Assembly: GCA_036676495.1 (NCBI GenBank)
Contig: JAKFCT010000047.1
Coordinates: 32,001 to 96,000, forward strand
Reading direction: 5' to 3'
From: Candidatus Sericytochromatia bacterium
GTDB taxonomy: Bacteria; Cyanobacteriota; Sericytochromatia; S15B-MN24; UBA4093
DNA: 64,000 bases
Part shown: positions 1-64,000 of the stretch, one piece after another
Position numbering within the stretch: the first letter of the stretch is position 1
How the letters are laid out: each line of letters begins with the position of its first letter
Made by a program: the position numbers and the translations under genes
The notes under the pieces: generated by a model
What the model saw: only the letters and a program-made list of their open reading frames with translations
What the model was told of the DNA's origin: nothing
Databases searched by the model: none

Positions 1-1
1 T

Positions 2-1822
2 CTCGGCCTGGCGGCGATCGCCGGGACGTCGAGCCTCCCCGCTCTCCTCGCGGGGAGGCTGAGCTGGCAGGCCGATCCCATGCTTGCCGGGATCACGGCC
101 CTCATCCTCCTCGGAGGCCTGGCCAAGAGTGCCCAGGTGCCGTTCTCCGGGTGGTTGCCGGGAGCCATGGCGGCACCGACGCCGGTCAGCGCCTTCCTGC
201 ACTCGGCGACGCTGATCGCCGCGGGAGTCTACCTCCTGGCGAGGTTCTTCCCCATGCTGCATGCCGCCCCCACGTGGAGCGGGCTGCTGGTGCCCTCCGG
301 CCTGATCGGCGGCGTGCTGGCCGGCATCATGGCCCTCCGTCAGGCCGAGATCAAGGCGCTCTTGGCCTACTCAACCATCAGCCAGTACGCCTTCATCTTC
401 ATGGCCTTCGGGCTGGGGACGGTGGTCGGCGCGCAGGCCGGTCTCTACGCCTTCTTCGTGCATGCCTTCATCAAGGCGGGGCTGTTCCTGGTCGCGGGAG
501 CGGTCACAGCCCTGAGCGGCTCGAAACGCTTCGACGCCCTGGGAGGCTTGGCCCGCTCGCACCGCGTCCTCGCCATCCTGGCGACCATCCTGGCGTTCTC
601 GCTGGGTGGAGTCCCGATCTTCGGCGGCTTCTACTACAAGGAGGAGCTGCTGCATGCGGCCTACGAGCAGCAGGCCTGGCTCTTGCTGGTCTCGCTATTG
701 GGAGGCGGCATGCTGACCTTTCTCTACATGCTGCGCTTCGTGACGGAAATCTTCTGGGGCGAGGAGCCGCAGAGCGGCGAGCCGCAGAGCGGCGGAGCAC
801 AGCACGGCGAACCCCAGCGCGGCGCACCGCCACGCACGGATCCGGGTGGGGCTCGACCGCTTCCCCTGTCGATGCTCGCTCCGGTCGCGGTTCTGGCCGC
901 CGTGGCGATGGTCACCGGGATCTTTCCGAACTGGATGAACCTCTGGGTGCTCAACCCGGCGATCGCGAGCGTCATTCAGGCGCCCGCCGATTTCTCGGTC
1001 ACGCTGGAGCCGGGAGGGGTCTTCCTCTTGAGCCTCGCGGTGCTGGCGCTGGGCGGAGGGATCTGGGCGCTGGAGAGCCGGGGATGGCTTCCCGAGCGCT
1101 GGATTGCCCGGATGCCCACGCAGTTCAACTTCGGGGGAGCCGCGGGGCTGCGGCTCTACAGCGCGCTATCCGAGCGTTTCTTGGGGCTCCAGACGGGAAA
1201 CTTGAGACAATACCTACGCTGGGAGCTGCTGGCGAGCCTGGGGCTGGTCCTCGTATGCTGGTGGGGAGTCGACTGGGGGCCGGGGCGAAGCGAGGTCTTC
1301 GATCCCGCCCTAGCCCTCATGCTGGGGCTCTGCCTCCTGGCGGCGCTCGCGACGATCTGGCTGACGCACCACGTGCTGGCGGTCATCGCGCTGACAATTT
1401 CGGGCTACGCCCTGGCGGTGGTTTTCGCCCTCCTGGAGGCGCCCGACGTGGCGCTGGCGCAGGTGCTGGTCGAGACGCTGGCCACCTTCTCGATCGTCAT
1501 GGCCCTGCGCCAGAGCCAGCAGGTCCACCCCGAAAGGACCAAGATCCTGACAGCAGGCCGGAACGACTGGGGACGCTGGGGCATCTCCCTGGGCATCGGC
1601 GGGACCTTGGCTGCGCTCACCTACCAGATCGGCCGGAGCCAGCCCCCAAACTCCGCGGGCGCGCATTACGCCGCCGCGGGGATTTCCCTCAACGGCATGA
1701 GCGACCTGGTCACGGCCATCCTGGCCGATTTCCGGGCCCTGGACACGGCGGTCGAGATCCTGGTCTTCGCCTGCGCGGCCTTCGCGGTGATGGGGCTCTT
1801 CCCCCGGAGGCGCGATGAATAA
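2..1822 (+). CDS. mrpA: Multisubunit Na+/H+ antiporter subunit A (5'-truncated by window edge)
   Basis: Frame open from base 2. NuoL/MrpA motifs KSAQVPFSGWLPGAMAAPTPVSAFLHSAT, LLAYSTISQ, APDVALAQVLVET and ILADFRALDT. First gene of an overlapping mrp operon. Confidence 0.93.
   Translation, partial: LGLAAIAGTSSLPALLAGRLSWQADPMLAGITALILLGGLAKSAQVPFSGWLPGAMAAPTPVSAFLHSATLIAAGVYLLARFFPMLHAAPTWSGLLVPSGLIGGVLAGIMALRQAEIKALLAYSTISQYAFIFMAFGLGTVVGAQAGLYAFFVHAFIKAGLFLVAGAVTALSGSKRFDALGGLARSHRVLAILATILAFSLGGVPIFGGFYYKEELLHAAYEQQAWLLLVSLLGGGMLTFLYMLRFVTEIFWGEEPQSGEPQSGGAQHGEPQRGAPPRTDPGGARPLPLSMLAPVAVLAAVAMVTGIFPNWMNLWVLNPAIASVIQAPADFSVTLEPGGVFLLSLAVLALGGGIWALESRGWLPERWIARMPTQFNFGGAAGLRLYSALSERFLGLQTGNLRQYLRWELLASLGLVLVCWWGVDWGPGRSEVFDPALALMLGLCLLAALATIWLTHHVLAVIALTISGYALAVVFALLEAPDVALAQVLVETLATFSIVMALRQSQQVHPERTKILTAGRNDWGRWGISLGIGGTLAALTYQIGRSQPPNSAGAHYAAAGISLNGMSDLVTAILADFRALDTAVEILVFACAAFAVMGLFPRRRDE
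764..823 (+). repeat. 15-bp tandem repeat (2 perfect + 2 degenerate units) inside mrpA
   Basis: gagccgcagagcggc x2, then ggagcacagcacggc and gaaccccagcgcggc. Encodes EPQSG-EPQSG-GAQHG-EPQRG. Confidence 0.8.
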
Positions 1823-2222
1823 CCTGCTCGTGCGCTTCGTGGCCTGCGTGGTCACGGCCTTCACCTGGATCATCGCCTGGCAGGAGATCCTCTACGCGGG
1901 GACGCTCCCCGGGGAAGGCTTCACGGCCTCGGTCCTCATCCTCCTGGCGGTGGTCCTCCAGTACGTCGTGCTCGGCTACGCGGAGGCGAGCCAGCGGATC
2001 CCTCCCCGGATCTTCCGAGCGGGGCTGAGCGCAGGCGTCGCCTTGCTGCTGGCGCTCCTGAGCCTGCCGCTTCTCGCCGGCAAGCCGATGTTCACGGCTT
2101 TCAAGATTCCCCTGGGCTTCGACACGCTGTCGAGCACGACCCTCTTCGACGTGGCCATCTTCCTGGTGGTCTCCGGGGGGATGCTCGCGGCCTTCACCAA
2201 CCTGCGGGAGCCACGGCCATGA
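1815..2222 (+). CDS. mrpB: Na+/H+ antiporter subunit B
   Basis: PGEGF motif (PGGGF-like), LFDVAIFLVV, hydrophobic, operon position. Confidence 0.85.
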   Translation: MNNLLVRFVACVVTAFTWIIAWQEILYAGTLPGEGFTASVLILLAVVLQYVVLGYAEASQRIPPRIFRAGLSAGVALLLALLSLPLLAGKPMFTAFKIPLGFDTLSSTTLFDVAIFLVVSGGMLAAFTNLREPRP

Positions 2223-2551
2223 GCTTGCTCTACGCCCTCTCGGTGGGCATCCTGATGACCATCGGGGTCTACCAGCTGCTGGGGCGAGACCTCGTGCGGA
2301 TCGCCTTCGGGATCTACCTGATCTTCAACGGGGCCAACCTCTTCATCATGAGCGCCGGGACGACGAACGGCCGCCGGGCTCCGTTCGCGCAGCTGGGCGG
2401 GCCCTTCGTGGACCCCCTGGTGCAGGCCATGGTGCTCACGGCCATCGTGATCGGGTTCGGCCTCGCGACCTTTCTCCTGATGCTGGCCGCCCGGCTGGGC
2501 CAGGAGCGCGGCACGCTCGACGCCGAGGAGATGCGGGAGTGGAAGCAATGA
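2219..2551 (+). CDS. mrpC: Na+/H+ antiporter subunit C
   Basis: DPLVQAMVLTAIVIGFG signature. ATGA overlap with mrpB. Confidence 0.93.
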   Translation: MSLLYALSVGILMTIGVYQLLGRDLVRIAFGIYLIFNGANLFIMSAGTTNGRRAPFAQLGGPFVDPLVQAMVLTAIVIGFGLATFLLMLAARLGQERGTLDAEEMREWKQ

Positions 2552-3969
2552 TCCTGCCGTGGCTGTTGCTGACTCCCCTCACGGGACTGCTCGCGACCCT
2601 CCTGGCGATGCGGCGGCCCCTCTGGCAAGCGACGATCGTCCTGGCCATGAGCCTGGGCAGCCTCGGGCTCGCCGTCTGGTTGTTCCTGGGGGGAGAAACG
2701 GTCACGACCGCGGTGGGCGGCTGGCCCGTGCCCTTCGGGATCCGGCTGCGGGCCGACATGCTCAGCCGCCTCATGCTCGTCCTGGCGGGCCTGCTCTTCA
2801 GCATGGCCTCCCTCTACCACCTCGGCCAGACCCTCCGGGCGGCGCCCCCGACGTGCAATCCCATCTACCCCCTCAGTTTCCCGCTGCTGCTCCTGGGCCT
2901 CACGGGGATCTTCATCACCCGGGACTTCTTCAACTTCTACGTCTTCTTCGAGCTGGTGGCCGTCTCCTCCTACCTGCTGGTCTCGCTCGGCAAGCATGCC
3001 CCCCTGGAGGCGGCCTGGAAGTACTCGGCGCAGAGCGTCCTGGGATCGATTTTCCTGCTCATCGCGATCGTGAGCCTCTACGGCGAGACGGGAGCCCTGG
3101 AGATGAGCTCGGTGGCCCAGCGGTACAGCGAGCCGGCACTCTGGGCGGCGCCATTCCTCCTGGTCGCCTTTTTGCTCAAAGGGGCGATCTTTCCGTTTCA
3201 CTTCTGGCAGCCGGACGCGCATGCCGCGGCCACGACCACCGGGAGCGTGCTGCTGGCGGGCTTGCTCATCAACGTGGGGATGTACGGCTTGCTGAGGTTC
3301 TGGCCCCTCTTGATGGGCGGGGCGCTGCTCGATCTCTTCCTGGTGCTCGGCGCCGTATCCCTCCTTTTCGGGGCCGTGGCGGCCTGGAATCAACTCGACG
3401 CCAAGCGCATGCTGGGCTTCTCGTCGATAAGCCAGCTCGGCTTCGTGCTCCTGGCCATGGGGTGGGGGACGGTCGGGGCAGTGGGAGCCGCGATCTTATA
3501 CATGATCAGCCATGCCCTGGCGAAGGCCCTGCTTTTCATGGCGACCGGCGTGCTGTCCGACGGCATTGGCAGCACGCGCTTCGCCGATCTGGCGGGCAGA
3601 GGAAATCGCCTGCCGCTGGTGGGGGCGGCCTACCTCGGCGGGGCCCTCTCGCTCGTCGGGCTGCCCCCGACCTTCGGGTTCATCGCCAAGGTCGGCCTGC
3701 TAGGGGAAGGCGTGACGGCCCAGCAATGGACCTGGGTGACCCTGGCGGGTCTCGGCAGCCTCATGACGGCCGGCTACAGCGTGAAGGCCTTCCAGACGCT
3801 CTTCTGGGAGGAGGGGAGTGAGTTGCCGGAAGCGCCGTCGCCGTGGGTGCTCGGCGCCGTCACCCTGACCTTGGCGGTCCTGCTGCTGCTTTTCTTCGGG
3901 GGAGAGCCGCTCTGGGGCTATTGCCTGCAAGCGGCATCGGAGCTGGTGCACGGGGAGCGTTCGCCATGA
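2548..3969 (+). CDS. mrpD: Na+/H+ antiporter subunit D
   Basis: GGWPVPFGI, DFFNFYVFFEL, KGAIFPFHFWQPDAH motifs. ATGA overlap. Confidence 0.93.
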   Translation: MILPWLLLTPLTGLLATLLAMRRPLWQATIVLAMSLGSLGLAVWLFLGGETVTTAVGGWPVPFGIRLRADMLSRLMLVLAGLLFSMASLYHLGQTLRAAPPTCNPIYPLSFPLLLLGLTGIFITRDFFNFYVFFELVAVSSYLLVSLGKHAPLEAAWKYSAQSVLGSIFLLIAIVSLYGETGALEMSSVAQRYSEPALWAAPFLLVAFLLKGAIFPFHFWQPDAHAAATTTGSVLLAGLLINVGMYGLLRFWPLLMGGALLDLFLVLGAVSLLFGAVAAWNQLDAKRMLGFSSISQLGFVLLAMGWGTVGAVGAAILYMISHALAKALLFMATGVLSDGIGSTRFADLAGRGNRLPLVGAAYLGGALSLVGLPPTFGFIAKVGLLGEGVTAQQWTWVTLAGLGSLMTAGYSVKAFQTLFWEEGSELPEAPSPWVLGAVTLTLAVLLLLFFGGEPLWGYCLQAASELVHGERSP

Positions 3970-4469
3970 ACATGGGAGTCCTCTTGTTCTTCTTGATCGG
4001 GGCCGGCATCTGGTTCGCGCTGATCGGGCGGATCGACCCGGCGTCCAGCGTGTACGGGACGCTCGTGGTGCTGAGCGCCTGGGGCATCCTCACGCGGCTC
4101 TCCGAGCTGAAGCTGTACCTTCCTCCGGAGCGGGCCCTCCCCTGGCTGAAGGGAGTGGGGGGATACCTCTTCGGCTACGTCAGCGTGGACATGGTGCGCT
4201 CGACGTTTCGGGTCTTCCTCAAGGTCCTCTCGCCGGAGCTGAAGATCGCGCCGGCGATCCTGGCGGTGCCGGTGCCCGGGGCGCCGCGCTCGGCCTTGAT
4301 ATTGCTGGCCTACGGGATCGCGCTGACGCCCGGCCAACAGATCGTGGCCATCGACGAAGCCGAGAGCACGCTCTACGTCCACTTCCTGGACGCCCCGGAT
4401 CCGGAGGCCGCCCGGGAAGCCGTGCAAGACCTCTACTGCCGTTACTTGAAGGAGGCGACCACATGGTGA
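3966..4469 (+). CDS. mrpE: Na+/H+ antiporter subunit E
   Basis: IALTPG and LYVH motifs. ATGA overlap with mrpD. Confidence 0.88.
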   Translation: MNMGVLLFFLIGAGIWFALIGRIDPASSVYGTLVVLSAWGILTRLSELKLYLPPERALPWLKGVGGYLFGYVSVDMVRSTFRVFLKVLSPELKIAPAILAVPVPGAPRSALILLAYGIALTPGQQIVAIDEAESTLYVHFLDAPDPEAAREAVQDLYCRYLKEATTW

Positions 4470-4735
4470 TCATGTTGCATATCGCGCTGGTGATTTTGGT
4501 CCTGCTGGCCCTGGCGTCCACGTGGCGGGTCGTCACCGGGCCGTCGCTTCCCGATCGCCTGGTGGCCGGAGACCTGACGATCGCCCTCTTGACGTTCATC
4601 CTGGCCGTGGCGGCCGTGCTGGGGGGCTCGGAGTTCTACCTGGACGCGGCGCTGGTGGCGGCGCTGCTGGCGTTCACGAGCACGATCATCCTGGCGAAGT
4701 TCATCGCCCGGGGGCACCTGATGGAGGAGCGATGA
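4463..4735 (+). CDS. mrpF: Na+/H+ antiporter subunit F
   Basis: GPSLPDRLVAGD motif, 3 TM helices. Confidence 0.9.
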   Translation: MVIMLHIALVILVLLALASTWRVVTGPSLPDRLVAGDLTIALLTFILAVAAVLGGSEFYLDAALVAALLAFTSTIILAKFIARGHLMEER

Positions 4736-5070
4736 CGGCCCTGGGCGCGCTGGGGCTGGTGGCGCTCTACGTGGGGATCGCCATCTGCGCGGCGGGGGTG
4801 CTGGGGATCTACCGGTTTCCGGATATCTACACGCGGCTGAACGCCCTGGCCAAGGTCACGACCATGGGGGCCTTGCTGGTGCACCTTTCCTCGGCGGCCC
4901 TCTTGCCCTGGGGCGAGGGCGAGAAGGGGGTGCTGACGGCGCTGGTGCTGCTGCTGACGACGCCGGTGGTGACCCAGGCGATCGCCCTCACGGCGCATAT
5001 CCTCCGGACCTGCAACGTGAACCGCGAGGATGACTTGCGCAGCTCCCACCCCGGAGAGGCGGAGAGCTGA
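4732..5070 (+). CDS. mrpG: Na+/H+ antiporter subunit G
   Basis: GIYRFPDIYTRLNA..K..T.G motif. ATGA overlap. Confidence 0.9.
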   Translation: MTALGALGLVALYVGIAICAAGVLGIYRFPDIYTRLNALAKVTTMGALLVHLSSAALLPWGEGEKGVLTALVLLLTTPVVTQAIALTAHILRTCNVNREDDLRSSHPGEAES

Positions 5071-5107
5071 CGTGCGGCGGCATCTTTTCGCGCCCGGCGG
5101 CAAATCC

Positions 5108-6076
5108 TCACGGATGTTCCTCGAGGTCTTTCAGGCGCTTTCCGGCTCCGCCCAACCAGAATTCGAACCAGCGCTGGGCCAGGCGCAGCATGAGCAGGGC
5201 GGCCCAGGCCCCCAGGATGATGAGGGCGACGTTGCTGAGCAGCATCTGCGTCGCTCCCCAGGCGATGTCCAGGTCACCCTGCGAGAGCCCCAGGCCGATG
5301 GTCGCCGCCGATGGGACGAGCGCGGCGGCGATCATGACGCCGACCAGTTGACTCGGGCGATTCGTGCAGGCGGATACCCCGCCGGCGATCCCGGCCGCTG
5401 CGGCGACCAAGTAGGCGTAGAGGCCCACCTGGCTGCGCTCTGTGATGATCTCGGCGGTGAAGAAGGAGTCGGCATTGGGAACGACCGAGAAGCGGAAGAG
5501 CAGGCCGGCCACGATCCATGCCGTGGCAATTGAGACGACGAGGGTCAGTGCGGTGGAGAGCAAGGCGCTAAGCATGAGGCGCGGGCGCCTCAGGAGGGCG
5601 GCCATGGGCACAAGCACCAGCGAGCTCAGGGCCGGGGGAATCACCATCGAGCCGATCAGGATCGGGATGCTTCCCACGACCAAGCCGCAGACCGCGATCA
5701 GACTCGCGAGGGCCACGAAGAGCATGAAGACCGGGGTCGCCTGCCCCTCGCGCTCGAGGGTCTGGAGGCTCTCCTCCCAGGCGATCGCTTCGCTCTCCCG
5801 GGCGCCCAGCGCTAGCTTGATGCGCGCGACCCGCTCCCCACGGACGGACTCCAGCCGGCTCGAGACGAGGACTCCTCGCGCCAGCGCCCCCACCTCCTCC
5901 ATCGCTTTCAAGGCCTGGTTGTAGGCAAGGTCGGGCACGATCAGGGTCAGGAGCCACTGGTCGAGCGGATACTTGCACTCGGTCACGGAGACGGCGACGA
6001 GCGCCGGAAACTCCTCAAGGCGCTGCAGCGCTCCCCGAGCCGCGTCTTCGGGAAGGTAAAGCTCGATCTTGCGCAT
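5108..6076 (-). CDS. DUF389-family membrane protein
   Basis: IGSMVIPP and GVMIAAALVPSAA..G.G motifs. Start taken at MRKIELY. Confidence 0.8.
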   Translation of the reverse strand: MRKIELYLPEDAARGALQRLEEFPALVAVSVTECKYPLDQWLLTLIVPDLAYNQALKAMEEVGALARGVLVSSRLESVRGERVARIKLALGARESEAIAWEESLQTLEREGQATPVFMLFVALASLIAVCGLVVGSIPILIGSMVIPPALSSLVLVPMAALLRRPRLMLSALLSTALTLVVSIATAWIVAGLLFRFSVVPNADSFFTAEIITERSQVGLYAYLVAAAAGIAGGVSACTNRPSQLVGVMIAAALVPSAATIGLGLSQGDLDIAWGATQMLLSNVALIILGAWAALLMLRLAQRWFEFWLGGAGKRLKDLEEHP

Positions 6077-6226
6077 GGTCCCGCCCTGAGGGTGAACCGG
6101 CTTTGACGGTCCCACTCTAACCGATCCGGCCCTACGTGCAAACAAGGTAGGAGGGCTTCTGAAGTCGCTCGGGTGGTGACAGGCCTCGCCCCCTCCCCCC
6201 ATGATGCGGTTCGGGAGGACAGGGCC

Positions 6227-7126
6227 GTGGAATGGCTGAGTCAATTTCCCTTGTCCGAGAACATCCGGATCCTAATCACGGTGGGGCTCGCGCTCCTGCT
6301 ATGGATCTGGTCCATGGGGGTCTCGCGCCTGGTCCAGCGCCACATGGCGGACGATACGCGTGGCTACACGGTTCGCAAGGTCGTCTCCTACACGGCCTTC
6401 GCGCTGTTCGTCTTCCTCGGCGCCGTCATCTGGCAGCGGCAGGTTCAAGGACTGTCCACCGTCCTGGGGCTGATCGGCGCGGGGATCGCCTTCTCGCTTC
6501 AAGAGGTGATCGCCTCGATCGCGGGATGGGCCATGATCACCTGGAATCGGACTTACCGGGTGGGCGATCGCGTCGAGATCGGGGGCATTCAAGGGGACGT
6601 CATCGATCTGGGCCTGATCCGCACCACCCTCATGGAGACGGGAGCCTGGGTCAGCGCCGACCAGCAAACGGGACGGGTCGTGACCATCTCCAACGCCACG
6701 GCCCTCCGACAGCCCGTCTTCAACTACACGGCGCACTTCCCGTACCTCTGGGACGGGCTCACCGTTCCGGTGACCTTCCGCAGCGACTGGGAGCTCGCCA
6801 TGCAGGTGATCTCTGACGAGGTCGAGCGCTTCCATGCGCGAATCCAAGGGCAAGCGGCCGAAACGCTGGCGCTGATGCGCAAGTCGTTTTACCTGCCGCG
6901 CTCCGAGGCGAAGCCGGGGGTCTACGTCCGGTTCACCGACGACTGGATCGAGATCTCCGTCCGCTACCTCGTGCCCTCGCGCGAACGGCGCATGGCCTCG
7001 AGCGAGCTGAGCCAGGCCATCCTGCGGCGCGTGCTGGCCGAACCCGGCATCACCCTCGCCTCGGAAACCATGCAGGTCAGCCTCTCGCGCCCGCCTGAGG
7101 CGCAGAAGAGGGGATCCGAGCGTTGA
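6227..7126 (+). CDS. Small-conductance mechanosensitive channel (MscS family)
   Basis: GAGIAFSLQE, YRVGDRVEIGG..GDVIDLG. GGAGG before the GTG start. Confidence 0.88.
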   Translation: MEWLSQFPLSENIRILITVGLALLLWIWSMGVSRLVQRHMADDTRGYTVRKVVSYTAFALFVFLGAVIWQRQVQGLSTVLGLIGAGIAFSLQEVIASIAGWAMITWNRTYRVGDRVEIGGIQGDVIDLGLIRTTLMETGAWVSADQQTGRVVTISNATALRQPVFNYTAHFPYLWDGLTVPVTFRSDWELAMQVISDEVERFHARIQGQAAETLALMRKSFYLPRSEAKPGVYVRFTDDWIEISVRYLVPSRERRMASSELSQAILRRVLAEPGITLASETMQVSLSRPPEAQKRGSER

Positions 7127-7177
7127 ACGCATCAGGATGGCGGCGCGCCGGCAGAGGCGCTCCAAGGAGGCAGCAAG

Positions 7178-7435
7178 ATGGCGATGGATCCCATGCAAAC
7201 CCTGGAAGAGGCCGCTCAGCAGGTGATCAAGACGCTGTTCCGGATGTGCCGGGACACGCGCCTCCACCAGCAGAACGTCTCCGATCTCGCGCGCCAGATC
7301 CCGATGGACTTCGCCACCGCCAAGCGGGTCATCGCGATGCTGGAGCGGGAAGGTTACCTCGAGACCCTGACTTTCGGCCAGAAGGTCGCCTTCACCGACG
7401 CGGGGATCGTCATCGCCCAGCGGCTGATTCGCTAG
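7178..7435 (+). CDS. Small winged-helix-like hypothetical protein
   Basis: AAGGAGG RBS. Pattern VSDLARQI...AKRVIAMLEREGYL...FTDAG resembles a wHTH. Confidence 0.65.
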   Translation: MAMDPMQTLEEAAQQVIKTLFRMCRDTRLHQQNVSDLARQIPMDFATAKRVIAMLEREGYLETLTFGQKVAFTDAGIVIAQRLIR

Positions 7436-8816
7436 AGGCCTGGCGCGGGTTCTCGGGCATGCGCCCAGGGGCCGGCGCGGCGGGGACGACGCGCTGGACT
7501 TCGTCGCGTCCGAGCAGGTGCCTGCTCACTCCCTGGCAGACCGTATCGAGGTAGGCGTCCAGGTCGAAACCGGCCTCGAGCGGCAGGGAGGTCTCGAAGC
7601 GGAAGGTGTTGCGGGTGAAGTAGGGAAAGACCTCGTCGATGGCCCGCAGGCCCTTCATCAAGCGGCCGAGGCCGCGGGCCTGGCGGCGGCGGCCCAGGAG
7701 CCAGGCGGCTGCTTGCATGAGGCGAAGCGGCAGCTCGTGATGCAGGAGTAATGCCCAGCGCAAGCGCTTTCGGTCGGGTCCCATGTAGGCCAGGTAGGGG
7801 CGGGGCTGTCCTGGGCGGCCCGCGGGCGACGACGGGAAGTGGGGATCCCAGGAGGAGCGGGCCTGCAGGATCGTGGGGCTGTTCTCGAAGCCGGCGACGG
7901 CGTGAGCGATCGCCGGTGCGTCCGTCCGGGACCACGTCGGGTCGAAGGCCACGTGGAGCAGTCGTTCGACCACCGCATCGCAGGGGATGATGTCGAGCCG
8001 CGAGTCGAGTTCCGCCTGGAAGGCATGGAGGTAGCCCGCTCCGTAGAGCGAGACGAAGGCGGCATAGGCGGCCTTGCTGTCGATCCAGCCGGCGAAGGGG
8101 CGCGCCTGGCATGCGGCGATGATGCTGGGACGGAGGATCACGAGGGGAATGCCGTTCTGTCGTTTGGCGACGAGATTTTCGGCCAGGCACTTCGTGAAGG
8201 TATAGGTGTTGGAATGGCCGGTCTCGGCAAGCAGGGCCTTCTCGTCGGCCTCGCCGGCCCGGATGGCCGCATGCAGGGCCTCGGCGTCCATGGGGAGCGC
8301 GTGCAGGGTCTCGGGGATGCACACGTCGTCTCCCGCGTGCGGGGTGACGTAGGCGGTCGAGACGTAGATCATGGCCTGGAGGTCGGGGCAACTCCCGGCG
8401 AGGTCCAGCACGGCGAGCGTGCCGTCGACGTTGATCCGGGTGGCTTCCTCCAGGGGGAGGTTGAACTGGACGGAGGCTGCGCAGTGGAGGACGTGCGTGA
8501 GGCGGCTCTTCAGGAGGTCGCGGTCCGCGTCGGAGAGGCCGAGCCCCGGCTCGCAGATATCCCCCGAGAGGACGTGGCAGTAGGCCTGCCAACCCGGCGG
8601 CAGGTCCTGGAAGCAGGGGGCATGGGCCATCTCGGCGAAGCGCGCCTCGGGGCCGACGCCCTTGCGGGAACGGATCAGGGAATAAATGGCCGCGATGCCG
8701 AGCTCCTCGCGGCGGCGCAGGAGCTCGGCCAGGACGACCTTGCCGACGAAGCCCGTTCCCCCCGTCAGCAGGACATGGCGTTCGGCGTTGGGGTGCTGAT
8801 CTTCCCTGGCTTCCAT
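7410..8816 (-). CDS. Fatty acyl-CoA reductase-like extended SDR
   Basis: TGGTGFVGK, HCAASVQF, YVSTAY, NTYTFTKCLAE, RPSII, DIIPCD motifs. Confidence 0.82.
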   Translation of the reverse strand: MEAREDQHPNAERHVLLTGGTGFVGKVVLAELLRRREELGIAAIYSLIRSRKGVGPEARFAEMAHAPCFQDLPPGWQAYCHVLSGDICEPGLGLSDADRDLLKSRLTHVLHCAASVQFNLPLEEATRINVDGTLAVLDLAGSCPDLQAMIYVSTAYVTPHAGDDVCIPETLHALPMDAEALHAAIRAGEADEKALLAETGHSNTYTFTKCLAENLVAKRQNGIPLVILRPSIIAACQARPFAGWIDSKAAYAAFVSLYGAGYLHAFQAELDSRLDIIPCDAVVERLLHVAFDPTWSRTDAPAIAHAVAGFENSPTILQARSSWDPHFPSSPAGRPGQPRPYLAYMGPDRKRLRWALLLHHELPLRLMQAAAWLLGRRRQARGLGRLMKGLRAIDEVFPYFTRNTFRFETSLPLEAGFDLDAYLDTVCQGVSRHLLGRDEVQRVVPAAPAPGRMPENPRQASSESAAGR

Positions 8817-8987
8817 TCATTCTCCTGCGGGCGTGGGTGGCATCTCTCAATGTCGTACCCACGATCCGGCCTTGCGAAGCCCCCTCCGGCCGTCGGATCG
8901 CGGCCGCGCGCGGTTCGTCGGTCGGCCAGGCGGGCCGGTCGGGTACAATGTAGCCGTTGCCAAGCGCTTCATGCAGAAAGGACGCTC

Positions 8988-9431
8988 ATGCCCAGCATCG
9001 CCCTGATCCCGCACCTGATCGTGACGAACGGCCCCGAGGCCCTCGCGTTCTACAAGAAGGCCCTGGGAGCCGTCGAGGCCTACCCCGCCAACCTCACGCC
9101 CGATGGCCAGAAAGTGGTCCACGCGGAGCTGCGGATCGGAGACGCCACCTTGTACCTTTGCGACGACTTCACCGCGGAGCAGAACCGCAACCCTCAGGCG
9201 CTCGGCGGCAGCCCGGTGACCCTGAACCTGACCGTCGACGATGCCGACGCCCTCTTCGAGCGCGCGGTCCAGGCCGGAGGGGTCGTCACCATGCCGATGC
9301 AGGACACCTTCTGGGGGGCGCGCTACGGCAAGTTCAACGACCCCTCGGGGCATGAATGGTCCATCAACCAGCAGGTCCGCACGGTGGACCCCGCGGAGCT
9401 CAAGCAGGCCTCTGACGCCTACTTCGGCTAG
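8988..9431 (+). CDS. VOC/glyoxalase (PhnB-like) protein
   Basis: ALAFYKKALGA, HAELRIGD, DTFWGARYGKFNDPSGHEW. AAAGGA RBS. Confidence 0.9.
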   Translation: MPSIALIPHLIVTNGPEALAFYKKALGAVEAYPANLTPDGQKVVHAELRIGDATLYLCDDFTAEQNRNPQALGGSPVTLNLTVDDADALFERAVQAGGVVTMPMQDTFWGARYGKFNDPSGHEWSINQQVRTVDPAELKQASDAYFG

Positions 9432-9443
9432 TCTTCCCTGTGT

Positions 9444-10031
9444 TCAAGGCGCGGCCGTGCCGTCCGTCGCGGGACGGCGCAGGCCGCGGATGAAGCTTTC
9501 CATCAGGTAGCGGAAGCTCGATTCGATGTCGACCGGCATGCCGAAGCCGCCTCCCGCCTCCAGGGCGACGAAGCCATGGACGACGCTGCGCAGGCCCCGG
9601 ATGGCATGCAGGCGCTCGCGCTCGGCCAGGCCGAACGGCACGAGCACGGCCTGGATGGTCTCCAGGATCTCGGCGCTGGCCGCTTCGAGGGCATGCTGCG
9701 TCGGGTCGGGAGCCTGGATGAGCAGCGGCATGATGCCCGGATGCTCCTTGGCGAAGGAGCGGTAGGCCTGCGCGATCGCCATGACGGCCTCGTCGCCCGA
9801 CTTGCCGACCGCAGCCCGGCTCATTTGCCGTCCCAGCTCGCGGACTCCCCAGAGGGCGATGCCCTGATGCAGGCCCTCCAGGCCCGAGATATGCTTGTAG
9901 AGAGAGGGCGAGCGCACGCCGAGCCGCTCGGCGAGACGCGCGAGGCTTAGCGCTCCGATGCCCTCCTCGTCGATCAGAGCGACGGCCTCCTGGATCAGGA
10001 GGTCTTCGCTCAGGCCCGCCTTACGAACCAT
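9444..10031 (-). CDS. TetR-family regulator (WHG-type C-terminus)
   Basis: HTH LSLARLAERLGVRSPSLYKH, C-terminal VHGFVALE. Confidence 0.9.
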   Translation of the reverse strand: MVRKAGLSEDLLIQEAVALIDEEGIGALSLARLAERLGVRSPSLYKHISGLEGLHQGIALWGVRELGRQMSRAAVGKSGDEAVMAIAQAYRSFAKEHPGIMPLLIQAPDPTQHALEAASAEILETIQAVLVPFGLAERERLHAIRGLRSVVHGFVALEAGGGFGMPVDIESSFRYLMESFIRGLRRPATDGTAAP

Positions 10032-10998
10032 GGCGGGCTCCCTTCCAGACCTTGCCCAGGAAGTGATTGATCGGGGCGGCCGTCGCGTCGGGCATCTCGG
10101 CGTGGGGGTAGTGGCCGGCCTCCGGGATGATCTGAAGTTCGCCATCCAGCGAGGCAGCGATCCGGCGGCCTTCTCCCGCGGGATCGGGGAAATCGGGGTC
10201 CTTGGAGCCCATCACGACGAGCACCGGGGTCTTGACCTGGGAGAGGCGGGCCTCGGAAGCGGCCTTCGAGGAGGAAACCATCTCACGGAAGGCCTTCAGG
10301 CGACCGGGCTCCGCGAGATTGTCGCGCAGGGCAGCCTGGTAGGCATCAAAGTCCTCGGGCTTGGAGGTCGGGTAGAGGGAGGCGTAGAAATTAGCCCAAA
10401 GGGACGGGCCCCAGGGGTTGAAGAAGGGCAAGCTCATGAGGCGCGCCTTCCAGAGGGGGCCGTGGTCGCGGACGAAGGCCCCGACGAGCACGAGTCCCTT
10501 GACGGCTTCCGGGTCCTCGGCCGCGGCCCAGACGGCGGCTCCAGCCGCGAGCGACGTGCCGACCACGGTGACGGGGCCGGCATTCAGGTGGCGAGCCAGC
10601 GCGACGATGTCCGCGCCGACGCCGACCACGGAGTAATCGGGCCAGGAGACGCTGGACTCGCCCATGCCGCGCAGGTCCATGGTGACCACGCGGTAGCCCG
10701 AGGCGACGAGCTTGGGAGCGAGCAGGCGGTATTCCTGGCGGCGATCGCCCAGGCTGGGGACGCAGAGGACGACGGGGCCCGAGCCCTGGGAGTCGTAGGC
10801 GATCCGGCCCTCGGGGCGGTTCAAGAACTGGGTGGTCATGGCGTGCTCCTTCACGGACGCGTCGGGCGAAGCGGCCGCCGTGGCTTCCAGCGATCCCGCC
10901 AGAAACGGGGACGCTCCCAGGGCGGTGGCGAGTGCCAGCCGGGTCCAGCGGCCGAGGAGCGGAAACCGGAGCGGCTTGCGGGCGAGACTCATGGACAT
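10021..10998 (-). CDS. Alpha/beta hydrolase with possible N-terminal signal peptide
   Basis: DLRGMGES, GTSLA nucleophile elbow, GHYPHAE. Alternative start at 10839. Confidence 0.88.
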   Translation of the reverse strand: MSMSLARKPLRFPLLGRWTRLALATALGASPFLAGSLEATAAASPDASVKEHAMTTQFLNRPEGRIAYDSQGSGPVVLCVPSLGDRRQEYRLLAPKLVASGYRVVTMDLRGMGESSVSWPDYSVVGVGADIVALARHLNAGPVTVVGTSLAAGAAVWAAAEDPEAVKGLVLVGAFVRDHGPLWKARLMSLPFFNPWGPSLWANFYASLYPTSKPEDFDAYQAALRDNLAEPGRLKAFREMVSSSKAASEARLSQVKTPVLVVMGSKDPDFPDPAGEGRRIAASLDGELQIIPEAGHYPHAEMPDATAAPINHFLGKVWKGARHGS

Positions 10999-11028
10999 GG
11001 CGATCCTCCAGGGCTTCAGCAGGGTTTA

Positions 11029-11069
11029 GCTAACACAATTAGCTTAAAGCTAATTGTGTTAGCCGTCAA
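11029..11069 (-). promoter_or_regulatory. Perfect 35-bp palindrome (two GCTAA-N5-TTAGC operators) overlapping a sigma70-like promoter; probable TetR operator
   Basis: gctaacacaattagct-taa-agctaattgtgttagc at 11029-11063. Minus strand reads TTGACG-17nt-TAAGCT, upstream of the hydrolase-tetR pair. Confidence 0.85.
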
Positions 11070-11110
11070 GCATGTTTTTCGGCCCCTGAGGGTGCCAGAT
11101 GCCTGAGGGC

Positions 11111-12121
11111 CTAGGCCTCGGGCATGGTGACGATCACCTTCCCCTTGGCGTGTCCCTCCTCGAGGTAGCGGAGGGCCGCGTCGATCTCGTCGAACGGAAA
11201 GACCCGATCGATCACCACCTCCAGCTTGCCCTGGTCGATGAGGTTGGCCAGCTCGGCCAGCTCCCCGCCGCTCGCGTGCATGAACTTGTAGCGGTAGCGC
11301 ACCCCGCGCGCCCGCGCCTGCATCCGCGACTTGAGGCTGGTCAGCCAGAAAAGCAGCTCCATGGCCTTCCCGGCCCGAAGATCCTTGCGGGCGGTTTCCG
11401 GCTCGGGCGGGCCGGCGATCGAGACGACCAGGCCTCCGGGCTTCACCACGTCGAAGCATGCCGACAGCGTGTCTCCGCCTATCAGATCCAGCGCTCCGTC
11501 CTGGTCATTCAGCACGTCCTGAAAACGCTCCCGGGTGTAATCGATGACGCGATCGGCCCCCAGGCGGCGGACGAGCTCCTCGCCCCGCGGAGAGGCCGTC
11601 GTGGTGACATGCGCACCGAGCCACTTGGCGAGCTGGATGGCGAACGTCCCCACCCCTCCGGCTCCCCCGGCGATGAAGAGGCGCGTCCCGCGCCCCGCCT
11701 GCAATTCGTCGCGGACGCATTGCAATGCCGTGAGTCCCGCGAGCGGAACGCCGGCGGCGGTCGGGAAATCGAGGGTCGCGGGCATCCGGGCGACCAAGCT
11801 CTCGTCGATGCAGACGTACTCGGCAAAGGCGCCGTAGGCCTTTTTGGCCACGCGCGCGAAGACCCGGTCCCCCACGCTGAAGCGGGTCACCCCATCACCG
11901 ACCGACTCGACGACGCCCGAGAACTCGTTTCCCATGATGAGGGGCAGCTCCAAGTGCTGGATGGCTCTCAATTGCCCTCGCCGGACCTTGTAGTCCAGCG
12001 GGTTGAGCCCCGCGGCATGCACCCGAACCCGGATCTCGCGGGGCCGAGGCTCGGGAAGCGGCATCTCTCGGAACTCGGATCGCTCCGGCCCGCCGTACTG
12101 GGTAAAGACAAAGGCGCGCAT
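11111..12121 (-). CDS. NADP-dependent oxidoreductase (MDR/quinone reductase-like)
   Basis: AAGLNPLDYK, GGAGGVGTFAIQLAK, GHAKGKVIV. Confidence 0.92.
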   Translation of the reverse strand: MRAFVFTQYGGPERSEFREMPLPEPRPREIRVRVHAAGLNPLDYKVRRGQLRAIQHLELPLIMGNEFSGVVESVGDGVTRFSVGDRVFARVAKKAYGAFAEYVCIDESLVARMPATLDFPTAAGVPLAGLTALQCVRDELQAGRGTRLFIAGGAGGVGTFAIQLAKWLGAHVTTTASPRGEELVRRLGADRVIDYTRERFQDVLNDQDGALDLIGGDTLSACFDVVKPGGLVVSIAGPPEPETARKDLRAGKAMELLFWLTSLKSRMQARARGVRYRYKFMHASGGELAELANLIDQGKLEVVIDRVFPFDEIDAALRYLEEGHAKGKVIVTMPEA

Positions 12122-12247
12122 GGTTCCCCTTTCGTCTCGGCTCTACGCCGGGCTCCCGGTCTCCGGGCTTCCCGGCTCTCTCGTCACGCCATCGTACTGG
12201 CTGACGTTCCCTCGGTCCAGGGACGAGACTGACGTCGGGGGGACGCG

Positions 12248-12883
12248 CTAGGAGACGCCCCCCGCCCGTCCCGCACAGGAAGCCGATCCCAGCCATGTAT
12301 GGGGGTTTCCCGCCCAGCACCAGCCGAGTTTCGGACGGCGATCGCTGATCCACAGGGCGGGAACGCGGCGATCGCCGGAGCGGGAGCCGACCAGCGAGAA
12401 GCAATGGTTCTTCTTCAGGGCCTCGGGGTGATGGGTGAGCAGGGCGATCCCTTCCTCCACGGTCAAGGGCGTGCGCTGCCGGGAGCGGATCGCGACCAGC
12501 GCGTCGTCCGGCGTGACGTTGCGAAACTCCGAGCCGGTCTCCAGGCCGAAGACCAGGTAGGCGGCGCCGGCGGGCACCCCCAGCTCGTCGAGCGGCTTGA
12601 AGGTCTCGAGCCCGCCCGGACGGAAGTCGATGAACCCCGCGCGGTCTTTCAACTGGGTGATCGCCATCGCCGGCTCCAGCGGCACCCAGTCCTGCGGGAT
12701 GACGATGACGAACGGGAAGCCCCCGTCATCGGCCGGCCAAACGAGCCCTTCGAGGGCTTGCCTGAGGGGCTCGAGCCGCGACGCGAAGGCCTCGGCGGTC
12801 ATCCCGGCGATCGCCGGGTAACCTTTCTGGATCAGCGTTTGAACTTGCCGGTCGAATTCTTCCATGGGCGTGGGCGCGCGCAT
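12248..12883 (-). CDS. DUF5701-like hypothetical protein
   Basis: RTPLTVEEGIA, GSRSGDRRVPALWIS, PKLGWCWAGNPHTWLGSASC. AGGAGG RBS. Confidence 0.75.
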   Translation of the reverse strand: MRAPTPMEEFDRQVQTLIQKGYPAIAGMTAEAFASRLEPLRQALEGLVWPADDGGFPFVIVIPQDWVPLEPAMAITQLKDRAGFIDFRPGGLETFKPLDELGVPAGAAYLVFGLETGSEFRNVTPDDALVAIRSRQRTPLTVEEGIALLTHHPEALKKNHCFSLVGSRSGDRRVPALWISDRRPKLGWCWAGNPHTWLGSASCAGRAGGVS

Positions 12884-13056
12884 CGGGCCTCCTGACGGAT
12901 CGACGGAACGGGCTGAACCTCTCCTATACCCGCCCGCGCCCAAGCGCGATCGGCGATCGGCCCGAAAGGGCGCCTTGACAAGCTCCTTCCCCGATCTCTA
13001 AGGTGGAGCGAATGATGAGACGACCCGGTCTCGCGTCCGCCGAAAGCAGGTAGGCC

Positions 13057-14055
13057 ATGATCCCCGTTTCCATTCTCGATCTCGCCCCCGTCGTCGAAGG
13101 CGGCACCGTCGCCCAGTCGCTGCACCACTCGCTCGACCTGGCGCAGCACGCCGAACGCTGGGGCTATCACCGCTACTGGGTGGCCGAGCACCACAACTTC
13201 CCGGGAGTCGCGAGCGCGGCCACCGCGCTCGTGATCGGCTACCTCGCCGGAGGCACCTCGACCCTGCGCGTCGGGGCCGGCGGCATCATGCTGCCCAACC
13301 ACGCGCCGCTGGTGGTCGCCGAGCAGTTCGGCACGCTGGAGTCCCTTTACCCCGGCCGGATCGACCTCGGTCTGGGCCGCGCGCCCGGCACGGATCAGCT
13401 CACGGCCCACGCCCTGCGCCGCACCCTCCGCGGCAGCTCCGACGACTTCCCGCAGGACGTCCTCGAGCTTCAGGGCTACTTCCGCCCCGCGGTCCCCGGC
13501 CAGCGGGTCCAGGCCGTCCCGGGAGCCGGCACCCAGGTTCCCATCTGGCTGCTGGGCTCGAGCCTGTTCAGTGCGCGCCTGGCGGCCCACCTCGGCCTGC
13601 CCTACGCGTTCGCCTCGCACTTCGCCCCGGATTTCCTCCTGGCTGCGCTTCAGCTCTACCGCGCCGAGTTCCGGCCCTCCGAAACCCTGAGCAAGCCCCA
13701 TACGATGGTGGCGGTCAACGTCTTCACGGCCGATACCGACGCCGAGGCCTGGCGGATCTCCACCTCGGTCCAGCAGATGTTCGCGGCGCTGCGCCACGGC
13801 CGTCCCGGCCTACTGCAGCCTCCCCTCGACGGGCCGATCGTGCCCCTTGAGGAGCGGGCGGAAGCCCTCGCCAACGGGCCGCTCGCCGTCTCGGTCATCG
13901 GGACCGCGGAGACGGTTCGTTCCGGCCTGGAGGCCCTGATCGCGCGCACCGGCGCCGACGAGCTCATCGTGGCCGCCCAGATCTTCGATCATCAGGCCCG
14001 CCTGCGCTCGCATGAGATCGTCGCGCAGGTCATGCAGGCCTCCACCCCCGTCTAG
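13057..14055 (+). CDS. LLM-class (luciferase-like) flavin monooxygenase, YhbW-like
   Basis: [48 protein letters not shown]. Confidence 0.93.
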
Positions 14056-14102
14056 CGGGAGCGCCCGCGCGCTAGCGCCTGCGGCTAGAGTTTGGAATGC
14101 GG

Positions 14103-15248
14103 CTAGGGTTGGGAGAGCGGCGCGTCGGAGCTCGGCGCGGCCGGGGCCGTCGGGTACGCGACGCACGGGATGCGCCGTTGAATCGCCTCGAACTCGGCTT
14201 CCTGCTCGGGCGTCACCAGCATGATCGTCTTGCCGACGTTGCCGTTCCGCGCCGTCCGGCCGCTCCGGTGGATGTAGGTGTCGACCACGGCCGGCAGGGA
14301 GTAATGGAAGACGTGGCTGAGCCCCTCGATATCGAGGCCGCGCGCCGCCAGATCGGTGGCCACGAGCAGGGTCACCTCCCCGTTGCGGAAGCGCGCGAGC
14401 ACCTTGTTGCGATCCACCTGCGGCATGTTGCCGTTGAGGAAGGCGACCTTGAAATCGCCCTTCTGCGTGAGCCATTGCGCGAGGTGCTCGGTCTCATGCT
14501 TCATCTCCGTGAAGAGGATGGCGCGCTCGGGCTTCTCGGCCCGCAGCAGGGAGACCAGGCGAGCGAAACGCTTCTTTCGGGGAACGCGCAGGTACCAGTG
14601 ACTGAGCTCGGCGGGAGCCTCCTCAGGGCCTGCGAGCGTCACCCGGACAGGGTTCGTCATCTGCTTGCGCACGAGCCGGGTGACCTCCGGAGACATGGTC
14701 GCCGAGAGGAGCAGCGTTTGCTCGCGCCTCCCGGTCTCGTGGAGCAGGAAGTCCATGTCCTTGCGAAAGCCCATGTCGACCATGCGATCGGCCTCGTCGA
14801 GCACCAGGATGCGGATGCCGCTCAGGTCGAGGCTGTCGCGCTCGGCCAGGTCCTTGAGGCGTCCCGGCGTTCCCACGATGAGGTCCTGGCCGCCTTGAAC
14901 GGCCTTGCGCTGCTGGCGCAGGCTCATGCCTCCGTAGAGGGCGACGACGCGCAGGCCGCAGGCTTCGCCGGCCTTGGCGATCGCCTCGCTGATCTGCACC
15001 GCCAGCTCGCGCGTCGGGACCACCACCATGGCCTGGGGCCGGGGGCCCGGCTTCAGCAGGGAGAGCAGGGGCAAGCCGTAGGCCAGGGTCTTGCCCGAGC
15101 CCGTCTTGGCCTGGATGATGGCATCGCGGCGAGCCAGGATGTGCGGGATCGCCTCCCGCTGCACCGGGGTCGGCTCGGTGAAGCCCATGGCCGCGAGGCC
15201 CTCGAGGACGGCCGGCCGGAGCGCATGGGGTTCGAAGTGGAAAGTCAA
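14103..15248 (-). CDS. DEAD-box RNA helicase
   Basis: Q motif GFTEPTPVQ, AKTGSGKT, PTRELA, DEAD, SAT, ARGLD, HRSGRTAR. TTG start after AAAGGA. Confidence 0.93.
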   Translation of the reverse strand: MTFHFEPHALRPAVLEGLAAMGFTEPTPVQREAIPHILARRDAIIQAKTGSGKTLAYGLPLLSLLKPGPRPQAMVVVPTRELAVQISEAIAKAGEACGLRVVALYGGMSLRQQRKAVQGGQDLIVGTPGRLKDLAERDSLDLSGIRILVLDEADRMVDMGFRKDMDFLLHETGRREQTLLLSATMSPEVTRLVRKQMTNPVRVTLAGPEEAPAELSHWYLRVPRKKRFARLVSLLRAEKPERAILFTEMKHETEHLAQWLTQKGDFKVAFLNGNMPQVDRNKVLARFRNGEVTLLVATDLAARGLDIEGLSHVFHYSLPAVVDTYIHRSGRTARNGNVGKTIMLVTPEQEAEFEAIQRRIPCVAYPTAPAAPSSDAPLSQP

Positions 15249-15433
15249 CGAGGGTCCTTTCGATCGGCAAACGGGGCTTGGAAAAATGAACGGGGACGAA
15301 GCGCGCTTCGTCCCCTCCTCCGATTCAATCAGGTCGCGGGTGGCGGGGTCAAGCCCCGGCCCCACCCAACGCATCGGCGCACGAAAAGGAAGAGGGCCTG
15401 ATTGTAGCTTGGTTCTCAGAGGCGCAAACCCAG

Positions 15434-15982
15434 CTAGGCCAAGGTGCTGTAGAGCTTCACATCCCGGTAAGTCCCATGCTTGAACCAATAGCCCCTGAGG
15501 ATCCCTTCGAAGGCCAGCCCGACCTTTTGCAGCACCCGCTCTGAGGCCACATTCTCCACCATGCACTTGGCCTCGATGCGATGGAGCCCCATGTCCCGAA
15601 ACCCAAACTCGACGACGGCCTTGGCCGCTTCGGTCGCCAAGCCTTGCCCCCAATACCGACGAGACAACGAATAGCCGAACTCAGCGCGCGCATGCGCGTC
15701 ATCCCAAGCGTCGAAGCCCGTAGCCCCGATGAGCTGCTGCGTCTCCTTCAAGACGATCGCCCAAGGCACGGGCAGATTCATGCGAGCCTTCTCGATCAAG
15801 GCCTCGATGAGAGCCCTGGAATCCTCCGGTGCCTCCGGGGAGGACCATGTCGTGAACTGCGAAACCATGGGATCGGAGGCATAGTCGAAGACGTCCGGGA
15901 CGTCCTCCCGCAGGAAGGGGCGGAGCATCAGACGGGGCGTCTCGAGTCTGGGTAGCGCCGTGAAAATCAAGGATCTAGGCAT
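15434..15982 (-). CDS. GNAT acetyltransferase, RimJ/RimL family
   Basis: LETPRLMLR, AEFGYSL...YWGQGLATEA, NVASERVLQKVG. Confidence 0.9.
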   Translation of the reverse strand: MPRSLIFTALPRLETPRLMLRPFLREDVPDVFDYASDPMVSQFTTWSSPEAPEDSRALIEALIEKARMNLPVPWAIVLKETQQLIGATGFDAWDDAHARAEFGYSLSRRYWGQGLATEAAKAVVEFGFRDMGLHRIEAKCMVENVASERVLQKVGLAFEGILRGYWFKHGTYRDVKLYSTLA

Positions 15983-16057
15983 TCAGAGGCCCCGTCGATT
16001 CATCGTCCCTCCTTGGGAAGTCCTGGCCGTGTGACAGCCAGGCAAGGCTGCAACGGA

Positions 16058-16405
16058 TCACTTCAGCTTGACGATGGCGCTTTCCAGCGTATCGGCGAAG
16101 ATCACCTGGCCCCGCTGGTTGCTCTCGACGATGAAGTCCCGGAGGCTCCGGCTCTCCACCTCCGTGAAGTCCCCCAGGATGATCAGCCGCATGCGGTAGT
16201 TGGAGACTTTCTGAAGCATGTCGCCCGCGACCCCGGTCCGCAGGTCGAAGAAGGGCTCGTCCAGGTCAGCGGCATCGAGGGCCACCGTGTCGCTCGGGCC
16301 GTTCATCAGGACCTCGAGCAGGTCAGAGCCCGTCCGAAGCGGAGCAGGGAGTTCCGCGATCCGGGAGATGTCGCCCTTCGGACTCGCCACGAGCGTTGCC
16401 TTCAT
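16058..16405 (-). CDS. DUF4180-family protein
   Basis: FFDLRTGVAGDMLQKVSNY, SLRDFIVESNQRG. AAGGAG RBS. Confidence 0.85.
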   Translation of the reverse strand: MKATLVASPKGDISRIAELPAPLRTGSDLLEVLMNGPSDTVALDAADLDEPFFDLRTGVAGDMLQKVSNYRMRLIILGDFTEVESRSLRDFIVESNQRGQVIFADTLESAIVKLK

Positions 16406-16450
16406 GCAGTCTCCTTCGATTCGAGGCGGAGTCGCTCCGCCCTGGCCGTC

Positions 16451-16951
16451 CTAGCCCCGCGAGAGTTGCCGGGAGCGCTTCTCGGACAGGTAGGTCTGCA
16501 GGATGAGCAGCGCGGCCCCGACGTTCACGGCAATATCGGCGACGTTGAAGATGGGGAAGATGTTCTGCCCCTGCCAGCGGAGGTCGAACATGTCCCGCAC
16601 GTAGCCCAGCATCAGGCGATCCACCGCGTTACCCAGCGCTCCGCCAAGAAAGAGCCCCATGGCGAGGATGAGGAGCAAGTCCTTGGGTTTGGTCTTTCCC
16701 TGGTAGACCATCACGCCGATGGCCACCAGGATCGCCAGAAGCCCCAGTTTCTCGGGGTGCCCGGAGAATAAACTGAAGGCGGCCCCCGTGTTCTGAACGT
16801 ACGTGAGGTTCAAGACGCCATCCAGGAGCGGCTGGGAATGGCCCAGGGCAAGGGCCGCCACGATGCCAACCTTGGTCAATTGGTCCAAGAGCAAGGCAAC
16901 GGCCGCCGTCAGGTAGAAGGTAAGGGTTTCGTACGGGGTCTTCTTGATCAC
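16451..16951 (-). CDS. lspA: Lipoprotein signal peptidase II
   Basis: DQLTK, NTGAAFS, GGALGNAVDR, FNVAD motifs. GTG start after AGGAGGAG. Confidence 0.95.
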   Translation of the reverse strand: MIKKTPYETLTFYLTAAVALLLDQLTKVGIVAALALGHSQPLLDGVLNLTYVQNTGAAFSLFSGHPEKLGLLAILVAIGVMVYQGKTKPKDLLLILAMGLFLGGALGNAVDRLMLGYVRDMFDLRWQGQNIFPIFNVADIAVNVGAALLILQTYLSEKRSRQLSRG

Positions 16952-17126
16952 GGCTCCTCCTGCGTTCTCATCATGGCCGACCACTCGATTCTGTATACCC
17001 CAGCGAGGCTCCGGCCGCTCTGCGGGAAGTCGCGCTCCCATGTGAGCATTCGAAAACGCGCCAGCCGGGTATAGTCCCGGAGTCAACGCCCGAAGCCCTT
17101 GCCCAGAAACGGTAGAACCCGCCCGA

Positions 17127-17885
17127 ATGCCCGGTTACGAAGTCTTGCTCTACGGCCTGCCGCTCGCGTTCCTGGCCGGCTTCGTGGACGCCATCGCCGG
17201 TGGCGGCGGCGTGATCACCCTACCCACCTTGCTGATGATGGGCCTCTCGCCGGGACAGGCGGTCGCCACGAACAAGCTGCTCGCGATCTTCGGGTCGACG
17301 ACCAGCGCCGCCGCGTTCTGGCGCAAGGGCGCGGTCGATAAGCCCCTGCTCGCCCGCATCGTGCCCCTGGCACTGCTGGGAAGTGCGCTGGGCGCCCTGC
17401 TCGTCAGCCACCTGAAGGACGCGGAAGCGTTTCGCCTCTTCATCGCCGGGCTGATCCTGCTCGTCGGCACCCTGGTGATCGCGAACCGCTCGCTCGGCCT
17501 TGAGAACCGGTTTCCCGGCCTCACGCCGCGCACCCTGACGATCGGGCTGAGCGCGGCCTTCGTCATCGGGGTGTATGACGGGTTCATCGGGCCCGGCACG
17601 GGCACCTTCCTCATGTTCTGCTTCGTGAGCTTCCTGGGCTTCGACTTCGTGACCGGCAGCGGCAACGCCCGGGTCATCAACTTCGCGACCAACCTCGCGG
17701 CGGTCACGCTCTTCCTGTTCGCGGGCCAGATGATCTTCTGGCTTGGCTTGTCCATGGGGGTGGCCAATGCGCTCGGAGCCCAGCTTGGCGCCCGGATGGC
17801 CATGCTGCGCGGAAGCAAGTTCGTCAAGACGATCTACGTCATCATCGTGCTGGCGGTGGCCGTGCGGCTGGTGATCATGCGCTGA
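17127..17885 (+). CDS. TSUP (TauE/SafE) family transporter
   Basis: [33 protein letters not shown]. Confidence 0.9.
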
Positions 17886-17951
17886 GACGCCTCCCCGCGG
17901 GCATGTGCTAGAGTAGGGCCTCGGAACCCGCGTCGATGGAAGGACCGCTCC

Positions 17952-18536
17952 ATGCCTGAAGCCAAGAAGTTTCCCTACGGCGTCCATGCCTCCGTCCAGC
18001 ACATGGCGGCGATCGCCGCCAACCTGCCCGCGAAGACCGGCAAGCGTCTGGAGGACTGGATCCAGCTCATGGAGGAGGCGGGCCCGACGGGCACCAAGGC
18101 CCGCATGGAATGGCTCAAGGTCGAGCATGGGCTGGGCCGCGACACCGCCCTGTCGATCGTGGAGATTGCCGAGGGTCGCGGCAACCCCGACCCCGAAGCC
18201 CAGGTCGAGGCCATGTTCGCAGGCCCCAAGGCGGGACTTCGGCCCCTCTACGACGCCGTGCTCGAGTTCGCCCTCGCGCTCGGAGAGGACGCCAAGGCGA
18301 CGCCATGCTCGACCTACGTCCCCCTGCTACGCCGGAACACCTTCGCGATCGTCAAGCCCACCACCCGCACCCGGATTGACCTGGGCCTCGCCCTTCCCGG
18401 CGTCGAGCCGACCGAACGTCTCAGCGTCGCCAAGGGACTGGGCAGCGCCCGGATCACCCACCTCGTCGGCCTGTCGACCCTCGACGACTTCGACGACGCC
18501 GTAAAGGGTTGGCTGCGAACGGCCTACGAAGCCTAG
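17952..18536 (+). CDS. DUF4287/DUF5655-domain protein
   Basis: NLPAKTGKRLEDW, WLKVEHGLG, RIDLGL, WLRTAYE. Confidence 0.75.
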   Translation: MPEAKKFPYGVHASVQHMAAIAANLPAKTGKRLEDWIQLMEEAGPTGTKARMEWLKVEHGLGRDTALSIVEIAEGRGNPDPEAQVEAMFAGPKAGLRPLYDAVLEFALALGEDAKATPCSTYVPLLRRNTFAIVKPTTRTRIDLGLALPGVEPTERLSVAKGLGSARITHLVGLSTLDDFDDAVKGWLRTAYEA

Positions 18537-18543
18537 CGCCCGC

Positions 18544-18791
18544 GGCTGTTGCGAAAGGCAGCGCAGCTGTCCTGCAGCAACGAGAGGCTAGAAACAGTGG
18601 CTGTTGCGAAAGGCAGCGCAGCTGTCCTGCAGCAACGAGAGGCTAGAAACAGTGGCTGTTGCGAAAGGCAGCGCAGCTGTCCTGCAGCAACGAGAGGCTA
18701 GAAACAGCGGCGGTTGCGTAAGGCAGCGAGCGTTAACCGTGAACGGCATGAACAGGGGCAAAAATTCAAAGCTCGCCGACCTGTAGCAACG
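18544..18791. repeat. Tandem array of three near-identical 55-bp hairpin units plus a fourth expanded unit
   Basis: ggctgttgcgaaaggcagcgcagctgtcctgcagcaacgagaggctagaaacag(t/c) at 18544, 18599 and 18654; variant from 18709. Lies between convergent genes. Confidence 0.92.
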
Positions 18792-18833
18792 TTTTTCACT
18801 CTCACGAACGCGCCGCAACCTGGCATTCGGGGT

Positions 18834-20957
18834 TCATTGCCGCTTTCGTCGCGGCGGAGCGTCATTTCCCGGCGCCTCCACGATGCCGGGGCAGGAGTCG
18901 GCGGCATCCTTCCGCCAGCGCACGCAGCCAAAGCCTTTGCCGGAGGGGAACTTCCGGGTCGGCGCTTTGCAAACGGGGCAGGGCGGGTTCGCCAGGGCCT
19001 CGACCTCCATGATGAAGCCGCAGGCCTCACGTCCCCGCGAGCAGCAGAAGTACTCACGCCCGTTCTTTTGGCTTAGAACCCTGCGGGTGAGGGCTCCGCA
19101 GCGCAGGCAGGTCGGGTTCTCGAACATCGCCGCGACGTCCGCCTGAGCGACGGGAGCGGCGCTTGGGCGCTTGCGGCCGCCCCGAGGAGGCTTGCGCGCG
19201 GACGCCGTGGTTGGCCGGCTGGAGGCCGTGGTTGGCCGGCTCCGGGGGGAGAGGGGCCCCACCTGAGCGGCGTCGAGCATGGGGGAAAAGCCGTCCCAAA
19301 AGACGGAGAGGAAGTGATCCCATGACTCCTCCGCCTCCGCGATCCGGTCGAGGTCCGCCTCCAGCTGGGCCGTGAACCCCTCGTGAATGATCGCCGCGAA
19401 GTGCTTGCGCAGTTCGGCATCGAGCCTTTCCCCGCGCTCCGTGCATGCGAGGAACTTCCGATCGACCTTGGCCACGAACTCCTTGCGCAAGATGAGCGAG
19501 ACCATCGAGGCAAAGGTACTCGGTCTCCCGATCCCCTTCTCTTCGAGGTACTTGATGAGGGTGGCCTCGGTGAAGCGGTCGGGCGGCTTGCTCCAGTGCT
19601 GCTTGGACGCCAAATGCAGCAGGGCGAGGACTTGATCGGCCGTGAGCGCGGGGAGCCGGGTCTCCTTGGCGTCCCGATCGTCGAGGAGCTTGAGATAGCC
19701 GTGCTGCTTGAGGACGCGGCCGCTGGCCTTGAGCAGGGACTCGCCCGCCGAGATCCAGGCCTCCGTCGCGTCGAAGAGGGCGGGCCGGCACTGACTCGCC
19801 AGGTAGACCTTGGTGATGAGTTCGTAGAGCTGGCATGCGCGCGAATCGAGGCCGGATCCCGGCCTCTCGCCCAGCCGGGTGGGCCGGATGCACTCATGCG
19901 CGCCCTGGGCGCCGGCCGACTTCGCCTTGTGGAGGTTGGGTTTGGCGGGGACGACCTCGGCTCCATGGCGCTCCCGTAGGAAGTCGAGGGTCTCTTTCTG
20001 GAACTCGGGACTGACGGAGGGCTCGTCGGTGCGGATGTAGGTGACCAGGCCGGCCTCGAAAAGCGCCTTGGCATGGCGGGTGGTCTCGTCGGTGCCCATC
20101 TTGAGCTGACTCGAGGCTTGCTGGAGCATGGTGCTGGTGATCAGCGGAGCGGGGGGATTGCGCTTCACCTCCTTGCAGGAGAGGCGGGAAACGACGTGCG
20201 GCACGCCGCGCAGCGCCTGGGCGATCGCCTCCGCCTCCTCGCGCGTCGCGATCGTTTGCTTCCGGGGTAGCCGGCCCTCCGCAAGCTTGCCACCCGGGAG
20301 CTTGGCATAGAAATCCGCCTCGAAGCTCGCCTCCGCGGCCCCCGAGGGATCGCGGTAGCGCGCATGCACCGACCAGGATTCCTCGGGCGTGAAGGTTCGA
20401 ATCGCGTGCTCGCGATCGACCACGACCCGGAGGGCCACGGATTGCACGCGCCCCGCCGAGAGCTGCTGATCGCCGGGCAAGCGGTTGCGCACGATGGGAC
20501 TGACCTTGTAGCCCACCAGGCGATCGAGGATGCGCCGCGCCTGCTGCGCGTAGACCAGATTCATGTCGAGGGCCCGGATCCGCGCGAAGGCCCGGTCGAG
20601 TCCTTCACGGGTGATCTCGTGGAACTCGAGGCGCTGCACCTGGCGGCTCGACAGGCCGATGGTCTCGGCGATGTGCCACCCGATCGCCTCTCCCTCGCGA
20701 TCGGCGTCCGAGGCCACGAAGATCTGCTCGGGCCGGTAGCGGTTCTTGAGGGCCTTGAGCTTGGCCACCACGTCCTTGCGCTCCGAGGCATAGACGTAAC
20801 TGGGTTCGAAGCGGCGATCGATGGCGACCCCCAGGTCTTTCTCCGGAAGGTCCCGGAAATGCCCCACGGTCGCGATGACCTCGTAGGCGGACCCGAGCAG
20901 CTGTCGGATCGTCTTGGCCTTGTTGGGAGATTCGACGATGATGACCCGGTTTGCCAT
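18834..20957 (-). CDS. topA: Type IA DNA topoisomerase (TopA-like) with C-terminal Zn ribbons
   Basis: IVESPNKAKTI, DADREGEAI, SAGRVQS, catalytic TYIRTD, GIGRPST, CxxC pairs. Confidence 0.9.
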   Translation of the reverse strand: MANRVIIVESPNKAKTIRQLLGSAYEVIATVGHFRDLPEKDLGVAIDRRFEPSYVYASERKDVVAKLKALKNRYRPEQIFVASDADREGEAIGWHIAETIGLSSRQVQRLEFHEITREGLDRAFARIRALDMNLVYAQQARRILDRLVGYKVSPIVRNRLPGDQQLSAGRVQSVALRVVVDREHAIRTFTPEESWSVHARYRDPSGAAEASFEADFYAKLPGGKLAEGRLPRKQTIATREEAEAIAQALRGVPHVVSRLSCKEVKRNPPAPLITSTMLQQASSQLKMGTDETTRHAKALFEAGLVTYIRTDEPSVSPEFQKETLDFLRERHGAEVVPAKPNLHKAKSAGAQGAHECIRPTRLGERPGSGLDSRACQLYELITKVYLASQCRPALFDATEAWISAGESLLKASGRVLKQHGYLKLLDDRDAKETRLPALTADQVLALLHLASKQHWSKPPDRFTEATLIKYLEEKGIGRPSTFASMVSLILRKEFVAKVDRKFLACTERGERLDAELRKHFAAIIHEGFTAQLEADLDRIAEAEESWDHFLSVFWDGFSPMLDAAQVGPLSPRSRPTTASSRPTTASARKPPRGGRKRPSAAPVAQADVAAMFENPTCLRCGALTRRVLSQKNGREYFCCSRGREACGFIMEVEALANPPCPVCKAPTRKFPSGKGFGCVRWRKDAADSCPGIVEAPGNDAPPRRKRQ

Positions 20958-20974
20958 GGGCGCCCTCCTGGTAA

Positions 20975-20992
20975 ATGGAACATATGTTCCAT
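20975..20992. promoter_or_regulatory. Palindrome containing GAAC-N4-GTTC (LexA/SOS-box-like)
   Basis: atggaacatatgttccat, 17 bp upstream of the topA-like start codon. Confidence 0.65.
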
Positions 20993-21031
20993 CCTACTGC
21001 ATCGCGCGCGCTTCCACCAGCCGATCGATTC

Positions 21032-21045
21032 AGGACACATGTCCT
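21032..21045. promoter_or_regulatory. Palindrome AGGACA-ca-TGTCCT, candidate operator for the adjacent Crp/Fnr regulator
   Basis: Perfect 6-2-6 dyad about 60 bp upstream of the DMT-Crp-DMT operon. Confidence 0.6.
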
Positions 21046-21104
21046 ATTCGCGCCGCGGGGATCGCGGCTTTAATCGAAGAGACACCCGAATCGAGGAGTT
21101 TTCC

Positions 21105-21530
21105 ATGCGAGGAATCTGGTTTGCGCTGCTGGCCGGCGCCTGCCTCACGCTGCAAAACGTGGCCAACGCGCAGATGGGCCGCGACATCGGCACCTGGCAA
21201 ACCGCGACGCTGACGCAGTTGACCGGCGGCCTCGTGGCCCTGGCGATCGCGATCGCCCTACGAACCGGTGGGTGGCAACCCTTCAAGCGAGTGAAGCCTC
21301 TGTATTTGACGGGGGGCGCCTTGGGGGCCGTGATCGTTTTCAGCTGCGTCACGGCGGTGCAACAAATCGGAGTTACCATGGCGGTGGCGGTGCTGCTGAT
21401 CGCCCAGCTGAGCATGACGGTCCTGGTCGATCGCAACGGCTGGTTCGGCATGGCGAAACAGGCGATCCGGCTCCCGCAGGTCGTCGGCCTCGGCCTGATG
21501 ATCGCCGGCGTGGCGATCCTGCAGTCCTGA
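21105..21530 (+). CDS. DMT family transporter (YdcZ-like)
   Basis: Q...N motif, GGALG, AQL....VDRNGWFG. GAGGAG RBS. Confidence 0.85.
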   Translation: MRGIWFALLAGACLTLQNVANAQMGRDIGTWQTATLTQLTGGLVALAIAIALRTGGWQPFKRVKPLYLTGGALGAVIVFSCVTAVQQIGVTMAVAVLLIAQLSMTVLVDRNGWFGMAKQAIRLPQVVGLGLMIAGVAILQS

Positions 21531-21579
21531 AGGCGGCGCCGGGGCCTCGCGGGGGGCTCGGCGAAGGGGTAAACGGTTC

Positions 21580-22278
21580 TTGAGAGACATCCACGATCGC
21601 GCGCAACTGGATCGCCACCTCCGGGCGTATGGCCTCGAGGCCCTCTTCCCCGAGGCCTTGCAGCCGTATCTCTCGCTCGTCGAGTTCGAGCCCGGGGATC
21701 TCATCTGCACCCAGGGCGCGCCCGCCGAGACCCTGTACCTCCTGGTCAAGGGCAAGGTGAAGGTGTATACCACCTCGGCGGAGGGCAAGTCGCTGATCCT
21801 CTCGTTCAAGAGGCCGCTCGACCTGTTCGGGGACATCGAGCACGTCCATCGGGCGACCATCCTCAACACGGTCGAGGCCGTGTCGCCCGTCTCGATGATC
21901 GCGGTGCATGACCGCTGGCTGAGGGCCCACGCGAGCGACCACGCGCCGTTGCTGCAGTTCATGCTGGAGACCATGGCCGGGAAGTTCTACCAGATGGCCA
22001 ACGCCATGAGCTTCAACCTGATGCACCCCGTGGAGGTGCGCCTCGCGAGCTACCTGCTCTCCGTCTCGTTCGACGAGGTCGACTCCCCGCTCGGCGAGGC
22101 GAAGGGCGCCATCCCCTTGACCGACACGGCGAACCTGATCGGCACCAGCTACCGCCACCTGAACCGGGTCATCCGCCAGTTCTGCGCCGAGGACTTGATC
22201 GCGCGCCATCGCGGGGGGATCCGGATCAAGGACCGCGAGCGGTTGAGCGCGTTGGCCGGCCGCAACATCTACGAGTAG
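21580..22278 (+). CDS. Crp/Fnr-family transcriptional regulator
   Basis: cNMP domain LYLLVKGKVKV...FGDIE, HTH ANLIGTSYRHLNRVI. Confidence 0.9.
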   Translation: MRDIHDRAQLDRHLRAYGLEALFPEALQPYLSLVEFEPGDLICTQGAPAETLYLLVKGKVKVYTTSAEGKSLILSFKRPLDLFGDIEHVHRATILNTVEAVSPVSMIAVHDRWLRAHASDHAPLLQFMLETMAGKFYQMANAMSFNLMHPVEVRLASYLLSVSFDEVDSPLGEAKGAIPLTDTANLIGTSYRHLNRVIRQFCAEDLIARHRGGIRIKDRERLSALAGRNIYE

Positions 22279-22313
22279 CGTCATGCCGTCGCGCGTGATC
22301 GCATAAGGAGGGA

Positions 22314-22796
22314 ATGGGAATGGTATCGGGCCTCTTGTCGGCCCTCGTGGGCGGGGCGTTGGTCGCGCTGCAGAGTATCTTCAACAGCAAGGTGAACGAG
22401 CACGTCAACGTCTGGGCCACCACGGCCTGGGTCCTGGGCCTGGGGGCCCTGGCGTCGCTGGCGCTCGGGCTGTTCATGGAAGGAGCCTCCCTGTTCACCC
22501 TGCGGGCCATGCAGCCCTGGTACTGGGGCAGCGGCATCCTCGGCATCGGGGTGACCATCGGCATGGTGCAGGGCATCCGGCGGCTCGGCCCCTCGTTCGC
22601 CGTCTCGATCGTGCTGGCCTCCCAGCTCGCGTTCGCCTCGTTCTGGGATGCCATGGGCTGGTTGGGCGTGGCGCAAACCCCGCTATCGCCCAAGCGGCTG
22701 CTCGGGGTGCTGGTCATCACCGCTGGCGTGCTCGTCTTCAAGCTGGGCGGCGGGCGCGCCCCCGGGACGGCACCCGAGCCTGCCGGCGTCCGCTGA
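22314..22796 (+). CDS. DMT family transporter (YdcZ-like)
   Basis: LQSIFN, SQL....WDAMGWLG. Paralogue of 21105-21530. Confidence 0.85.
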   Translation: MGMVSGLLSALVGGALVALQSIFNSKVNEHVNVWATTAWVLGLGALASLALGLFMEGASLFTLRAMQPWYWGSGILGIGVTIGMVQGIRRLGPSFAVSIVLASQLAFASFWDAMGWLGVAQTPLSPKRLLGVLVITAGVLVFKLGGGRAPGTAPEPAGVR

Positions 22797-22856
22797 CGCC
22801 GCGCGCCCGGAGACCCCCATGAGACGACGTTCGACTTCTGCCCTGGAGAATGCCGC

Positions 22857-23579
22857 GTGAAACGTTACCGCAACTTGCTTTTTGACGTGGATGACACGCT
22901 GCTGGATTTCGGTGCGGCCGAGCGCCATGCCTTGCGCTTGCTGTTCGAGGAGCACGCGTTTCCCTTCACCCCGGAGACCGAAGCCGCCTATCGGCGCATC
23001 AACCAGGAGCTCTGGCTTTCCTTCGAACGAGGGGCCATCTCGCGGGACGAGGTGCTGCACAGCCGCCACACGCGCCTTTTCGCGGAGTTCGGTCGCGAGG
23101 TCGACGGCGCGAAGCTGGACCGGATCTTCAGCCGTCACCTCGAAGCGGGACACCAGCTCGTGAACGGGGCGTTCGAGTTGATCGTCAGCCTGCAGGACGA
23201 CTACGGCCTGTACCTCGTCACCAACGGCGTCTCCCGGATTCAGGACCAGCGCCTCCGGGGATCGGGCCTGCATCCGCTGTTCAAGGGCATCTTCGTGTCG
23301 GAGGACACGGGGTACCAAAAGCCGATGAAGCAGTATTTCGACTATGTCTTCGCCCGCATTCCGGGATTCTCGGCCCGCGAAACCCTGATCATCGGGGACT
23401 CGCTGAGCGCGGACATTCAGGGCGGTCACGGCGCGGGCCTGGACACCTGCTGGTTCAACCCCGGAGCGAAGCCCCATGGCCATGGCGTGACGCCCACCTA
23501 CGAGATCCGGCGGCTCGACGACCTGCATCGGATTCTGAGATCGGCCCCTCCGCGCCAAACGACAAGCGGTCGCGCGTGA
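22857..23579 (+). CDS. HAD nucleotidase, YjjG/YfnB family
   Basis: FDVDDTLLDF, VTNG, GYQKP, IGDSLSADIQGG. Confidence 0.9.
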   Translation: MKRYRNLLFDVDDTLLDFGAAERHALRLLFEEHAFPFTPETEAAYRRINQELWLSFERGAISRDEVLHSRHTRLFAEFGREVDGAKLDRIFSRHLEAGHQLVNGAFELIVSLQDDYGLYLVTNGVSRIQDQRLRGSGLHPLFKGIFVSEDTGYQKPMKQYFDYVFARIPGFSARETLIIGDSLSADIQGGHGAGLDTCWFNPGAKPHGHGVTPTYEIRRLDDLHRILRSAPPRQTTSGRA

Positions 23580-23636
23580 GCAACCTCGGCCCGTGACAGG
23601 CCCCGGATTCGCCGGATCAGGAACGGCCGCCCCCTC

Positions 23637-23698
23637 ACGTTCAAGTCTCCCCGCGCCGTGAGGCGCTTTCACGAGGCTCAACATCTCGAGTGGCCATT
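23637..23698. repeat. Degenerate att-like junction (ychF-tail remnant + conserved motif)
   Basis: acgttcaag at 23637 and gctcaacatctcgagtggccatt at 23676, the same 39-nt offset as the sites at 35689 and 38638. Confidence 0.65.
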
Positions 23699-23831
23699 GC
23701 CACGTCGAAAGGGAGCACCCTCTTGTTCCGTTTGGCCGTAATTCTTGCTCGCTTGCTTCTAGGTCAGGAGACGCTCCGATTTGTAAGCTGTCGCCGTGAC
23801 ACAAAAACCCACCATCGACACGGAGACAAGC

Positions 23832-25505
23832 ATGAAAAATTTTCACCTGCTCCTCGCAACCACGGTAGCCACCACCCTCTTGGGGTGCCAGCAACTGGCA
23901 CATCCCCCCATGACCTCCCCCATCTCCTCGGAGGGCCCTGACGGCAAGACAGGCTTCAACCTGCAGAGCACCGCAACGCAAGCAGGGGACATCGCGTGGA
24001 ACCACCCGTTCGGAACAACTGCCCAAGACGAGGCCTTCGGGCTATCCGCCGCTGCCAACTTCCTGACGGTCGTCGGGCGCACGTACGGTACCTTTCCCGG
24101 ACAAAATGCCTCGGGGGGTAGCGATGCTTACGCCCGAAAATACGACGACAACGGGAACGAGGTTTGGACCCGACAGTTCGGATCGACGTCCGATGATCGA
24201 GCCAATGGCGTCGTGACGGATGCCAGCGGGAACAGCTACGTGGTGGGAAGCGCCAACGCGGCATTACCCGGACAAACTCCCGTCGGGGGGAGCGACGCCT
24301 ACGTCCGAAAATACGATATCAACGGCAACGAGGTTTGGACCCGACAATTTGGCACGCTCGATTTTGATGACGGCCTGAGCATCGCCCTCGACGATACCAA
24401 CCATCTTTATGTCGTTGGACAGACGTTCGGGACTTTGCCTGGGCAAACGAAGTTCGGACTCTTCAGTGCCGATGCGTACATTCGAAAATACGATGGCAAT
24501 GGAAACGAAGTTTGGACCCGACAGTTCGGAACGGGCGGCTCCGAGGTCGCGTTTTCCGTAACCGTGGATAGCGGCAGCGTCTACGTTGCAGGAACCGTGA
24601 GCGGGGTCTTTCTTCCGGAGAGCAATTCGGGAGGGTTTGATGCCTTTGTCAGGAAGTATGACGCGAACGGCAATGCGCTCTGGACCCGGCAGTTCGGTTC
24701 TTCCGCTATGGACCAAGTGAGCGGTGTTGCAGCCGACGCGACCGGCGTGTACCTCGCAGGCGTCACCGATGGAATCTTGCCGGGGCAAAGTAGCTCAGGC
24801 GCTCAGGATGCCTTTGTAAGACGGTACGACGCAAGTGGCAACGAGGTTTGGACCCGGCAGTTCGGTTCTTCCTCCATGGACCGAGCAAACGGTATTGCCG
24901 TCGATGCCTCCGGCGTGTACCTCGCAGGCGTTGCAGGCAGCGCGTTACCCGGGCAAACGAGCTCAGGGGGGAACGATGCCTATGTACGAAAATATGATGT
25001 CGCCGGGAATGAGCGGTGGACCCGACAGTTTGGCACCGCATCTTTCGATGTGGCTGAAGGTATTGCCGTCCTGGCTTCAGGGATCTATGTCGCAGGAACC
25101 ACCAGCGGACCAGGCGGGTTCGACGCCTTTGTCGCGAAGCTACTCAAGGAAGCGGCGATAGTCGAGGCCGTGATCGACATCAAGCCCGGGACCTTCCCCA
25201 ATAGCCTCAATCTTAAATCTAACGGCAGCGAGCCTGTCGCCATCATGGGCAGTGGCGACGTCGACGCCTCCCAAATCAACCTTTCGTCGGTTTCCCTGGC
25301 GGGGGCCGCCATATCCCGAAAGAAGAACGGAGCTTTCCATGTGTCTTTGCTGGATATCAATGGCGATGGCCGCCTCGATCTCTTGGCCCAATTTCCCACG
25401 AAGGACTTGCAGCTCTCCCCGATGGATACCGCGGCCACGCTCGAAGGTCAATTCAACGATGGCACCGCGTTCGAAGGCACTGATTCCGTCCGGATCGTGA
25501 ACTAG
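23832..25505 (+). CDS. Lipoprotein with SBBP-type beta-propeller repeats
   Basis: Lipobox LLGC. Seven ~55-aa repeats with DA(Y/F)VRKYD..GN..WTRQFG. C-terminal IDIKPG...N domain with a DxNGDGxLD motif. Confidence 0.85.
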   Translation: MKNFHLLLATTVATTLLGCQQLAHPPMTSPISSEGPDGKTGFNLQSTATQAGDIAWNHPFGTTAQDEAFGLSAAANFLTVVGRTYGTFPGQNASGGSDAYARKYDDNGNEVWTRQFGSTSDDRANGVVTDASGNSYVVGSANAALPGQTPVGGSDAYVRKYDINGNEVWTRQFGTLDFDDGLSIALDDTNHLYVVGQTFGTLPGQTKFGLFSADAYIRKYDGNGNEVWTRQFGTGGSEVAFSVTVDSGSVYVAGTVSGVFLPESNSGGFDAFVRKYDANGNALWTRQFGSSAMDQVSGVAADATGVYLAGVTDGILPGQSSSGAQDAFVRRYDASGNEVWTRQFGSSSMDRANGIAVDASGVYLAGVAGSALPGQTSSGGNDAYVRKYDVAGNERWTRQFGTASFDVAEGIAVLASGIYVAGTTSGPGGFDAFVAKLLKEAAIVEAVIDIKPGTFPNSLNLKSNGSEPVAIMGSGDVDASQINLSSVSLAGAAISRKKNGAFHVSLLDINGDGRLDLLAQFPTKDLQLSPMDTAATLEGQFNDGTAFEGTDSVRIVN

Positions 25506-25529
25506 ACGCAGCGATCGCGCCAGACAGCA

Positions 25530-25558
25530 AGAAGCCCAGGAACTCACCCTGGGCTTCT
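25530..25558 (+). terminator. Stem-loop, probable terminator
   Basis: agaagcccagg-aactcac-cctgggcttct immediately after the propeller gene. Confidence 0.7.
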
Positions 25559-25799
25559 CGTTAAGGAACGCGCGATAAGCTGATTGCTTCTGGCACAGCC
25601 CTTCGCCAGGGGAGCGGCCTTCTCCAGGCTATCGCAACTGGCCGAAAAACCCTTGACCCATGACCGAGGCCACTTCTCGAAATCCCCCCTATCATCGAGG
25701 CGATTGCCTCCCGAGCCGCGGGGCCTCTCGGATGGGAGGTCGGGCTATGGGCGGACGCTCGAGGCGCGAGCCCCAGCGGGCATGTGCGAGGGCCGTTCG

Positions 25800-26168
25800 A
25801 TGCCGGACAAGAGCAAGCAAGAGCTGGCCCTGGAGCGCACCGACCTGGCGATGGCGCGAACGTTGTTTGCCAAGCAGCGGACCTTCGCGGCGTGGGTCCG
25901 GACCGGCCTGTCCTCGATGAGCGTCGGCTTCGGCATCGTCAAGCTGCTCCCCGACGTGGAGCCCCGCTGGCTGGTCGTCACCCTGGGCTGCGTCATGATC
26001 GTCGTCGGCGGGTCCATGCAGGTCCTCGGCTTCGGCGGCTACTACCGCGCGCACATGCGCCTCGAGGCCGCCGGCACCCGGGGCCCGCGTCTCTGGATGC
26101 TGGCCATGATCGCCGGCGGCATGCTGCTTTGCGCGATCATCATGCTCGTGCTGGTCGCGCTGGCATGA
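25800..26168 (+). CDS. DUF202 (YidH-like) membrane protein
   Basis: LALERTDLA..RT....QRTFAAWVRTGL motif. Confidence 0.85.
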   Translation: MPDKSKQELALERTDLAMARTLFAKQRTFAAWVRTGLSSMSVGFGIVKLLPDVEPRWLVVTLGCVMIVVGGSMQVLGFGGYYRAHMRLEAAGTRGPRLWMLAMIAGGMLLCAIIMLVLVALA

Positions 26169-27049
26169 GCGCGCTGCTCGGCGCCCTCGCGCAGGTCTCG
26201 ATCCTGGTCTTCGCGGTCGCCAGCATGCTGACGGTCGGCCTCAGCTACACGATCGCCCAGATCCTCGCGCCCCTGAGAGACGGCCGCGCCGTCCTGCGCA
26301 CCCTGCTCGCCAACTTCGTCCTCGTGCCCCTCCTGGCCTATGTCCTCGTCCGGGCGCTCGCGCTCCCCGCGGGCGAGGCGATGGGGCTGATGCTGCTCGC
26401 GACGGCAGGGGGGGCGCCCTTCATGATCACGCTGACGGCGATCGCGGGGGGCAACATCGGGATGGCGGCGGGGCTGCTGGTCTTGCTGATCGTCGCGACC
26501 ATGGCGATCATGCCGATCATCGTGCCGCTGCTCACGCCCGACGTCGCGGTGGATGCCATGGCGATCGCCCTCCCCCTCGTCCTGTCGATGCTGCTGCCCC
26601 TCGTCACCGGGCTGATCCTCGACTCGCGGCACCCGCGCCTGGCCGAGCGCTTGCGTCCCGTCACGAACACGCTCTCGAACCTGGCGCTGATCGCGCTGGT
26701 CGCCTCCTTGGTGGCACTCCACCTGAACGCGATCCTGCCCCTCCTCACCGTGAAAAGCGTACTCGCCACGCTGGCCTTTCCCCTCGGCGCCCTCGGCATC
26801 GGGCACCTGCTGGAGAGGCGGGGGGTCATCACGGGCGAGGTCCTCGCGATCGGCACCGCGCAGCGCAACGTCGCGGCCGCCTTGGTGGTCGCCACCCAGA
26901 ACTTCGACGATCGCGCGATCACCCTCATGATCATCTTCGTCGAGATCGTCACGTTGGCCCTGCTCTTCTCGTTCGCATGGCTGATGCGCAAGCGAAGGCC
27001 GCCCGCCAAGACGGCGGCCCATGATCACGGCGCGCCCGGCGCGTCCTGA
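26165..27049 (+). CDS. Bile acid:sodium symporter (BASS) family transporter
   Basis: LLANFVLVPLLA, GGAPF, GTAQRNVAAALVVA. Confidence 0.85.
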   Translation: MSALLGALAQVSILVFAVASMLTVGLSYTIAQILAPLRDGRAVLRTLLANFVLVPLLAYVLVRALALPAGEAMGLMLLATAGGAPFMITLTAIAGGNIGMAAGLLVLLIVATMAIMPIIVPLLTPDVAVDAMAIALPLVLSMLLPLVTGLILDSRHPRLAERLRPVTNTLSNLALIALVASLVALHLNAILPLLTVKSVLATLAFPLGALGIGHLLERRGVITGEVLAIGTAQRNVAAALVVATQNFDDRAITLMIIFVEIVTLALLFSFAWLMRKRRPPAKTAAHDHGAPGAS

Positions 27050-27070
27050 TCGGCTAGTAAAGGAGTGACC

Positions 27071-28798
27071 ATGCCTCCGAACCTCCTGGTCCTGTGCGTC
27101 GATCAGTGGCAGCGCCACATGAAGTGGCCCCCCGGCTTTCGCTTACCGGCCGTCGAGCGCCTCGAGGCGCAAGGCGTCTCCTTCGATCGCTACTACTGCA
27201 ACGTCCAGATCTGCACGCCCGCGCGGGCGACGATGTGGACGGGCCTCCATGCCAAGCAGGTCGGCCTCTGGGACAACACCAACTTCGCCTGGATCCAGGA
27301 GCTGTCCCCCGAGATCGTGACCGTCGGGGACATGCTGCGCGAACAAGGCTACTACACCGCCTTCAAGGGGAAGTGGCACCTCTCGAACCTGCCGCTCGAC
27401 GAAAACGCGCTCGAGCCTTACGGCTTCTCGGACTACCAGCAATGGGGCGAGATGTACGGCAAGCCGCTGGAAGGGGAACTCGCGGACGATACGGCCGCCT
27501 TCGAGACCATCGACTGGCTGGAGCACCGGGGCGCCCGGCTGAAAAAGCCTTGGATGCTCGTCTGCAGCCTGCTCAACCCCCACGACATCATGTTCCTCCA
27601 GTCGGATCCGCTCGAGACGCCGCACCCGAACGGGATGATCCACGGCATGCAGTCCCGCGTCCAGCAACTCGGGTGGTTCCAGAAGGACTGGGAGGTCGAT
27701 TTGCCGGAGAATTTCGACGACGACCTCAGCCGCCAGCCCTATGGCGTCAGACACTTCAAGGAGTTCGTCGACCTCAACTACGGGCGGATCCCCGATGAAA
27801 GGCCCGATCTCTGGCGGGTACGCCGGAACTACCTCCTCAACTCCATGCGGCTCGTCGATCGCGAGTTTCAGCGGATCCTGGAGACGCTCGATCGCCTCGA
27901 CATGTGGAAGGACACAATCGTGATCCTGACGGGCGATCACGGCGAGATGAACGGCGCGCACCGGATGGCCCAGAAGGGCGCCATCACGTTCGACGAGGCC
28001 GGCATCGTCAACCTGACCGTCTGCGTTCCCGGCGGACCGCAGGGCCGGCGCACGGCCGCCGTCGGCTCGCACCTCGATCTCGTCCCGACCCTGCTCGCCT
28101 TCGCGGGCATGACCCCGGAGGCGATCGCCGCACGCTACCCCCAGCTGAAAGGGCGCAGCCTGAAGGACGTGATCCTGAACCCCGACCTCGACGGCCCGCA
28201 CGGTAGCACCAAGCGGCCGGGCGACGGCGTGCTGCTGGGCTGGGAAGGCCTGCACCAGCTCGACAACGACTGGGCCATCTCCGGCGCGCTGTGGGCCCTC
28301 ACGGACCTGTCCCTGGTCGGACGCGACGAAACGCCGGAGGCGCTCCAAGCACGCCTGCGGGCCGCGGGCGAGCGGTACGGCGCGCCTGACTTCAGCCGGC
28401 GAACCTTCTTCCGGGCCGTCATGGACGGTCGCTACAAGTTCGTGCGCTGGTTCAGCCCCCAGGAGTACACCCTGCCGACCAGCATCGAGGCCTTGTACGC
28501 CACGAGCGACGTGGCCCTCTACGACCTCGCGGAGGATCCCGGTGAGCTGGAAAACCTGGGAGATCCCCGCCATTCCCGGCACGATCCGGAGCGCGTCACC
28601 CGCATGCTCGCCAAGCTGAACGCGCTGATCCGGCAAGAACTGGGGGAGGACCAAGCGCCGTTCGACCTCGATCTCTTCGGCACGCGCGAGGTGAAGTACC
28701 GCCAGCCGGACTCCTCGCTCCGGGTCTCCTGGGCTCCGCCGCAACCCGAACCCAGCCGCCACGAGGGGCGCCCCCCGCATGAAAGGGCGGACGAATGA
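27071..28798 (+). CDS. Formylglycine-dependent sulfatase
   Basis: PNLLVLCVDQ, CTPAR (CxPxR), GKWHL, NPHD, GDHGEM. AAAGGAG RBS. Confidence 0.9.
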   Translation: MPPNLLVLCVDQWQRHMKWPPGFRLPAVERLEAQGVSFDRYYCNVQICTPARATMWTGLHAKQVGLWDNTNFAWIQELSPEIVTVGDMLREQGYYTAFKGKWHLSNLPLDENALEPYGFSDYQQWGEMYGKPLEGELADDTAAFETIDWLEHRGARLKKPWMLVCSLLNPHDIMFLQSDPLETPHPNGMIHGMQSRVQQLGWFQKDWEVDLPENFDDDLSRQPYGVRHFKEFVDLNYGRIPDERPDLWRVRRNYLLNSMRLVDREFQRILETLDRLDMWKDTIVILTGDHGEMNGAHRMAQKGAITFDEAGIVNLTVCVPGGPQGRRTAAVGSHLDLVPTLLAFAGMTPEAIAARYPQLKGRSLKDVILNPDLDGPHGSTKRPGDGVLLGWEGLHQLDNDWAISGALWALTDLSLVGRDETPEALQARLRAAGERYGAPDFSRRTFFRAVMDGRYKFVRWFSPQEYTLPTSIEALYATSDVALYDLAEDPGELENLGDPRHSRHDPERVTRMLAKLNALIRQELGEDQAPFDLDLFGTREVKYRQPDSSLRVSWAPPQPEPSRHEGRPPHERADE

Positions 28799-28842
28799 GC
28801 ACGGGAACCGCGGGGAGGGGCCGGCGGCGATCGCCCACCCGC

Positions 28843-28871
28843 TTGACGCCAAACACTGTTCGGCTTATAGT
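28843..28871 (+). promoter_or_regulatory. Sigma70-like promoter with overlapping operator ccaaacactgttcgg
   Basis: TTGACG-17nt-TATAGT. Operator at 28849-28863 nearly identical to 29510-29524. Confidence 0.75.
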
Positions 28872-28878
28872 CTGGAGT

Positions 28879-29484
28879 ATGGCAAACGAAGCACCGCGCG
28901 ATCGAAAGCGCCACCGCAGCCGCTCCCACATCCTGGCCGCGGCGCGCGAACTCATCCTGGAGAAGGGGGCCGAGGCCCTCTCCTTGCGGGAGGTGGCGGC
29001 GCGCGCCGGCTACAGCCCCGCCAGCCTCTACGAGTATTTCGACGGCAAGGACGACCTCGTCGCGACCCTGGTCGCCGAGTCCCATGCGCGTCTCAATGCC
29101 CGCATGCGCGCCCTCCCCACGGCGCTTCCGCCCCCCCGACGGCTGATTCGCCTGGGCCAGGCCTACCTGGCCTTCGCGCGCGAGAACCCCGAGGACTTCG
29201 CCCTCTTCTTCGGACGCACCCCCTCGAAACGTCAGGCCGCAGCCGACCCCGTCACGGGAAGCGCCTACGAGGTCCTTCGCGACGCGGTGGTCGCGGGCCT
29301 GGAGGACGGCACCATGAGGCCCGAAGCGGGAGGGGATGCCGAGGAAATCGCCTACGGCTTCTGGGCCCTGGCCCATGGGCTGGCGACCCTGCAACTCACG
29401 CATCTGCGGGGCTTTCAGGCGGACTTCGAGGCCGCGGACCTCCGGGCCCTGGAAACCTACGTGGCCGGCCTCATGCCGCGCTAG
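28879..29484 (+). CDS. TetR-family regulator
   Basis: ILAAARELILEKG...LSLREVAARAGYSPASLYEYF; WALAHGL. Confidence 0.92.
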   Translation: MANEAPRDRKRHRSRSHILAAARELILEKGAEALSLREVAARAGYSPASLYEYFDGKDDLVATLVAESHARLNARMRALPTALPPPRRLIRLGQAYLAFARENPEDFALFFGRTPSKRQAAADPVTGSAYEVLRDAVVAGLEDGTMRPEAGGDAEEIAYGFWALAHGLATLQLTHLRGFQADFEAADLRALETYVAGLMPR

Positions 29485-29509
29485 GACGGCTCTTTTTATT
29501 TACGCAAAA

Positions 29510-29524
29510 CCGAACACTGTTCGG
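29510..29524. promoter_or_regulatory. Second operator copy ccgaaca-c-tgttcgg
   Basis: Perfect 7-1-7 palindrome just upstream of the RBS of the next gene. Confidence 0.75.
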
Positions 29525-29537
29525 AGAAAGGACCGGT

Positions 29538-31043
29538 ATGACCCCGACCTGGTTTCGTTTCTGGTTGTTCCTGGGCGCAGGCCTGCTGATCGCCGCCCAA
29601 ATGCGCTGGCCCGTCTTCCTCGCAGGCTGGCTCGCTCCGCTGCCCTTCCTGATCGCCCTGCGGCACCGCCGCACGGCTCGACAGGGCTGGGAATGGGTAG
29701 CCGTCTACATGCTCGCCTGGGTTGCGGCGACGCTCAAGATCATCACCCCGCCCCTATCCCCCTTCATGGCCTTGGGCTTCGCCCTGCCCATCGGCCTGAT
29801 TCACATGCCCGCCTTCTGGCTCTGGGATCGCCTGGTCCGCAAGGGGCAGCACGCCTGGGCGATCCTGGCGTTCGCGAGCGCCACCGCGGTGCTGGAATGG
29901 CTGCAAGCGACCTTCACCCCGCTGACGTCTTGGGGAGCGAGCGCCCTCACCCAGCTGGACAACCTGCCGCTCCTGCAACTCGCCGCACTCGGTGGCCTCC
30001 CCCTGCTGGCCCTCCTGTTGAATGCGCTCCCCGCCACGCTGGAGTGGGCCGGTTCGCGCGCCTTCGATCGGCGTAGCCGCTGGGCGCTGGCCCTGTTTGG
30101 CCTGCTGTTCCTGGTCGCCCATGGCTGGGGAACGCTGCGCCTGGCGACGCCGCTTGCCGGCCCTCAGGTGCGCGTGGCCGCCGTGGCCACTGACGCGCGC
30201 TTCTCGGGCCCGCCCTTACCCGGTGCCGCCGAGGTGAAGCAATTCGAGCGCACCCTCTTCGAGCGGACCGAAAAGGCGGCAGGAATGGGCGCGCGGCTGG
30301 TGGTCTGGCCCGAAGGCTCCACCTTGGTCCAGACTTCCCAAGAAGCCGAGTTCCTGGCTCGGGTCTCCGAACTGGCCCGCCGCCTGCATGTCGAGCTGAT
30401 CGCCGCTTACGTCGTCCCGCTCTCGGATCAGCCCTTCCGGTACGAGAACAAATACCACTGGTTCGACGCCGAAGGGCGGGACCGCGAAACCTACTTCAAG
30501 CACGTGCCGGTGCCTGGCGAGCCCGCGGTGGCCGGCACGAGCCCACATAGGGCCCACCAGGCTCCATGGGGGCGCATGGCCGGGGCCATCTGCTACGACT
30601 ACGACGTGCCGCCTCTCGCCCGAACGCATGCACGCCTTGGAGTGGACCTGGTCGCCCTACCCTCCTCCGACTGGGCCGGGATCGATCCGATTCACACCCA
30701 GATGGCCGGGATCCGGGCCATCGAAGGAGGCTTCTCGCTGCTTCGCTCGACCCGCTTGGGCCTCTCCGCAGGGATGGATGCCCATGGCCGCATGCGTGCA
30801 TGGATGACGGACCTTGAGCCGAACGAGGGAGTCATGCTGGCCTCCTTACCCATGCAGCGGCTGGCGACCCCCTACAGTCGCTTGGGCGATTGGGTGATCG
30901 TGCCGAGCCTCGCCGTGCTCACCCTCGTCTTCGGACGGCTCTGGACCATGCGGCGGCGCCGGTGGGGGGCACGCGTCGCGGATCTGGCCCCTGAGCGCGC
31001 CGCCCTGGAGCCCGCCCAAGGCGGACGGCGCCCATCCGTTTAG
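29538..31043 (+). CDS. Membrane-bound nitrilase/CN-hydrolase family protein (Lnt-like)
   Basis: N-terminal TM helices. Glu-Lys-Cys triad in VWPEG, YFKHVPVPGE and AICYD. Confidence 0.85.
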   Translation: MTPTWFRFWLFLGAGLLIAAQMRWPVFLAGWLAPLPFLIALRHRRTARQGWEWVAVYMLAWVAATLKIITPPLSPFMALGFALPIGLIHMPAFWLWDRLVRKGQHAWAILAFASATAVLEWLQATFTPLTSWGASALTQLDNLPLLQLAALGGLPLLALLLNALPATLEWAGSRAFDRRSRWALALFGLLFLVAHGWGTLRLATPLAGPQVRVAAVATDARFSGPPLPGAAEVKQFERTLFERTEKAAGMGARLVVWPEGSTLVQTSQEAEFLARVSELARRLHVELIAAYVVPLSDQPFRYENKYHWFDAEGRDRETYFKHVPVPGEPAVAGTSPHRAHQAPWGRMAGAICYDYDVPPLARTHARLGVDLVALPSSDWAGIDPIHTQMAGIRAIEGGFSLLRSTRLGLSAGMDAHGRMRAWMTDLEPNEGVMLASLPMQRLATPYSRLGDWVIVPSLAVLTLVFGRLWTMRRRRWGARVADLAPERAALEPAQGGRRPSV

Positions 31044-31065
31044 AAGCCCGTCACCTCAGCCCCCT

Positions 31066-31113
31066 CGAGACAGAGCCACCGACCTTGAGTTTAGGGTCGG
31101 TGGCTCTGTCTCG
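31066..31113. terminator. Long perfect stem-loop (19-bp arms)
   Basis: cgagacagagccaccgacc ... ggtcggtggctctgtctcg. No clear U-tract. Confidence 0.7.
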
Positions 31114-31133
31114 TGCGCACGCTTGCTTCGAAC

Positions 31134-31178
31134 TTGCCTCTTTCCCACCCATGTATTACGATTCACCATATAGTGAAT
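31134..31178 (+). promoter_or_regulatory. Promoter with ArsR/SmtB-type operator
   Basis: TTGCCT-17nt-TACGAT, overlapped by the dyad ATTCAC-catata-GTGAAT (31161-31178). Confidence 0.7.
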
Positions 31179-31217
31179 TGATTGATTCGTGTCACCATGT
31201 CGAGCAGAGGTTTCTCG

Positions 31218-31859
31218 ATGAAGAACCAGACCAACGTGACCAAGTACCGCATCCTTGCCCCCATATACGACCGCCTCATGGGGCATCGCCTCTTTCGTGC
31301 GGCCAGACGGCGCGCGATCGGCCTCCTGGCGATCGCCCCCCGCGATCGCGTTCTGCTTGTCGGGGTTGGTACGGGCGAGGACTTGCCGTTTCTTCCTCCG
31401 ACGGCCAGCGTCGTCGGGATCGACCTCTCCGAGGAGATGCTCGCGGTCGCGCGCGCGAAGTCCCCCGCCGTCGAGTTGCGGGTCATGAACGCCGAAAAGC
31501 TGGAGTATCCGGAGTCCTCGTTCGATAAAGTCGTCCTCAACTTGGTGCTGAGCGTCGTCGAACATCCCGAGCAAGCTCTGGCGGAGGCCCTGCGCGTCCT
31601 CAAGCCGGATGGCCGGATCGTCGTTTTCGACAAGTTCCTTCCGGCGGGCGAAACGCCCCCATGGGCCCGGCGGATGCTCAATGTCATCACCTCATGGGTA
31701 GGAACCGACATCAATCGGCGCTTTGATGACCTGAGTAGAGGGCTGCCACTGCAGAAGGTGTCGAGCGAACCCTCCGTCTTCGGGGGAAGCTACCAGCTCA
31801 TCCTGCTTGGTAAGCGCAACACCCCGGTCTCACGACCTGAAGCCACGTCCCCTCGCTAG
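31218..31859 (+). CDS. Class I SAM-dependent methyltransferase (PmtA-like)
   Basis: YRILAPIYD, VGVGTG, GIDLSEEML, LSVVEHPE...RVLKPDG. Confidence 0.85.
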   Translation: MKNQTNVTKYRILAPIYDRLMGHRLFRAARRRAIGLLAIAPRDRVLLVGVGTGEDLPFLPPTASVVGIDLSEEMLAVARAKSPAVELRVMNAEKLEYPESSFDKVVLNLVLSVVEHPEQALAEALRVLKPDGRIVVFDKFLPAGETPPWARRMLNVITSWVGTDINRRFDDLSRGLPLQKVSSEPSVFGGSYQLILLGKRNTPVSRPEATSPR

Positions 31860-31880
31860 GGCGCGATCAAGGAGCGGATC

Positions 31881-32249
31881 ATGCAAGACACCAAACCCAG
31901 CGCGGATAGCTGCGAGATCTCCTACGTCCACGGGGAGACCGTCGAAGCGATCACCGCCGACATGCCCCCTCGAGAAGCCGTCTTCGCGATGGCCGAGACC
32001 TTCAAGCTATTGAGCGATCCCACGCGCCTCAAGCTCGTCCACGCCCTTTCGCGCGGCGAGCTCTGCGTCTGCGACCTGGCCGCAATGCTGGGGGTGGGCA
32101 GCACCGCAGTCTCGAACCATCTCCGGCTGCTTCGGGGCATGCGGCTGGTCAACTACCGGCGCCAAGGCAAGATGGCCTACTACTCACTCGCCGATGGGCA
32201 CATCACCCGCCTGCTGGCCGAATGCCTGGACCACGTCCAGGAACTTTGA
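31881..32249 (+). CDS. ArsR/SmtB metalloregulator (CadC/SmtB-like)
   Basis: FKLLSDPTRLK, ELCVCDLA, VSNHLRLLR, YYSLADGHI...LDH. Confidence 0.92.
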   Translation: MQDTKPSADSCEISYVHGETVEAITADMPPREAVFAMAETFKLLSDPTRLKLVHALSRGELCVCDLAAMLGVGSTAVSNHLRLLRGMRLVNYRRQGKMAYYSLADGHITRLLAECLDHVQEL

Positions 32250-32269
32250 CGCATCGGAGTAAACAACCT

Positions 32270-34396
32270 ATGGCAACGACGTCCACCACGACCCGCTTCC
32301 ATCTCAAGGGGGTTTGCTGCGCAAACGAGGTCTCTCAGGTCGAGCGGAAGCTCTCGACGTTGGAAGGCATCGGCCTGGTCAAGGTCAACCCCGTGAGCTT
32401 CCAGATGACGGTCACCCATGAGACGCCCGTCGAAACCATCCAGCAGGCGATCGGCGACCTCGGCTACACGGCCGAGCCTCTGCGAGGCCAACCGATCGAG
32501 CAAACCGCTCCCCCCAGCTTCTGGTCGCAGCATGGCCAAAAACTGGCGACCGTCATCTCGGGCCTGGCCGCGCTCGCGGGCTGGCTCACCTCCCTTCGGT
32601 GGGGCGAGTCCCATGCCGGGGTCATCGGGCTTTTCGCCCTGGCGACCGGGGTGGGCGGCTTCCAGACCTTCCGACAGGGACTGCGCTCGATCCGGGCGCT
32701 GAGCTTCGACATGAACGCCCTGATGACCATCGGGGTCACCGGAGCCATCTTGATCGGGGAGTGGGCCGAGGCGGGGGCGATCGCCTTCCTGTACGCGGTC
32801 AGCAACGGGCTTGAAGCCGCCGCCATGGAGCGGACGCGGACCTCCATCCGTGGGCTCATCGAGATGGCTCCCAAGACCGCTCGAATCAAGGGGTGCAGCG
32901 GCGAAGCCGAGGTGCCGGTCGAAGAGATCGACCTCGACGACATCCTCGTGGTGCGGCCCGGCGAAAAGATCGCCATGGACGGCGTTGTCCTCGAAGGCCA
33001 ATCCTCCGTCAACCAGGCCCCCATCACGGGCGAGTCGATTCCCGTTGCGAAGACATCCGGCTCCGAGGTCTTCGCCGGCTCCGTCAACGGGGCAGGGGCG
33101 CTGGAAGTCCGCGTGACCAAGCGCGTGGAGGATACGACCCTCGCGCGCATCATCCACATGGTGGAGGATGCTCAAAGCGAGCGTGCGTCGGTTCAATCCT
33201 TCGTCGATCGCTTCGCCATGCGCTATACGCCGGTCGTCATGGGGCTCGCTCTGCTGGTCGCCCTCGTCCCGCCCCTCTTCGGCCAACCCTTGGATGTCTG
33301 GATTTACCGCGCCTTGGCCCTCATCGTGCTGGCCTGCCCCTGCGCGTTGGTTGTCTCGACCCCCGTCGCCCTGGTGGCAGGCATCGGAAATGCCGCCCGC
33401 CATGGCGTCCTCATCAAGGGTGGGACGCACCTGGAGCAGGGGGCGAGTATCCGCGTGCTGGCCTTCGATAAGACGGGCACGCTGACCCAGGGGCGCCCAG
33501 AGGTTCAGAGCGTCATCGCGCTGGGAGGGCGTAGCGACGCGGAGGTCCTGCGCCTCGCGGCATCCGTCGAAGCACGCTCCGAGCACCCGCTCGCGGCGGC
33601 CATCCTGCGCCATGCGGAGCGTACGATCGGCTCGCCTCAAGCAGGACAGGCCTTCGAGGCCATCATCGGACATGGCGCGAAGGCGGAGGTCGACGGACGC
33701 CTCCTCTTCGTGGGCAGTCCCCGCTTCTTCGAGCAGCGGGGAACGGCGCTCGGGGAAGCCGGCGCCCATGTCACGCGCCTTCAAGCGGCCGGAAACACGG
33801 TCGTGCTCCTGGGCGACGAACATTCAGTTTACGGTCTCATCGCCATCGCCGACCCCGTGCGTCCCGAAAGCCGAGCGATCGTGGCGGAGCTCAAGCGAAT
33901 GGGGATCGCCCGGGTGGCCATGTTGACGGGGGACAACGCCCGCACCGCCCAGGAGATCGCGACGCAAATCGGGGTGGACGAGGTCCGGGCCAACCTGCTG
34001 CCCGAAGACAAGGTCGCTGCCGTCAAGGACCTCGAAGCCCGATTCGGGCGCGTGGCCATGGTCGGAGATGGCGTCAACGACGCCCCGGCGCTCGCAACAG
34101 CAAACCTGGGCATCGCCATGGGAGCGGTCGGCACCGACGTCGCCATCGAAACGGCCGACGTGGCGCTCATGAGCGACAATGTCCGACGCATCCCGTTCAC
34201 GATGCACCTGAGTCGCCGGACGATGCGGATCATCCGCCAGAACATCGCCTTCTCCCTGGTGGTGAAGTTCGTCGCCACGGTGCTGGTTTTCCCGGGCTTG
34301 CTCACGCTCTGGATGGCGGTCCTCTCCGACATGGGGGCGACGATTCTGGTCGTGCTCAACGCCCTGCGACTCCTCGCCATCAAACCCGCGGAATAG
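32270..34396 (+). CDS. Heavy-metal P1B-type ATPase (CadA/ZntA-like)
   Basis: N-terminal GVCCANE, TGES, CPCALV, DKTGTLT, SEHPL, GDGVNDAP. Confidence 0.93.
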   Translation: MATTSTTTRFHLKGVCCANEVSQVERKLSTLEGIGLVKVNPVSFQMTVTHETPVETIQQAIGDLGYTAEPLRGQPIEQTAPPSFWSQHGQKLATVISGLAALAGWLTSLRWGESHAGVIGLFALATGVGGFQTFRQGLRSIRALSFDMNALMTIGVTGAILIGEWAEAGAIAFLYAVSNGLEAAAMERTRTSIRGLIEMAPKTARIKGCSGEAEVPVEEIDLDDILVVRPGEKIAMDGVVLEGQSSVNQAPITGESIPVAKTSGSEVFAGSVNGAGALEVRVTKRVEDTTLARIIHMVEDAQSERASVQSFVDRFAMRYTPVVMGLALLVALVPPLFGQPLDVWIYRALALIVLACPCALVVSTPVALVAGIGNAARHGVLIKGGTHLEQGASIRVLAFDKTGTLTQGRPEVQSVIALGGRSDAEVLRLAASVEARSEHPLAAAILRHAERTIGSPQAGQAFEAIIGHGAKAEVDGRLLFVGSPRFFEQRGTALGEAGAHVTRLQAAGNTVVLLGDEHSVYGLIAIADPVRPESRAIVAELKRMGIARVAMLTGDNARTAQEIATQIGVDEVRANLLPEDKVAAVKDLEARFGRVAMVGDGVNDAPALATANLGIAMGAVGTDVAIETADVALMSDNVRRIPFTMHLSRRTMRIIRQNIAFSLVVKFVATVLVFPGLLTLWMAVLSDMGATILVVLNALRLLAIKPAE

Positions 34397-34541
34397 GGCC
34401 ATGACCTGCGGCTGTACCGCCCCCCTGGCGGCAAGGCCCTCGAGGACGGCGGAACAAAGCGCGAGGAGATCCCTTCGCTAGTCGGACGGAGGGTGGCTCA
34501 AGCCTTCGAGCGGGAGCTACCGCAGACGTCGCCCAGTCGCG

Positions 34542-35579
34542 CTAGGCCTTCAGGAAGGCAGAAAACGCCTTGAAGAGTAGGGTTTGAGCAGCATTGGGAA
34601 TCGATTGATTGATCATGCAAGCGCCCGAGATCCGATGGCCTTCTGCGGTGAAGGACCAACACGCGACCGAATAGCCCGGTCCTTCCCCGTTGTGGCCGAC
34701 AACCCGGCCAAATGGCATGGTCTCGACCATCAGGCCGAGGCCATAGCGAGGGTCTCGGCCCAGGGAAACCGCCCCTGGAACCGGGACCGCGGAGAGCATC
34801 TGCCCCAGCCAGAAGTCACCCAGCAAGCTGCCATTCGTCACTCCCTCCATGAGCCTGGCAAGCTCCAGGGCGGTCGAGCGAACAACCCCATGGGAGACCC
34901 AGCCTGGATCGTAGCGCGCAATGAGGTTCTCTCGGTCAGGGCCCCCCTCAAACCCGGGAGTCAAGTCGCTGGCATCGGCACGGCGAGAGGCGAACCGTGT
35001 CTCGGTCAAGCCGAGGGGAACCACGATCCGGGAAGCCAAGCTCTCGTCAGGGGTTTGGCCACCGGCCGCCTCGATGATCCGGCGGATCAGCATGTAGCCG
35101 AGGTTCGAATAGCTCCAACCCTGCCCCGGCGCGAACAACAGCGTCGCGTCCGACAGCAACTCCATGAAACGGCTCGGCTCCCAAGCCGTCTCTGGAGATG
35201 TCCGAACCGCTTGTCGGTAGCGCGACATCCCACCGTAATCCGGCATGCCACTTGTGTGGTTAAGCAGCTGGCGCACGGTAATGGGGGCTAGGACATGTAA
35301 ATCGGGAAGCCAGGCGCGGATAGGACTATCGAGTTCGAGGCGGCCCGCTTCCGACAACTGCAGCGCGAGGGTGGCCAGCACCGACTTAGTGACGCTGTAG
35401 GCATAGAACTTGGCATCGGGTCGTTCCGCCAGCTCGCCAATCCCCACCCTGAACTTGGCCTCGCCATCGACGAGCAAGGCCACGGTGGCTCCAAGCGCGC
35501 CCGTCTCGACCAGCGACTGTTCGAGGAGCGCGTGAAGCGGGATGCTCGATGGATTTACGCGCGGAAACTCGGGGGGCAT
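34542..35579 (-). CDS. Serine hydrolase (beta-lactamase/D-peptidase family)
   Basis: SVTK (SxxK), LLNHTSG, YSN, GHNG. Start uncertain because the frame stays open up to 35708. Confidence 0.88.
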   Translation of the reverse strand: MPPEFPRVNPSSIPLHALLEQSLVETGALGATVALLVDGEAKFRVGIGELAERPDAKFYAYSVTKSVLATLALQLSEAGRLELDSPIRAWLPDLHVLAPITVRQLLNHTSGMPDYGGMSRYRQAVRTSPETAWEPSRFMELLSDATLLFAPGQGWSYSNLGYMLIRRIIEAAGGQTPDESLASRIVVPLGLTETRFASRRADASDLTPGFEGGPDRENLIARYDPGWVSHGVVRSTALELARLMEGVTNGSLLGDFWLGQMLSAVPVPGAVSLGRDPRYGLGLMVETMPFGRVVGHNGEGPGYSVACWSFTAEGHRISGACMINQSIPNAAQTLLFKAFSAFLKA

Positions 35580-35688
35580 CAAGAACTCCTCGAGGACCAA
35601 ACTACGACCGGATACCTGGGTGCCGAATACGCGGCTCCCCTGTCGGTGGGCAAGGGCACCGAGGAAGGGATGGGATAACCGGTGTTGA

Positions 35689-35750
35689 ACGTTGAACCGG
35701 AAGTGCATGACGTTGCACGTATTGTCGGTTCAATGGTTCGAGGGGCCACT
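35689..35750. repeat. att-like junction: copy of ychF 3' end + conserved motif
   Basis: acgttgaaccggaagtgcatgac matches 40241-40263 at 22/23 nt, then N16, then gttcaatggttcgaggggccact. Confidence 0.9.
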
Positions 35751-35891
35751 GTTTTGACCGTGAACGATCCGGCGAATGAGGCTCGCGCCATGGGGCCCTT
35801 CGCGAGCTACAAGCTGCCGAGCCTTGGGGGAGGGGACCATGATAGAATGCGGGGGCGCGCATTCGTGGTATCGGTGTGATTTTGGGGAAAA

Positions 35892-38177
35892 GTGGCTCTG
35901 CAGCATGGGACATGGCTTAGGTTCCTGAGGTCGGTCCTACCCCGGGAGGCTCGTGGCGGCCGGGGGGGCTGGTCACTTAGCCTTCGCTCTCGCCTGTTGT
36001 TACTGGTCCTCTTTTCGGTCGTGCCGGCCATGGGGCTGATGGTCCGCTCGGCCGCCGAGCAGCGCCAGATGGCGCTGAACGAGGCCCGCCAGAGCGCCTT
36101 TGCCCTCATACGACCCGCTTCTTTTCAATACGACCGCATCATCCAGGAGACTCGGCAGTTGCTGGTGCTCTTGGCGGCACATCCCCAGTTGCTCGATCCG
36201 CGAAAGCCGGACTGTCACGAGTTCCTGGCCTCCGTGCGGGACAAGTACCCCTACTATGCCAACATCGCCATGCTCAATCGCCAAGGGGAAGTCACGTGCA
36301 GTGCCATCCCGTTCTCCGGCAAGCTCGATTTGAGGCGATTGCCGCACGCCGAGCGCGCCATGCGCACCGGAGAGCTCGCCATCGGCGACTATGAGATCGG
36401 CCCCATCTCGAATCAGGCGGTGCTAGGCTTCATGTACCCGATTCGCGAGGCCGATGGGCGAATCACGGGGGTTCTGGGCGCCACGGTGCAATTGTCGTGG
36501 CTCAGTCAGCTGGCGGCGCAGGCCCACTTGCCGCCCGGATCAGCCGTGATGCTGGTGGATCACAACGGCAAGGTGCTCGCAGTCCAACCGCATCCGGAAG
36601 CGTGGGTCGGGAAGAACGTCGCCCGCTTGCCGGTCGTCCGGACGATCCTCGAACAGAAGTCCGGGGTGGTCGAGGGGCTGGGGCCGGATGATCAAGAGCG
36701 ACTCTATTCGTTTTCCCCCTTGGGAGGGGATCCCGACGTCCCCAGCGCCTACCTGGCGGTCGGAATTCCCCGTCAAGTGGCCTTCGCCAAGGCCGACGCG
36801 ATGCTCGGCCGCAACCTGGCAGGCATGGGGTTGATCGGCTTGTTCAGTTTGCTCGTGGCCTGGATCATGGGCGATTGGTTCGTGTTACGCAAGGTTCAGA
36901 CGCTGATCAATGCCACCAAACGCCTGGCGAGCGGAGACTTGAGCGTTCGGACCGGCATGCCCCGAGGGGGCGATGAGTTTGCGCGGCTGGCCTTCTCGTT
37001 CGACGAGATGGCCGAGGCCCTCGAAGGCCTCACGCAACGCTACGAGCTGATCCTGAATTCGGCGGGAGAGGGAATCTACGGCGGCGATCGCGACGGCGTC
37101 ATCCAGTTCATCAATCCGACCGCCGCACACATGGTCGGCTACGAAGTCGAGGAGTTGGTCGGCCGGAACGGACATGCGCTGCTTCATCACTCCCGACCGG
37201 ACGGGTGCCCCTATCCTGCCTCCGAGTGTCCGGTGCTTCAAACGGTGCAGGACGGCCGGGTCCGTTCGGTGACAGACGAGGTATTCTGGCGCAAGGACGG
37301 CTCCATGTGTCCAATCGAATACCTCGTCTCCCCCATCCGCAAGGGCGGTCACATCGTGGGCGTCGTGCTCCTCATCAAGGATCTCAGCGAGCGGAGGAAA
37401 GCCGAGCTGGAGCAAACCCGGCTCAAGAGGCGCGAAGAGGCCGCCCACGCCGAGCTTGAGGCGGTCAAGCAGCTTGATGCCATGAAGAACAACTTCGTCA
37501 ACGCCGTCTCCCACGATCTCCGGACGCCCCTGACCTCCATCATGGGCTATGCCGAGTTCCTCGACGAGGAGATTGCGGGGCCTCTGACGCCCCAGCAGCG
37601 CGACTTCATCACCCAGATCGAGCGAGGCGCCAAGCGGCTCGAGTTCCTGGTCAACGATCTCCTCGACTTCGCCCGCCTGGACGCCGGGACCTTCGCGCTG
37701 CGACGGGAACCCATCGACCTGCGTACCGCCATTCAAGCAATCAGCGAGAGCGCCCAACCGCAAGCGGCGGACGCCCACGTCGCCATCCAGGTCGATTTGC
37801 CGGACGAGTCTTTGGTCGCCATGCTGGATGCGCCCCGCATCGAACGCGTGCTGTCCAATCTCCTCAGCAATGCCCTCAAATTCTCGCCAGCCGGCGGTAC
37901 GATCCGGATCCGGGCCTACAACGAGGCCGGTTCGCTGTATGCCGAGGTGGTGGATCAGGGCCCCGGCATCATTCCTGAGGACCTACCGAAGTTGTTCCAT
38001 CGCTTTGCTCAGCTTGCGGATGGCCAGCGCAAGGGTGGGACGGGCCTCGGCTTGAGCATCAGCAAGGCGATCATCGAGGCGCATGGCGGCCAAATTGGGG
38101 TGCGCAGCCAGGTGGGCGTCGGCAGCACGTTCTGGTTCCGGGTACCGCTCGATGTGGCGGACAAGGGGGCCGCGTGA
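35892..38177 (+). CDS. Membrane sensor histidine kinase (Cache-like, HAMP, PAS, HisKA, HATPase)
   Basis: Two TM segments, PAS (FWRKDGS), SHDLRTPL, NLLSNALKFS, DQGPGI, GTGLGL. Start uncertain. Confidence 0.92.
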   Translation: MALQHGTWLRFLRSVLPREARGGRGGWSLSLRSRLLLLVLFSVVPAMGLMVRSAAEQRQMALNEARQSAFALIRPASFQYDRIIQETRQLLVLLAAHPQLLDPRKPDCHEFLASVRDKYPYYANIAMLNRQGEVTCSAIPFSGKLDLRRLPHAERAMRTGELAIGDYEIGPISNQAVLGFMYPIREADGRITGVLGATVQLSWLSQLAAQAHLPPGSAVMLVDHNGKVLAVQPHPEAWVGKNVARLPVVRTILEQKSGVVEGLGPDDQERLYSFSPLGGDPDVPSAYLAVGIPRQVAFAKADAMLGRNLAGMGLIGLFSLLVAWIMGDWFVLRKVQTLINATKRLASGDLSVRTGMPRGGDEFARLAFSFDEMAEALEGLTQRYELILNSAGEGIYGGDRDGVIQFINPTAAHMVGYEVEELVGRNGHALLHHSRPDGCPYPASECPVLQTVQDGRVRSVTDEVFWRKDGSMCPIEYLVSPIRKGGHIVGVVLLIKDLSERRKAELEQTRLKRREEAAHAELEAVKQLDAMKNNFVNAVSHDLRTPLTSIMGYAEFLDEEIAGPLTPQQRDFITQIERGAKRLEFLVNDLLDFARLDAGTFALRREPIDLRTAIQAISESAQPQAADAHVAIQVDLPDESLVAMLDAPRIERVLSNLLSNALKFSPAGGTIRIRAYNEAGSLYAEVVDQGPGIIPEDLPKLFHRFAQLADGQRKGGTGLGLSISKAIIEAHGGQIGVRSQVGVGSTFWFRVPLDVADKGAA

Positions 38178-38578
38178 GCCCGTGACGGTGACATCCCTTG
38201 ATCCTCGAGGCCAAAGCCCATGCGTCCTCTTCCCCATGAGCACGGGTTCGAAGGTGTGGAATTCCAGCTCGCGAACCGAACCGCATGGGGTTCCAGAGCA
38301 GTTTGAAGAGACCGCGCAGGCCAGCGCGCTGCCGTACGAGGCGGATTCCTTCGGCGACGATGCCCATGGCCGTTCCATCATGCGGCCGTCCCGCGGGGAC
38401 CTCAAGCGGCACCTGACTTTCCTCAAGGGCGAGTCCCGGCGTGCGCGCTTCGCGAAAGAAACATCCTGGGCTGAGTTCCTGCTTAGCCTGCCCGCCAAGT
38501 AAGTAGAGGGACAAGTAACGAGAGCCTGACGTGAAGCCGAGTTCCCGTTTGGTTCGCGGGTCGCCACGGCTCGGAGCC

Positions 38579-38622
38579 ATGCAAAGCGGGCAGAGCATCC
38601 AGCCACTCTGACCGCTTTGCAT
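38579..38622. terminator. Stem-loop just downstream of the displaced ychF stop copy
   Basis: atgcaaagcgg..cagag / ctctg..ccgctttgcat, 11 nt from the TAA of the 38634-38660 copy. Confidence 0.6.
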
Positions 38623-38637
38623 TGGGCTGCAGTTTAG

Positions 38638-38699
38638 ACGTTGAAGCGGAAGTGCATGACAACACCCTTTCGTACCGTTCAACACTTCGAGTGGCCACT
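38638..38699. repeat. att-like junction: copy of ychF 3' end + conserved motif
   Basis: acgttgaagcggaagtgcatgac is identical to 40241-40263 (23/23; minus strand reads VMHFRFNV*), then N16, then gttcaacacttcgagtggccact. Confidence 0.92.
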
Positions 38700-38931
38700 T
38701 CCCCTCGTAACGACGCCAACCCTCCTAGGCTCCAAGGGGTAGGGCGACGCAACGCTTCCTGGTACGTCGGCTCCTACGCAAACGGGTATCCGGCGCTCAA
38801 GCGATAGAACGCACGCCCCCGTTGTCCCAGAGGAATATGCCTAGCCCTAGGCGAAGCGGCGCAGATCGGTGGAGGGTACGGGCGCGTGACTCCAGGCGGA
38901 ACACTACAATGGCTATGCGAGGAGGGGACAT

Positions 38932-39387
38932 ATGCCTGAATCACGAGTCTCACGAACAACGGATACCCCGAAGGGTTCGCGAAGCATCCAGCTGGGCCTG
39001 CTGGTCCTGCATGTTTTCGTTTCGCTGGGAGCCCTCTATGGCGGAGGCCTCCTTAGCCTGTTTCCAGACGGCTCGGCCTTGGGCACGCCGCTGGAGATGC
39101 TGCGCTACACGCCCTTTCCGGACTTCCGGATACCCGGCTTGATTCTCTTCTGGGTCATCGGGGTCGGCCACATGGTCGCCGGCATTGCGATCATGCGGCA
39201 TCCTGCAAGGGCTTGGTTGCTGACGGCGGTCATGGGGCTCGTGCTCATGGGCTGGATCGTGATCCAGGTCCTCTTGATTCGCGGATCTCACGGAGTCCAC
39301 TTCCTGTACTTCGGGCTTGGGCTTGTGATTTGCGGGGCAGGCGTCTCGCTTTGGCCGCGGATGAAAAGTCGGAGCAGGCGGGGATAA
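38932..39387 (+). CDS. Hypothetical 4-TM membrane protein
   Basis: GGAGG RBS, four hydrophobic segments, TPFPDFRIPGLILF motif. Confidence 0.75.
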   Translation: MPESRVSRTTDTPKGSRSIQLGLLVLHVFVSLGALYGGGLLSLFPDGSALGTPLEMLRYTPFPDFRIPGLILFWVIGVGHMVAGIAIMRHPARAWLLTAVMGLVLMGWIVIQVLLIRGSHGVHFLYFGLGLVICGAGVSLWPRMKSRSRRG

Positions 39388-39665
39388 GAGCGTCTTGCCG
39401 TACGTTGAGCCCCAAAGAGAAGGGCTCCGCCTCCTACGCCCACGCAATCGCGTGAGGGCGTTCCTCGTCGTTCGCCCAGATCGGGCCTCGAAACACGGCT
39501 GCCCCATGAACGCCGATAACGGCCGATCCCTCAGCCTGAGCACCACACTCCGAACAACACCCCCTTCGTTTTCGGGTGGTCGAGATTAGACGCAGAAATC
39601 GCGACGCCCTTTAGGCTGATCCGAAAAGGATTCGTGGCTCAACTCGTCGACGGGAGGCACTTAGG

Positions 39666-40223
39666 TTGAAGGAAACCATTGATTCCGAGCTTCTGATTAC
39701 GGCGCTCAAAACCGCCGGAGTCAAACTGGACCCAGGTCTAACCGACGCCGAAGTAGCCGCTATTGAACGCACCTTCGGGATACGCTTCCCACACGACCTC
39801 AAGAGGTTGCTACAACATGCCCTTCCGGTCGGCGACCGCTTTCCCAACTGGCGTCAGGATTCCCAAGAGCTTCGGGACCAGCTCAATTGGCCGATTCAAG
39901 GGATCTTCTTCGATATCGAGCAGAGTGACTTTTGGTGGCCCGGCTGGGGAGCGAAGCCAGCGTCACTAACGGAAGCATTGAGCATTGCAGCCGGTGAGTT
40001 GTGGCGCGTTCCAATCTTGATCCCGATCTACGGGCACCGCTACATTCCGATGGAACCCCAGGAATCGGGAAACCCCATCTTCTCTGTGTACCAAACCGAC
40101 ATCATCTACCATGGTTGCAACCTCGCGGACTACCTTCACAACGAGTTTGCCTTGGATACTCCGACCGTCCCAAAGACATCACCTCGCCCCATACGGTTCT
40201 GGGACGAGGTGATCGAGCGCTAA
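39666..40223 (+). CDS. SMI1/KNR4 (SUKH) family protein
   Basis: GLTDAEVAAIERTFGIRFPHDL, LIPIYGHRY, GNPIFSVYQTDII. GGAGG before the TTG start. Confidence 0.82.
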   Translation: MKETIDSELLITALKTAGVKLDPGLTDAEVAAIERTFGIRFPHDLKRLLQHALPVGDRFPNWRQDSQELRDQLNWPIQGIFFDIEQSDFWWPGWGAKPASLTEALSIAAGELWRVPILIPIYGHRYIPMEPQESGNPIFSVYQTDIIYHGCNLADYLHNEFALDTPTVPKTSPRPIRFWDEVIER

Positions 40224-40236
40224 TCGATATTGATAT

Positions 40237-41334
40237 CTATACGTTGAAGCGGAAGTGCATGACGTCGCCGTCCTTGACCTCGTAGGTCTTCCCTTCGAGG
40301 CGAAGGAGGCCCTTCTCCTTGGCGGCGGTTTCCGAGCCGCAGGTGACCAGGTCATGGTAGGCGGTGACCTCGGCCCGGATGAAGCCGCGCTCGAAGTCGG
40401 TGTGGATGACGCCGGCGGCGCCCGGAGCGAGCGTTCCGCGGGTGATGGTCCAGGCCCGCACCTCCTTGACCCCGGCGGTGAAGTAGGTGATGAGGTCGAG
40501 GATCCGGTAGGTCGAGCGGATCAGCTTATTCAGGCCGCTCTCGGCGACGCCCAGGTCCGAAAGGTACTCGACGGCTTCCTCGGGGCTGAGCTGGGCGAGC
40601 TCGGACTCGATCTGCGCCGAGATGGTGACGACCTCGGCCTTCTCGGAGGCCGCGAACTCCTTGACCTTCTGGACCAGGGGGAGGTTCTCGGCGTCGGCCA
40701 GGTCTCCCTCGGCCACGTTGGCGGCGTAGATCACGGGCTTGTTGGTGAGCAGGGGAACCTGCTTCATGATGACCAGCTCCTCGGGGGAGAGATCCGCCGT
40801 GCGCGCCCACTTGCCCTCATCGAGCTGGGCTTTGATCTTCTCGAGGACGTCGACCAGGGCGGCCGCCGCCTTGTCGCCGGACTTGGCAGGCTTGCGGTTG
40901 CGCTCGAGGATCTTCTCGACGGTGCCGAGGTCCGCGAGGGCCAGCTCGAGGTTGATGGTCTCGATGTCGCGGATCGGATCGACTCCGCCCTCGACGTGGG
41001 TGATGTTGCCGTCCTCGAAGCAGCGGACCACCTCGACGATGGCATCCACCTCGCGGATATGCGCGAGGAACTGGTTGCCGAGCCCCTCGCCCTGGCTGGC
41101 GCCGCGCACCAGGCCGGCGATGTCCACGAACTCGATGGCGGTCGGGATGACGGTCGTGGTCTTGACGATGCCCTGGAGCACGCCGAGCCGCTCGTCCGGC
41201 ACCGTGACGACGCCGACGTTCGGGTCGATGGTGGCGAAGGGGTAGTTCGCAGCGAGGGCGCCCGCCCGGGTCAATGCGTTAAAAAGGGTCGATTTGCCGA
41301 CGTTGGGAAGGCCGACGATTCCTGCGCGAAGCAA
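40237..41334 (-). CDS. ychF: Redox-regulated ribosome-binding ATPase YchF
   Basis: GLPNVGKST, ANYPFATIDPN, DIAGLV, TGS domain, C-terminus GDVMHFRFNV. Confidence 0.97.
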   Translation of the reverse strand: MLRAGIVGLPNVGKSTLFNALTRAGALAANYPFATIDPNVGVVTVPDERLGVLQGIVKTTTVIPTAIEFVDIAGLVRGASQGEGLGNQFLAHIREVDAIVEVVRCFEDGNITHVEGGVDPIRDIETINLELALADLGTVEKILERNRKPAKSGDKAAAALVDVLEKIKAQLDEGKWARTADLSPEELVIMKQVPLLTNKPVIYAANVAEGDLADAENLPLVQKVKEFAASEKAEVVTISAQIESELAQLSPEEAVEYLSDLGVAESGLNKLIRSTYRILDLITYFTAGVKEVRAWTITRGTLAPGAAGVIHTDFERGFIRAEVTAYHDLVTCGSETAAKEKGLLRLEGKTYEVKDGDVMHFRFNV

Positions 41335-41396
41335 CGGGTATACCTCCTGGGATGATCGAAGCTGGACGGCCGCGCCACGCGGGCCGAACCGCTAGT

Positions 41397-41705
41397 TTAC
41401 CACCCCGGAAGCCCCGAGACAAAGGGGCGCACCTCGTGATCGATCCGATCCGCCATGGCGTCCTCGGCCACGCTCAGGTCGTAGCGCTGCTGGAGATTGA
41501 GCCAGAGGGCGGGGGTGAGGCCGAAGAACCGGCCCAGACGCAGGGCCAGCTCGGCGGTGACGGGAGCGCGCCCCGCCAGGACGGCGCGGACGCGCGAGGC
41601 CGGGACTCCCAGTTCGCGGGCGAGCTGGGAAGCCGCGAGGCCGTAGGGGCGCATCAGCTCCTCGCGCAGGATCGCTCCGGGATGGAGAGGGGGCAGGCGC
41701 GTCAC
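41397..41705 (-). CDS. higA: HigA-family antitoxin
   Basis: HPGAILREE, ALRLGRFFG....WLNLQ..YDL. Confidence 0.9.
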   Translation of the reverse strand: MTRLPPLHPGAILREELMRPYGLAASQLARELGVPASRVRAVLAGRAPVTAELALRLGRFFGLTPALWLNLQQRYDLSVAEDAMADRIDHEVRPFVSGLPGW

Positions 41706-41998
41706 GGAGCGCCGTGCCCCGGAGCGACCAGCTCCACCTGGTAGGCGTCCCCGTCCATCCAGCGGAAGCGCAGGGTCCAGCCGTCGGCGATCGCCACCTC
41801 ATGCTGCCCCTTATGCGATCCCCCCGCCAAGGTATGCAGCCGATTCTCCGGCAGGCGCTGGAGATCGGAAAGCCGCACGGCGCTGTCGAGCAGCGCGAGC
41901 TTGCGCCGCGCGACGCGCATGATCTCAGGGGGCAGGTTCTGCGGGGGCCTCCGCTGAAACAGCGCCTCGGCCTCCGGATCCCGAAAGGTCCTCAGCAT
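41702..41998 (-). CDS. higB: HigB/RelE-family toxin (plasmid-maintenance-killer type)
   Basis: [31 protein letters not shown]. Toxin-first order. Confidence 0.85.
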
Positions 41999-42290
41999 GC
42001 TCCGAGTCTACGGAAACGGCGCCCAGGGCACCAAGCTCGGGAGGGAGGATCCCCTTGGCGATGAGGGCCTGCTTCTGGGGGAGGCGCAGGTGGCGGATCC
42101 GGTACTCGGCGGAGAGGGCCTGGCCCTTGGTGGGAAACTCCCAGGCGGCGACGGCCGTGACCGGGAGGCGGGCGCGGGTGTACTTGGCGCCCTTGCCGGC
42201 GTTATGCGCGCGGAGGCGGCGGGGGAGATCGGTGGTATAGCCGGTGTAGAGCGTGCCATCGGCGCAGCGCAGCAGGTAGACCAGGTGCAT
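41925..42290 (-). CDS. GIY-YIG nuclease (YhbQ/UPF0213-like)
   Basis: [20 protein letters not shown]...[13 protein letters not shown]. Confidence 0.9.
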
Positions 42291-42381
42291 GCCTGTAGCC
42301 TAGCGGCCCGGGGCGGGGGAATCAAGCCGCATGCCCTGAAACGACGAAAGGCGCCCTCTGCGGGCGCCGGAAAGGTCCGGG

Positions 42382-42882
42382 CTAGTGGCGGCCGGAGGAT
42401 CGCATGCCCATCTGCGCCCAGATCAGGGAGATGGACTCCAGCATGAGGATGCCGTTGCGGTTGCCCGGCTGCGCCAGGAGGCAGAGGCGCCAGCGGCGCT
42501 CCAGGGCCATGAGATCCTCGTGGCTGTAGGCCGTCGGATCGAGGCGGGTGATCACCTGGCGCAGATCGAGATCCAGGGTCTCGGCCAGCTGGACCAGGAC
42601 GAAGATCGACGGCTGGGAGACCAGGTTATGCTCGAGTTTGACCAGGTAGGTGGCGTTGATGCCGGTCACGGTCTGAAGCTGCAAGAGGCTCAGGCCCTTG
42701 CTGATGCGGGCCTGACTGAGCACGAAGCCCAAGGACTGGCTGTTGCGCGCCTGCTGCCAGGCGCTGATCAGCTGCGTCGGGCTCTCGGGCACCCAGCTCG
42801 AAGGGATCGCGTCAACGGGCGACGGCGAAGGACGCCTCAAGGCTCTCAAGGCACGGATCAGGGCGTTGAACCACTTCAACAT
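42382..42882 (-). CDS. XRE-family HTH protein
   Basis: LSQARISKGLSLLQL...TGINATYLVKLE....QPS. Confidence 0.7.
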   Translation of the reverse strand: MLKWFNALIRALRALRRPSPSPVDAIPSSWVPESPTQLISAWQQARNSQSLGFVLSQARISKGLSLLQLQTVTGINATYLVKLEHNLVSQPSIFVLVQLAETLDLDLRQVITRLDPTAYSHEDLMALERRWRLCLLAQPGNRNGILMLESISLIWAQMGMRSSGRH

Positions 42883-43347
42883 GGGTACCGTCCTTTGGTA
42901 GACAGCGCGGGCAGACCTCGGCAGCGTAAAGACCCTTCACAAAAATTATGAATCATCGCCGAGGCCTTGGCAAGACGTTTAATCGAGAATTCACAGAAGT
43001 CTCACCCAAGCTTACCTGGGCTTAACGCAGGATAACCGCTCCCCGCCTCGCACAGCGCCCTGCGGCGCCCGAGCGCAAAGGAGTCTCAGCCTCCCGAAAA
43101 CCGCCCCGAACGGCATGCGGGGAAACGGTCATGCTCCAGCCTAACAAGAACGCCCCCCTCTCGGGTTAGCTCCCTTGGATGAAGGAATTCAGCAGGCCGG
43201 CGCCGGCCCGCCCCCCCACCCGCGATCGGACGCCCGGCCCCCGCAAGCCCCCCCGCCCCGGGCCAATTTCCCGCTTGACAAAGCCGAATTTCCGGCGTTC
43301 TAGACAAGCGAATCTAGTGGATGCTACAGTGAGTTTCGACGCTGACT

Positions 43348-43363
43348 ACACTACATCTAGTGT
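43348..43363. promoter_or_regulatory. NrdR box
   Basis: acactacatctagtgt fits acaCwAtATaTwGtgt upstream of nrdJ. Weaker half-match at 43305-43320. Confidence 0.8.
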
Positions 43364-43498
43364 GAGGCGAACGCCTGGTTGTTAAATCTTAACAAACCGC
43401 CCTTAACTTCTCTGATCGCCAACCGGGACGCCCTTCTCGGCTCATGCCCCAGGATTCTTACCACTCATTCTCGATTCGATAGGACACGGAGATTTCGC

Positions 43499-45928
43499 AT
43501 GCTCAGTCAGAATGCCTTGACGGTTTTGGACAAGCGCTACCTTCAGAAGGATGAACAGGGCCGCGTCTGCGAGACGCCGGACGACCTCTTCTGGCGCGTC
43601 TCCAACACCCTCGCCCAGATCGACGGCCAGTACGGCGCCACCGCGGCCGAAATCCAGGCGACGGCCCAGCGCTTCCACGATCTGATGGCAGGCCTGGACT
43701 TCCTCCCCAACTCCCCCACCCTCGCCAACGCCGGCACCCGCACCGGGCAGCTCTCCGCATGCTTCGTCCTGCCCGTCCAGGACGACCTCGCCGGCATCTT
43801 CGAGACCATCAAGCACGCCGCCCTCATCCACCAGACCGGCGGCGGCACCGGCTTCGCCTTCAGCCGCCTGCGCCCCAAGAACGACCTCGTCGCCTCCACC
43901 AAGGGCGTCTCCTCCGGCCCCGTCTCCTTCATGGACGTCTTCAACGCCGCCACCGAATCCATCAAGCAGGGCGGCATGCGCCGCGGCGCCAACATGGGCA
44001 TCCTCAAGGTCGACCACCCGGACATCATGGACTTCATCCGGCACAAGGAAGACCTCAGCAAGCTCACCAACTTCAACATCTCCGTCGCCGTCACCGACGC
44101 CTTCATGGAAGCCGTCGAGCAGGGCAAGCCCTATGATCTCTTGAATCCCCGCTCGGGTGAGGCCGTCGGCCAGCTCGACGCCCGCACCGTCTGGGGCGAG
44201 ATCATCCGCCGCGCCTGGAACACCGGCGAGCCCGGAGTGGTCTTCATCGACCGCATGAACCGCTACTGCCCCGTCTGGTGGATGGGCCAGTACGAATCCA
44301 CCAACCCCTGCGGCGAACAGCCCCTCATCCCCTACGAGTCCTGCAACCTCGGCTCGATCAACCTCGAGCGCTTCGTGGTCGAAGCCCACGGCAAGCCCCA
44401 GATCGACTACGCCCGCCTGCGCCACGCCGTCCACCTCTCCACCCACCTCCTCGACAACGTCATCGACGCCAACGTCTACCCCATCCCCCAGATCCGCGAG
44501 GTCACCCTCGCCACCCGCAAGATCGGCCTGGGCGTCATGGGCTTCGCCCGCATGCTCTTCCGCATGGGCGTCGGCTACGGCACCGAAGCCTCCTTCAAGC
44601 TGGCCGAGGAAGTCTTCTCGTTCATCGACTTCGAGTCCAAGGTCGCTTCCGTCGAGCTGGCCAAGACCCGCGGCCAGTTCCCCGGCCGTGACGGCCACGA
44701 GGCCGAGTCCAACGTCTTCTTCGAGCGCCTCATGATCGAGCGTGACCGCAACCCCAACCGCCATCCCGAGGCCAACTACGCCGCGCTGATCCGCGAGATC
44801 GAGGCCTACGGCATCCGCAACTCCACCACCACCACCATCGCCCCCACCGGCACCCTGTCCATCATCGCGGACACCTCCGGCGGCTGCGAGCCGGTCTTCG
44901 CCCTCGCCTTCAAGCGCTGGCAGGCCGACACCCACATGGTGGACGTGGACAAGATCTTCCTCGAAACCGCCAAGGCCCGCGGCTTCTACTCGGACGCCCT
45001 CATGGAGGCCGTCGAGGCCAACCACGGCAGCCTGGTGAACCTCGAGGGCTACGACCTCCCCACCGACGTGCTCACCACCTTCGCCACCGCCCACGACATC
45101 ACCCCCAACGAGCACGTCCTCATCCAGGCCGCCTTCCAGCGCTACAACGACTCGGCCACCTCCAAGACCATCAACTTCTCCAACCACGCCACGGTCGAGG
45201 ACGTATCCATCGCCTATCAGCTTGCCTGGGAAACCGGCTGCAAGGGCATCACCATCTACCGCGACGGCTCGCGCCAGTTCCAGCCCCTCTCCACCCCCAA
45301 GGCGGAGCCCAAGGCCGAGCCCAAGGTCGAGGCCAAGCCCGTGGCCGTGGACATGCGCGACCACAAGGTCAAGCCCCGCACCCGCCCCGAGGACCTTTAC
45401 GGCTTCACCCGGGTCACCACCACCGGCGACGGGAAGCTCTACACCACCGTCAACTACGACGAGCGCGGCATGCGCGAGGTGGTGAGCAACATCGGTCGCT
45501 CGGGCGGCACGCTGAACTCGCTCTCGGAAGCCATCGGCCGCCTGATCAGCCTCAGCCTGCAGTACAACGTGCCCGCCGACGAACTGGCCCAGCAGCTCAT
45601 CGGCATCCGGTCGGCGAACCCCTACGGCTTCGGCCCCAACCAGGTGCTGTCGATCCCGGACGCCATCGGCAAGGTCCTCAAGGACTCGCCCCGCCAGCTC
45701 GGCCAGATGATGGCCATGCAGCCCCAGGGTCCTGAGCTCCAGCCCCTGACCGTGCCCCAGCCCCAGACCGTGATCGTCGCGGAGGCCGCCGGCGCCATCA
45801 ACCGTCACGGCGTCCACGCTGTCGAGGTCTACGGCGAATCCCCCGAGTGCCCCGAGTGCGGCCACTCGCTCGAATTCGGCGAAGGCTGCGCGGTCTGCCG
45901 CGGCTGCGGCTACTCCCGCTGCTCCTAG
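43499..45928 (+). CDS. nrdJ: Class II (B12-dependent) ribonucleotide reductase
   Basis: PNSPTLANAG, SACFV, RRGANMG, TNPCGEQ, IAPTGT, KGITIYRDGSR, C-terminal TSCPD-like domain and Cys cluster. Confidence 0.95.
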   Translation: MLSQNALTVLDKRYLQKDEQGRVCETPDDLFWRVSNTLAQIDGQYGATAAEIQATAQRFHDLMAGLDFLPNSPTLANAGTRTGQLSACFVLPVQDDLAGIFETIKHAALIHQTGGGTGFAFSRLRPKNDLVASTKGVSSGPVSFMDVFNAATESIKQGGMRRGANMGILKVDHPDIMDFIRHKEDLSKLTNFNISVAVTDAFMEAVEQGKPYDLLNPRSGEAVGQLDARTVWGEIIRRAWNTGEPGVVFIDRMNRYCPVWWMGQYESTNPCGEQPLIPYESCNLGSINLERFVVEAHGKPQIDYARLRHAVHLSTHLLDNVIDANVYPIPQIREVTLATRKIGLGVMGFARMLFRMGVGYGTEASFKLAEEVFSFIDFESKVASVELAKTRGQFPGRDGHEAESNVFFERLMIERDRNPNRHPEANYAALIREIEAYGIRNSTTTTIAPTGTLSIIADTSGGCEPVFALAFKRWQADTHMVDVDKIFLETAKARGFYSDALMEAVEANHGSLVNLEGYDLPTDVLTTFATAHDITPNEHVLIQAAFQRYNDSATSKTINFSNHATVEDVSIAYQLAWETGCKGITIYRDGSRQFQPLSTPKAEPKAEPKVEAKPVAVDMRDHKVKPRTRPEDLYGFTRVTTTGDGKLYTTVNYDERGMREVVSNIGRSGGTLNSLSEAIGRLISLSLQYNVPADELAQQLIGIRSANPYGFGPNQVLSIPDAIGKVLKDSPRQLGQMMAMQPQGPELQPLTVPQPQTVIVAEAAGAINRHGVHAVEVYGESPECPECGHSLEFGEGCAVCRGCGYSRCS

Positions 45929-45969
45929 CGCGAAAGCCGCTTCAACGGCCTGACGCGAAAGACCCGAAC

Positions 45970-46000
45970 GAGGGCCCGGCTGGTGCCGGGCCCTCCTTTT
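45970..46000 (+). terminator. Intrinsic terminator
   Basis: gagggcccggc-tggt-gccgggccctc followed by ctttt. Confidence 0.8.
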
Positions 46001-46196
46001 CGGCTATGATGCTTAAGAACGCGTTATCGACCCGTTCAAGTCCAAGATCGGCTGCGGAGAAGAGTCGCCCTCAAGGTCGTGACTCCCCGCCTTGATTTGT
46101 CTTCCGGTCTTGGATAGCGTGGACGAGGGCCCTGGGCCGAGAGGCCGGACGAAAACGCCGGCGTGCGCCGAGACGAAGACGATGGGTAGGGTGACA

Positions 46197-46688
46197 ATGG
46201 GTAAAGAGACTGGGAAATCGACGACCGTGGACAAGCCAGACGAAAAAGCCAAGCAGACCGACGACCGCTACACGTTCAGCATCTTCATCGATGCTCCGCA
46301 TGATCGGGTCTGGATGGCCATCAAGGATCAGGTCGAGCACCCGAAGCGCGACCCCAAGCAGATCAAGGGCGTCCAGGTGATCGAGCGCACCCGCAACACG
46401 CTCATTCGCGAGCTCAAGCCGAAGCGCGGCCGCGCCATCCGCGAGACCATCACCTTCTTCCCCAATAAGAAGGCCCTGCGTACCGAGATGAGCCGCGGCC
46501 CCTACTCCAGCATCTCCCAGGAGGTCACCAAGGAGAAGGGCCGCACCAAGCTGACCGTCTCCTTCATGCCGCGCCGCATGACCCGCCTCTTCCTCAAGAT
46601 GAAGCAGTGGGCCAAGAAGCGCCCCCTGGAGCTCGACGACCTCATGAACCTCGCCAAGATGCCCACTCCCGCGGGCAAGAGCAAGTAA
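46197..46688 (+). CDS. SRPBCC/START-like hypothetical protein
   Basis: SIFIDAPHDRVW start of fold, host-like codon usage. Start uncertain. Confidence 0.6.
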   Translation: MGKETGKSTTVDKPDEKAKQTDDRYTFSIFIDAPHDRVWMAIKDQVEHPKRDPKQIKGVQVIERTRNTLIRELKPKRGRAIRETITFFPNKKALRTEMSRGPYSSISQEVTKEKGRTKLTVSFMPRRMTRLFLKMKQWAKKRPLELDDLMNLAKMPTPAGKSK

Positions 46689-46753
46689 GGGAACAAGCCC
46701 CCGATCGATCCCGTCCCATGGGTTGTCCCCCTCTTTTGTAGAAAGGTACCCCC

Positions 46754-47320
46754 ATGTTCAAACCCTTGATCGCAGCCCTGGCCCTGACCCTCACCCTCGC
46801 CCCCCTGGCGGAGGCCAAGCCCTGGCGCGACCCGGCGACGCTCGATTTCTCCAAGGCCAACCAGGACCTCTCCAAGGGCGGCCCCGCCGTCAAGGCCCTC
46901 TTCCCCGCCGGTGGGAACGTCGGCTACATGTTCGGCGGCCACGGTGCCGGCTACCTCACCGAGAACCTCTATCTCGGCGGCGCGGGCTACGGCGGCACGT
47001 TCTCCTCGGGCAACACCGTCTCCGGGGGCCTCGGCTACGGCGGCATGCTGATCGGCATGGAGCAGAAGCTCGGAGAGGCGACCCTCCTCGACCTCAGCCT
47101 GCTCGCCGGCGGCGGCGGCGGCGGCCTCGCCCCGGGCGGCGGCGGCAGCTTCGTCCTCGAGCCCAGCGTCTCGATGAGCCGCCGCTTCGGCGGAGGCGTC
47201 CGGGGAACCCTCAGCCTCGGCTACCTCTACATGCCCACGGCCAACACCCTCTCGGGAGCCACCGTCGGGCTCAGCCTCGCCTTCAAGACCCTGACCTTCA
47301 CCTTCCCCATCGACGACTAG
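46754..47320 (+). CDS. Secreted/outer-membrane beta-barrel-like protein
   Basis: Signal peptide ending AEA, Gly/aromatic-rich alternating strands. Confidence 0.7.
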   Translation: MFKPLIAALALTLTLAPLAEAKPWRDPATLDFSKANQDLSKGGPAVKALFPAGGNVGYMFGGHGAGYLTENLYLGGAGYGGTFSSGNTVSGGLGYGGMLIGMEQKLGEATLLDLSLLAGGGGGGLAPGGGGSFVLEPSVSMSRRFGGGVRGTLSLGYLYMPTANTLSGATVGLSLAFKTLTFTFPIDD

Positions 47321-47333
47321 CCTCTCCCATGCG

Positions 47334-47361
47334 CGAGGCCCCCGGAGTTCCGGGGGCCTCG
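47334..47361. terminator. Stem-loop between convergent genes
   Basis: cgaggcccccgga..tccgggggcctcg. Confidence 0.7.
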
Positions 47362-47398
47362 TCACGTTTGCGGGAAAAGCGGCTAGCGCCGTCCGGCC

Positions 47399-47965
47399 TC
47401 AGCCCACCCGGCGCGGCCAGGTCTGGGTCTTTTCGAGATGGGCCTGGATCTCCTTCCAGCCCCCCACGCGCACCACCCGGTGCTCATGCTCGCCGAAGCG
47501 GCTCTCCCGGTTGTACGGCCAGTCCATGAGGTAGGTCATGGCGCCGGAAGCGGCCAGGTCCAACGCGTTCTGGGGAGCGTCGTCGATGAAGAAGTCGAAG
47601 GGGCCCGCCGCGGATTTGTAACCCTTGGCGAAGACGATCCCATCGTAGCGGATGCCATGCCGGCGCAGCCACTCCTTGGTGGTCTCCTCGGCCGCTTCCG
47701 CCGGGCGATGCGTCACGATGGTGACCGTGCCGGGAAGCTCGTTGACCAGGTGGTAATCCGCCATGGGCGGCAAATCCATCGCGCATTCCATGCAGCGCTC
47801 GAAAACCCGCTCCATCAGATCGCGCGAGACCAGGCCCGCGAAGTAGTAGTCCGTCACCTGATCCGGGCTCACCGTCAGGCCCGTGAGCTCCGTGACGATC
47901 TCCAGCATGGCCGGAAAATGGTGGGCCAGGACTCCGTCGACGTCGACGCCAAAATGGGGCTTCAT
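47399..47965 (-). CDS. 5'(3')-deoxyribonucleotidase-like HAD phosphatase (NT5C family)
   Basis: DVDGVL, VTHR, FIDD, WPYN, RVGGWKEI. Confidence 0.8.
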   Translation of the reverse strand: MKPHFGVDVDGVLAHHFPAMLEIVTELTGLTVSPDQVTDYYFAGLVSRDLMERVFERCMECAMDLPPMADYHLVNELPGTVTIVTHRPAEAAEETTKEWLRRHGIRYDGIVFAKGYKSAAGPFDFFIDDAPQNALDLAASGAMTYLMDWPYNRESRFGEHEHRVVRVGGWKEIQAHLEKTQTWPRRVG

Positions 47966-48093
47966 GCTTCACTCCTTGACTGTTCAGGAGCTTCTTATAC
48001 CCCGGAAACGGGCCGCACAATCCGCTCGAGGAGGGGTCTCCACGGCGAAACCCCGGAACCGCTCGGGTCCCGGGGTGAAGGCGTCACGGCGAT

Positions 48094-48960
48094 CTAGGCG
48101 ACGCCGAAGAAGAAGGGGCCCTGGGAGATGGGTTTATGGAGAATCTCGGCCTTCCGCTCGATGGGAAGCGCCTTCCAGTAGCTCTCGAAGCGCTTGATGT
48201 AGGCAATCTTGGCCTTCTGGCCGGCGTCGTGGAAGCCGTGGGAGTGAAGTTCTTCGATGGCCTGGTCGGCCGTCCAGCCGTCCCGGGCGATCCGCAGGGC
48301 GGCCGCCATGGTCCCCGTGCGGTCCACGCCGTGGAAGCAATGGAAGAAGACCTTGCCGTTCGCCGGATCCAGGGCCGTCTTCAGGAAGGAAAGCGTCTCG
48401 GCATGCGTGGGAGCGCCCAGCGGGGGCAGCGGCAGGTAAATGGCCTTCATCCCGAGGCCTTCCAGGATCTCGGCCTCGCGGTTGTCCTCGGGGCGCAGGT
48501 TGATCACGGTCTTCACGCCGAGCGCCTTCAGCTGGCGGAAGCCTTCCTCAGTCGGCTGAGCCCCGCGCAGCAGCTTCTCCCCCACCGGGGCCAGCTTCTC
48601 CACGTTCGGTCCGTCCGCCTGGCGGGTCATGAGGCCGTAAATCTGATGGCCGGTCTTGGCGATCGCCGGGTGCAAATCCCCCAGCCAGATCAGCGCCTCG
48701 GCGCCCTTGTCCACCGCCTTCACGCGGATGGCCTCGATCGTCCCCTGCCAGGTCTCGGGCAAGGGAGCCTGCGTGGCCTTGGGAAGCGCCCGATCCAGCG
48801 CCACATGAGCGCGGGTCCGAAGCGTGTCCCCCGCGAGCTGCGCCTTGGACCCGGCCGCAGGCGTGGCCTGAGGCGAGGTTTCGGGGCGCTGCCGGATGGC
48901 CAGATCCAGGTGATCGGCGGGGCGGCGTTGAATTGGGGAAGCGGCGCGTGAAATCTGCAT
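48094..48960 (-). CDS. Dual-specificity/tyrosine phosphatase (PFA-DSP-like) with disordered N-terminus
   Basis: RGAQP, GVKTVINLR, HCFHGVDRTG (HCx5R). GGAGG RBS. Confidence 0.88.
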   Translation of the reverse strand: MQISRAASPIQRRPADHLDLAIRQRPETSPQATPAAGSKAQLAGDTLRTRAHVALDRALPKATQAPLPETWQGTIEAIRVKAVDKGAEALIWLGDLHPAIAKTGHQIYGLMTRQADGPNVEKLAPVGEKLLRGAQPTEEGFRQLKALGVKTVINLRPEDNREAEILEGLGMKAIYLPLPPLGAPTHAETLSFLKTALDPANGKVFFHCFHGVDRTGTMAAALRIARDGWTADQAIEELHSHGFHDAGQKAKIAYIKRFESYWKALPIERKAEILHKPISQGPFFFGVA

Positions 48961-49262
48961 GCCTCCCTTATCCGCCATGCGGGAGGCGAACTTGACCAAG
49001 ACCCGGTTAAATTCGCCTAATTCTTTGCCAGTTTCGATCGGCCGATCGGAGGGCCCCCTTGGTAGCGAGGCCTCATTCCGGGTACAATGCTGAAAGCCGC
49101 TCCAAGCAGGTCGTCGTGCGGTCCATGGCCCCGTCGCCTTCGAAATTCCGAGCCGCCGGCGTGTCCAAAGCCCCCGTTCGGGCTGCCACGACGCCCGTAG
49201 GGCCCGTTCCAGGTCGGCTGGCCGCATCCGCATCCCCGTTCGTGACCGTGAGGACCCCCCGC

Positions 49263-50027
49263 ATGATGACCTACCTCGAAGCCGCCCACCTGATCCTCGC
49301 CGAGGCCGGAGCGGCCCTGAGCGAGGAGGAGATGGTCGCCCGCGCGATCGCCAAGGGGCTCATCAAGCCTTCGGGCAAGTCGCCAGTGAAGTCGATCGGC
49401 GTGGTCCTCCGGCGCGCCTCCCAGAACCCCGCCTCGGCCTTCGAGAACGCCGGTCCTCGCCTCTGGCAGCTCAAGCCCTCCTCGGAGACCGACCAGCCCG
49501 TCTCCATGCGCGAGGCCGCCCACCAGATCCTCAAGAAGGCCGGCCGTCCCCTCCATTACCGGGAGATCACCCGCCGGGCCATCCGCCTCGGCATGATCCG
49601 CCCCGAGGGCCGCACGCCCGCCCTCACCCTGCGCGCCCGCATGGGCGACGACATGAACCGCAACCCCGAGACCCCCTTCGTCCGGGTCGGAGACGGCACC
49701 TACGCCCTCAAGGAATGGCCCCTCACCCCCAAGGCGCCCGCCAAGAAGCGCCAGGACTGCGCGTGCTGCGGCTTCAACCCCTCGAAGGCCTACGGAGACC
49801 TCGGAGAGGATGCGCTGGTCAAGCATAAGGAAAATGGTTCGAAGGACTCCGTGCTGGTCTGCGGCAACTGCCAGATCATGCTGAAGCGGACCAGCATGAG
49901 CGAGCTGAAGGCCGTGCTCGCCGAGCGCAAGCCGGCCGTCGTGAAGGCCGTGGCCGTGCGCAAAGTCCCACAGGGCAAAAGCCAGCAGGGTAAGCCCCAG
50001 CAGGGCAAGCCCGCCAAGACCCGCTAA
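49263..50027 (+). CDS. Tandem HARE-HTH protein with degenerate HNH-like Zn finger
   Basis: Two EAA..IL...G..L...E....AI..G.I.P.G.(T/S)P repeats, then CACCGF...YG...CGNC. Confidence 0.75.
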   Translation: MMTYLEAAHLILAEAGAALSEEEMVARAIAKGLIKPSGKSPVKSIGVVLRRASQNPASAFENAGPRLWQLKPSSETDQPVSMREAAHQILKKAGRPLHYREITRRAIRLGMIRPEGRTPALTLRARMGDDMNRNPETPFVRVGDGTYALKEWPLTPKAPAKKRQDCACCGFNPSKAYGDLGEDALVKHKENGSKDSVLVCGNCQIMLKRTSMSELKAVLAERKPAVVKAVAVRKVPQGKSQQGKPQQGKPAKTR

Positions 50028-50066
50028 CCCATCACCGCGCCCCCGGCCTTGCGAGGTCGAGGGGCG

Positions 50067-51200
50067 TTAGCTTTTGGGGGAAAGCGCCAGGAACTCCCGG
50101 ATCCGGCTCAGGCCGGCGGCGACCGTCTCGGGAGGAGCCACCCACGAGATCCGCAGCCAGCCCTCGGCGCCGAAGGCCGCCCCCGGAATCGCCACGACGT
50201 TCTTGCGCTCCAAGAGCGCGAACGCCGCCTTGGTCGAATCTCCCGACCAGGGGCCCGTCAGACGAATCATCGCGTAGAAGCCGCCTTCGGGCAGCACCGC
50301 CCCCAGGCCGACGCGATCGAGCTGCTCCAAGAGGCTCTCCCGCTGCGACGCGTAATGCCCGCGGTGCTGGTCCAGCAAGTCCTGCCGGAAGACTTCGAGC
50401 GCCACGCGCTGGGAGTAGGTGCTCGCGCACGAGACGGCGAACTGATGCACCTTCAAGGCTCCGGCCATGACCTCGGCGGGGGCCATGAGCCAGCCCAGAC
50501 GCAAGCCCGTGAGCGCGTTGCTCTTGGAGAGCGAGTTGACCACGATCGTCCGCGGGTAGACCTCGGCCATCGAGGTCGGAGGCGCCTCGCCGTAGTAAAG
50601 CTCGCGGTAGACCTCGTCCGAGAGCACGTAAACGGGCTCGTCGCGCTCCATGAGAGCTGCCGCCAGAATCTCCAGCTCTTCGCGCGGCCAGACCCGGCCG
50701 GTCGGGTTGCTGGGAGTCGCCAGGACCAGGACCCGGGTCTTCGGGCCCAGGCTTGCTATCACCCGGCGGGCGTCGGGCCGGAAGCCCTGGTAAGGATCGA
50801 GCATCACCTCGCGCGACGCAATCCCCTCCATCTGGCAGAGCTTGGCGTAGAGCGGGTAGCTGGGGCCGACGATCAGGGCCTCGTCATGCGCAGGGTCCAG
50901 GAGGGCCTTGAGGGCGACGAAGAGGGCTTCCTGGCTGCCGACCGTGACGCAGACGTTGGCGGCCTGGTCGAGGCCCGGGTAGGCGTAGTGGCGGGCGATC
51001 GCCCCCCGAAGCTCGCTGAAGCCCGGATTCGGCGAGTAAGGACAGCCATGCTCGGCCACCCAGGCCGTCGCCGCCTCGAAGGGCGCCATGTCCGGACGCA
51101 GGGCCGGCTCTCCCAGCCCCAGGTCGATGGAGTCGGGCCGCTTGCGGCTGTTGAGCTCCCGGATGAGGGACGGAGCAATCTCGGATAGCAACGGGTTCAT
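50067..51200 (-). CDS. PLP aminotransferase class I/II (probable DapC by context)
   Basis: PSNPTG, SDEVY, SLSKSNALTGLRLG. Coupled to dapE-dapD. Confidence 0.85.
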   Translation of the reverse strand: MNPLLSEIAPSLIRELNSRKRPDSIDLGLGEPALRPDMAPFEAATAWVAEHGCPYSPNPGFSELRGAIARHYAYPGLDQAANVCVTVGSQEALFVALKALLDPAHDEALIVGPSYPLYAKLCQMEGIASREVMLDPYQGFRPDARRVIASLGPKTRVLVLATPSNPTGRVWPREELEILAAALMERDEPVYVLSDEVYRELYYGEAPPTSMAEVYPRTIVVNSLSKSNALTGLRLGWLMAPAEVMAGALKVHQFAVSCASTYSQRVALEVFRQDLLDQHRGHYASQRESLLEQLDRVGLGAVLPEGGFYAMIRLTGPWSGDSTKAAFALLERKNVVAIPGAAFGAEGWLRISWVAPPETVAAGLSRIREFLALSPKS

Positions 51201-52261
51201 GCGAAAAGCCTCCTGAGGGCCTTGTACCCGGCCTCCAGGTACTCCACCGGGATCGATTCCCGGGCCTGATGCGCCTGGGCCGTCTCGCCGGGCCCGAAGT
51301 TGATGGCCGGGATCCCGCGGGCCGTCAGGCGCGCCACGTCGGTCCAGGCCTGCTTGGCTTCCACCTCCAGCGGCTCGCCAAGCCGGGCCTGCTCCGCTTG
51401 CCAGGCCGCCACCAGCGGATGATCCAGGCAGACCTCCCCCGAGGGAGCCTCGTCGATCACCGTGACCTCCGCCTCCCCCGCCACGAGCTCCCGCAACTCC
51501 TGGGCCGCGACGGCGAGCGGCTTGCCGGGAGCGAAGCGATAGTTGACGTTGAGGGCGAAGGCGTCCGGGATCACGTTGCGGGAGTTGGAAGTCGACGCCA
51601 TGGTGGCGTTCATGACCTCGTAGAACGTCAGGGGGCCGACCTGGACCTCCCGGCGCCCGAAGGCCTTCAAGCGCTCCAGCATGCCGATGGCCTTGTAGAT
51701 GGCGTTCTCTCCCTGCCAGGGACGGGCGCTATGGGCGCGGCGGCCGTGGAAGGTGAGGGTGGCATGCAGGCCTCCCACGCAGCCCGCCTGGATCCGGTTG
51801 TCCGTGGGCTCCAGGCAGATGCCGAGATCCATCGCGGGGATGGCGCCGGAAGCGAAGAGGGGCTCGAGGCCGTTGTCCACGGCGGGGCCCTCTTCCTTGT
51901 CGTAGAAGACGGCGATCAGATTTCGGCCCAGCGTGTCGGCTTCGGCCAGCAATTCGAGCATGAGGGCGAGGCCGCCCTTCATGTCGCTCGCGCCGCAGCC
52001 GAAGACCCGGCCGTCCCGGATCTCCAGGGGCTGGTCGGCGGCGGGCTTCACGGTGTCGCTATGGCCGAAGAGCCCGAGGGTCGCGCGGCCTTCGTGCTGG
52101 GGGCCCCAGGCCACGACGGAGTTGCCGACCCGCCGGACGCGTTCGGGGCCGACGAGCGCACGGCAGCGGGCTTCGAGGTCGTCGGCGATCGCCGCCTCCG
52201 AGCCCGTCTCGCTATCGATCCCGCAGAGCTCGAGGGTGAGCTCCGCCAAATTTGCCCCCAT
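51197..52261 (-). CDS. dapE: Succinyl-diaminopimelate desuccinylase
   Basis: GHSDTV, GASDMKGG, EEG, HSARPW.GENAI, WTDVAR. Confidence 0.9.
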   Translation of the reverse strand: MGANLAELTLELCGIDSETGSEAAIADDLEARCRALVGPERVRRVGNSVVAWGPQHEGRATLGLFGHSDTVKPAADQPLEIRDGRVFGCGASDMKGGLALMLELLAEADTLGRNLIAVFYDKEEGPAVDNGLEPLFASGAIPAMDLGICLEPTDNRIQAGCVGGLHATLTFHGRRAHSARPWQGENAIYKAIGMLERLKAFGRREVQVGPLTFYEVMNATMASTSNSRNVIPDAFALNVNYRFAPGKPLAVAAQELRELVAGEAEVTVIDEAPSGEVCLDHPLVAAWQAEQARLGEPLEVEAKQAWTDVARLTARGIPAINFGPGETAQAHQARESIPVEYLEAGYKALRRLFA

Positions 52262-52269
52262 GGTGCTCC

Positions 52270-53097
52270 CTAGACCTGCACGTTGAAGGTGCGCAGCACG
52301 TCGTTGAGCGAGGTCTTCTTATCGGTGGAGGCCTTGCGCTGGCCGATGATCAGGGCGCAGGGCACCTGGAAGGTGCCGGCGGGAAACTCCTTCGGCATGG
52401 TGCCAGGGATGACGACCGAGCGCGCGGGCACCCGTCCCTTGGTGATCACGGGCTCGGAGCCGGTGACGTCCACGATGGGAGTGCTGGAGGTCAGGACGAC
52501 GTTGGCGCCCAGAACGGCCTCCTCCTCGACGACGACTCCCTCGACCACGATGCAGCGCGAGCCGATGAAGGCGCCGTCCTCGATGATGACGGGAGAGGCC
52601 GAGGGCGGCTCGAGCACTCCACCAATCCCCACTCCGCCCGAAAGGTGCACGTTTTGACCGATCTGCGCGCACGATCCGACCGTCGCCCAGGTGTCGACCA
52701 TGGTTCCGGCTCCGACGTAGGCGCCAATGTTGACGTAGCTGGGCATCATGATGGCGCCGGCTTCCAGGAACGAGCCGTAACGGGCGATTCCGGGGGGGAC
52801 GACCCGGATGCCGGCCTTGGCGAGGTCGCGCTTGACGGGGACCTTGTCGTGGAATTCGAGGCTGCAGACCTCCATGGTCTCCATGGGCCGGATGGCGAAG
52901 TAGAGGAGGATGGCTTCCTTGACCCAGGCGTTGACCTGCCAGGTGCCGTCGATCTTCTGGGCGACCCGCAGCTCGCCGCGGTCGAGGCGGGCGATGGTTT
53001 CCTCGACGGCCGCACGGGTGGCGGGCTCCTTGAGGAGGTCGCGATTCTGGAAAGCGGACTGGACGAGGGTTTGCAGGTCTTGGGCGGTGGTAGTCAT
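52270..53097 (-). CDS. dapD: Tetrahydrodipicolinate N-succinyltransferase
   Basis: WVKEAILLYF, MPSYVNIGAYV, DTWATVGSCAQIG, GGVGIGGVLEP. Confidence 0.95.
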   Translation of the reverse strand: MTTTAQDLQTLVQSAFQNRDLLKEPATRAAVEETIARLDRGELRVAQKIDGTWQVNAWVKEAILLYFAIRPMETMEVCSLEFHDKVPVKRDLAKAGIRVVPPGIARYGSFLEAGAIMMPSYVNIGAYVGAGTMVDTWATVGSCAQIGQNVHLSGGVGIGGVLEPPSASPVIIEDGAFIGSRCIVVEGVVVEEEAVLGANVVLTSSTPIVDVTGSEPVITKGRVPARSVVIPGTMPKEFPAGTFQVPCALIIGQRKASTDKKTSLNDVLRTFNVQV

Positions 53098-53386
53098 CGT
53101 TCCTCCGAGCATCTGGGGGCACGCTTCCATTATAGCCAGATCCGAGGCGCCAGGGGGATGTGCGCCATCTCACGCCGGCGCCGTGCCCCGGCTCACACGC
53201 TCCGAGCCGGCCTCCGGGAATAAGATCATTACCGTCCGCCCGCCCGGTGGCCCTCCGCGGGGCCTCGGGACGGAGCCGGGCACGGTGTCGGCAATCCGCC
53301 TGGAATCTGCCATAATGCCAGCTGATCATCCTCCCGAACATCAAGCAAGCAATCTAGCGAGTGTCATGCCACGAAAGGAGCCTCCG

Positions 53387-54691
53387 ATGAAGCCCACGCC
53401 CCTCCGATTCGGAGCCTTGTCACTCGCATCCCTACTCCTGGGAACCGCCTGCACGCCCCCCGCCACCACCTCCTCCACTCCGGCTCCTCTCCAGGCCGGC
53501 CAGACCATCCCGATCAGCATGTCGCAGGACGGCAAGGAGGTCTACCGGGCGACCATGACCGTCCGCAACCTCGAGGATCCCGCGGCCCGCAAGAAGGACA
53601 GCCAGGGGATGGAGACCGATCTGGTGGCGTTGCTGGAAACGGAAGACTTCGTCGACTCGGAGTACGCCAAGCAGCGCGGCGTCGCCGCCCCCCCGGTCCC
53701 CTTCGACGAGGTCGTCGCCTTCCTCGATCAGCACTGGGACGCAGCCTTCGGGGACAAGGACGATCCGGGCCGCAACGCCGAGGAGTTTCTCGCGCTGCTC
53801 AAGGACATGGCGATCGACGTCCCCATGTTCTTCGCCGAGTACAAGAAACTGGGCCTCTCGCTCAAAGACTACCTGACGCTCATCAGCTACATCGACGCCT
53901 ACGACGACCTGCTGGGCGGCCAGGGCTTCGCCGAGATCGTCGAGACGCTGGCGGAGCGCGGGCTGACGCTCAAGGACTTCCTGCTCTACATCGAAAATGC
54001 CGAGTTGACGACCCTGGAAGTCTTCGCGGCCCTCATCGGGAAGCAGCAGACCCTCACGGACTTCCTCGCAGAGAGCGCCGCCGCCGAGCGGACGCTTCAG
54101 GAGAGCCTGAAGGCTCTCGTCCAGCCCACGATCCAGGCGAGTGAGAACTACCACCTCGTGGATCCGTTCATCTACACTCGGAGCTGGACCATCCTGGATC
54201 ACGGAAAAGCGACCGGCATCAAGGGCCATGTCCTCAACAGCCGCTACGGCCACCCGTCCTGGTACACGGAAGGCCAGATCGCGACGTCGGGGACGCGCAG
54301 CCTGATCCTCGGCGCTCCCTCCAATCCCCTGGTCCACTGCGAATGGGAAGTCACGTGTCGCTACGGCGTGACGGCGACGGGAGCCTCCATCGGAGGCAAG
54401 TACGTCAAGGACATCGAGGTCAAATTCTCCAAGATCCACACCATCCTGGGCTGGCAAGTCAACGGCCGGGTCGACAACCCCGGCGTCTTCAACCAGGGCT
54501 GGGCGGATAAGGCGCCCGATCCGATAACCAGCCACCGGGTCTTCATCCTGGCCAACTTCCTGATGGATTCGGGGTTCCTCGTCAAGGAGTCCTACCGGTT
54601 CACCGGAAGCAAGGGCATCCAGGGCTTCGGGACCACGGGGCCCGAATTCAAGTGGACCCCGTTCGCGTCGGTGCTCATCACCCTTCCCTGA
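53387..54691 (+). CDS. Hypothetical lipoprotein, paralogue 1
   Basis: AAAGGAG RBS, lipobox LGTAC, acidic helical N-domain and beta-rich C-domain. Confidence 0.75.
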   Translation: MKPTPLRFGALSLASLLLGTACTPPATTSSTPAPLQAGQTIPISMSQDGKEVYRATMTVRNLEDPAARKKDSQGMETDLVALLETEDFVDSEYAKQRGVAAPPVPFDEVVAFLDQHWDAAFGDKDDPGRNAEEFLALLKDMAIDVPMFFAEYKKLGLSLKDYLTLISYIDAYDDLLGGQGFAEIVETLAERGLTLKDFLLYIENAELTTLEVFAALIGKQQTLTDFLAESAAAERTLQESLKALVQPTIQASENYHLVDPFIYTRSWTILDHGKATGIKGHVLNSRYGHPSWYTEGQIATSGTRSLILGAPSNPLVHCEWEVTCRYGVTATGASIGGKYVKDIEVKFSKIHTILGWQVNGRVDNPGVFNQGWADKAPDPITSHRVFILANFLMDSGFLVKESYRFTGSKGIQGFGTTGPEFKWTPFASVLITLP

Positions 54692-54732
54692 GCGAGCGCC
54701 AAAACCGCCACCCCATCGACAAGGAGCCCCCA

Positions 54733-56070
54733 TTGAAGCATTCGACGATCCGGCACAGCGGCTGTGCCCTCGCCGCCCTGTTGCTGGCGACCGCCTGCAC
54801 GCCTCCCACCACCACCGCGGACGAGCAAGAGGGCCCGAAGGCGGGCCAGACGCTCCCCCTCACCATCCTGGAAGGCGACCAGGAGGTCTACCGGGCGACC
54901 ATGGTCCTTCGGAACCTGGAGGTGCCGGAAGCCCGCACGCGCAATGCCGAGGGGATCGAAGAGGACCTGATCGCGCTCGTGCAGGCCGAGGATCTCGTGG
55001 ATTCGGCCTACGCCGCGCGCCGAGGCGTCGTGGCCCCCCTCGTCTCCGAGGAGGAGATCGTCGCCTTCCTCGACCAGCACTGGGACGCCGCCATCGGAGG
55101 CAAGGACGATCCCGGCCGCAACGCTTCGGAGTTCCTGGACCAGTTGACCGATATGGGCATCGACGCCCCCACCTTCCTTGCCGAGTTCAAGAAGCTGGGC
55201 CTGCCGCTCGCGGAGTACCTGAAACTCATCGCGCTCATCGACGCCTACGACGACCCGACGGGCGACGACGGCTTCCACGAGTTCGTGCAGACGCTCGCAT
55301 GGTACAAGCTCACCCTCAAGGACTTCCTGCTCTACGTCCAAGACGCCGGCCTGACGACCGCCCAGTTCTTCGAGGCCCTGCGCGCGAAGAACCAGAGCCT
55401 CAGCGCCTTCCTCGCCGAGAGCGCGGACGCCGAGCAGTCCCTCCAGGACAGCCTGAAAGCCTTCGTGGCGTCGAGCAGCAAGCTGAGATTACAGGCGGGA
55501 CCGAGCCTCCAGACGCGTCCCCACAACGACGTCATGCAGCGCCCGCTCATTCACTCCTCACACTGGAAACTCATCCGGGACAACCGCGTGATCGGGGAAA
55601 AAGGCGCCGTCCTCTCGGAACGCGCCTGGGACCTCGAGCGCTACACCGAGGGAAAGACCGTGACCTCGGAGAAACGATCCATGATCATCGGATCGAAGGC
55701 GCATCCCTTGGTCCATGTCGACTGGCAGCTCAGCTTGCGACACGACGTCCGGGGCAACGACGGCTCCCCCCGCGGCGCCTTCCTGCGCGACATCGAGGTG
55801 ATCTTCCCCAAGAAACACGTCAGCGCCGGCTGGAAGGTCAGCGGCACGGCCCGGCCCTCGAAGGTGACTTACGCGGGTTCGGCAGATGCGCCGGACGCCG
55901 AGGTCGGACTGGACGTCGGCTTCGCGGTCCACTTTCTGCCGCGAATCGGGCACACGTACCACAGCCATTTCCGGCTTTCCGGTACGGAGGGCATCACTTA
56001 CGCGACGCACAGCCCCCGGAGATTCTACATCGACCCCCTGGGCAACTCGATCCTGACCGAGCTGCCCTAG
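54733..56070 (+). CDS. Hypothetical lipoprotein, paralogue 2
   Basis: AAGGAG + TTG start, lipobox LATAC. Shares VAFLDQHWDAA.G.KDDPGRNA and LTLKDFLLY with paralogue 1. Confidence 0.75.
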   Translation: MKHSTIRHSGCALAALLLATACTPPTTTADEQEGPKAGQTLPLTILEGDQEVYRATMVLRNLEVPEARTRNAEGIEEDLIALVQAEDLVDSAYAARRGVVAPLVSEEEIVAFLDQHWDAAIGGKDDPGRNASEFLDQLTDMGIDAPTFLAEFKKLGLPLAEYLKLIALIDAYDDPTGDDGFHEFVQTLAWYKLTLKDFLLYVQDAGLTTAQFFEALRAKNQSLSAFLAESADAEQSLQDSLKAFVASSSKLRLQAGPSLQTRPHNDVMQRPLIHSSHWKLIRDNRVIGEKGAVLSERAWDLERYTEGKTVTSEKRSMIIGSKAHPLVHVDWQLSLRHDVRGNDGSPRGAFLRDIEVIFPKKHVSAGWKVSGTARPSKVTYAGSADAPDAEVGLDVGFAVHFLPRIGHTYHSHFRLSGTEGITYATHSPRRFYIDPLGNSILTELP

Positions 56071-56201
56071 CCGGCCACGTGCCTCCTCCCGCCTGCGCGC
56101 CCGACGAGACGAGCAAGCGTTCCGTCGGGCACCCTCCAGAAAGTTAACCTCCGACCGATAACCTTCTTGATGGATCACATCTTGGCTCAAGGAGGAGTCG
56201 C

Positions 56202-57290
56202 ATGCGTATTCAATCATCCACCGTGGCCATGGCCAGCAGCCATGCGCTGAGCATCGAGCATCAACGAACCGAGCGCCTGGAGGCCTGGGTCGATCCCCCG
56301 GCGCCGAGCACGCCAAGCGCGCCGCCGGTCCGGCCGACCCCACCGGCCGTCACCGCCCCAGCAGAAGTGCCCCCCGCCGAAGCGACGGAAGGAGGGCTCT
56401 CTTTCGAACCGAGCCCCATGGACAAGCTGAAGCTGGCCGTCGTCGAACGATTGCTGGAAAGCCTCATGGGAAAACCCATCAAGATCGACGTCCCCGAAGA
56501 CCTCCACGATCCCGCGGAGGTCAACGAGCTGCGCAAGAAGCTCCAGGCGCTCGTCGCGAACGCCCAAAAGCTGCGCCCCGCCCAGGAAGGACGCCCGGGC
56601 GCTTCGACGCCCGAACGCCAAGGCTGGGGCTTGCGCTACGACTACCACGAACGCTATTACGAGCAAGAGCGGAGCAGCTTCTCGGCCGCCGGCGTGATCA
56701 AGACCCAGGACGGCAAGGAGATCGCCTTCTCCGTCGACCTCCACATGCAACGCGAGTTCCTGCGCGAGGAGTCCATCCTCATCGAAGCCGGAGACCGCAA
56801 GCTCAAGGACCCGCTGGTGGTGAACTTCGACGCCCCGGCGGCCCAGCTCACGCAGACCAAGTTCCAGTTCGATCTCGACGCGGACGGCGAGGAGGATCAG
56901 ATCTCCTTCCTGCGGCCCGGCTCGGGCTTCCTCACGCAGGACCTCGACGGAGACGGCGTCATCAACGATGGCCGCGAGGTCTTCGGGGCCCTCTCGGGCG
57001 ATGCGTACGCCGATCTGGCCGCCCACGACGAGGACGGGAACGGCTGGCTGGACGAAGGGGACGCGATCTTCGACAAGCTCCGGATCTGGACCAAGGACGC
57101 GCAGGGGCGCGATCAGCTCTTCGCCCTGGGAGAAAAAGGCATTGGCGCCCTCTTCCTGGGCTCGACGCTGAGCCCGTACTCCCTGAAGGACACGGATAAC
57201 GCACTGCACGGGCAAGTGAGGCGAACGGGCGTCTTCCTCCGCGAGGATGGGAGCGCCGGCACGCTCCAGCAGATCGATCTCGCCGTATAA
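56202..57290 (+). CDS. Hypothetical protein with DxDxDG Ca-binding repeats (VCBS-like)
   Basis: AAGGAGGAG RBS. DPLVVNFD, FDLDADG, DLDGDGVINDG, DEDGNGWLDEGD, QQIDL. Confidence 0.8.
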   Translation: MRIQSSTVAMASSHALSIEHQRTERLEAWVDPPAPSTPSAPPVRPTPPAVTAPAEVPPAEATEGGLSFEPSPMDKLKLAVVERLLESLMGKPIKIDVPEDLHDPAEVNELRKKLQALVANAQKLRPAQEGRPGASTPERQGWGLRYDYHERYYEQERSSFSAAGVIKTQDGKEIAFSVDLHMQREFLREESILIEAGDRKLKDPLVVNFDAPAAQLTQTKFQFDLDADGEEDQISFLRPGSGFLTQDLDGDGVINDGREVFGALSGDAYADLAAHDEDGNGWLDEGDAIFDKLRIWTKDAQGRDQLFALGEKGIGALFLGSTLSPYSLKDTDNALHGQVRRTGVFLREDGSAGTLQQIDLAV

Positions 57291-57306
57291 GGCCCCCATC
57301 GACCTC

Positions 57307-57347
57307 CGATCAGCGGCGCTTTGAGGCTGGCAAAGCGCCGCTGATCG
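57307..57347. terminator. Perfect 17-bp inverted repeat
   Basis: cgatcagcggcgctttg-aggctgg-caaagcgccgctgatcg. Confidence 0.7.
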
Positions 57348-57387
57348 CGCTAAAATGCCCTAAACACGTGTTTAAGAGGCATTCTAG

Positions 57388-57735
57388 ATGTACAAGCTCA
57401 CCAAGCGGCTCAAGTTCGAAGCCGCGCACCGCATTCCCGGCCATCCCGGCAAGTGTGACAACCTCCATGGCCACACGTACCTGGTCGACGTGGAGGTCGC
57501 GGGCGAAGACCTGGACGAACTGGGAATCCTGATCGACTTCAACCGGATCAAGGAACTGGAGAAGCTGATCCCCGACCATACCTACCTGAACGAATCCCTG
57601 CCCGCGGGGACGGCGACCACCGCCGAAGGGCTCAGCGCCTACTTCTACCGCGCCTTCAAGGCCGACCTGCCCCAGGTCGTCTCCGTCACCGTCCACGAGG
57701 GGCCCAACTCCTGGTGCCGCTTCGAGGAGGCCTAG
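57388..57735 (+). CDS. queD: 6-carboxytetrahydropterin synthase
   Basis: FEAAHRI...GKCDNLHGHTY, DHTYLN, TAE. Confidence 0.93.
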   Translation: MYKLTKRLKFEAAHRIPGHPGKCDNLHGHTYLVDVEVAGEDLDELGILIDFNRIKELEKLIPDHTYLNESLPAGTATTAEGLSAYFYRAFKADLPQVVSVTVHEGPNSWCRFEEA

Positions 57736-57736
57736 C

Positions 57737-58435
57737 TTGACGGCGCCGGCGGCCGTGGCCACCTACGAGGTCACCGAGATCTTCACCTCGCTGCAGGGAG
57801 AGGGCACGCGAATCGGCATGCCCTCGACCTTCGTGCGCCTGAGCCGTTGCAACCTTTCATGCCGCTGGTGCGATACGACGTACTCCTGGAAGGCCGGCGA
57901 GATGGTGGAGCCGACGGTGATGACGCCCGAGCAGATCATCGCGGAGGTGCATGCCCCGGACGTGGTGTTGACGGGCGGCGAGCCCATGCTCCAGAAGCTG
58001 GAGCCCTTGCTCGACCTCCTGGAAGGGCGCTTCGTAACGGTGGAGACCAACGGGACCATGTTCCGGCCGGATCCGCGGGTGGGCCTGTGGAGCGTGAGTC
58101 CCAAGCTCGGCAGCTCCCAGCAGAAGCCCAACAAGCGGGTGCTGAGCGAGTACGTCCGCCAGGTGCCCGATCGGCTTCAATTGAAGTTCGTGGTGGGCGG
58201 CCGGGAGGACCTGGACGCGGTCAAGGCATTGCTTTCGGAGCTCGACGGGGCGACGGAGGTGCCGATCGTCCTCCAGCCGGTGGGACATCCGGGGGAGAGC
58301 CGGGACGCGTACTCCGAGCGACTGGCCAGGCTGTTCGAGGAGGAGATCATGCCGGACGGGTTCTGGCAGGCCTACGCGCTGCGGGTGCTTCCGCAGTACC
58401 ACAAGCTGCTATGGGGGGAGAAGCGAGGCATATGA
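57737..58435 (+). CDS. queE: 7-carboxy-7-deazaguanine synthase (radical SAM)
   Basis: [33 protein letters not shown]. Confidence 0.93.
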
Positions 58436-59109
58436 AGAAAGCGGTCGTTCTGCTCAGCGGGGGGCTGGACTCCACCACCTGCGCCTACGTCGCCAAGTCC
58501 GAGGGTTACGAGGTTTACGCGCTCTCCTTCGATTACGGTCAGCGCCTGAAGCGGGAGCTGGACTCCGCGCGCGCGGTCGCCAAGGCGGTCGGGGCCAAGG
58601 AGCACGTGGTGATGAAATTCGACCTGACGCGCTGGGGCGGCTCGGCTCTGACCGACGCTTCGCTCGACGTGCCCACGGGGCGCGAGGCCTCCGAGATGGA
58701 GGAGTCGATCCCGGTCACCTACGTGCCGGGGCGCAACACGCTCTTTCTGAGTTTCGGGCTCTCCTACGCGGAGGCGATCGGAGCGGAGGCGATCTTCATC
58801 GGGGTGAACGCCTACGATTACTCGGGCTACCCGGATTGCCGACCGGAGTTCATCGCGGCGTACCAGGAGATGGCGCGGCTGGGGACCAAGGCCGGCGTCG
58901 AGGGGAACCCCATCCGGATTGAGACTCCCTTGCTGCACCTGAACAAGGCGGGCATCGTCACGCTAGGGCAAAGCGTCGGGGCGGATTACGGCCTGACCTG
59001 GTCCTGCTACCAGGGCGGCGAGACGCCTTGCGGGGTCTGCGACGCCTGCGTCCTGCGGGCCAAGGGCTTCTCCGAGGCGGGCGCCATGGATCCGGCGCTG
59101 AGCCGCTAG
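58432..59109 (+). CDS. queC: 7-cyano-7-deazaguanine synthase
   Basis: [33 protein letters not shown]. Confidence 0.95.
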
Positions 59110-59117
59110 CCGCTCAT

Positions 59118-59231
59118 CGTCACTCTCGCGCTCACCCCCGTCACTCCCGCTTCCGCGGGAGTCCAGTGGATTCCCGCCGTCACCCCCGTGAAAACGGGGG
59201 GCGGGAATGACGGAAGGGCGCGGGAATGACG
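59118..59231. repeat. Nested CGTC-tagged REP-like palindromic cluster
   Basis: Three CGTCAC(T/C)C.CG heads (59118, 59139, 59178), GGGAGTCCA/TGGATTCCC, and two GCGGGAATGACG tails (59201, 59220). Confidence 0.8.
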
Positions 59232-59256
59232 GAAAGGGCGACAGACCCTCCCCTGG

Positions 59257-59282
59257 AGCTCCCCCGTCCGGGGGAGCTTTTT
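59257..59282 (+). terminator. Intrinsic terminator after the que operon
   Basis: agctcccc-cgtcc-ggggagct followed by tttt. Confidence 0.7.
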
Positions 59283-60406
59283 CAATGGGACGGCAGGATG
59301 AAGAAGAGGACGATCTCGAGGGCGATCAGGATGATGATGGTCCATTCGAGGAAGACCGAGCGTCCGATGTCCAGGCTGTCGGTGAGGACCTCGTAGATGG
59401 AGCGGGCGCTGCGGAGCTTGCCGTCGATCGATTCTTCCCATTCCTTGAGGCGGAGGCGTTCGGAGATGGCGCGGTAGACGCGCGCGGAGTAGAGATCTCC
59501 GATGATCTTGAGGGAGTTCTCGATCTGGTCCTTGAGGTCGATGACGTCGACCATGAGGGCCAGGAGGCGGTGGGAGGTCGGGCGGTAGCGGTTGTGGAGC
59601 CAGTACTTCCAGCCCGAGGCGGGGCCGGCCTCGACCTCGTGGTAGATCTGGTCGAGCTCGCGGTCCAAGAGGGCGTCGTAGTAGCGCAACTCCAGCAGCT
59701 CGCAGTTGGCGAACTCCAGGATGTCGACGTGCTCGCTGGAGCCCTCGTGATCGTAGACCAGGGCGGCGTTCCAGTCGATGACGACCAGGTCGTCGTCGAA
59801 GTAGGAGATGCGCTGGCGCAGGGTCTCGGCTTGTTCGGAAGGGGAGAGGGCTTTCGCTTCGCCGCGGATGAGCTGGGCGATGTCGGCGCCGTAGTCGTCG
59901 AGGAGGTTTCGCGCGGAGAGGGGCTCGGCGCCGTCGAAGGCCTCGACGTAGAAGATGGTGTAGTCCTCTTCGAGGGTTTCGCGGTAGGGGTTCTTCAGGC
60001 CGGGCTCGAGCTTGGGGCGGATCTCCTCGAGCAGTTGGCGGGAGAGGACCTCGATGGCGGCGTTGTCGACGAAGCAGGGGGCCTGCTGGACGAGGTCGGC
60101 CCAGGCATGGGGGAGGTCGGCTTCCCAGCGGATGGAGACGACGCCGAAGTCGAAGACCTTGGCGGTGACGCGGGCGAGGATCTGGGTTTCGGGCTTGGGG
60201 TAGAGGGGGCGATCGCCCAAGGAGAGGGTGACGGGGGGATTGAGGAACTGGATGTAGGCGGGCGCGGCGCGGCGGGAGATGAGGCGGGTGGTCTTGGATT
60301 GGCCCTCCCAGAGTTTGCGGACATGGTCGAGGTCGATCATGTCTGCCACCGCGAAGAGGTGGTAGACGAGAATGCGACCTGAGCTGAGCAGCAAGGGCGT
60401 GGCCAT
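59282..60406 (-). CDS. Hypothetical protein, RMD1/DUF155-like with C-terminal TM
   Basis: LEFANCELLELRYYD, KIIGDLYSARVY, LEWTIIILIALE. Confidence 0.72.
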   Translation of the reverse strand: MATPLLLSSGRILVYHLFAVADMIDLDHVRKLWEGQSKTTRLISRRAAPAYIQFLNPPVTLSLGDRPLYPKPETQILARVTAKVFDFGVVSIRWEADLPHAWADLVQQAPCFVDNAAIEVLSRQLLEEIRPKLEPGLKNPYRETLEEDYTIFYVEAFDGAEPLSARNLLDDYGADIAQLIRGEAKALSPSEQAETLRQRISYFDDDLVVIDWNAALVYDHEGSSEHVDILEFANCELLELRYYDALLDRELDQIYHEVEAGPASGWKYWLHNRYRPTSHRLLALMVDVIDLKDQIENSLKIIGDLYSARVYRAISERLRLKEWEESIDGKLRSARSIYEVLTDSLDIGRSVFLEWTIIILIALEIVLFFILPSH

Positions 60407-60547
60407 GTCATCAGCATAATCGAGGGGGCCGAGCTTGTCGATCGCTCTCGTCCAGGATGCCCAGCCGGCTTCGCCAGCAGTCATTTGCCAGCCTCAGTCT
60501 CGACCCCCTATAATGACGCAACCCTAAACACTAGAAAGGTCCGAACC

Positions 60548-62482
60548 ATGACCGAAAACCGGAACGCCCGCGAAACGGCCCTCCTGAACGCCCCCTCGTC
60601 GATGCGCGGGAGGCGGGCGCTTCCGCTCGCGGCGGCGGCCCTGGCCTGGGGGCTGCTGGCTCCGGAATCCGCCATGGCGCAGGCCCCGAGCCCGGCACCG
60701 GCCGTGCCGGAACCCGCTCCGGCGGCGACGGGATCCGTCGTGCCACCCGCTCCGGTGGATCAGGGGCCGAAGATCCGTGTCCGGGACATCGAGATCCGCG
60801 GCAACCGGACGGTTTCGGATGAGACGATCCTCCTGACGCTTCCGATTCACCGGGGCGAAGAGGTGACGCGCCAGCAGGTGCTGGAGTCGCTGCAGCGGAT
60901 CTACGGGCTGGGGTACTTCATGGACGTGAAGGCGTCGACCGAGCCGGTTCCCGGCGGCGAGCGCCTGATTTTCCATGTGGTGGAGAACCCGCCCCTCAAG
61001 GGCGTCACCATCGTAGGCGAGACGGTCTTCCCCGAATCGGAGCTTGCGGCCCCCTTCGCGGAGATGAAGGGGAAGGTCATCAACTTCCGGGACGTCCAGC
61101 AGATCATCAAGGACATCGAGAAGCGGTACGCCGACAAGGGCTACGTGCTGGCGCGGGTGATCGACCTGGTGCCCAGCCCTGACGGGACCTTGACCATCAA
61201 GCTGGCGGAAGGGACGATCTCGGCGATCCGGATCGAGGGCAACGAGGAGACCCAGGAGTACGTGATCCGGCGGGAGCTGACCCAGAAGCCGGGCGAGCTC
61301 TTCAACATGAAGACCATGGAAGAGGACCTGCGCCGGGTCTACAACCTCAACTTCTTCGAGGACATCGGCATCCGTTACGAGCCGGGGACGACTCCCGACC
61401 AGGTCACCGTGGTGATCAACGTCAAGGAGAAGCAGACGGGCTCGTTCAACCTGTCGGCGGGCTGGAGCAACCGGGACGGCCTGCTGGGGGTGATCGGGCT
61501 GCGCAAGGAGAACTTCCTGGGGCGGGCGCAGTCGGTCTCGACGGATCTGACGATCTCGCAGCGCAACTGGGCGGCGGAGATCAGCTACTTCAACCCCTGG
61601 GTCGACGCCCAGAAGACCAGCTTCGGGACGAACCTCTACGCGCGGCGGTTCTGGAACTTCTTCGGGCAGGTGACGGAGCCGGACGGGACGCAGCATAACA
61701 GCTTCCTCGAGGAGCGTCGGGGCGGCGTGCTTTCGTTCGGGCGGCCGCTCTTCGGGGATCCGGTGACGGCGCAGTGGCGCGGCGCCCTGCGCTTCCGGGC
61801 GGAGAGCATCGGGCTCTTGACCACCGATCAGAATGCGCGCAGCCTGGGAGGGCCGGGGATCTTCGCGTCGGGGGGCACGTCGGACTTCGCGACGACCGCG
61901 GGGTTCACGGCGACCTTCGACTCGCGGGACTTCGTGATCAACCCGACCCGGGGCTGGTTCAACACCTACGCGGTGGAGCAGTACCTGCCGGGGCTGAGCA
62001 CGCTCAACCTCTCGCGGGTGCAGCTGGACGTGAACCATTACTTCCCGCTCTGGGCCAACCATACCTTGGCAGCGGGCTGGAAGCTGGGTACGCTGTTCTC
62101 GGCGACGGGTGGGTTCGTGCCGCCCTACGAGCGGTTCTTCTCGACGGGCAGCAACCTGATCCGGGGCTGGCCGGAGAACCCGTCGGGTCCGGGCGCGCTG
62201 GGGCAGTTCCCCTACGGCAGCTTCTCGGGAGACTCGTTCACGCTGGCGAGCGTCGAGTACCGCTTCCCGATCGTGAACATCCTCTCGGGGGTGGTCTTCG
62301 GGGACTCGGGGATCTTCTGGGATCAGAGCCGCAACAACTTCGCGCTGGACCGGACCCGCTCGGGGTACGGCGTGGGCCTGCGGATCAACACGCCGCTGGG
62401 GCCGTTGCGCCTGGATTACGGCCTGCGGGAGTGGAGCCTCAACACGGGCGTGGTCCACTTCTCGATCGGCCAGAAGTTCTAG
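60548..62482 (+). CDS. bamA: Omp85/BamA outer-membrane assembly factor
   Basis: Three POTRA repeats, IRGW (RGY-like), GYGVGLRINTPLGPLRLDYG, terminal HFSIGQKF. Followed by skp-lpxD. Confidence 0.9.
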   Translation: MTENRNARETALLNAPSSMRGRRALPLAAAALAWGLLAPESAMAQAPSPAPAVPEPAPAATGSVVPPAPVDQGPKIRVRDIEIRGNRTVSDETILLTLPIHRGEEVTRQQVLESLQRIYGLGYFMDVKASTEPVPGGERLIFHVVENPPLKGVTIVGETVFPESELAAPFAEMKGKVINFRDVQQIIKDIEKRYADKGYVLARVIDLVPSPDGTLTIKLAEGTISAIRIEGNEETQEYVIRRELTQKPGELFNMKTMEEDLRRVYNLNFFEDIGIRYEPGTTPDQVTVVINVKEKQTGSFNLSAGWSNRDGLLGVIGLRKENFLGRAQSVSTDLTISQRNWAAEISYFNPWVDAQKTSFGTNLYARRFWNFFGQVTEPDGTQHNSFLEERRGGVLSFGRPLFGDPVTAQWRGALRFRAESIGLLTTDQNARSLGGPGIFASGGTSDFATTAGFTATFDSRDFVINPTRGWFNTYAVEQYLPGLSTLNLSRVQLDVNHYFPLWANHTLAAGWKLGTLFSATGGFVPPYERFFSTGSNLIRGWPENPSGPGALGQFPYGSFSGDSFTLASVEYRFPIVNILSGVVFGDSGIFWDQSRNNFALDRTRSGYGVGLRINTPLGPLRLDYGLREWSLNTGVVHFSIGQKF

Positions 62483-62674
62483 CGCCAGGTCGCGACAGTC
62501 GGGAGGCGACGGAACCCCGCAGGCGGGAAAGCCGTCCCCTCCATGGGAAAACGATCCGTCCGGGGCGGCGCGTTCGCGCAGGCGAGTCCGCAAGTGGTGC
62601 CCAAGCTCACGGCACCGCCCGCCTTCTCTCGCTAGCCTGGAGAGAATCGGATGACGATAGAAAGAGGAGAGTTC

Positions 62675-63136
62675 ATGAAGAAGCTTTTGGCATTGGGCCT
62701 CGCCGCCGTCACGGCGGGGATCGTGTCCACTCAGTCGGCCATGGCCGCGGCGCCGAGCTTGGGCTATGTGGATACGGCGAAGGTTTTCAGCTCCTACGGA
62801 GAGGCCAAGCGCGCCCAGGATCAGTTCCGCCAGAAGGCGGAGGATTACCAGGAAGAGCTCGCCAAGCGCCAGAAGCAGATCGAGGATGCCCGTAAGGCCG
62901 GCAAGTCCGACGCGGACCTCCAGAAGATGATGAAGGACGCCGAGCAGGATCTGATGCCGCAGAAGAAGGCCGTCGAGGAGCTCGACCGGAAGCTCTCGAC
63001 CCAGATCAAGGGCAAGATCGAGTCGGCGATCGCCGCGGCCGCCAAGGCCAAGGGCATCAGCGCCGTGGTCGACAAGCAGGTCATCCTGTACGGCGGCACG
63101 GATCTCACCAACGACGTCGTCAAGCGCCTGAAGTAA
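62675..63136 (+). CDS. skp: OmpH/Skp periplasmic chaperone
   Basis: Signal peptide, GYVD, coiled coil, [10 protein letters not shown]. Confidence 0.9.
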
Positions 63137-63137
63137 G

Positions 63138-64000
63138 ATGCGTTCCTACAGCCTCCAGGAAATCGCCCAGCACGTGGGCGGACAGGTCGTGGGAGACGGC
63201 GCGTTCGTCGTGACGGGCCCCGCCAACCCCGAGTGGGCCGAGGCCCAGCACCTGGTCTTCGTGATCGAGGACAAGTACCGGGAGCCGGCGATGGCTTCCG
63301 GGGCCGGGGCGGCGATCGCCAAGGATGCGCTTCCCGATCGCCCGACCATCACCGTCTCCAATCCCCGGCTGGCCATGGCCAAGGCCCTGGAGCTCTGGGC
63401 TCCGGAGCGTCCCGCGGCCGGCATCCATCCCAGCGCGTGGGTGGATCCGACGGCGGAGCTGGGTGAAGGGGTCTCGATCGGGCCCCACTGCGCCGTCGGC
63501 GCCCGCGTCCGGATCGGCAGCCGCACGGTGCTGCAGGCCGGCGTGGTGCTCGGCGACGACGTCCGGGTCGGCGAGGACGGCCTCCTGCATGCCCGTACGG
63601 TCGTGCGCGAGGGCTGCATCCTGGGCGACCGGGTGATCGTGCAGCCGGGGGCCGTGATCGGCTCCGACGGGTACGGGTTCGTGCCCTCGGGGGGCAAGCA
63701 CCTCAAGGTGCCGCAGATCGGCAACGTGCGCATCGGAGACGACGTGGAGATCGGCGCGAACGTCACGATCGACCGGGCAACGATTGGCCAGACGATGATC
63801 GGGCAAGGAACCAAAATTGACAACCTGGTCCACGTCGGACATAATGTGGTAATCGGGGAAAACGTTCTCCTGGTCAGTCAGGTCGGCATCTCGGGGTCGT
63901 CGCGCATCGGCGACCGCAGTACGCTCGCCGGGCAGGTCGGGGTCGCGGGGCACCTGGAGATCGGCGCGGACAGCCTGGTCTTGGCGCGCACCGGGGTCAC
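63138..64000 (+). CDS. lpxD: UDP-3-O-acylglucosamine N-acyltransferase (3'-truncated by window edge)
   Basis: My translation gives [55 protein letters not shown] and hexapeptide repeats. Confidence 0.95.

Follow-up and report, generated by a model that had tools for sequence, protein, structure and literature searches.

Conserved junction modules carrying copies of the ychF 3' end bound stacked gene cassettes downstream of ychF in two bacterial genera

SCC elements integrate into the 3' end of the housekeeping gene rlmH/orfX with regeneration of the site, their composite stacks have repeats of the integration site as boundaries, and certain members without ccr rely on Ccr acting in trans. In tandem accretion of the ICESt1/ICESt3 type, as outlined in PMC5704250, direct repeats of the target-gene 3' end part neighbouring elements, and each new insertion, made at the gene-proximal site, re-forms the gene end and lengthens the stack. 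CIMEs, in the same account, have retained att sites but no genes for integration or transfer, and the decay of autonomous elements is given there as the documented, classical route to CIMEs and tandem accretion. In Dehalococcoides, the description in PMC3146451 is of multiple tandem islands downstream of the single-copy housekeeping gene ssrA, marked by a 3'-end repeat of approximately 20 bp and an adjoining conserved motif absent from the gene; the islands are an old system that runs through the whole lineage and accounts for much of the difference between strains. Mobile elements have also been reported to integrate at ychF itself, namely pipolins with large serine recombinases (PMC11551731). 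Tandem accretion and CIMEs, SCC elements and the ssrA islands are the closest counterparts of the locus described here, in which unrelated gene blocks are stacked downstream of ychF in a soil bacterium and likewise in four relatives.

The window, i.e. the whole stretch of 64,000 nucleotides that was analyzed, contains an intact ychF gene (40237..41334, minus strand; 365 aa; Pfam YchF-GTPase_C 132.9 bits, MMR_HSR1 80.4 bits) with orthologues of 84-94% identity in five relatives. The last 23 nt of the gene (40241..40263 in plus-strand coordinates) encode ...VMHFRFNV, are followed by ychF coding sequence without arm or motif, and represent the putative regenerated attachment site. Displaced copies of this tail were found at 38638 (23/23) and 35689 (22/23), and a search at up to 3 mismatches yielded three matches compared with none in 100 shuffles. 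The motif GYTCAA-N3-YTCGAG-N-GGCCAYT (GYTCAANNNYTCGAGNGGCCAYT), searched at up to 2 mismatches, gave three matches (23676, 35728 and 38677) and none in shuffles. Each motif begins 39 nt past a tail start, and the motif is confined to these three positions in the whole source genome (G000; 4,135,875 nt, 106 contigs), where the tail was likewise found at the ychF locus only, plus one 4-mismatch match on contig C30. An nhmmer profile built from 22 modules of this type (see below) and run genome-wide on G000 returned four matches at E<=2.6e-6, every one at the ychF locus; the next best match elsewhere in the genome had E=0.027 and was without the motif, leaving nothing comparable away from ychF. 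The recurrence of the tail, and the motif at +39 nt behind each displaced copy and absent from ychF itself, had been put forward in a preliminary description of this DNA and were both borne out, as was the trace copy that it had suspected at 23637.

Module 1 (38634..38699; nhmmer E=1e-18) comprises a stop codon, the 23/23 tail (38638-38660), a 16-nt spacer with the right half-site (38661-38676) and the motif (38677-38699). On the distal side of module 1, positions 38309-38495 show homology to sequence flanking a module at L011:11359 in the relative G017. Module 2 (35685..35750; E=4.9e-15) carries the 22/23 tail (35689-35711), whose sole change is synonymous (CGC to CGG, Arg), followed by the spacer and motif (35728-35750). 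Module 3 (23633..23698), at the distal array end, is decayed, with 10/23 positions of the tail (23637-23659) but with spacer and motif kept (23676-23698), and the profile matched the 66-nt module genome-wide at E=1.3e-6. A motif-only remnant of a further module, with tail and spacer gone, lies at the 3' end of the hydrolase gene (34494..34516); it agrees at 20/23 positions with the motif of a module in G012 (L014:4369) that comes after the orthologous hydrolase gene, and the block of homology with G012 ends at 34498. On its own this remnant is a weak profile match (34493-34521, E=0.76).

The cassette nearest ychF (38700..40236, plus strand) holds a 151-aa membrane protein with about four hydrophobic segments (38932-39387) and a weakly SMI1/KNR4-like protein (39666-40223; 23.6 bits, under the 25.4 cut-off). 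It is followed outward by a cassette (35751..38633, plus strand) with a Cache-HAMP-PAS histidine kinase (35892-38177) and a 3' remnant of a clostripain-family peptidase at about 38309-38495, 73% identical in nucleotides to L011:10733-10919, where the G017 gene is a Peptidase_C11. The hydrolase cassette (34517..35684, minus strand) encodes a beta-lactamase-family serine hydrolase (Pfam Beta-lactamase, 173 bits). Its ORF was called at 34542-35708 on the minus strand; the start probably lies near 35600, the called N-terminal extension running into the tail copy. The gene shares 84% nucleotide identity with its G012 counterpart, which sits between yebC and a module. The distal block (23699..34493, plus strand) contains genes encoding an SBBP propeller (23796-25505), an SBF/ACR3-like transporter (25784-27049), a sulfatase (27065-28798), an Lnt-like protein (28779-31043), a methyltransferase (31182-31859), ArsR (31881-32249) and a heavy-metal P-type ATPase (32222-34396). 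The SBBP gene shares 77.5% nucleotide identity with a G009 gene 8-9 kb downstream of ychF, the similarity starting 12 nt past the motif. Outside the array, a HAD hydrolase (22857..23579, plus strand; Pfam HAD_2) is the last gene of a conserved distal flank, and positions 17105-23574 are syntenic with G017 C106:1512-9293, the synteny stopping at 23574, beside module 3. Some block boundaries are without a detectable module, e.g. approximately 34400, beside the ATPase, and 25556.

The cargo annotation in the preliminary description holds under Pfam, the SMI1/KNR4 match being weak. Its distal cassette of 12 kb is a composite of at least two units, since the fourth junction remnant at 34494-34516 splits the block. 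The higher AT content that it reported applies to the three blocks nearest ychF (GC 58.9% at 38700-40236, 63.5% at 35751-38637 and 62.8% at 34520-35688) but not to the distal block (65.3% at 23700-34490, flanks 66-67%).

Comparison across genomes established the junctions as a genuine, specific and conserved site family confined to two genera. The module of approximately 66 nt was recovered in 22 copies, 19 of them in five species-level genomes (two genera of one family) and the remaining three at metagenome loci. Conservation runs from the ychF stop codon to GGCCRCT, beyond which the sequence diverges, and the spacing from tail to motif is constant in 21 of the 22. In an order-level scan the motif (at most 1 mismatch) was present in 4/27 genomes, against one match for the reversed control, and all eight motif matches sit 16 nt after a ychF-tail-like 23-mer, in agreement with the proposed link to ychF. 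Linked multi-copy tails were found among 47 genomes of the class only in G000, G016, G017, G011 and G012, and the same five contained all 10 zero-mismatch matches in a phylum sample of 401 genomes. Public genome contigs yielded 5 matching stretches (3 true, 2 chance) and public metagenome contigs 8 (3 true, 5 chance). Viral contigs gave 0 matches for three module patterns, plasmid and phage collections gave no match to the module, and a free donor element carrying it was not found in them. The arrays of G016, G017, G011 and G012 share a contig with ychF and are located downstream of it. Most modules are in direct orientation downstream of ychF; one is inverted and one is without linkage to ychF. 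Tail-only junctions without an arm also occur (G011 L012:5119, 8717-8737, L022:8365). The suggestion that site decay increases with distance from ychF is followed in G000 (0, 1 and 13 differences) and G017 (0, 2 and 3) but fails in G016 (1, 1, 4 and 0), G011 and G012, and the polarity claimed for the array does not generalize.

Content downstream of ychF differs among relatives at the level of cassettes, and interspecies synteny tends to break at modules. Under a strict criterion, cross-species synteny spans none of the displaced modules; under a looser criterion it spans 2/12 informative module gaps versus 42/77 plain gaps (Fisher p=0.027), a modest statistic drawn from related and thus non-independent genomes. 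Individual breakpoints are sharply placed: homology between G009 and G011 ends 6 nt from a tail, and a locus 90% identical to G011 (L040) misses exactly the segment between two tails. A module precedes the hydrolase gene in G000 and follows it in G012, and the two blocks flanking a module have exchanged places between G016 (C55) and G017. Individual cassettes contain between one and seven or more genes, encoded on either strand, and several units of 0.65-3 kb consist of one ordinary gene, among them the hydrolase, the kinase and a gene for 154 aa that is enclosed by G011 modules 9235 and 9948. The arrays of relatives also enclose housekeeping genes (yebC, tgt, a DEAD-box helicase and ProRS). 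These interleaved genes, together with the one inverted and the one ychF-unlinked module, indicate that the arrays were reshuffled and not merely stacked, and the housekeeping genes and arm-less tail junctions would demand extra events.

No tyrosine or serine recombinase (PF00589, PF00239) was detected on the 108-kb contig of the window or on the ychF contigs of the four array-bearing relatives, which extends to those relatives the earlier observation that the window shows none. Matches to PF00589 (5 in G000, 24 in five relatives) and PF00239 (3 and 13, respectively) all lie off every ychF contig. No rve, IS110 or Y1 transposase was found on the contig of the window, and Pfam searches of 50 proteins, about 40 of them inside arrays, detected no recombinase, transposase, relaxase or phage structural family. 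The large serine recombinases of G000, on C20 and C104, have no module nearby; the only family-wide CcrB-like protein is missing its catalytic serine; and one tyrosine recombinase of G016 is unrelated to the single one in G012. No non-Xer recombinase is common to the array-bearing genomes. Because the genomes are without exception MAGs (for G000, completeness is 92% and contamination 6.7%), a helper element may be unbinned. Circular or excised forms were not seen among the assembled contigs of the source run, which tile the locus.

Like CIMEs and tandem accretions, the ychF arrays show direct repeats of a gene 3' end with the gene restored, and contain no integrase or transfer genes. The blocks could be viewed as leftovers of larger integrase-bearing ICEs, IMEs or prophages inserted at ychF, the documented origin of such tandems (PMC5704250), and deletions within cassettes have occurred here, as seen from the peptidase 3' fragment (38309-38495) and the motif-only remnant at 34494. 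Of the Dehalococcoides ssrA islands, 16/31 keep an integration module of six genes that includes a CcrB-like serine recombinase and the others do not, as given in PMC3146451. Such an origin is nonetheless unlikely for the ychF arrays. The known CIME tandems covered in PMC5704250 usually include a functional or recognizably decayed ICE or IME, whereas a recombinase or backbone remnant is retained in 0 of at least 22 junction-bounded units from five genomes, and no relaxase, T4SS, phage or transposase remnant was present among the approximately 40 array proteins scanned. A CIME is expected to derive from an ICE or IME and to be mobilized in cis by a related helper that has integrated next to it; neither a helper element nor an ICE/IME backbone remnant was found in any array of these MAG assemblies. 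Units reduced to a single ordinary gene, and housekeeping genes lying between sites, are further departures from CIME tandems. With the ssrA islands and SCC elements the ychF arrays share the gene-end repeat with an adjoining motif absent from the gene, and with SCC also the regenerated site, the composite stacks and members without a recombinase. They differ in target gene and lineage from the former, in site sequence from the latter, and from both in that no ychF contig carries a PF00239 match or a Ccr-type enzyme. Pipolins at ychF, as described in PMC11551731, encode their own recombinase and piPolB and occur in other phyla; the likeness lies in the target gene.

Each module reads as two inverted half-sites around an 8-nt centre (ATGACGNC) plus the outer motif, an anatomy of the kind seen at recombinase sites. 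The right half-site GCACTTYC is an inverted copy of GRAAGTGC in the tail and is followed by GYTCAA-N3-YTCGAG-N-GGCC. Across the inverted repeats 79.4% of cells are paired, versus 28-43% when slid; this does not surpass column shuffles (78.2%, with 80/500 reaching 79.4%), and no covariation in favour of a folded site was detected. The attC sites of integrons are single-strand hairpins with R and L boxes that are recognized through their fold. Integrons, and CALINs as attC clusters lacking an integrase (PMC4889954), likewise combine a cassette array with imperfectly palindromic sites of approximately 60 nt and one fixed attachment point, can lack an adjacent integrase and have a shuffled cassette order. 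The label integron-like in the preliminary description is best kept as an analogy only: the attachment point at ychF is a coding gene end, and cassettes are not mostly promoterless, co-oriented single ORFs served by a shared promoter but often multi-gene, on both strands and with their own signals. No IntI was found in G000 above the TIGR02249 cut-off (best 170.3 vs 265 bits), and the contig of the window has no PF00589 match.

Small recombinase-less gene modules with short two-armed sites are also known from Acinetobacter plasmids (dif modules; PMC6449649, among others), where a trans-acting host enzyme reshuffles them among replicons. A host XerC/XerD pair using the ychF sites in the manner of those modules or of IMEX, with no dedicated recombinase needed, would suit the two inverted arms flanking a short centre. 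Two G000 proteins score above the XerD/XerC equivalog cut-offs (345.5 and 366 bits), two such high-scoring proteins occur in each relative examined, and the pair is the sole set of catalytically plausible recombinases common to all array-bearing genomes. We regard this as very unlikely. The pair is also encoded in G009, a genome without an array, and the module centre measures 8 nt, against 6 nt in dif. No convincing likeness of the module to canonical dif was found (by eye, partial resemblance is limited to the left arm), and a dif-like search of G000 recovered neither a canonical site nor the module-palindrome type elsewhere, though the host's own dif may differ. The sites are moreover directly oriented, where those of the Acinetobacter modules alternate, and they lie on the chromosome in association with ychF.

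The displaced tails retain a coding signature. Relative to the consensus, 24/55 nucleotide differences are synonymous in the ychF frame, against an expectation of 14.5% (counted over the 15 modules with 1-7 differences, two fully decayed and five identical copies left out; binomial p=1.8e-7), and five different Arg codons are used. This excess of synonymous changes indicates that the displaced tails are former ends of real ychF genes. Homology-facilitated illegitimate recombination anchored in ychF, with no dedicated recombinase and with modules propagated as copies recombined homologously or converted one another, could draw on the 81-90% identity of ychF DNA across genera to anchor incoming DNA, and the arm-less tail junctions (the ProRS insertion in G011 and the tail-like end of the DEAD ORF) suit a single site type less well, but this route is highly improbable when the duplicated segment has identical bounds each time, from stop codon to GAC/GTC centre, and the spacing to an arm absent from ychF is fixed in 21/22 copies, where illegitimate joins would scatter.

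Repeated site-specific integration at a self-regenerating ychF end, followed by shuffling and served by a putative recombinase in trans, is the explanation that we hold to be somewhat probable, and the preliminary interpretation is to that extent partly supported. The recombinase would have to act in trans because neither the arrays nor their surroundings encode it; it may belong to the tyrosine recombinases or to the large serine recombinases of Ccr/DsiB-like type, and may be supplied by a helper element absent from the assemblies or by the host. Each module of approximately 66 nt would be the far junction of a segment that entered ychF within its final 23-28 nt and brought along its own copy of the ychF end adjoining the conserved arm. 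A crossover in or near the 8-nt centre would make this copy the new ychF end, with the gene intact and the same end sequence restored as a target, in keeping with the attachment site first proposed, while the old end would be pushed outward and fused to the arm. Repeated insertion would build the cassette stack. Because all modules share the layout of the presumed donor site, any two could recombine again, which may lead to excision, re-insertion at ychF, swaps and occasional inversion.

The ychF gene lies at 40237-41334 on the minus strand, and its last 23 nt (the tail) occupy 40241-40263 as written on the plus strand. As the preliminary description had stated, the tail is repeated at 38638 (23/23) and 35689 (22/23), with zero such matches in shuffled sequence, and at each displaced copy a conserved outer block (the motif) begins 39 nt past the tail start. 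The trace copy reported at 23637 retains its arm, with the tail reduced to 10/23 positions. The motif, GYTCAANNNYTCGAGNGGCCAYT, was present only at 23676, 35728, and 38677 in the whole window, and was limited to the ychF locus across the source assembly (106 contigs, 4.14 Mb). A junction profile, proposed earlier as a check and built here from 22 modules (units of stop codon, tail, spacer, and motif), gave four significant matches genome-wide, all at the locus: the resident ychF end plus the three modules. The best match after these had E=0.027 and was without the motif. The 3' end of the hydrolase gene holds a motif-only remnant of another site (34494-34516), which agrees at 20/23 positions with the motif behind the orthologous gene in a relative, G012; the segment claimed as a single 12-kb unit is therefore composite. 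Cargo assignments were right, with the SMI1 match falling under its cut-off, and the reported AT-richness held for the three ychF-proximal blocks (GC 58.9-63.5%) and not for the other blocks.

Several further features of the locus were recorded. Two strong palindromes, at 38573-38630 (just distal to the module at 38638) and at 31066-31113 (a perfect 19-nt hairpin past the Lnt-like gene), are probably terminators. No Rfam family matched any module; the sole Rfam matches (E 0.12-0.36) were weak matches of the palindrome at 38573-38630 to a miRNA model, and neither tRNA nor tmRNA was found in the array. The SBBP propeller gene contains, at 24069-25100, about six DNA repeats of 168-171 nt with mutual identity of 66-84%. 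Upstream of ychF, and common to one of the two array-bearing genera (g1), are a small partner ORF (41397-41705), a HigB-like toxin gene (41702-41998), a stand-alone GIY-YIG nuclease (41925-42290), and an HTH protein (42382-42882), the last with a between-species identity of 93-95%, higher than that of ychF.

Alignment of the 22 modules delimited a conserved stretch of about 66 nt, running from the ychF stop codon to GGCCRCT and ending abruptly. The spacer sequence GCACTTYC repeats, in inverted form, the GRAAGTGC of the tail, with an 8-nt centre, ATGACGNC, between them, and GTTGAA/TTCAA forms a second, outer inverted pair. In these inverted repeats 79.4% of cells were paired, vs 28-43% with one side slid, and pairing was no better than in column shuffles (78.2%). 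The repeats fit two putative protein-binding half-sites on duplex DNA, and a folded site gets no support. At ychF itself the left half-site and centre are present, with coding sequence in the position of the right half-site. The outer boxes are asymmetric, the arm-side box standing 4 nt further from the centre, an offset presumably akin to half-site geometry at the sites of large serine recombinases, and one that was given no weight.

The motif was found in 4/27 genomes of the order (one match in the reversed control), and a tail-like 23-mer stood 16 nt before 8/8 motif matches, so that the motif is tied to ychF. After looser scans of the relatives' loci, 19 modules were counted in five species-level genomes: three in the source genome (G000), six in G016, three in G017, five in G011 (which also has tail-only copies), and two in G012. 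Three more from metagenome loci brought the total to 22, and the matching public genome records are titled Candidatus Sericytochromatia. The arrays of G016, G017, G011, and G012 lie on the ychF contig, downstream and in the same orientation, with three modules excepted: one of G016 is mid-contig on C55, one is at the start of C3, and one is inverted in metagenome locus L040. G009, from a different genus of the same family, has the resident tail only. In the class (47 genomes scanned), none but the five array bearers had linked multi-copy tails, a second tail copy in G027 being a 3-mismatch match on a separate contig. All ten exact matches to the tail-plus-motif pattern in a 401-genome phylum sample fell in the same five genomes; one 1-mismatch match lay outside them, and 2-mismatch matches occurred at about the control rate. 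Matches without a ychF tail in public genome contigs (L018, L020) and metagenome loci (L036, L038, L039, L042, L043) were counted as chance. A decayed tail behind yebC in G012 was not counted as a module, since the same sequence stands behind yebC in array-less G009. The site system is real, conserved, and lineage-specific.

The displaced tails preserve a record of coding. Across 15 modules with 1-7 differences from the consensus tail, 24/55 nucleotide differences were synonymous in the ychF frame vs 14.5% expected (p=1.8e-7), and the arginine codon appears as CGC, CGG, CGA, AGG, and AGA. The displaced tails therefore formerly terminated functional ychF genes, and such a coding history is a prediction of serial gene-end replacement. 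The tail at 38638 and its G017 orthologue are both 23/23, while the adjoining intergenic DNA is no longer alignable. The proposed increase of site decay with distance from ychF was not regular in G016, G011, or G012.

Comparison of the arrays between species bore out the expectation of cassette-level differences with breakpoints at the sites: by a strict definition, no displaced module is crossed by synteny with another species. When 2.5 kb is allowed, synteny crosses 2/12 informative module gaps vs 42/77 ordinary gaps (p=0.027), and both crossed gaps, as read from coordinates, represent a yebC-sized difference between G011 and G017. Ends of homology blocks were enriched near modules (27/217 vs 4.7% of sequence), against a null that is lenient because modules and block ends both lie intergenically. 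Synteny of the source array's distal flank (topoisomerase through HAD) with G017 stops 63 nt short of the decayed module. A distal flank (a peptidase 3' remnant) is common to the module at 38638 and to G017 (L011:11359), with unlike proximal cassettes; conversely, proximal DUF1801 cargo is common to G017 (L011:8787) and the G011 module at 9235, with unlike distal flanks. The hydrolase gene comes after a module in the source genome and before one in G012, and the blocks on either side of a module are exchanged between G016 C55 and G017. The L040 locus is 90% identical to G011; the yebC-tgt-helicase-DUF1801 stretch that lies between two tails is absent from it, and its helicase adjoins the inverted module.

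Since yebC stands directly behind ychF in G009 and G012, it is likely the native neighbour. It comes after two cassettes and a module in G017, and after a ProRS gene bounded by a tail-only repeat in G011; this tail copy, which has neither arm nor motif, suggests that insertions of another kind also took place there. The ProRS gene, with a ProRS-C_1 domain, was found between ychF and yebC at L012:3498-5087 (G011) and L040:3990-5696. No ychF-linked yebC was found in the source genome (the relatives' copies are 88-94% identical to one another). Its only yebC lies elsewhere (C23:2897-3604) and is 54% identical; at an assembly completeness of 92%, the gene cannot be called lost with certainty. In G011 the DEAD-box helicase ORF has a ychF-tail-like end (L012:8717-8737, ...RFNV stop), while its orthologue in the source genome (window ~14103) ends ...PLSQP, and the G011 gene thus seems to be fused to a displaced tail. 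At 35803-38178, the histidine kinase gene is ~92% identical on a 2.6-kb metagenome contig from another sequencing run, X4; both flanks there are unlike, and the gene is therefore in another context in a relative.

The statement that the window contains no recombinase was upheld over the full 108-kb contig, which held none of the source genome's five tyrosine recombinase matches (C30, C42, and three on C67) or three serine recombinase matches (C20, C104, and C22, the first two being large serine recombinases). Likewise, 0/24 tyrosine and 0/13 serine recombinase matches of the five relatives were on ychF contigs, and no rve, IS110, or Y1 transposase was found on the window's contig. Two high-scoring tyrosine recombinases of the source genome, on C30 and C42, are the Xer pair; a search for a canonical dif site gave nothing convincing. 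No protein reached the integron-integrase cut-off, and an all-against-all comparison of non-Xer recombinases in six genomes revealed none common to the array bearers. Also rejected as the enzyme was a family-wide, 262-aa CcrB-like protein with Resolvase and Recombinase domains (C22, L046:1232-2020, minus strand) adjoining mutS2 (L046:2176-3498): its nucleophile serine motif is lost, YLWIHPEQ standing at the N-terminal motif where serine recombinases have the catalytic serine, and it is present in array-less G009 too. From its sequence it looks like an inactivated recombinase retained for another role. Three tyrosine recombinase genes within 13 kb of C67 (22000-35500, L031), one with an excisionase-like N-terminus, probably belong to a separate mobile element; no site of the ychF type was found near them.

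Searches for a donor element carrying the module were equally negative, with zero viral-contig matches to three patterns and no match of a 70-nt module in plasmid and phage collections. Pfam scanning of 50 proteins, about 40 of them in arrays, yielded no mobile-element backbone proteins. The array proteins are ordinary accessory or core functions, including kinases, regulators, transporters, sulfatase, methyltransferases, aminotransferases, Fic, HNH, ProRS, tgt, and DEAD-box helicase. Together, the source run's Logan contigs cover 22895-42288, and none shows a tail joined differently. A contig from another run (X3) joins a tail via a variant arm and motif to 38210, and was set aside as uninformative, its sides being only 31 and 22 nt.

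Taken together, module anatomy, tail coding history, and breakpoint positions favour repeated insertion by site-specific recombination at a ychF end that renews itself, probably followed by recombination among sites. Because the left half is identical in gene and module, each insertion would leave the gene with an end of unchanged sequence and also produce a module of donor-site layout. The enzyme is missing in cis across all arrays, which argues for action in trans. It may come from the host or from a helper element missing from these MAGs, and may be either a tyrosine or a large serine recombinase; the units may have been non-autonomous at capture or may be stripped remnants. The term integron-like, applied earlier, holds as an analogy to integrons or CALINs only: no protein reached the integron-integrase cut-off, and the repeats give no support for a folded site.

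Staphylococci carry stacks at a housekeeping-gene 3' end, some of whose members have a recombinase, and SCC elements at rlmH behave comparably. Foreign-gene stacks at such 3' ends, at least some members again carrying a recombinase, are described for streptococci (PMC5704250) and Dehalococcoides (PMC3146451). The ychF arrays behave like tandem accretion with cis-mobilizable elements (PMC5704250), and resemble the Dehalococcoides ssrA islands in having a gene-end repeat with an adjoining motif (PMC3146451). In contrast to CIMEs, ssrA islands, and SCC, the ychF arrays have no recombinase-bearing member, are built of small units, and have core genes between sites. The ychF gene is itself reported as a target of serine-recombinase pipolins (PMC11551731). 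A limited literature search found no paper linking Sericytochromatia with an integron, and none on this lineage among the matches listed for ychF as an integration site or genomic island.

A further-reaching reading, which we consider improbable taken as a whole, is that the family possesses a chromosomal gene-capture platform, an integron analogue made of different parts. The ychF coding end would be the self-regenerating attachment site, the ~66-nt two-armed modules would be cassette-borne sites preserved by selection, as exemplified by the intact tails at 38638 and in G017, and a host-encoded enzyme outside the array, either the Xer pair or some recombinase from a family beyond those searched, would remove, insert, and rearrange cassettes as well as housekeeping genes.

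Should the system prove to be run by a host or helper enzyme, the ychF end and the module would be a defined site pair testable in E. coli, and a bench test is worthwhile because both substrate sites are now defined. Two genera of a sister lineage of cyanobacteria, uncultured and non-photosynthetic, carry the ychF site system, with at least 22 well-kept sites, zero recombinases in cis, units down to one gene, and core genes lying among the sites. The system accounts for much of the between-species difference in gene content at the locus and, if run by a host or helper enzyme, would represent an independent invention of integron logic, which combines a fixed point of entry with portable sites and reordering.
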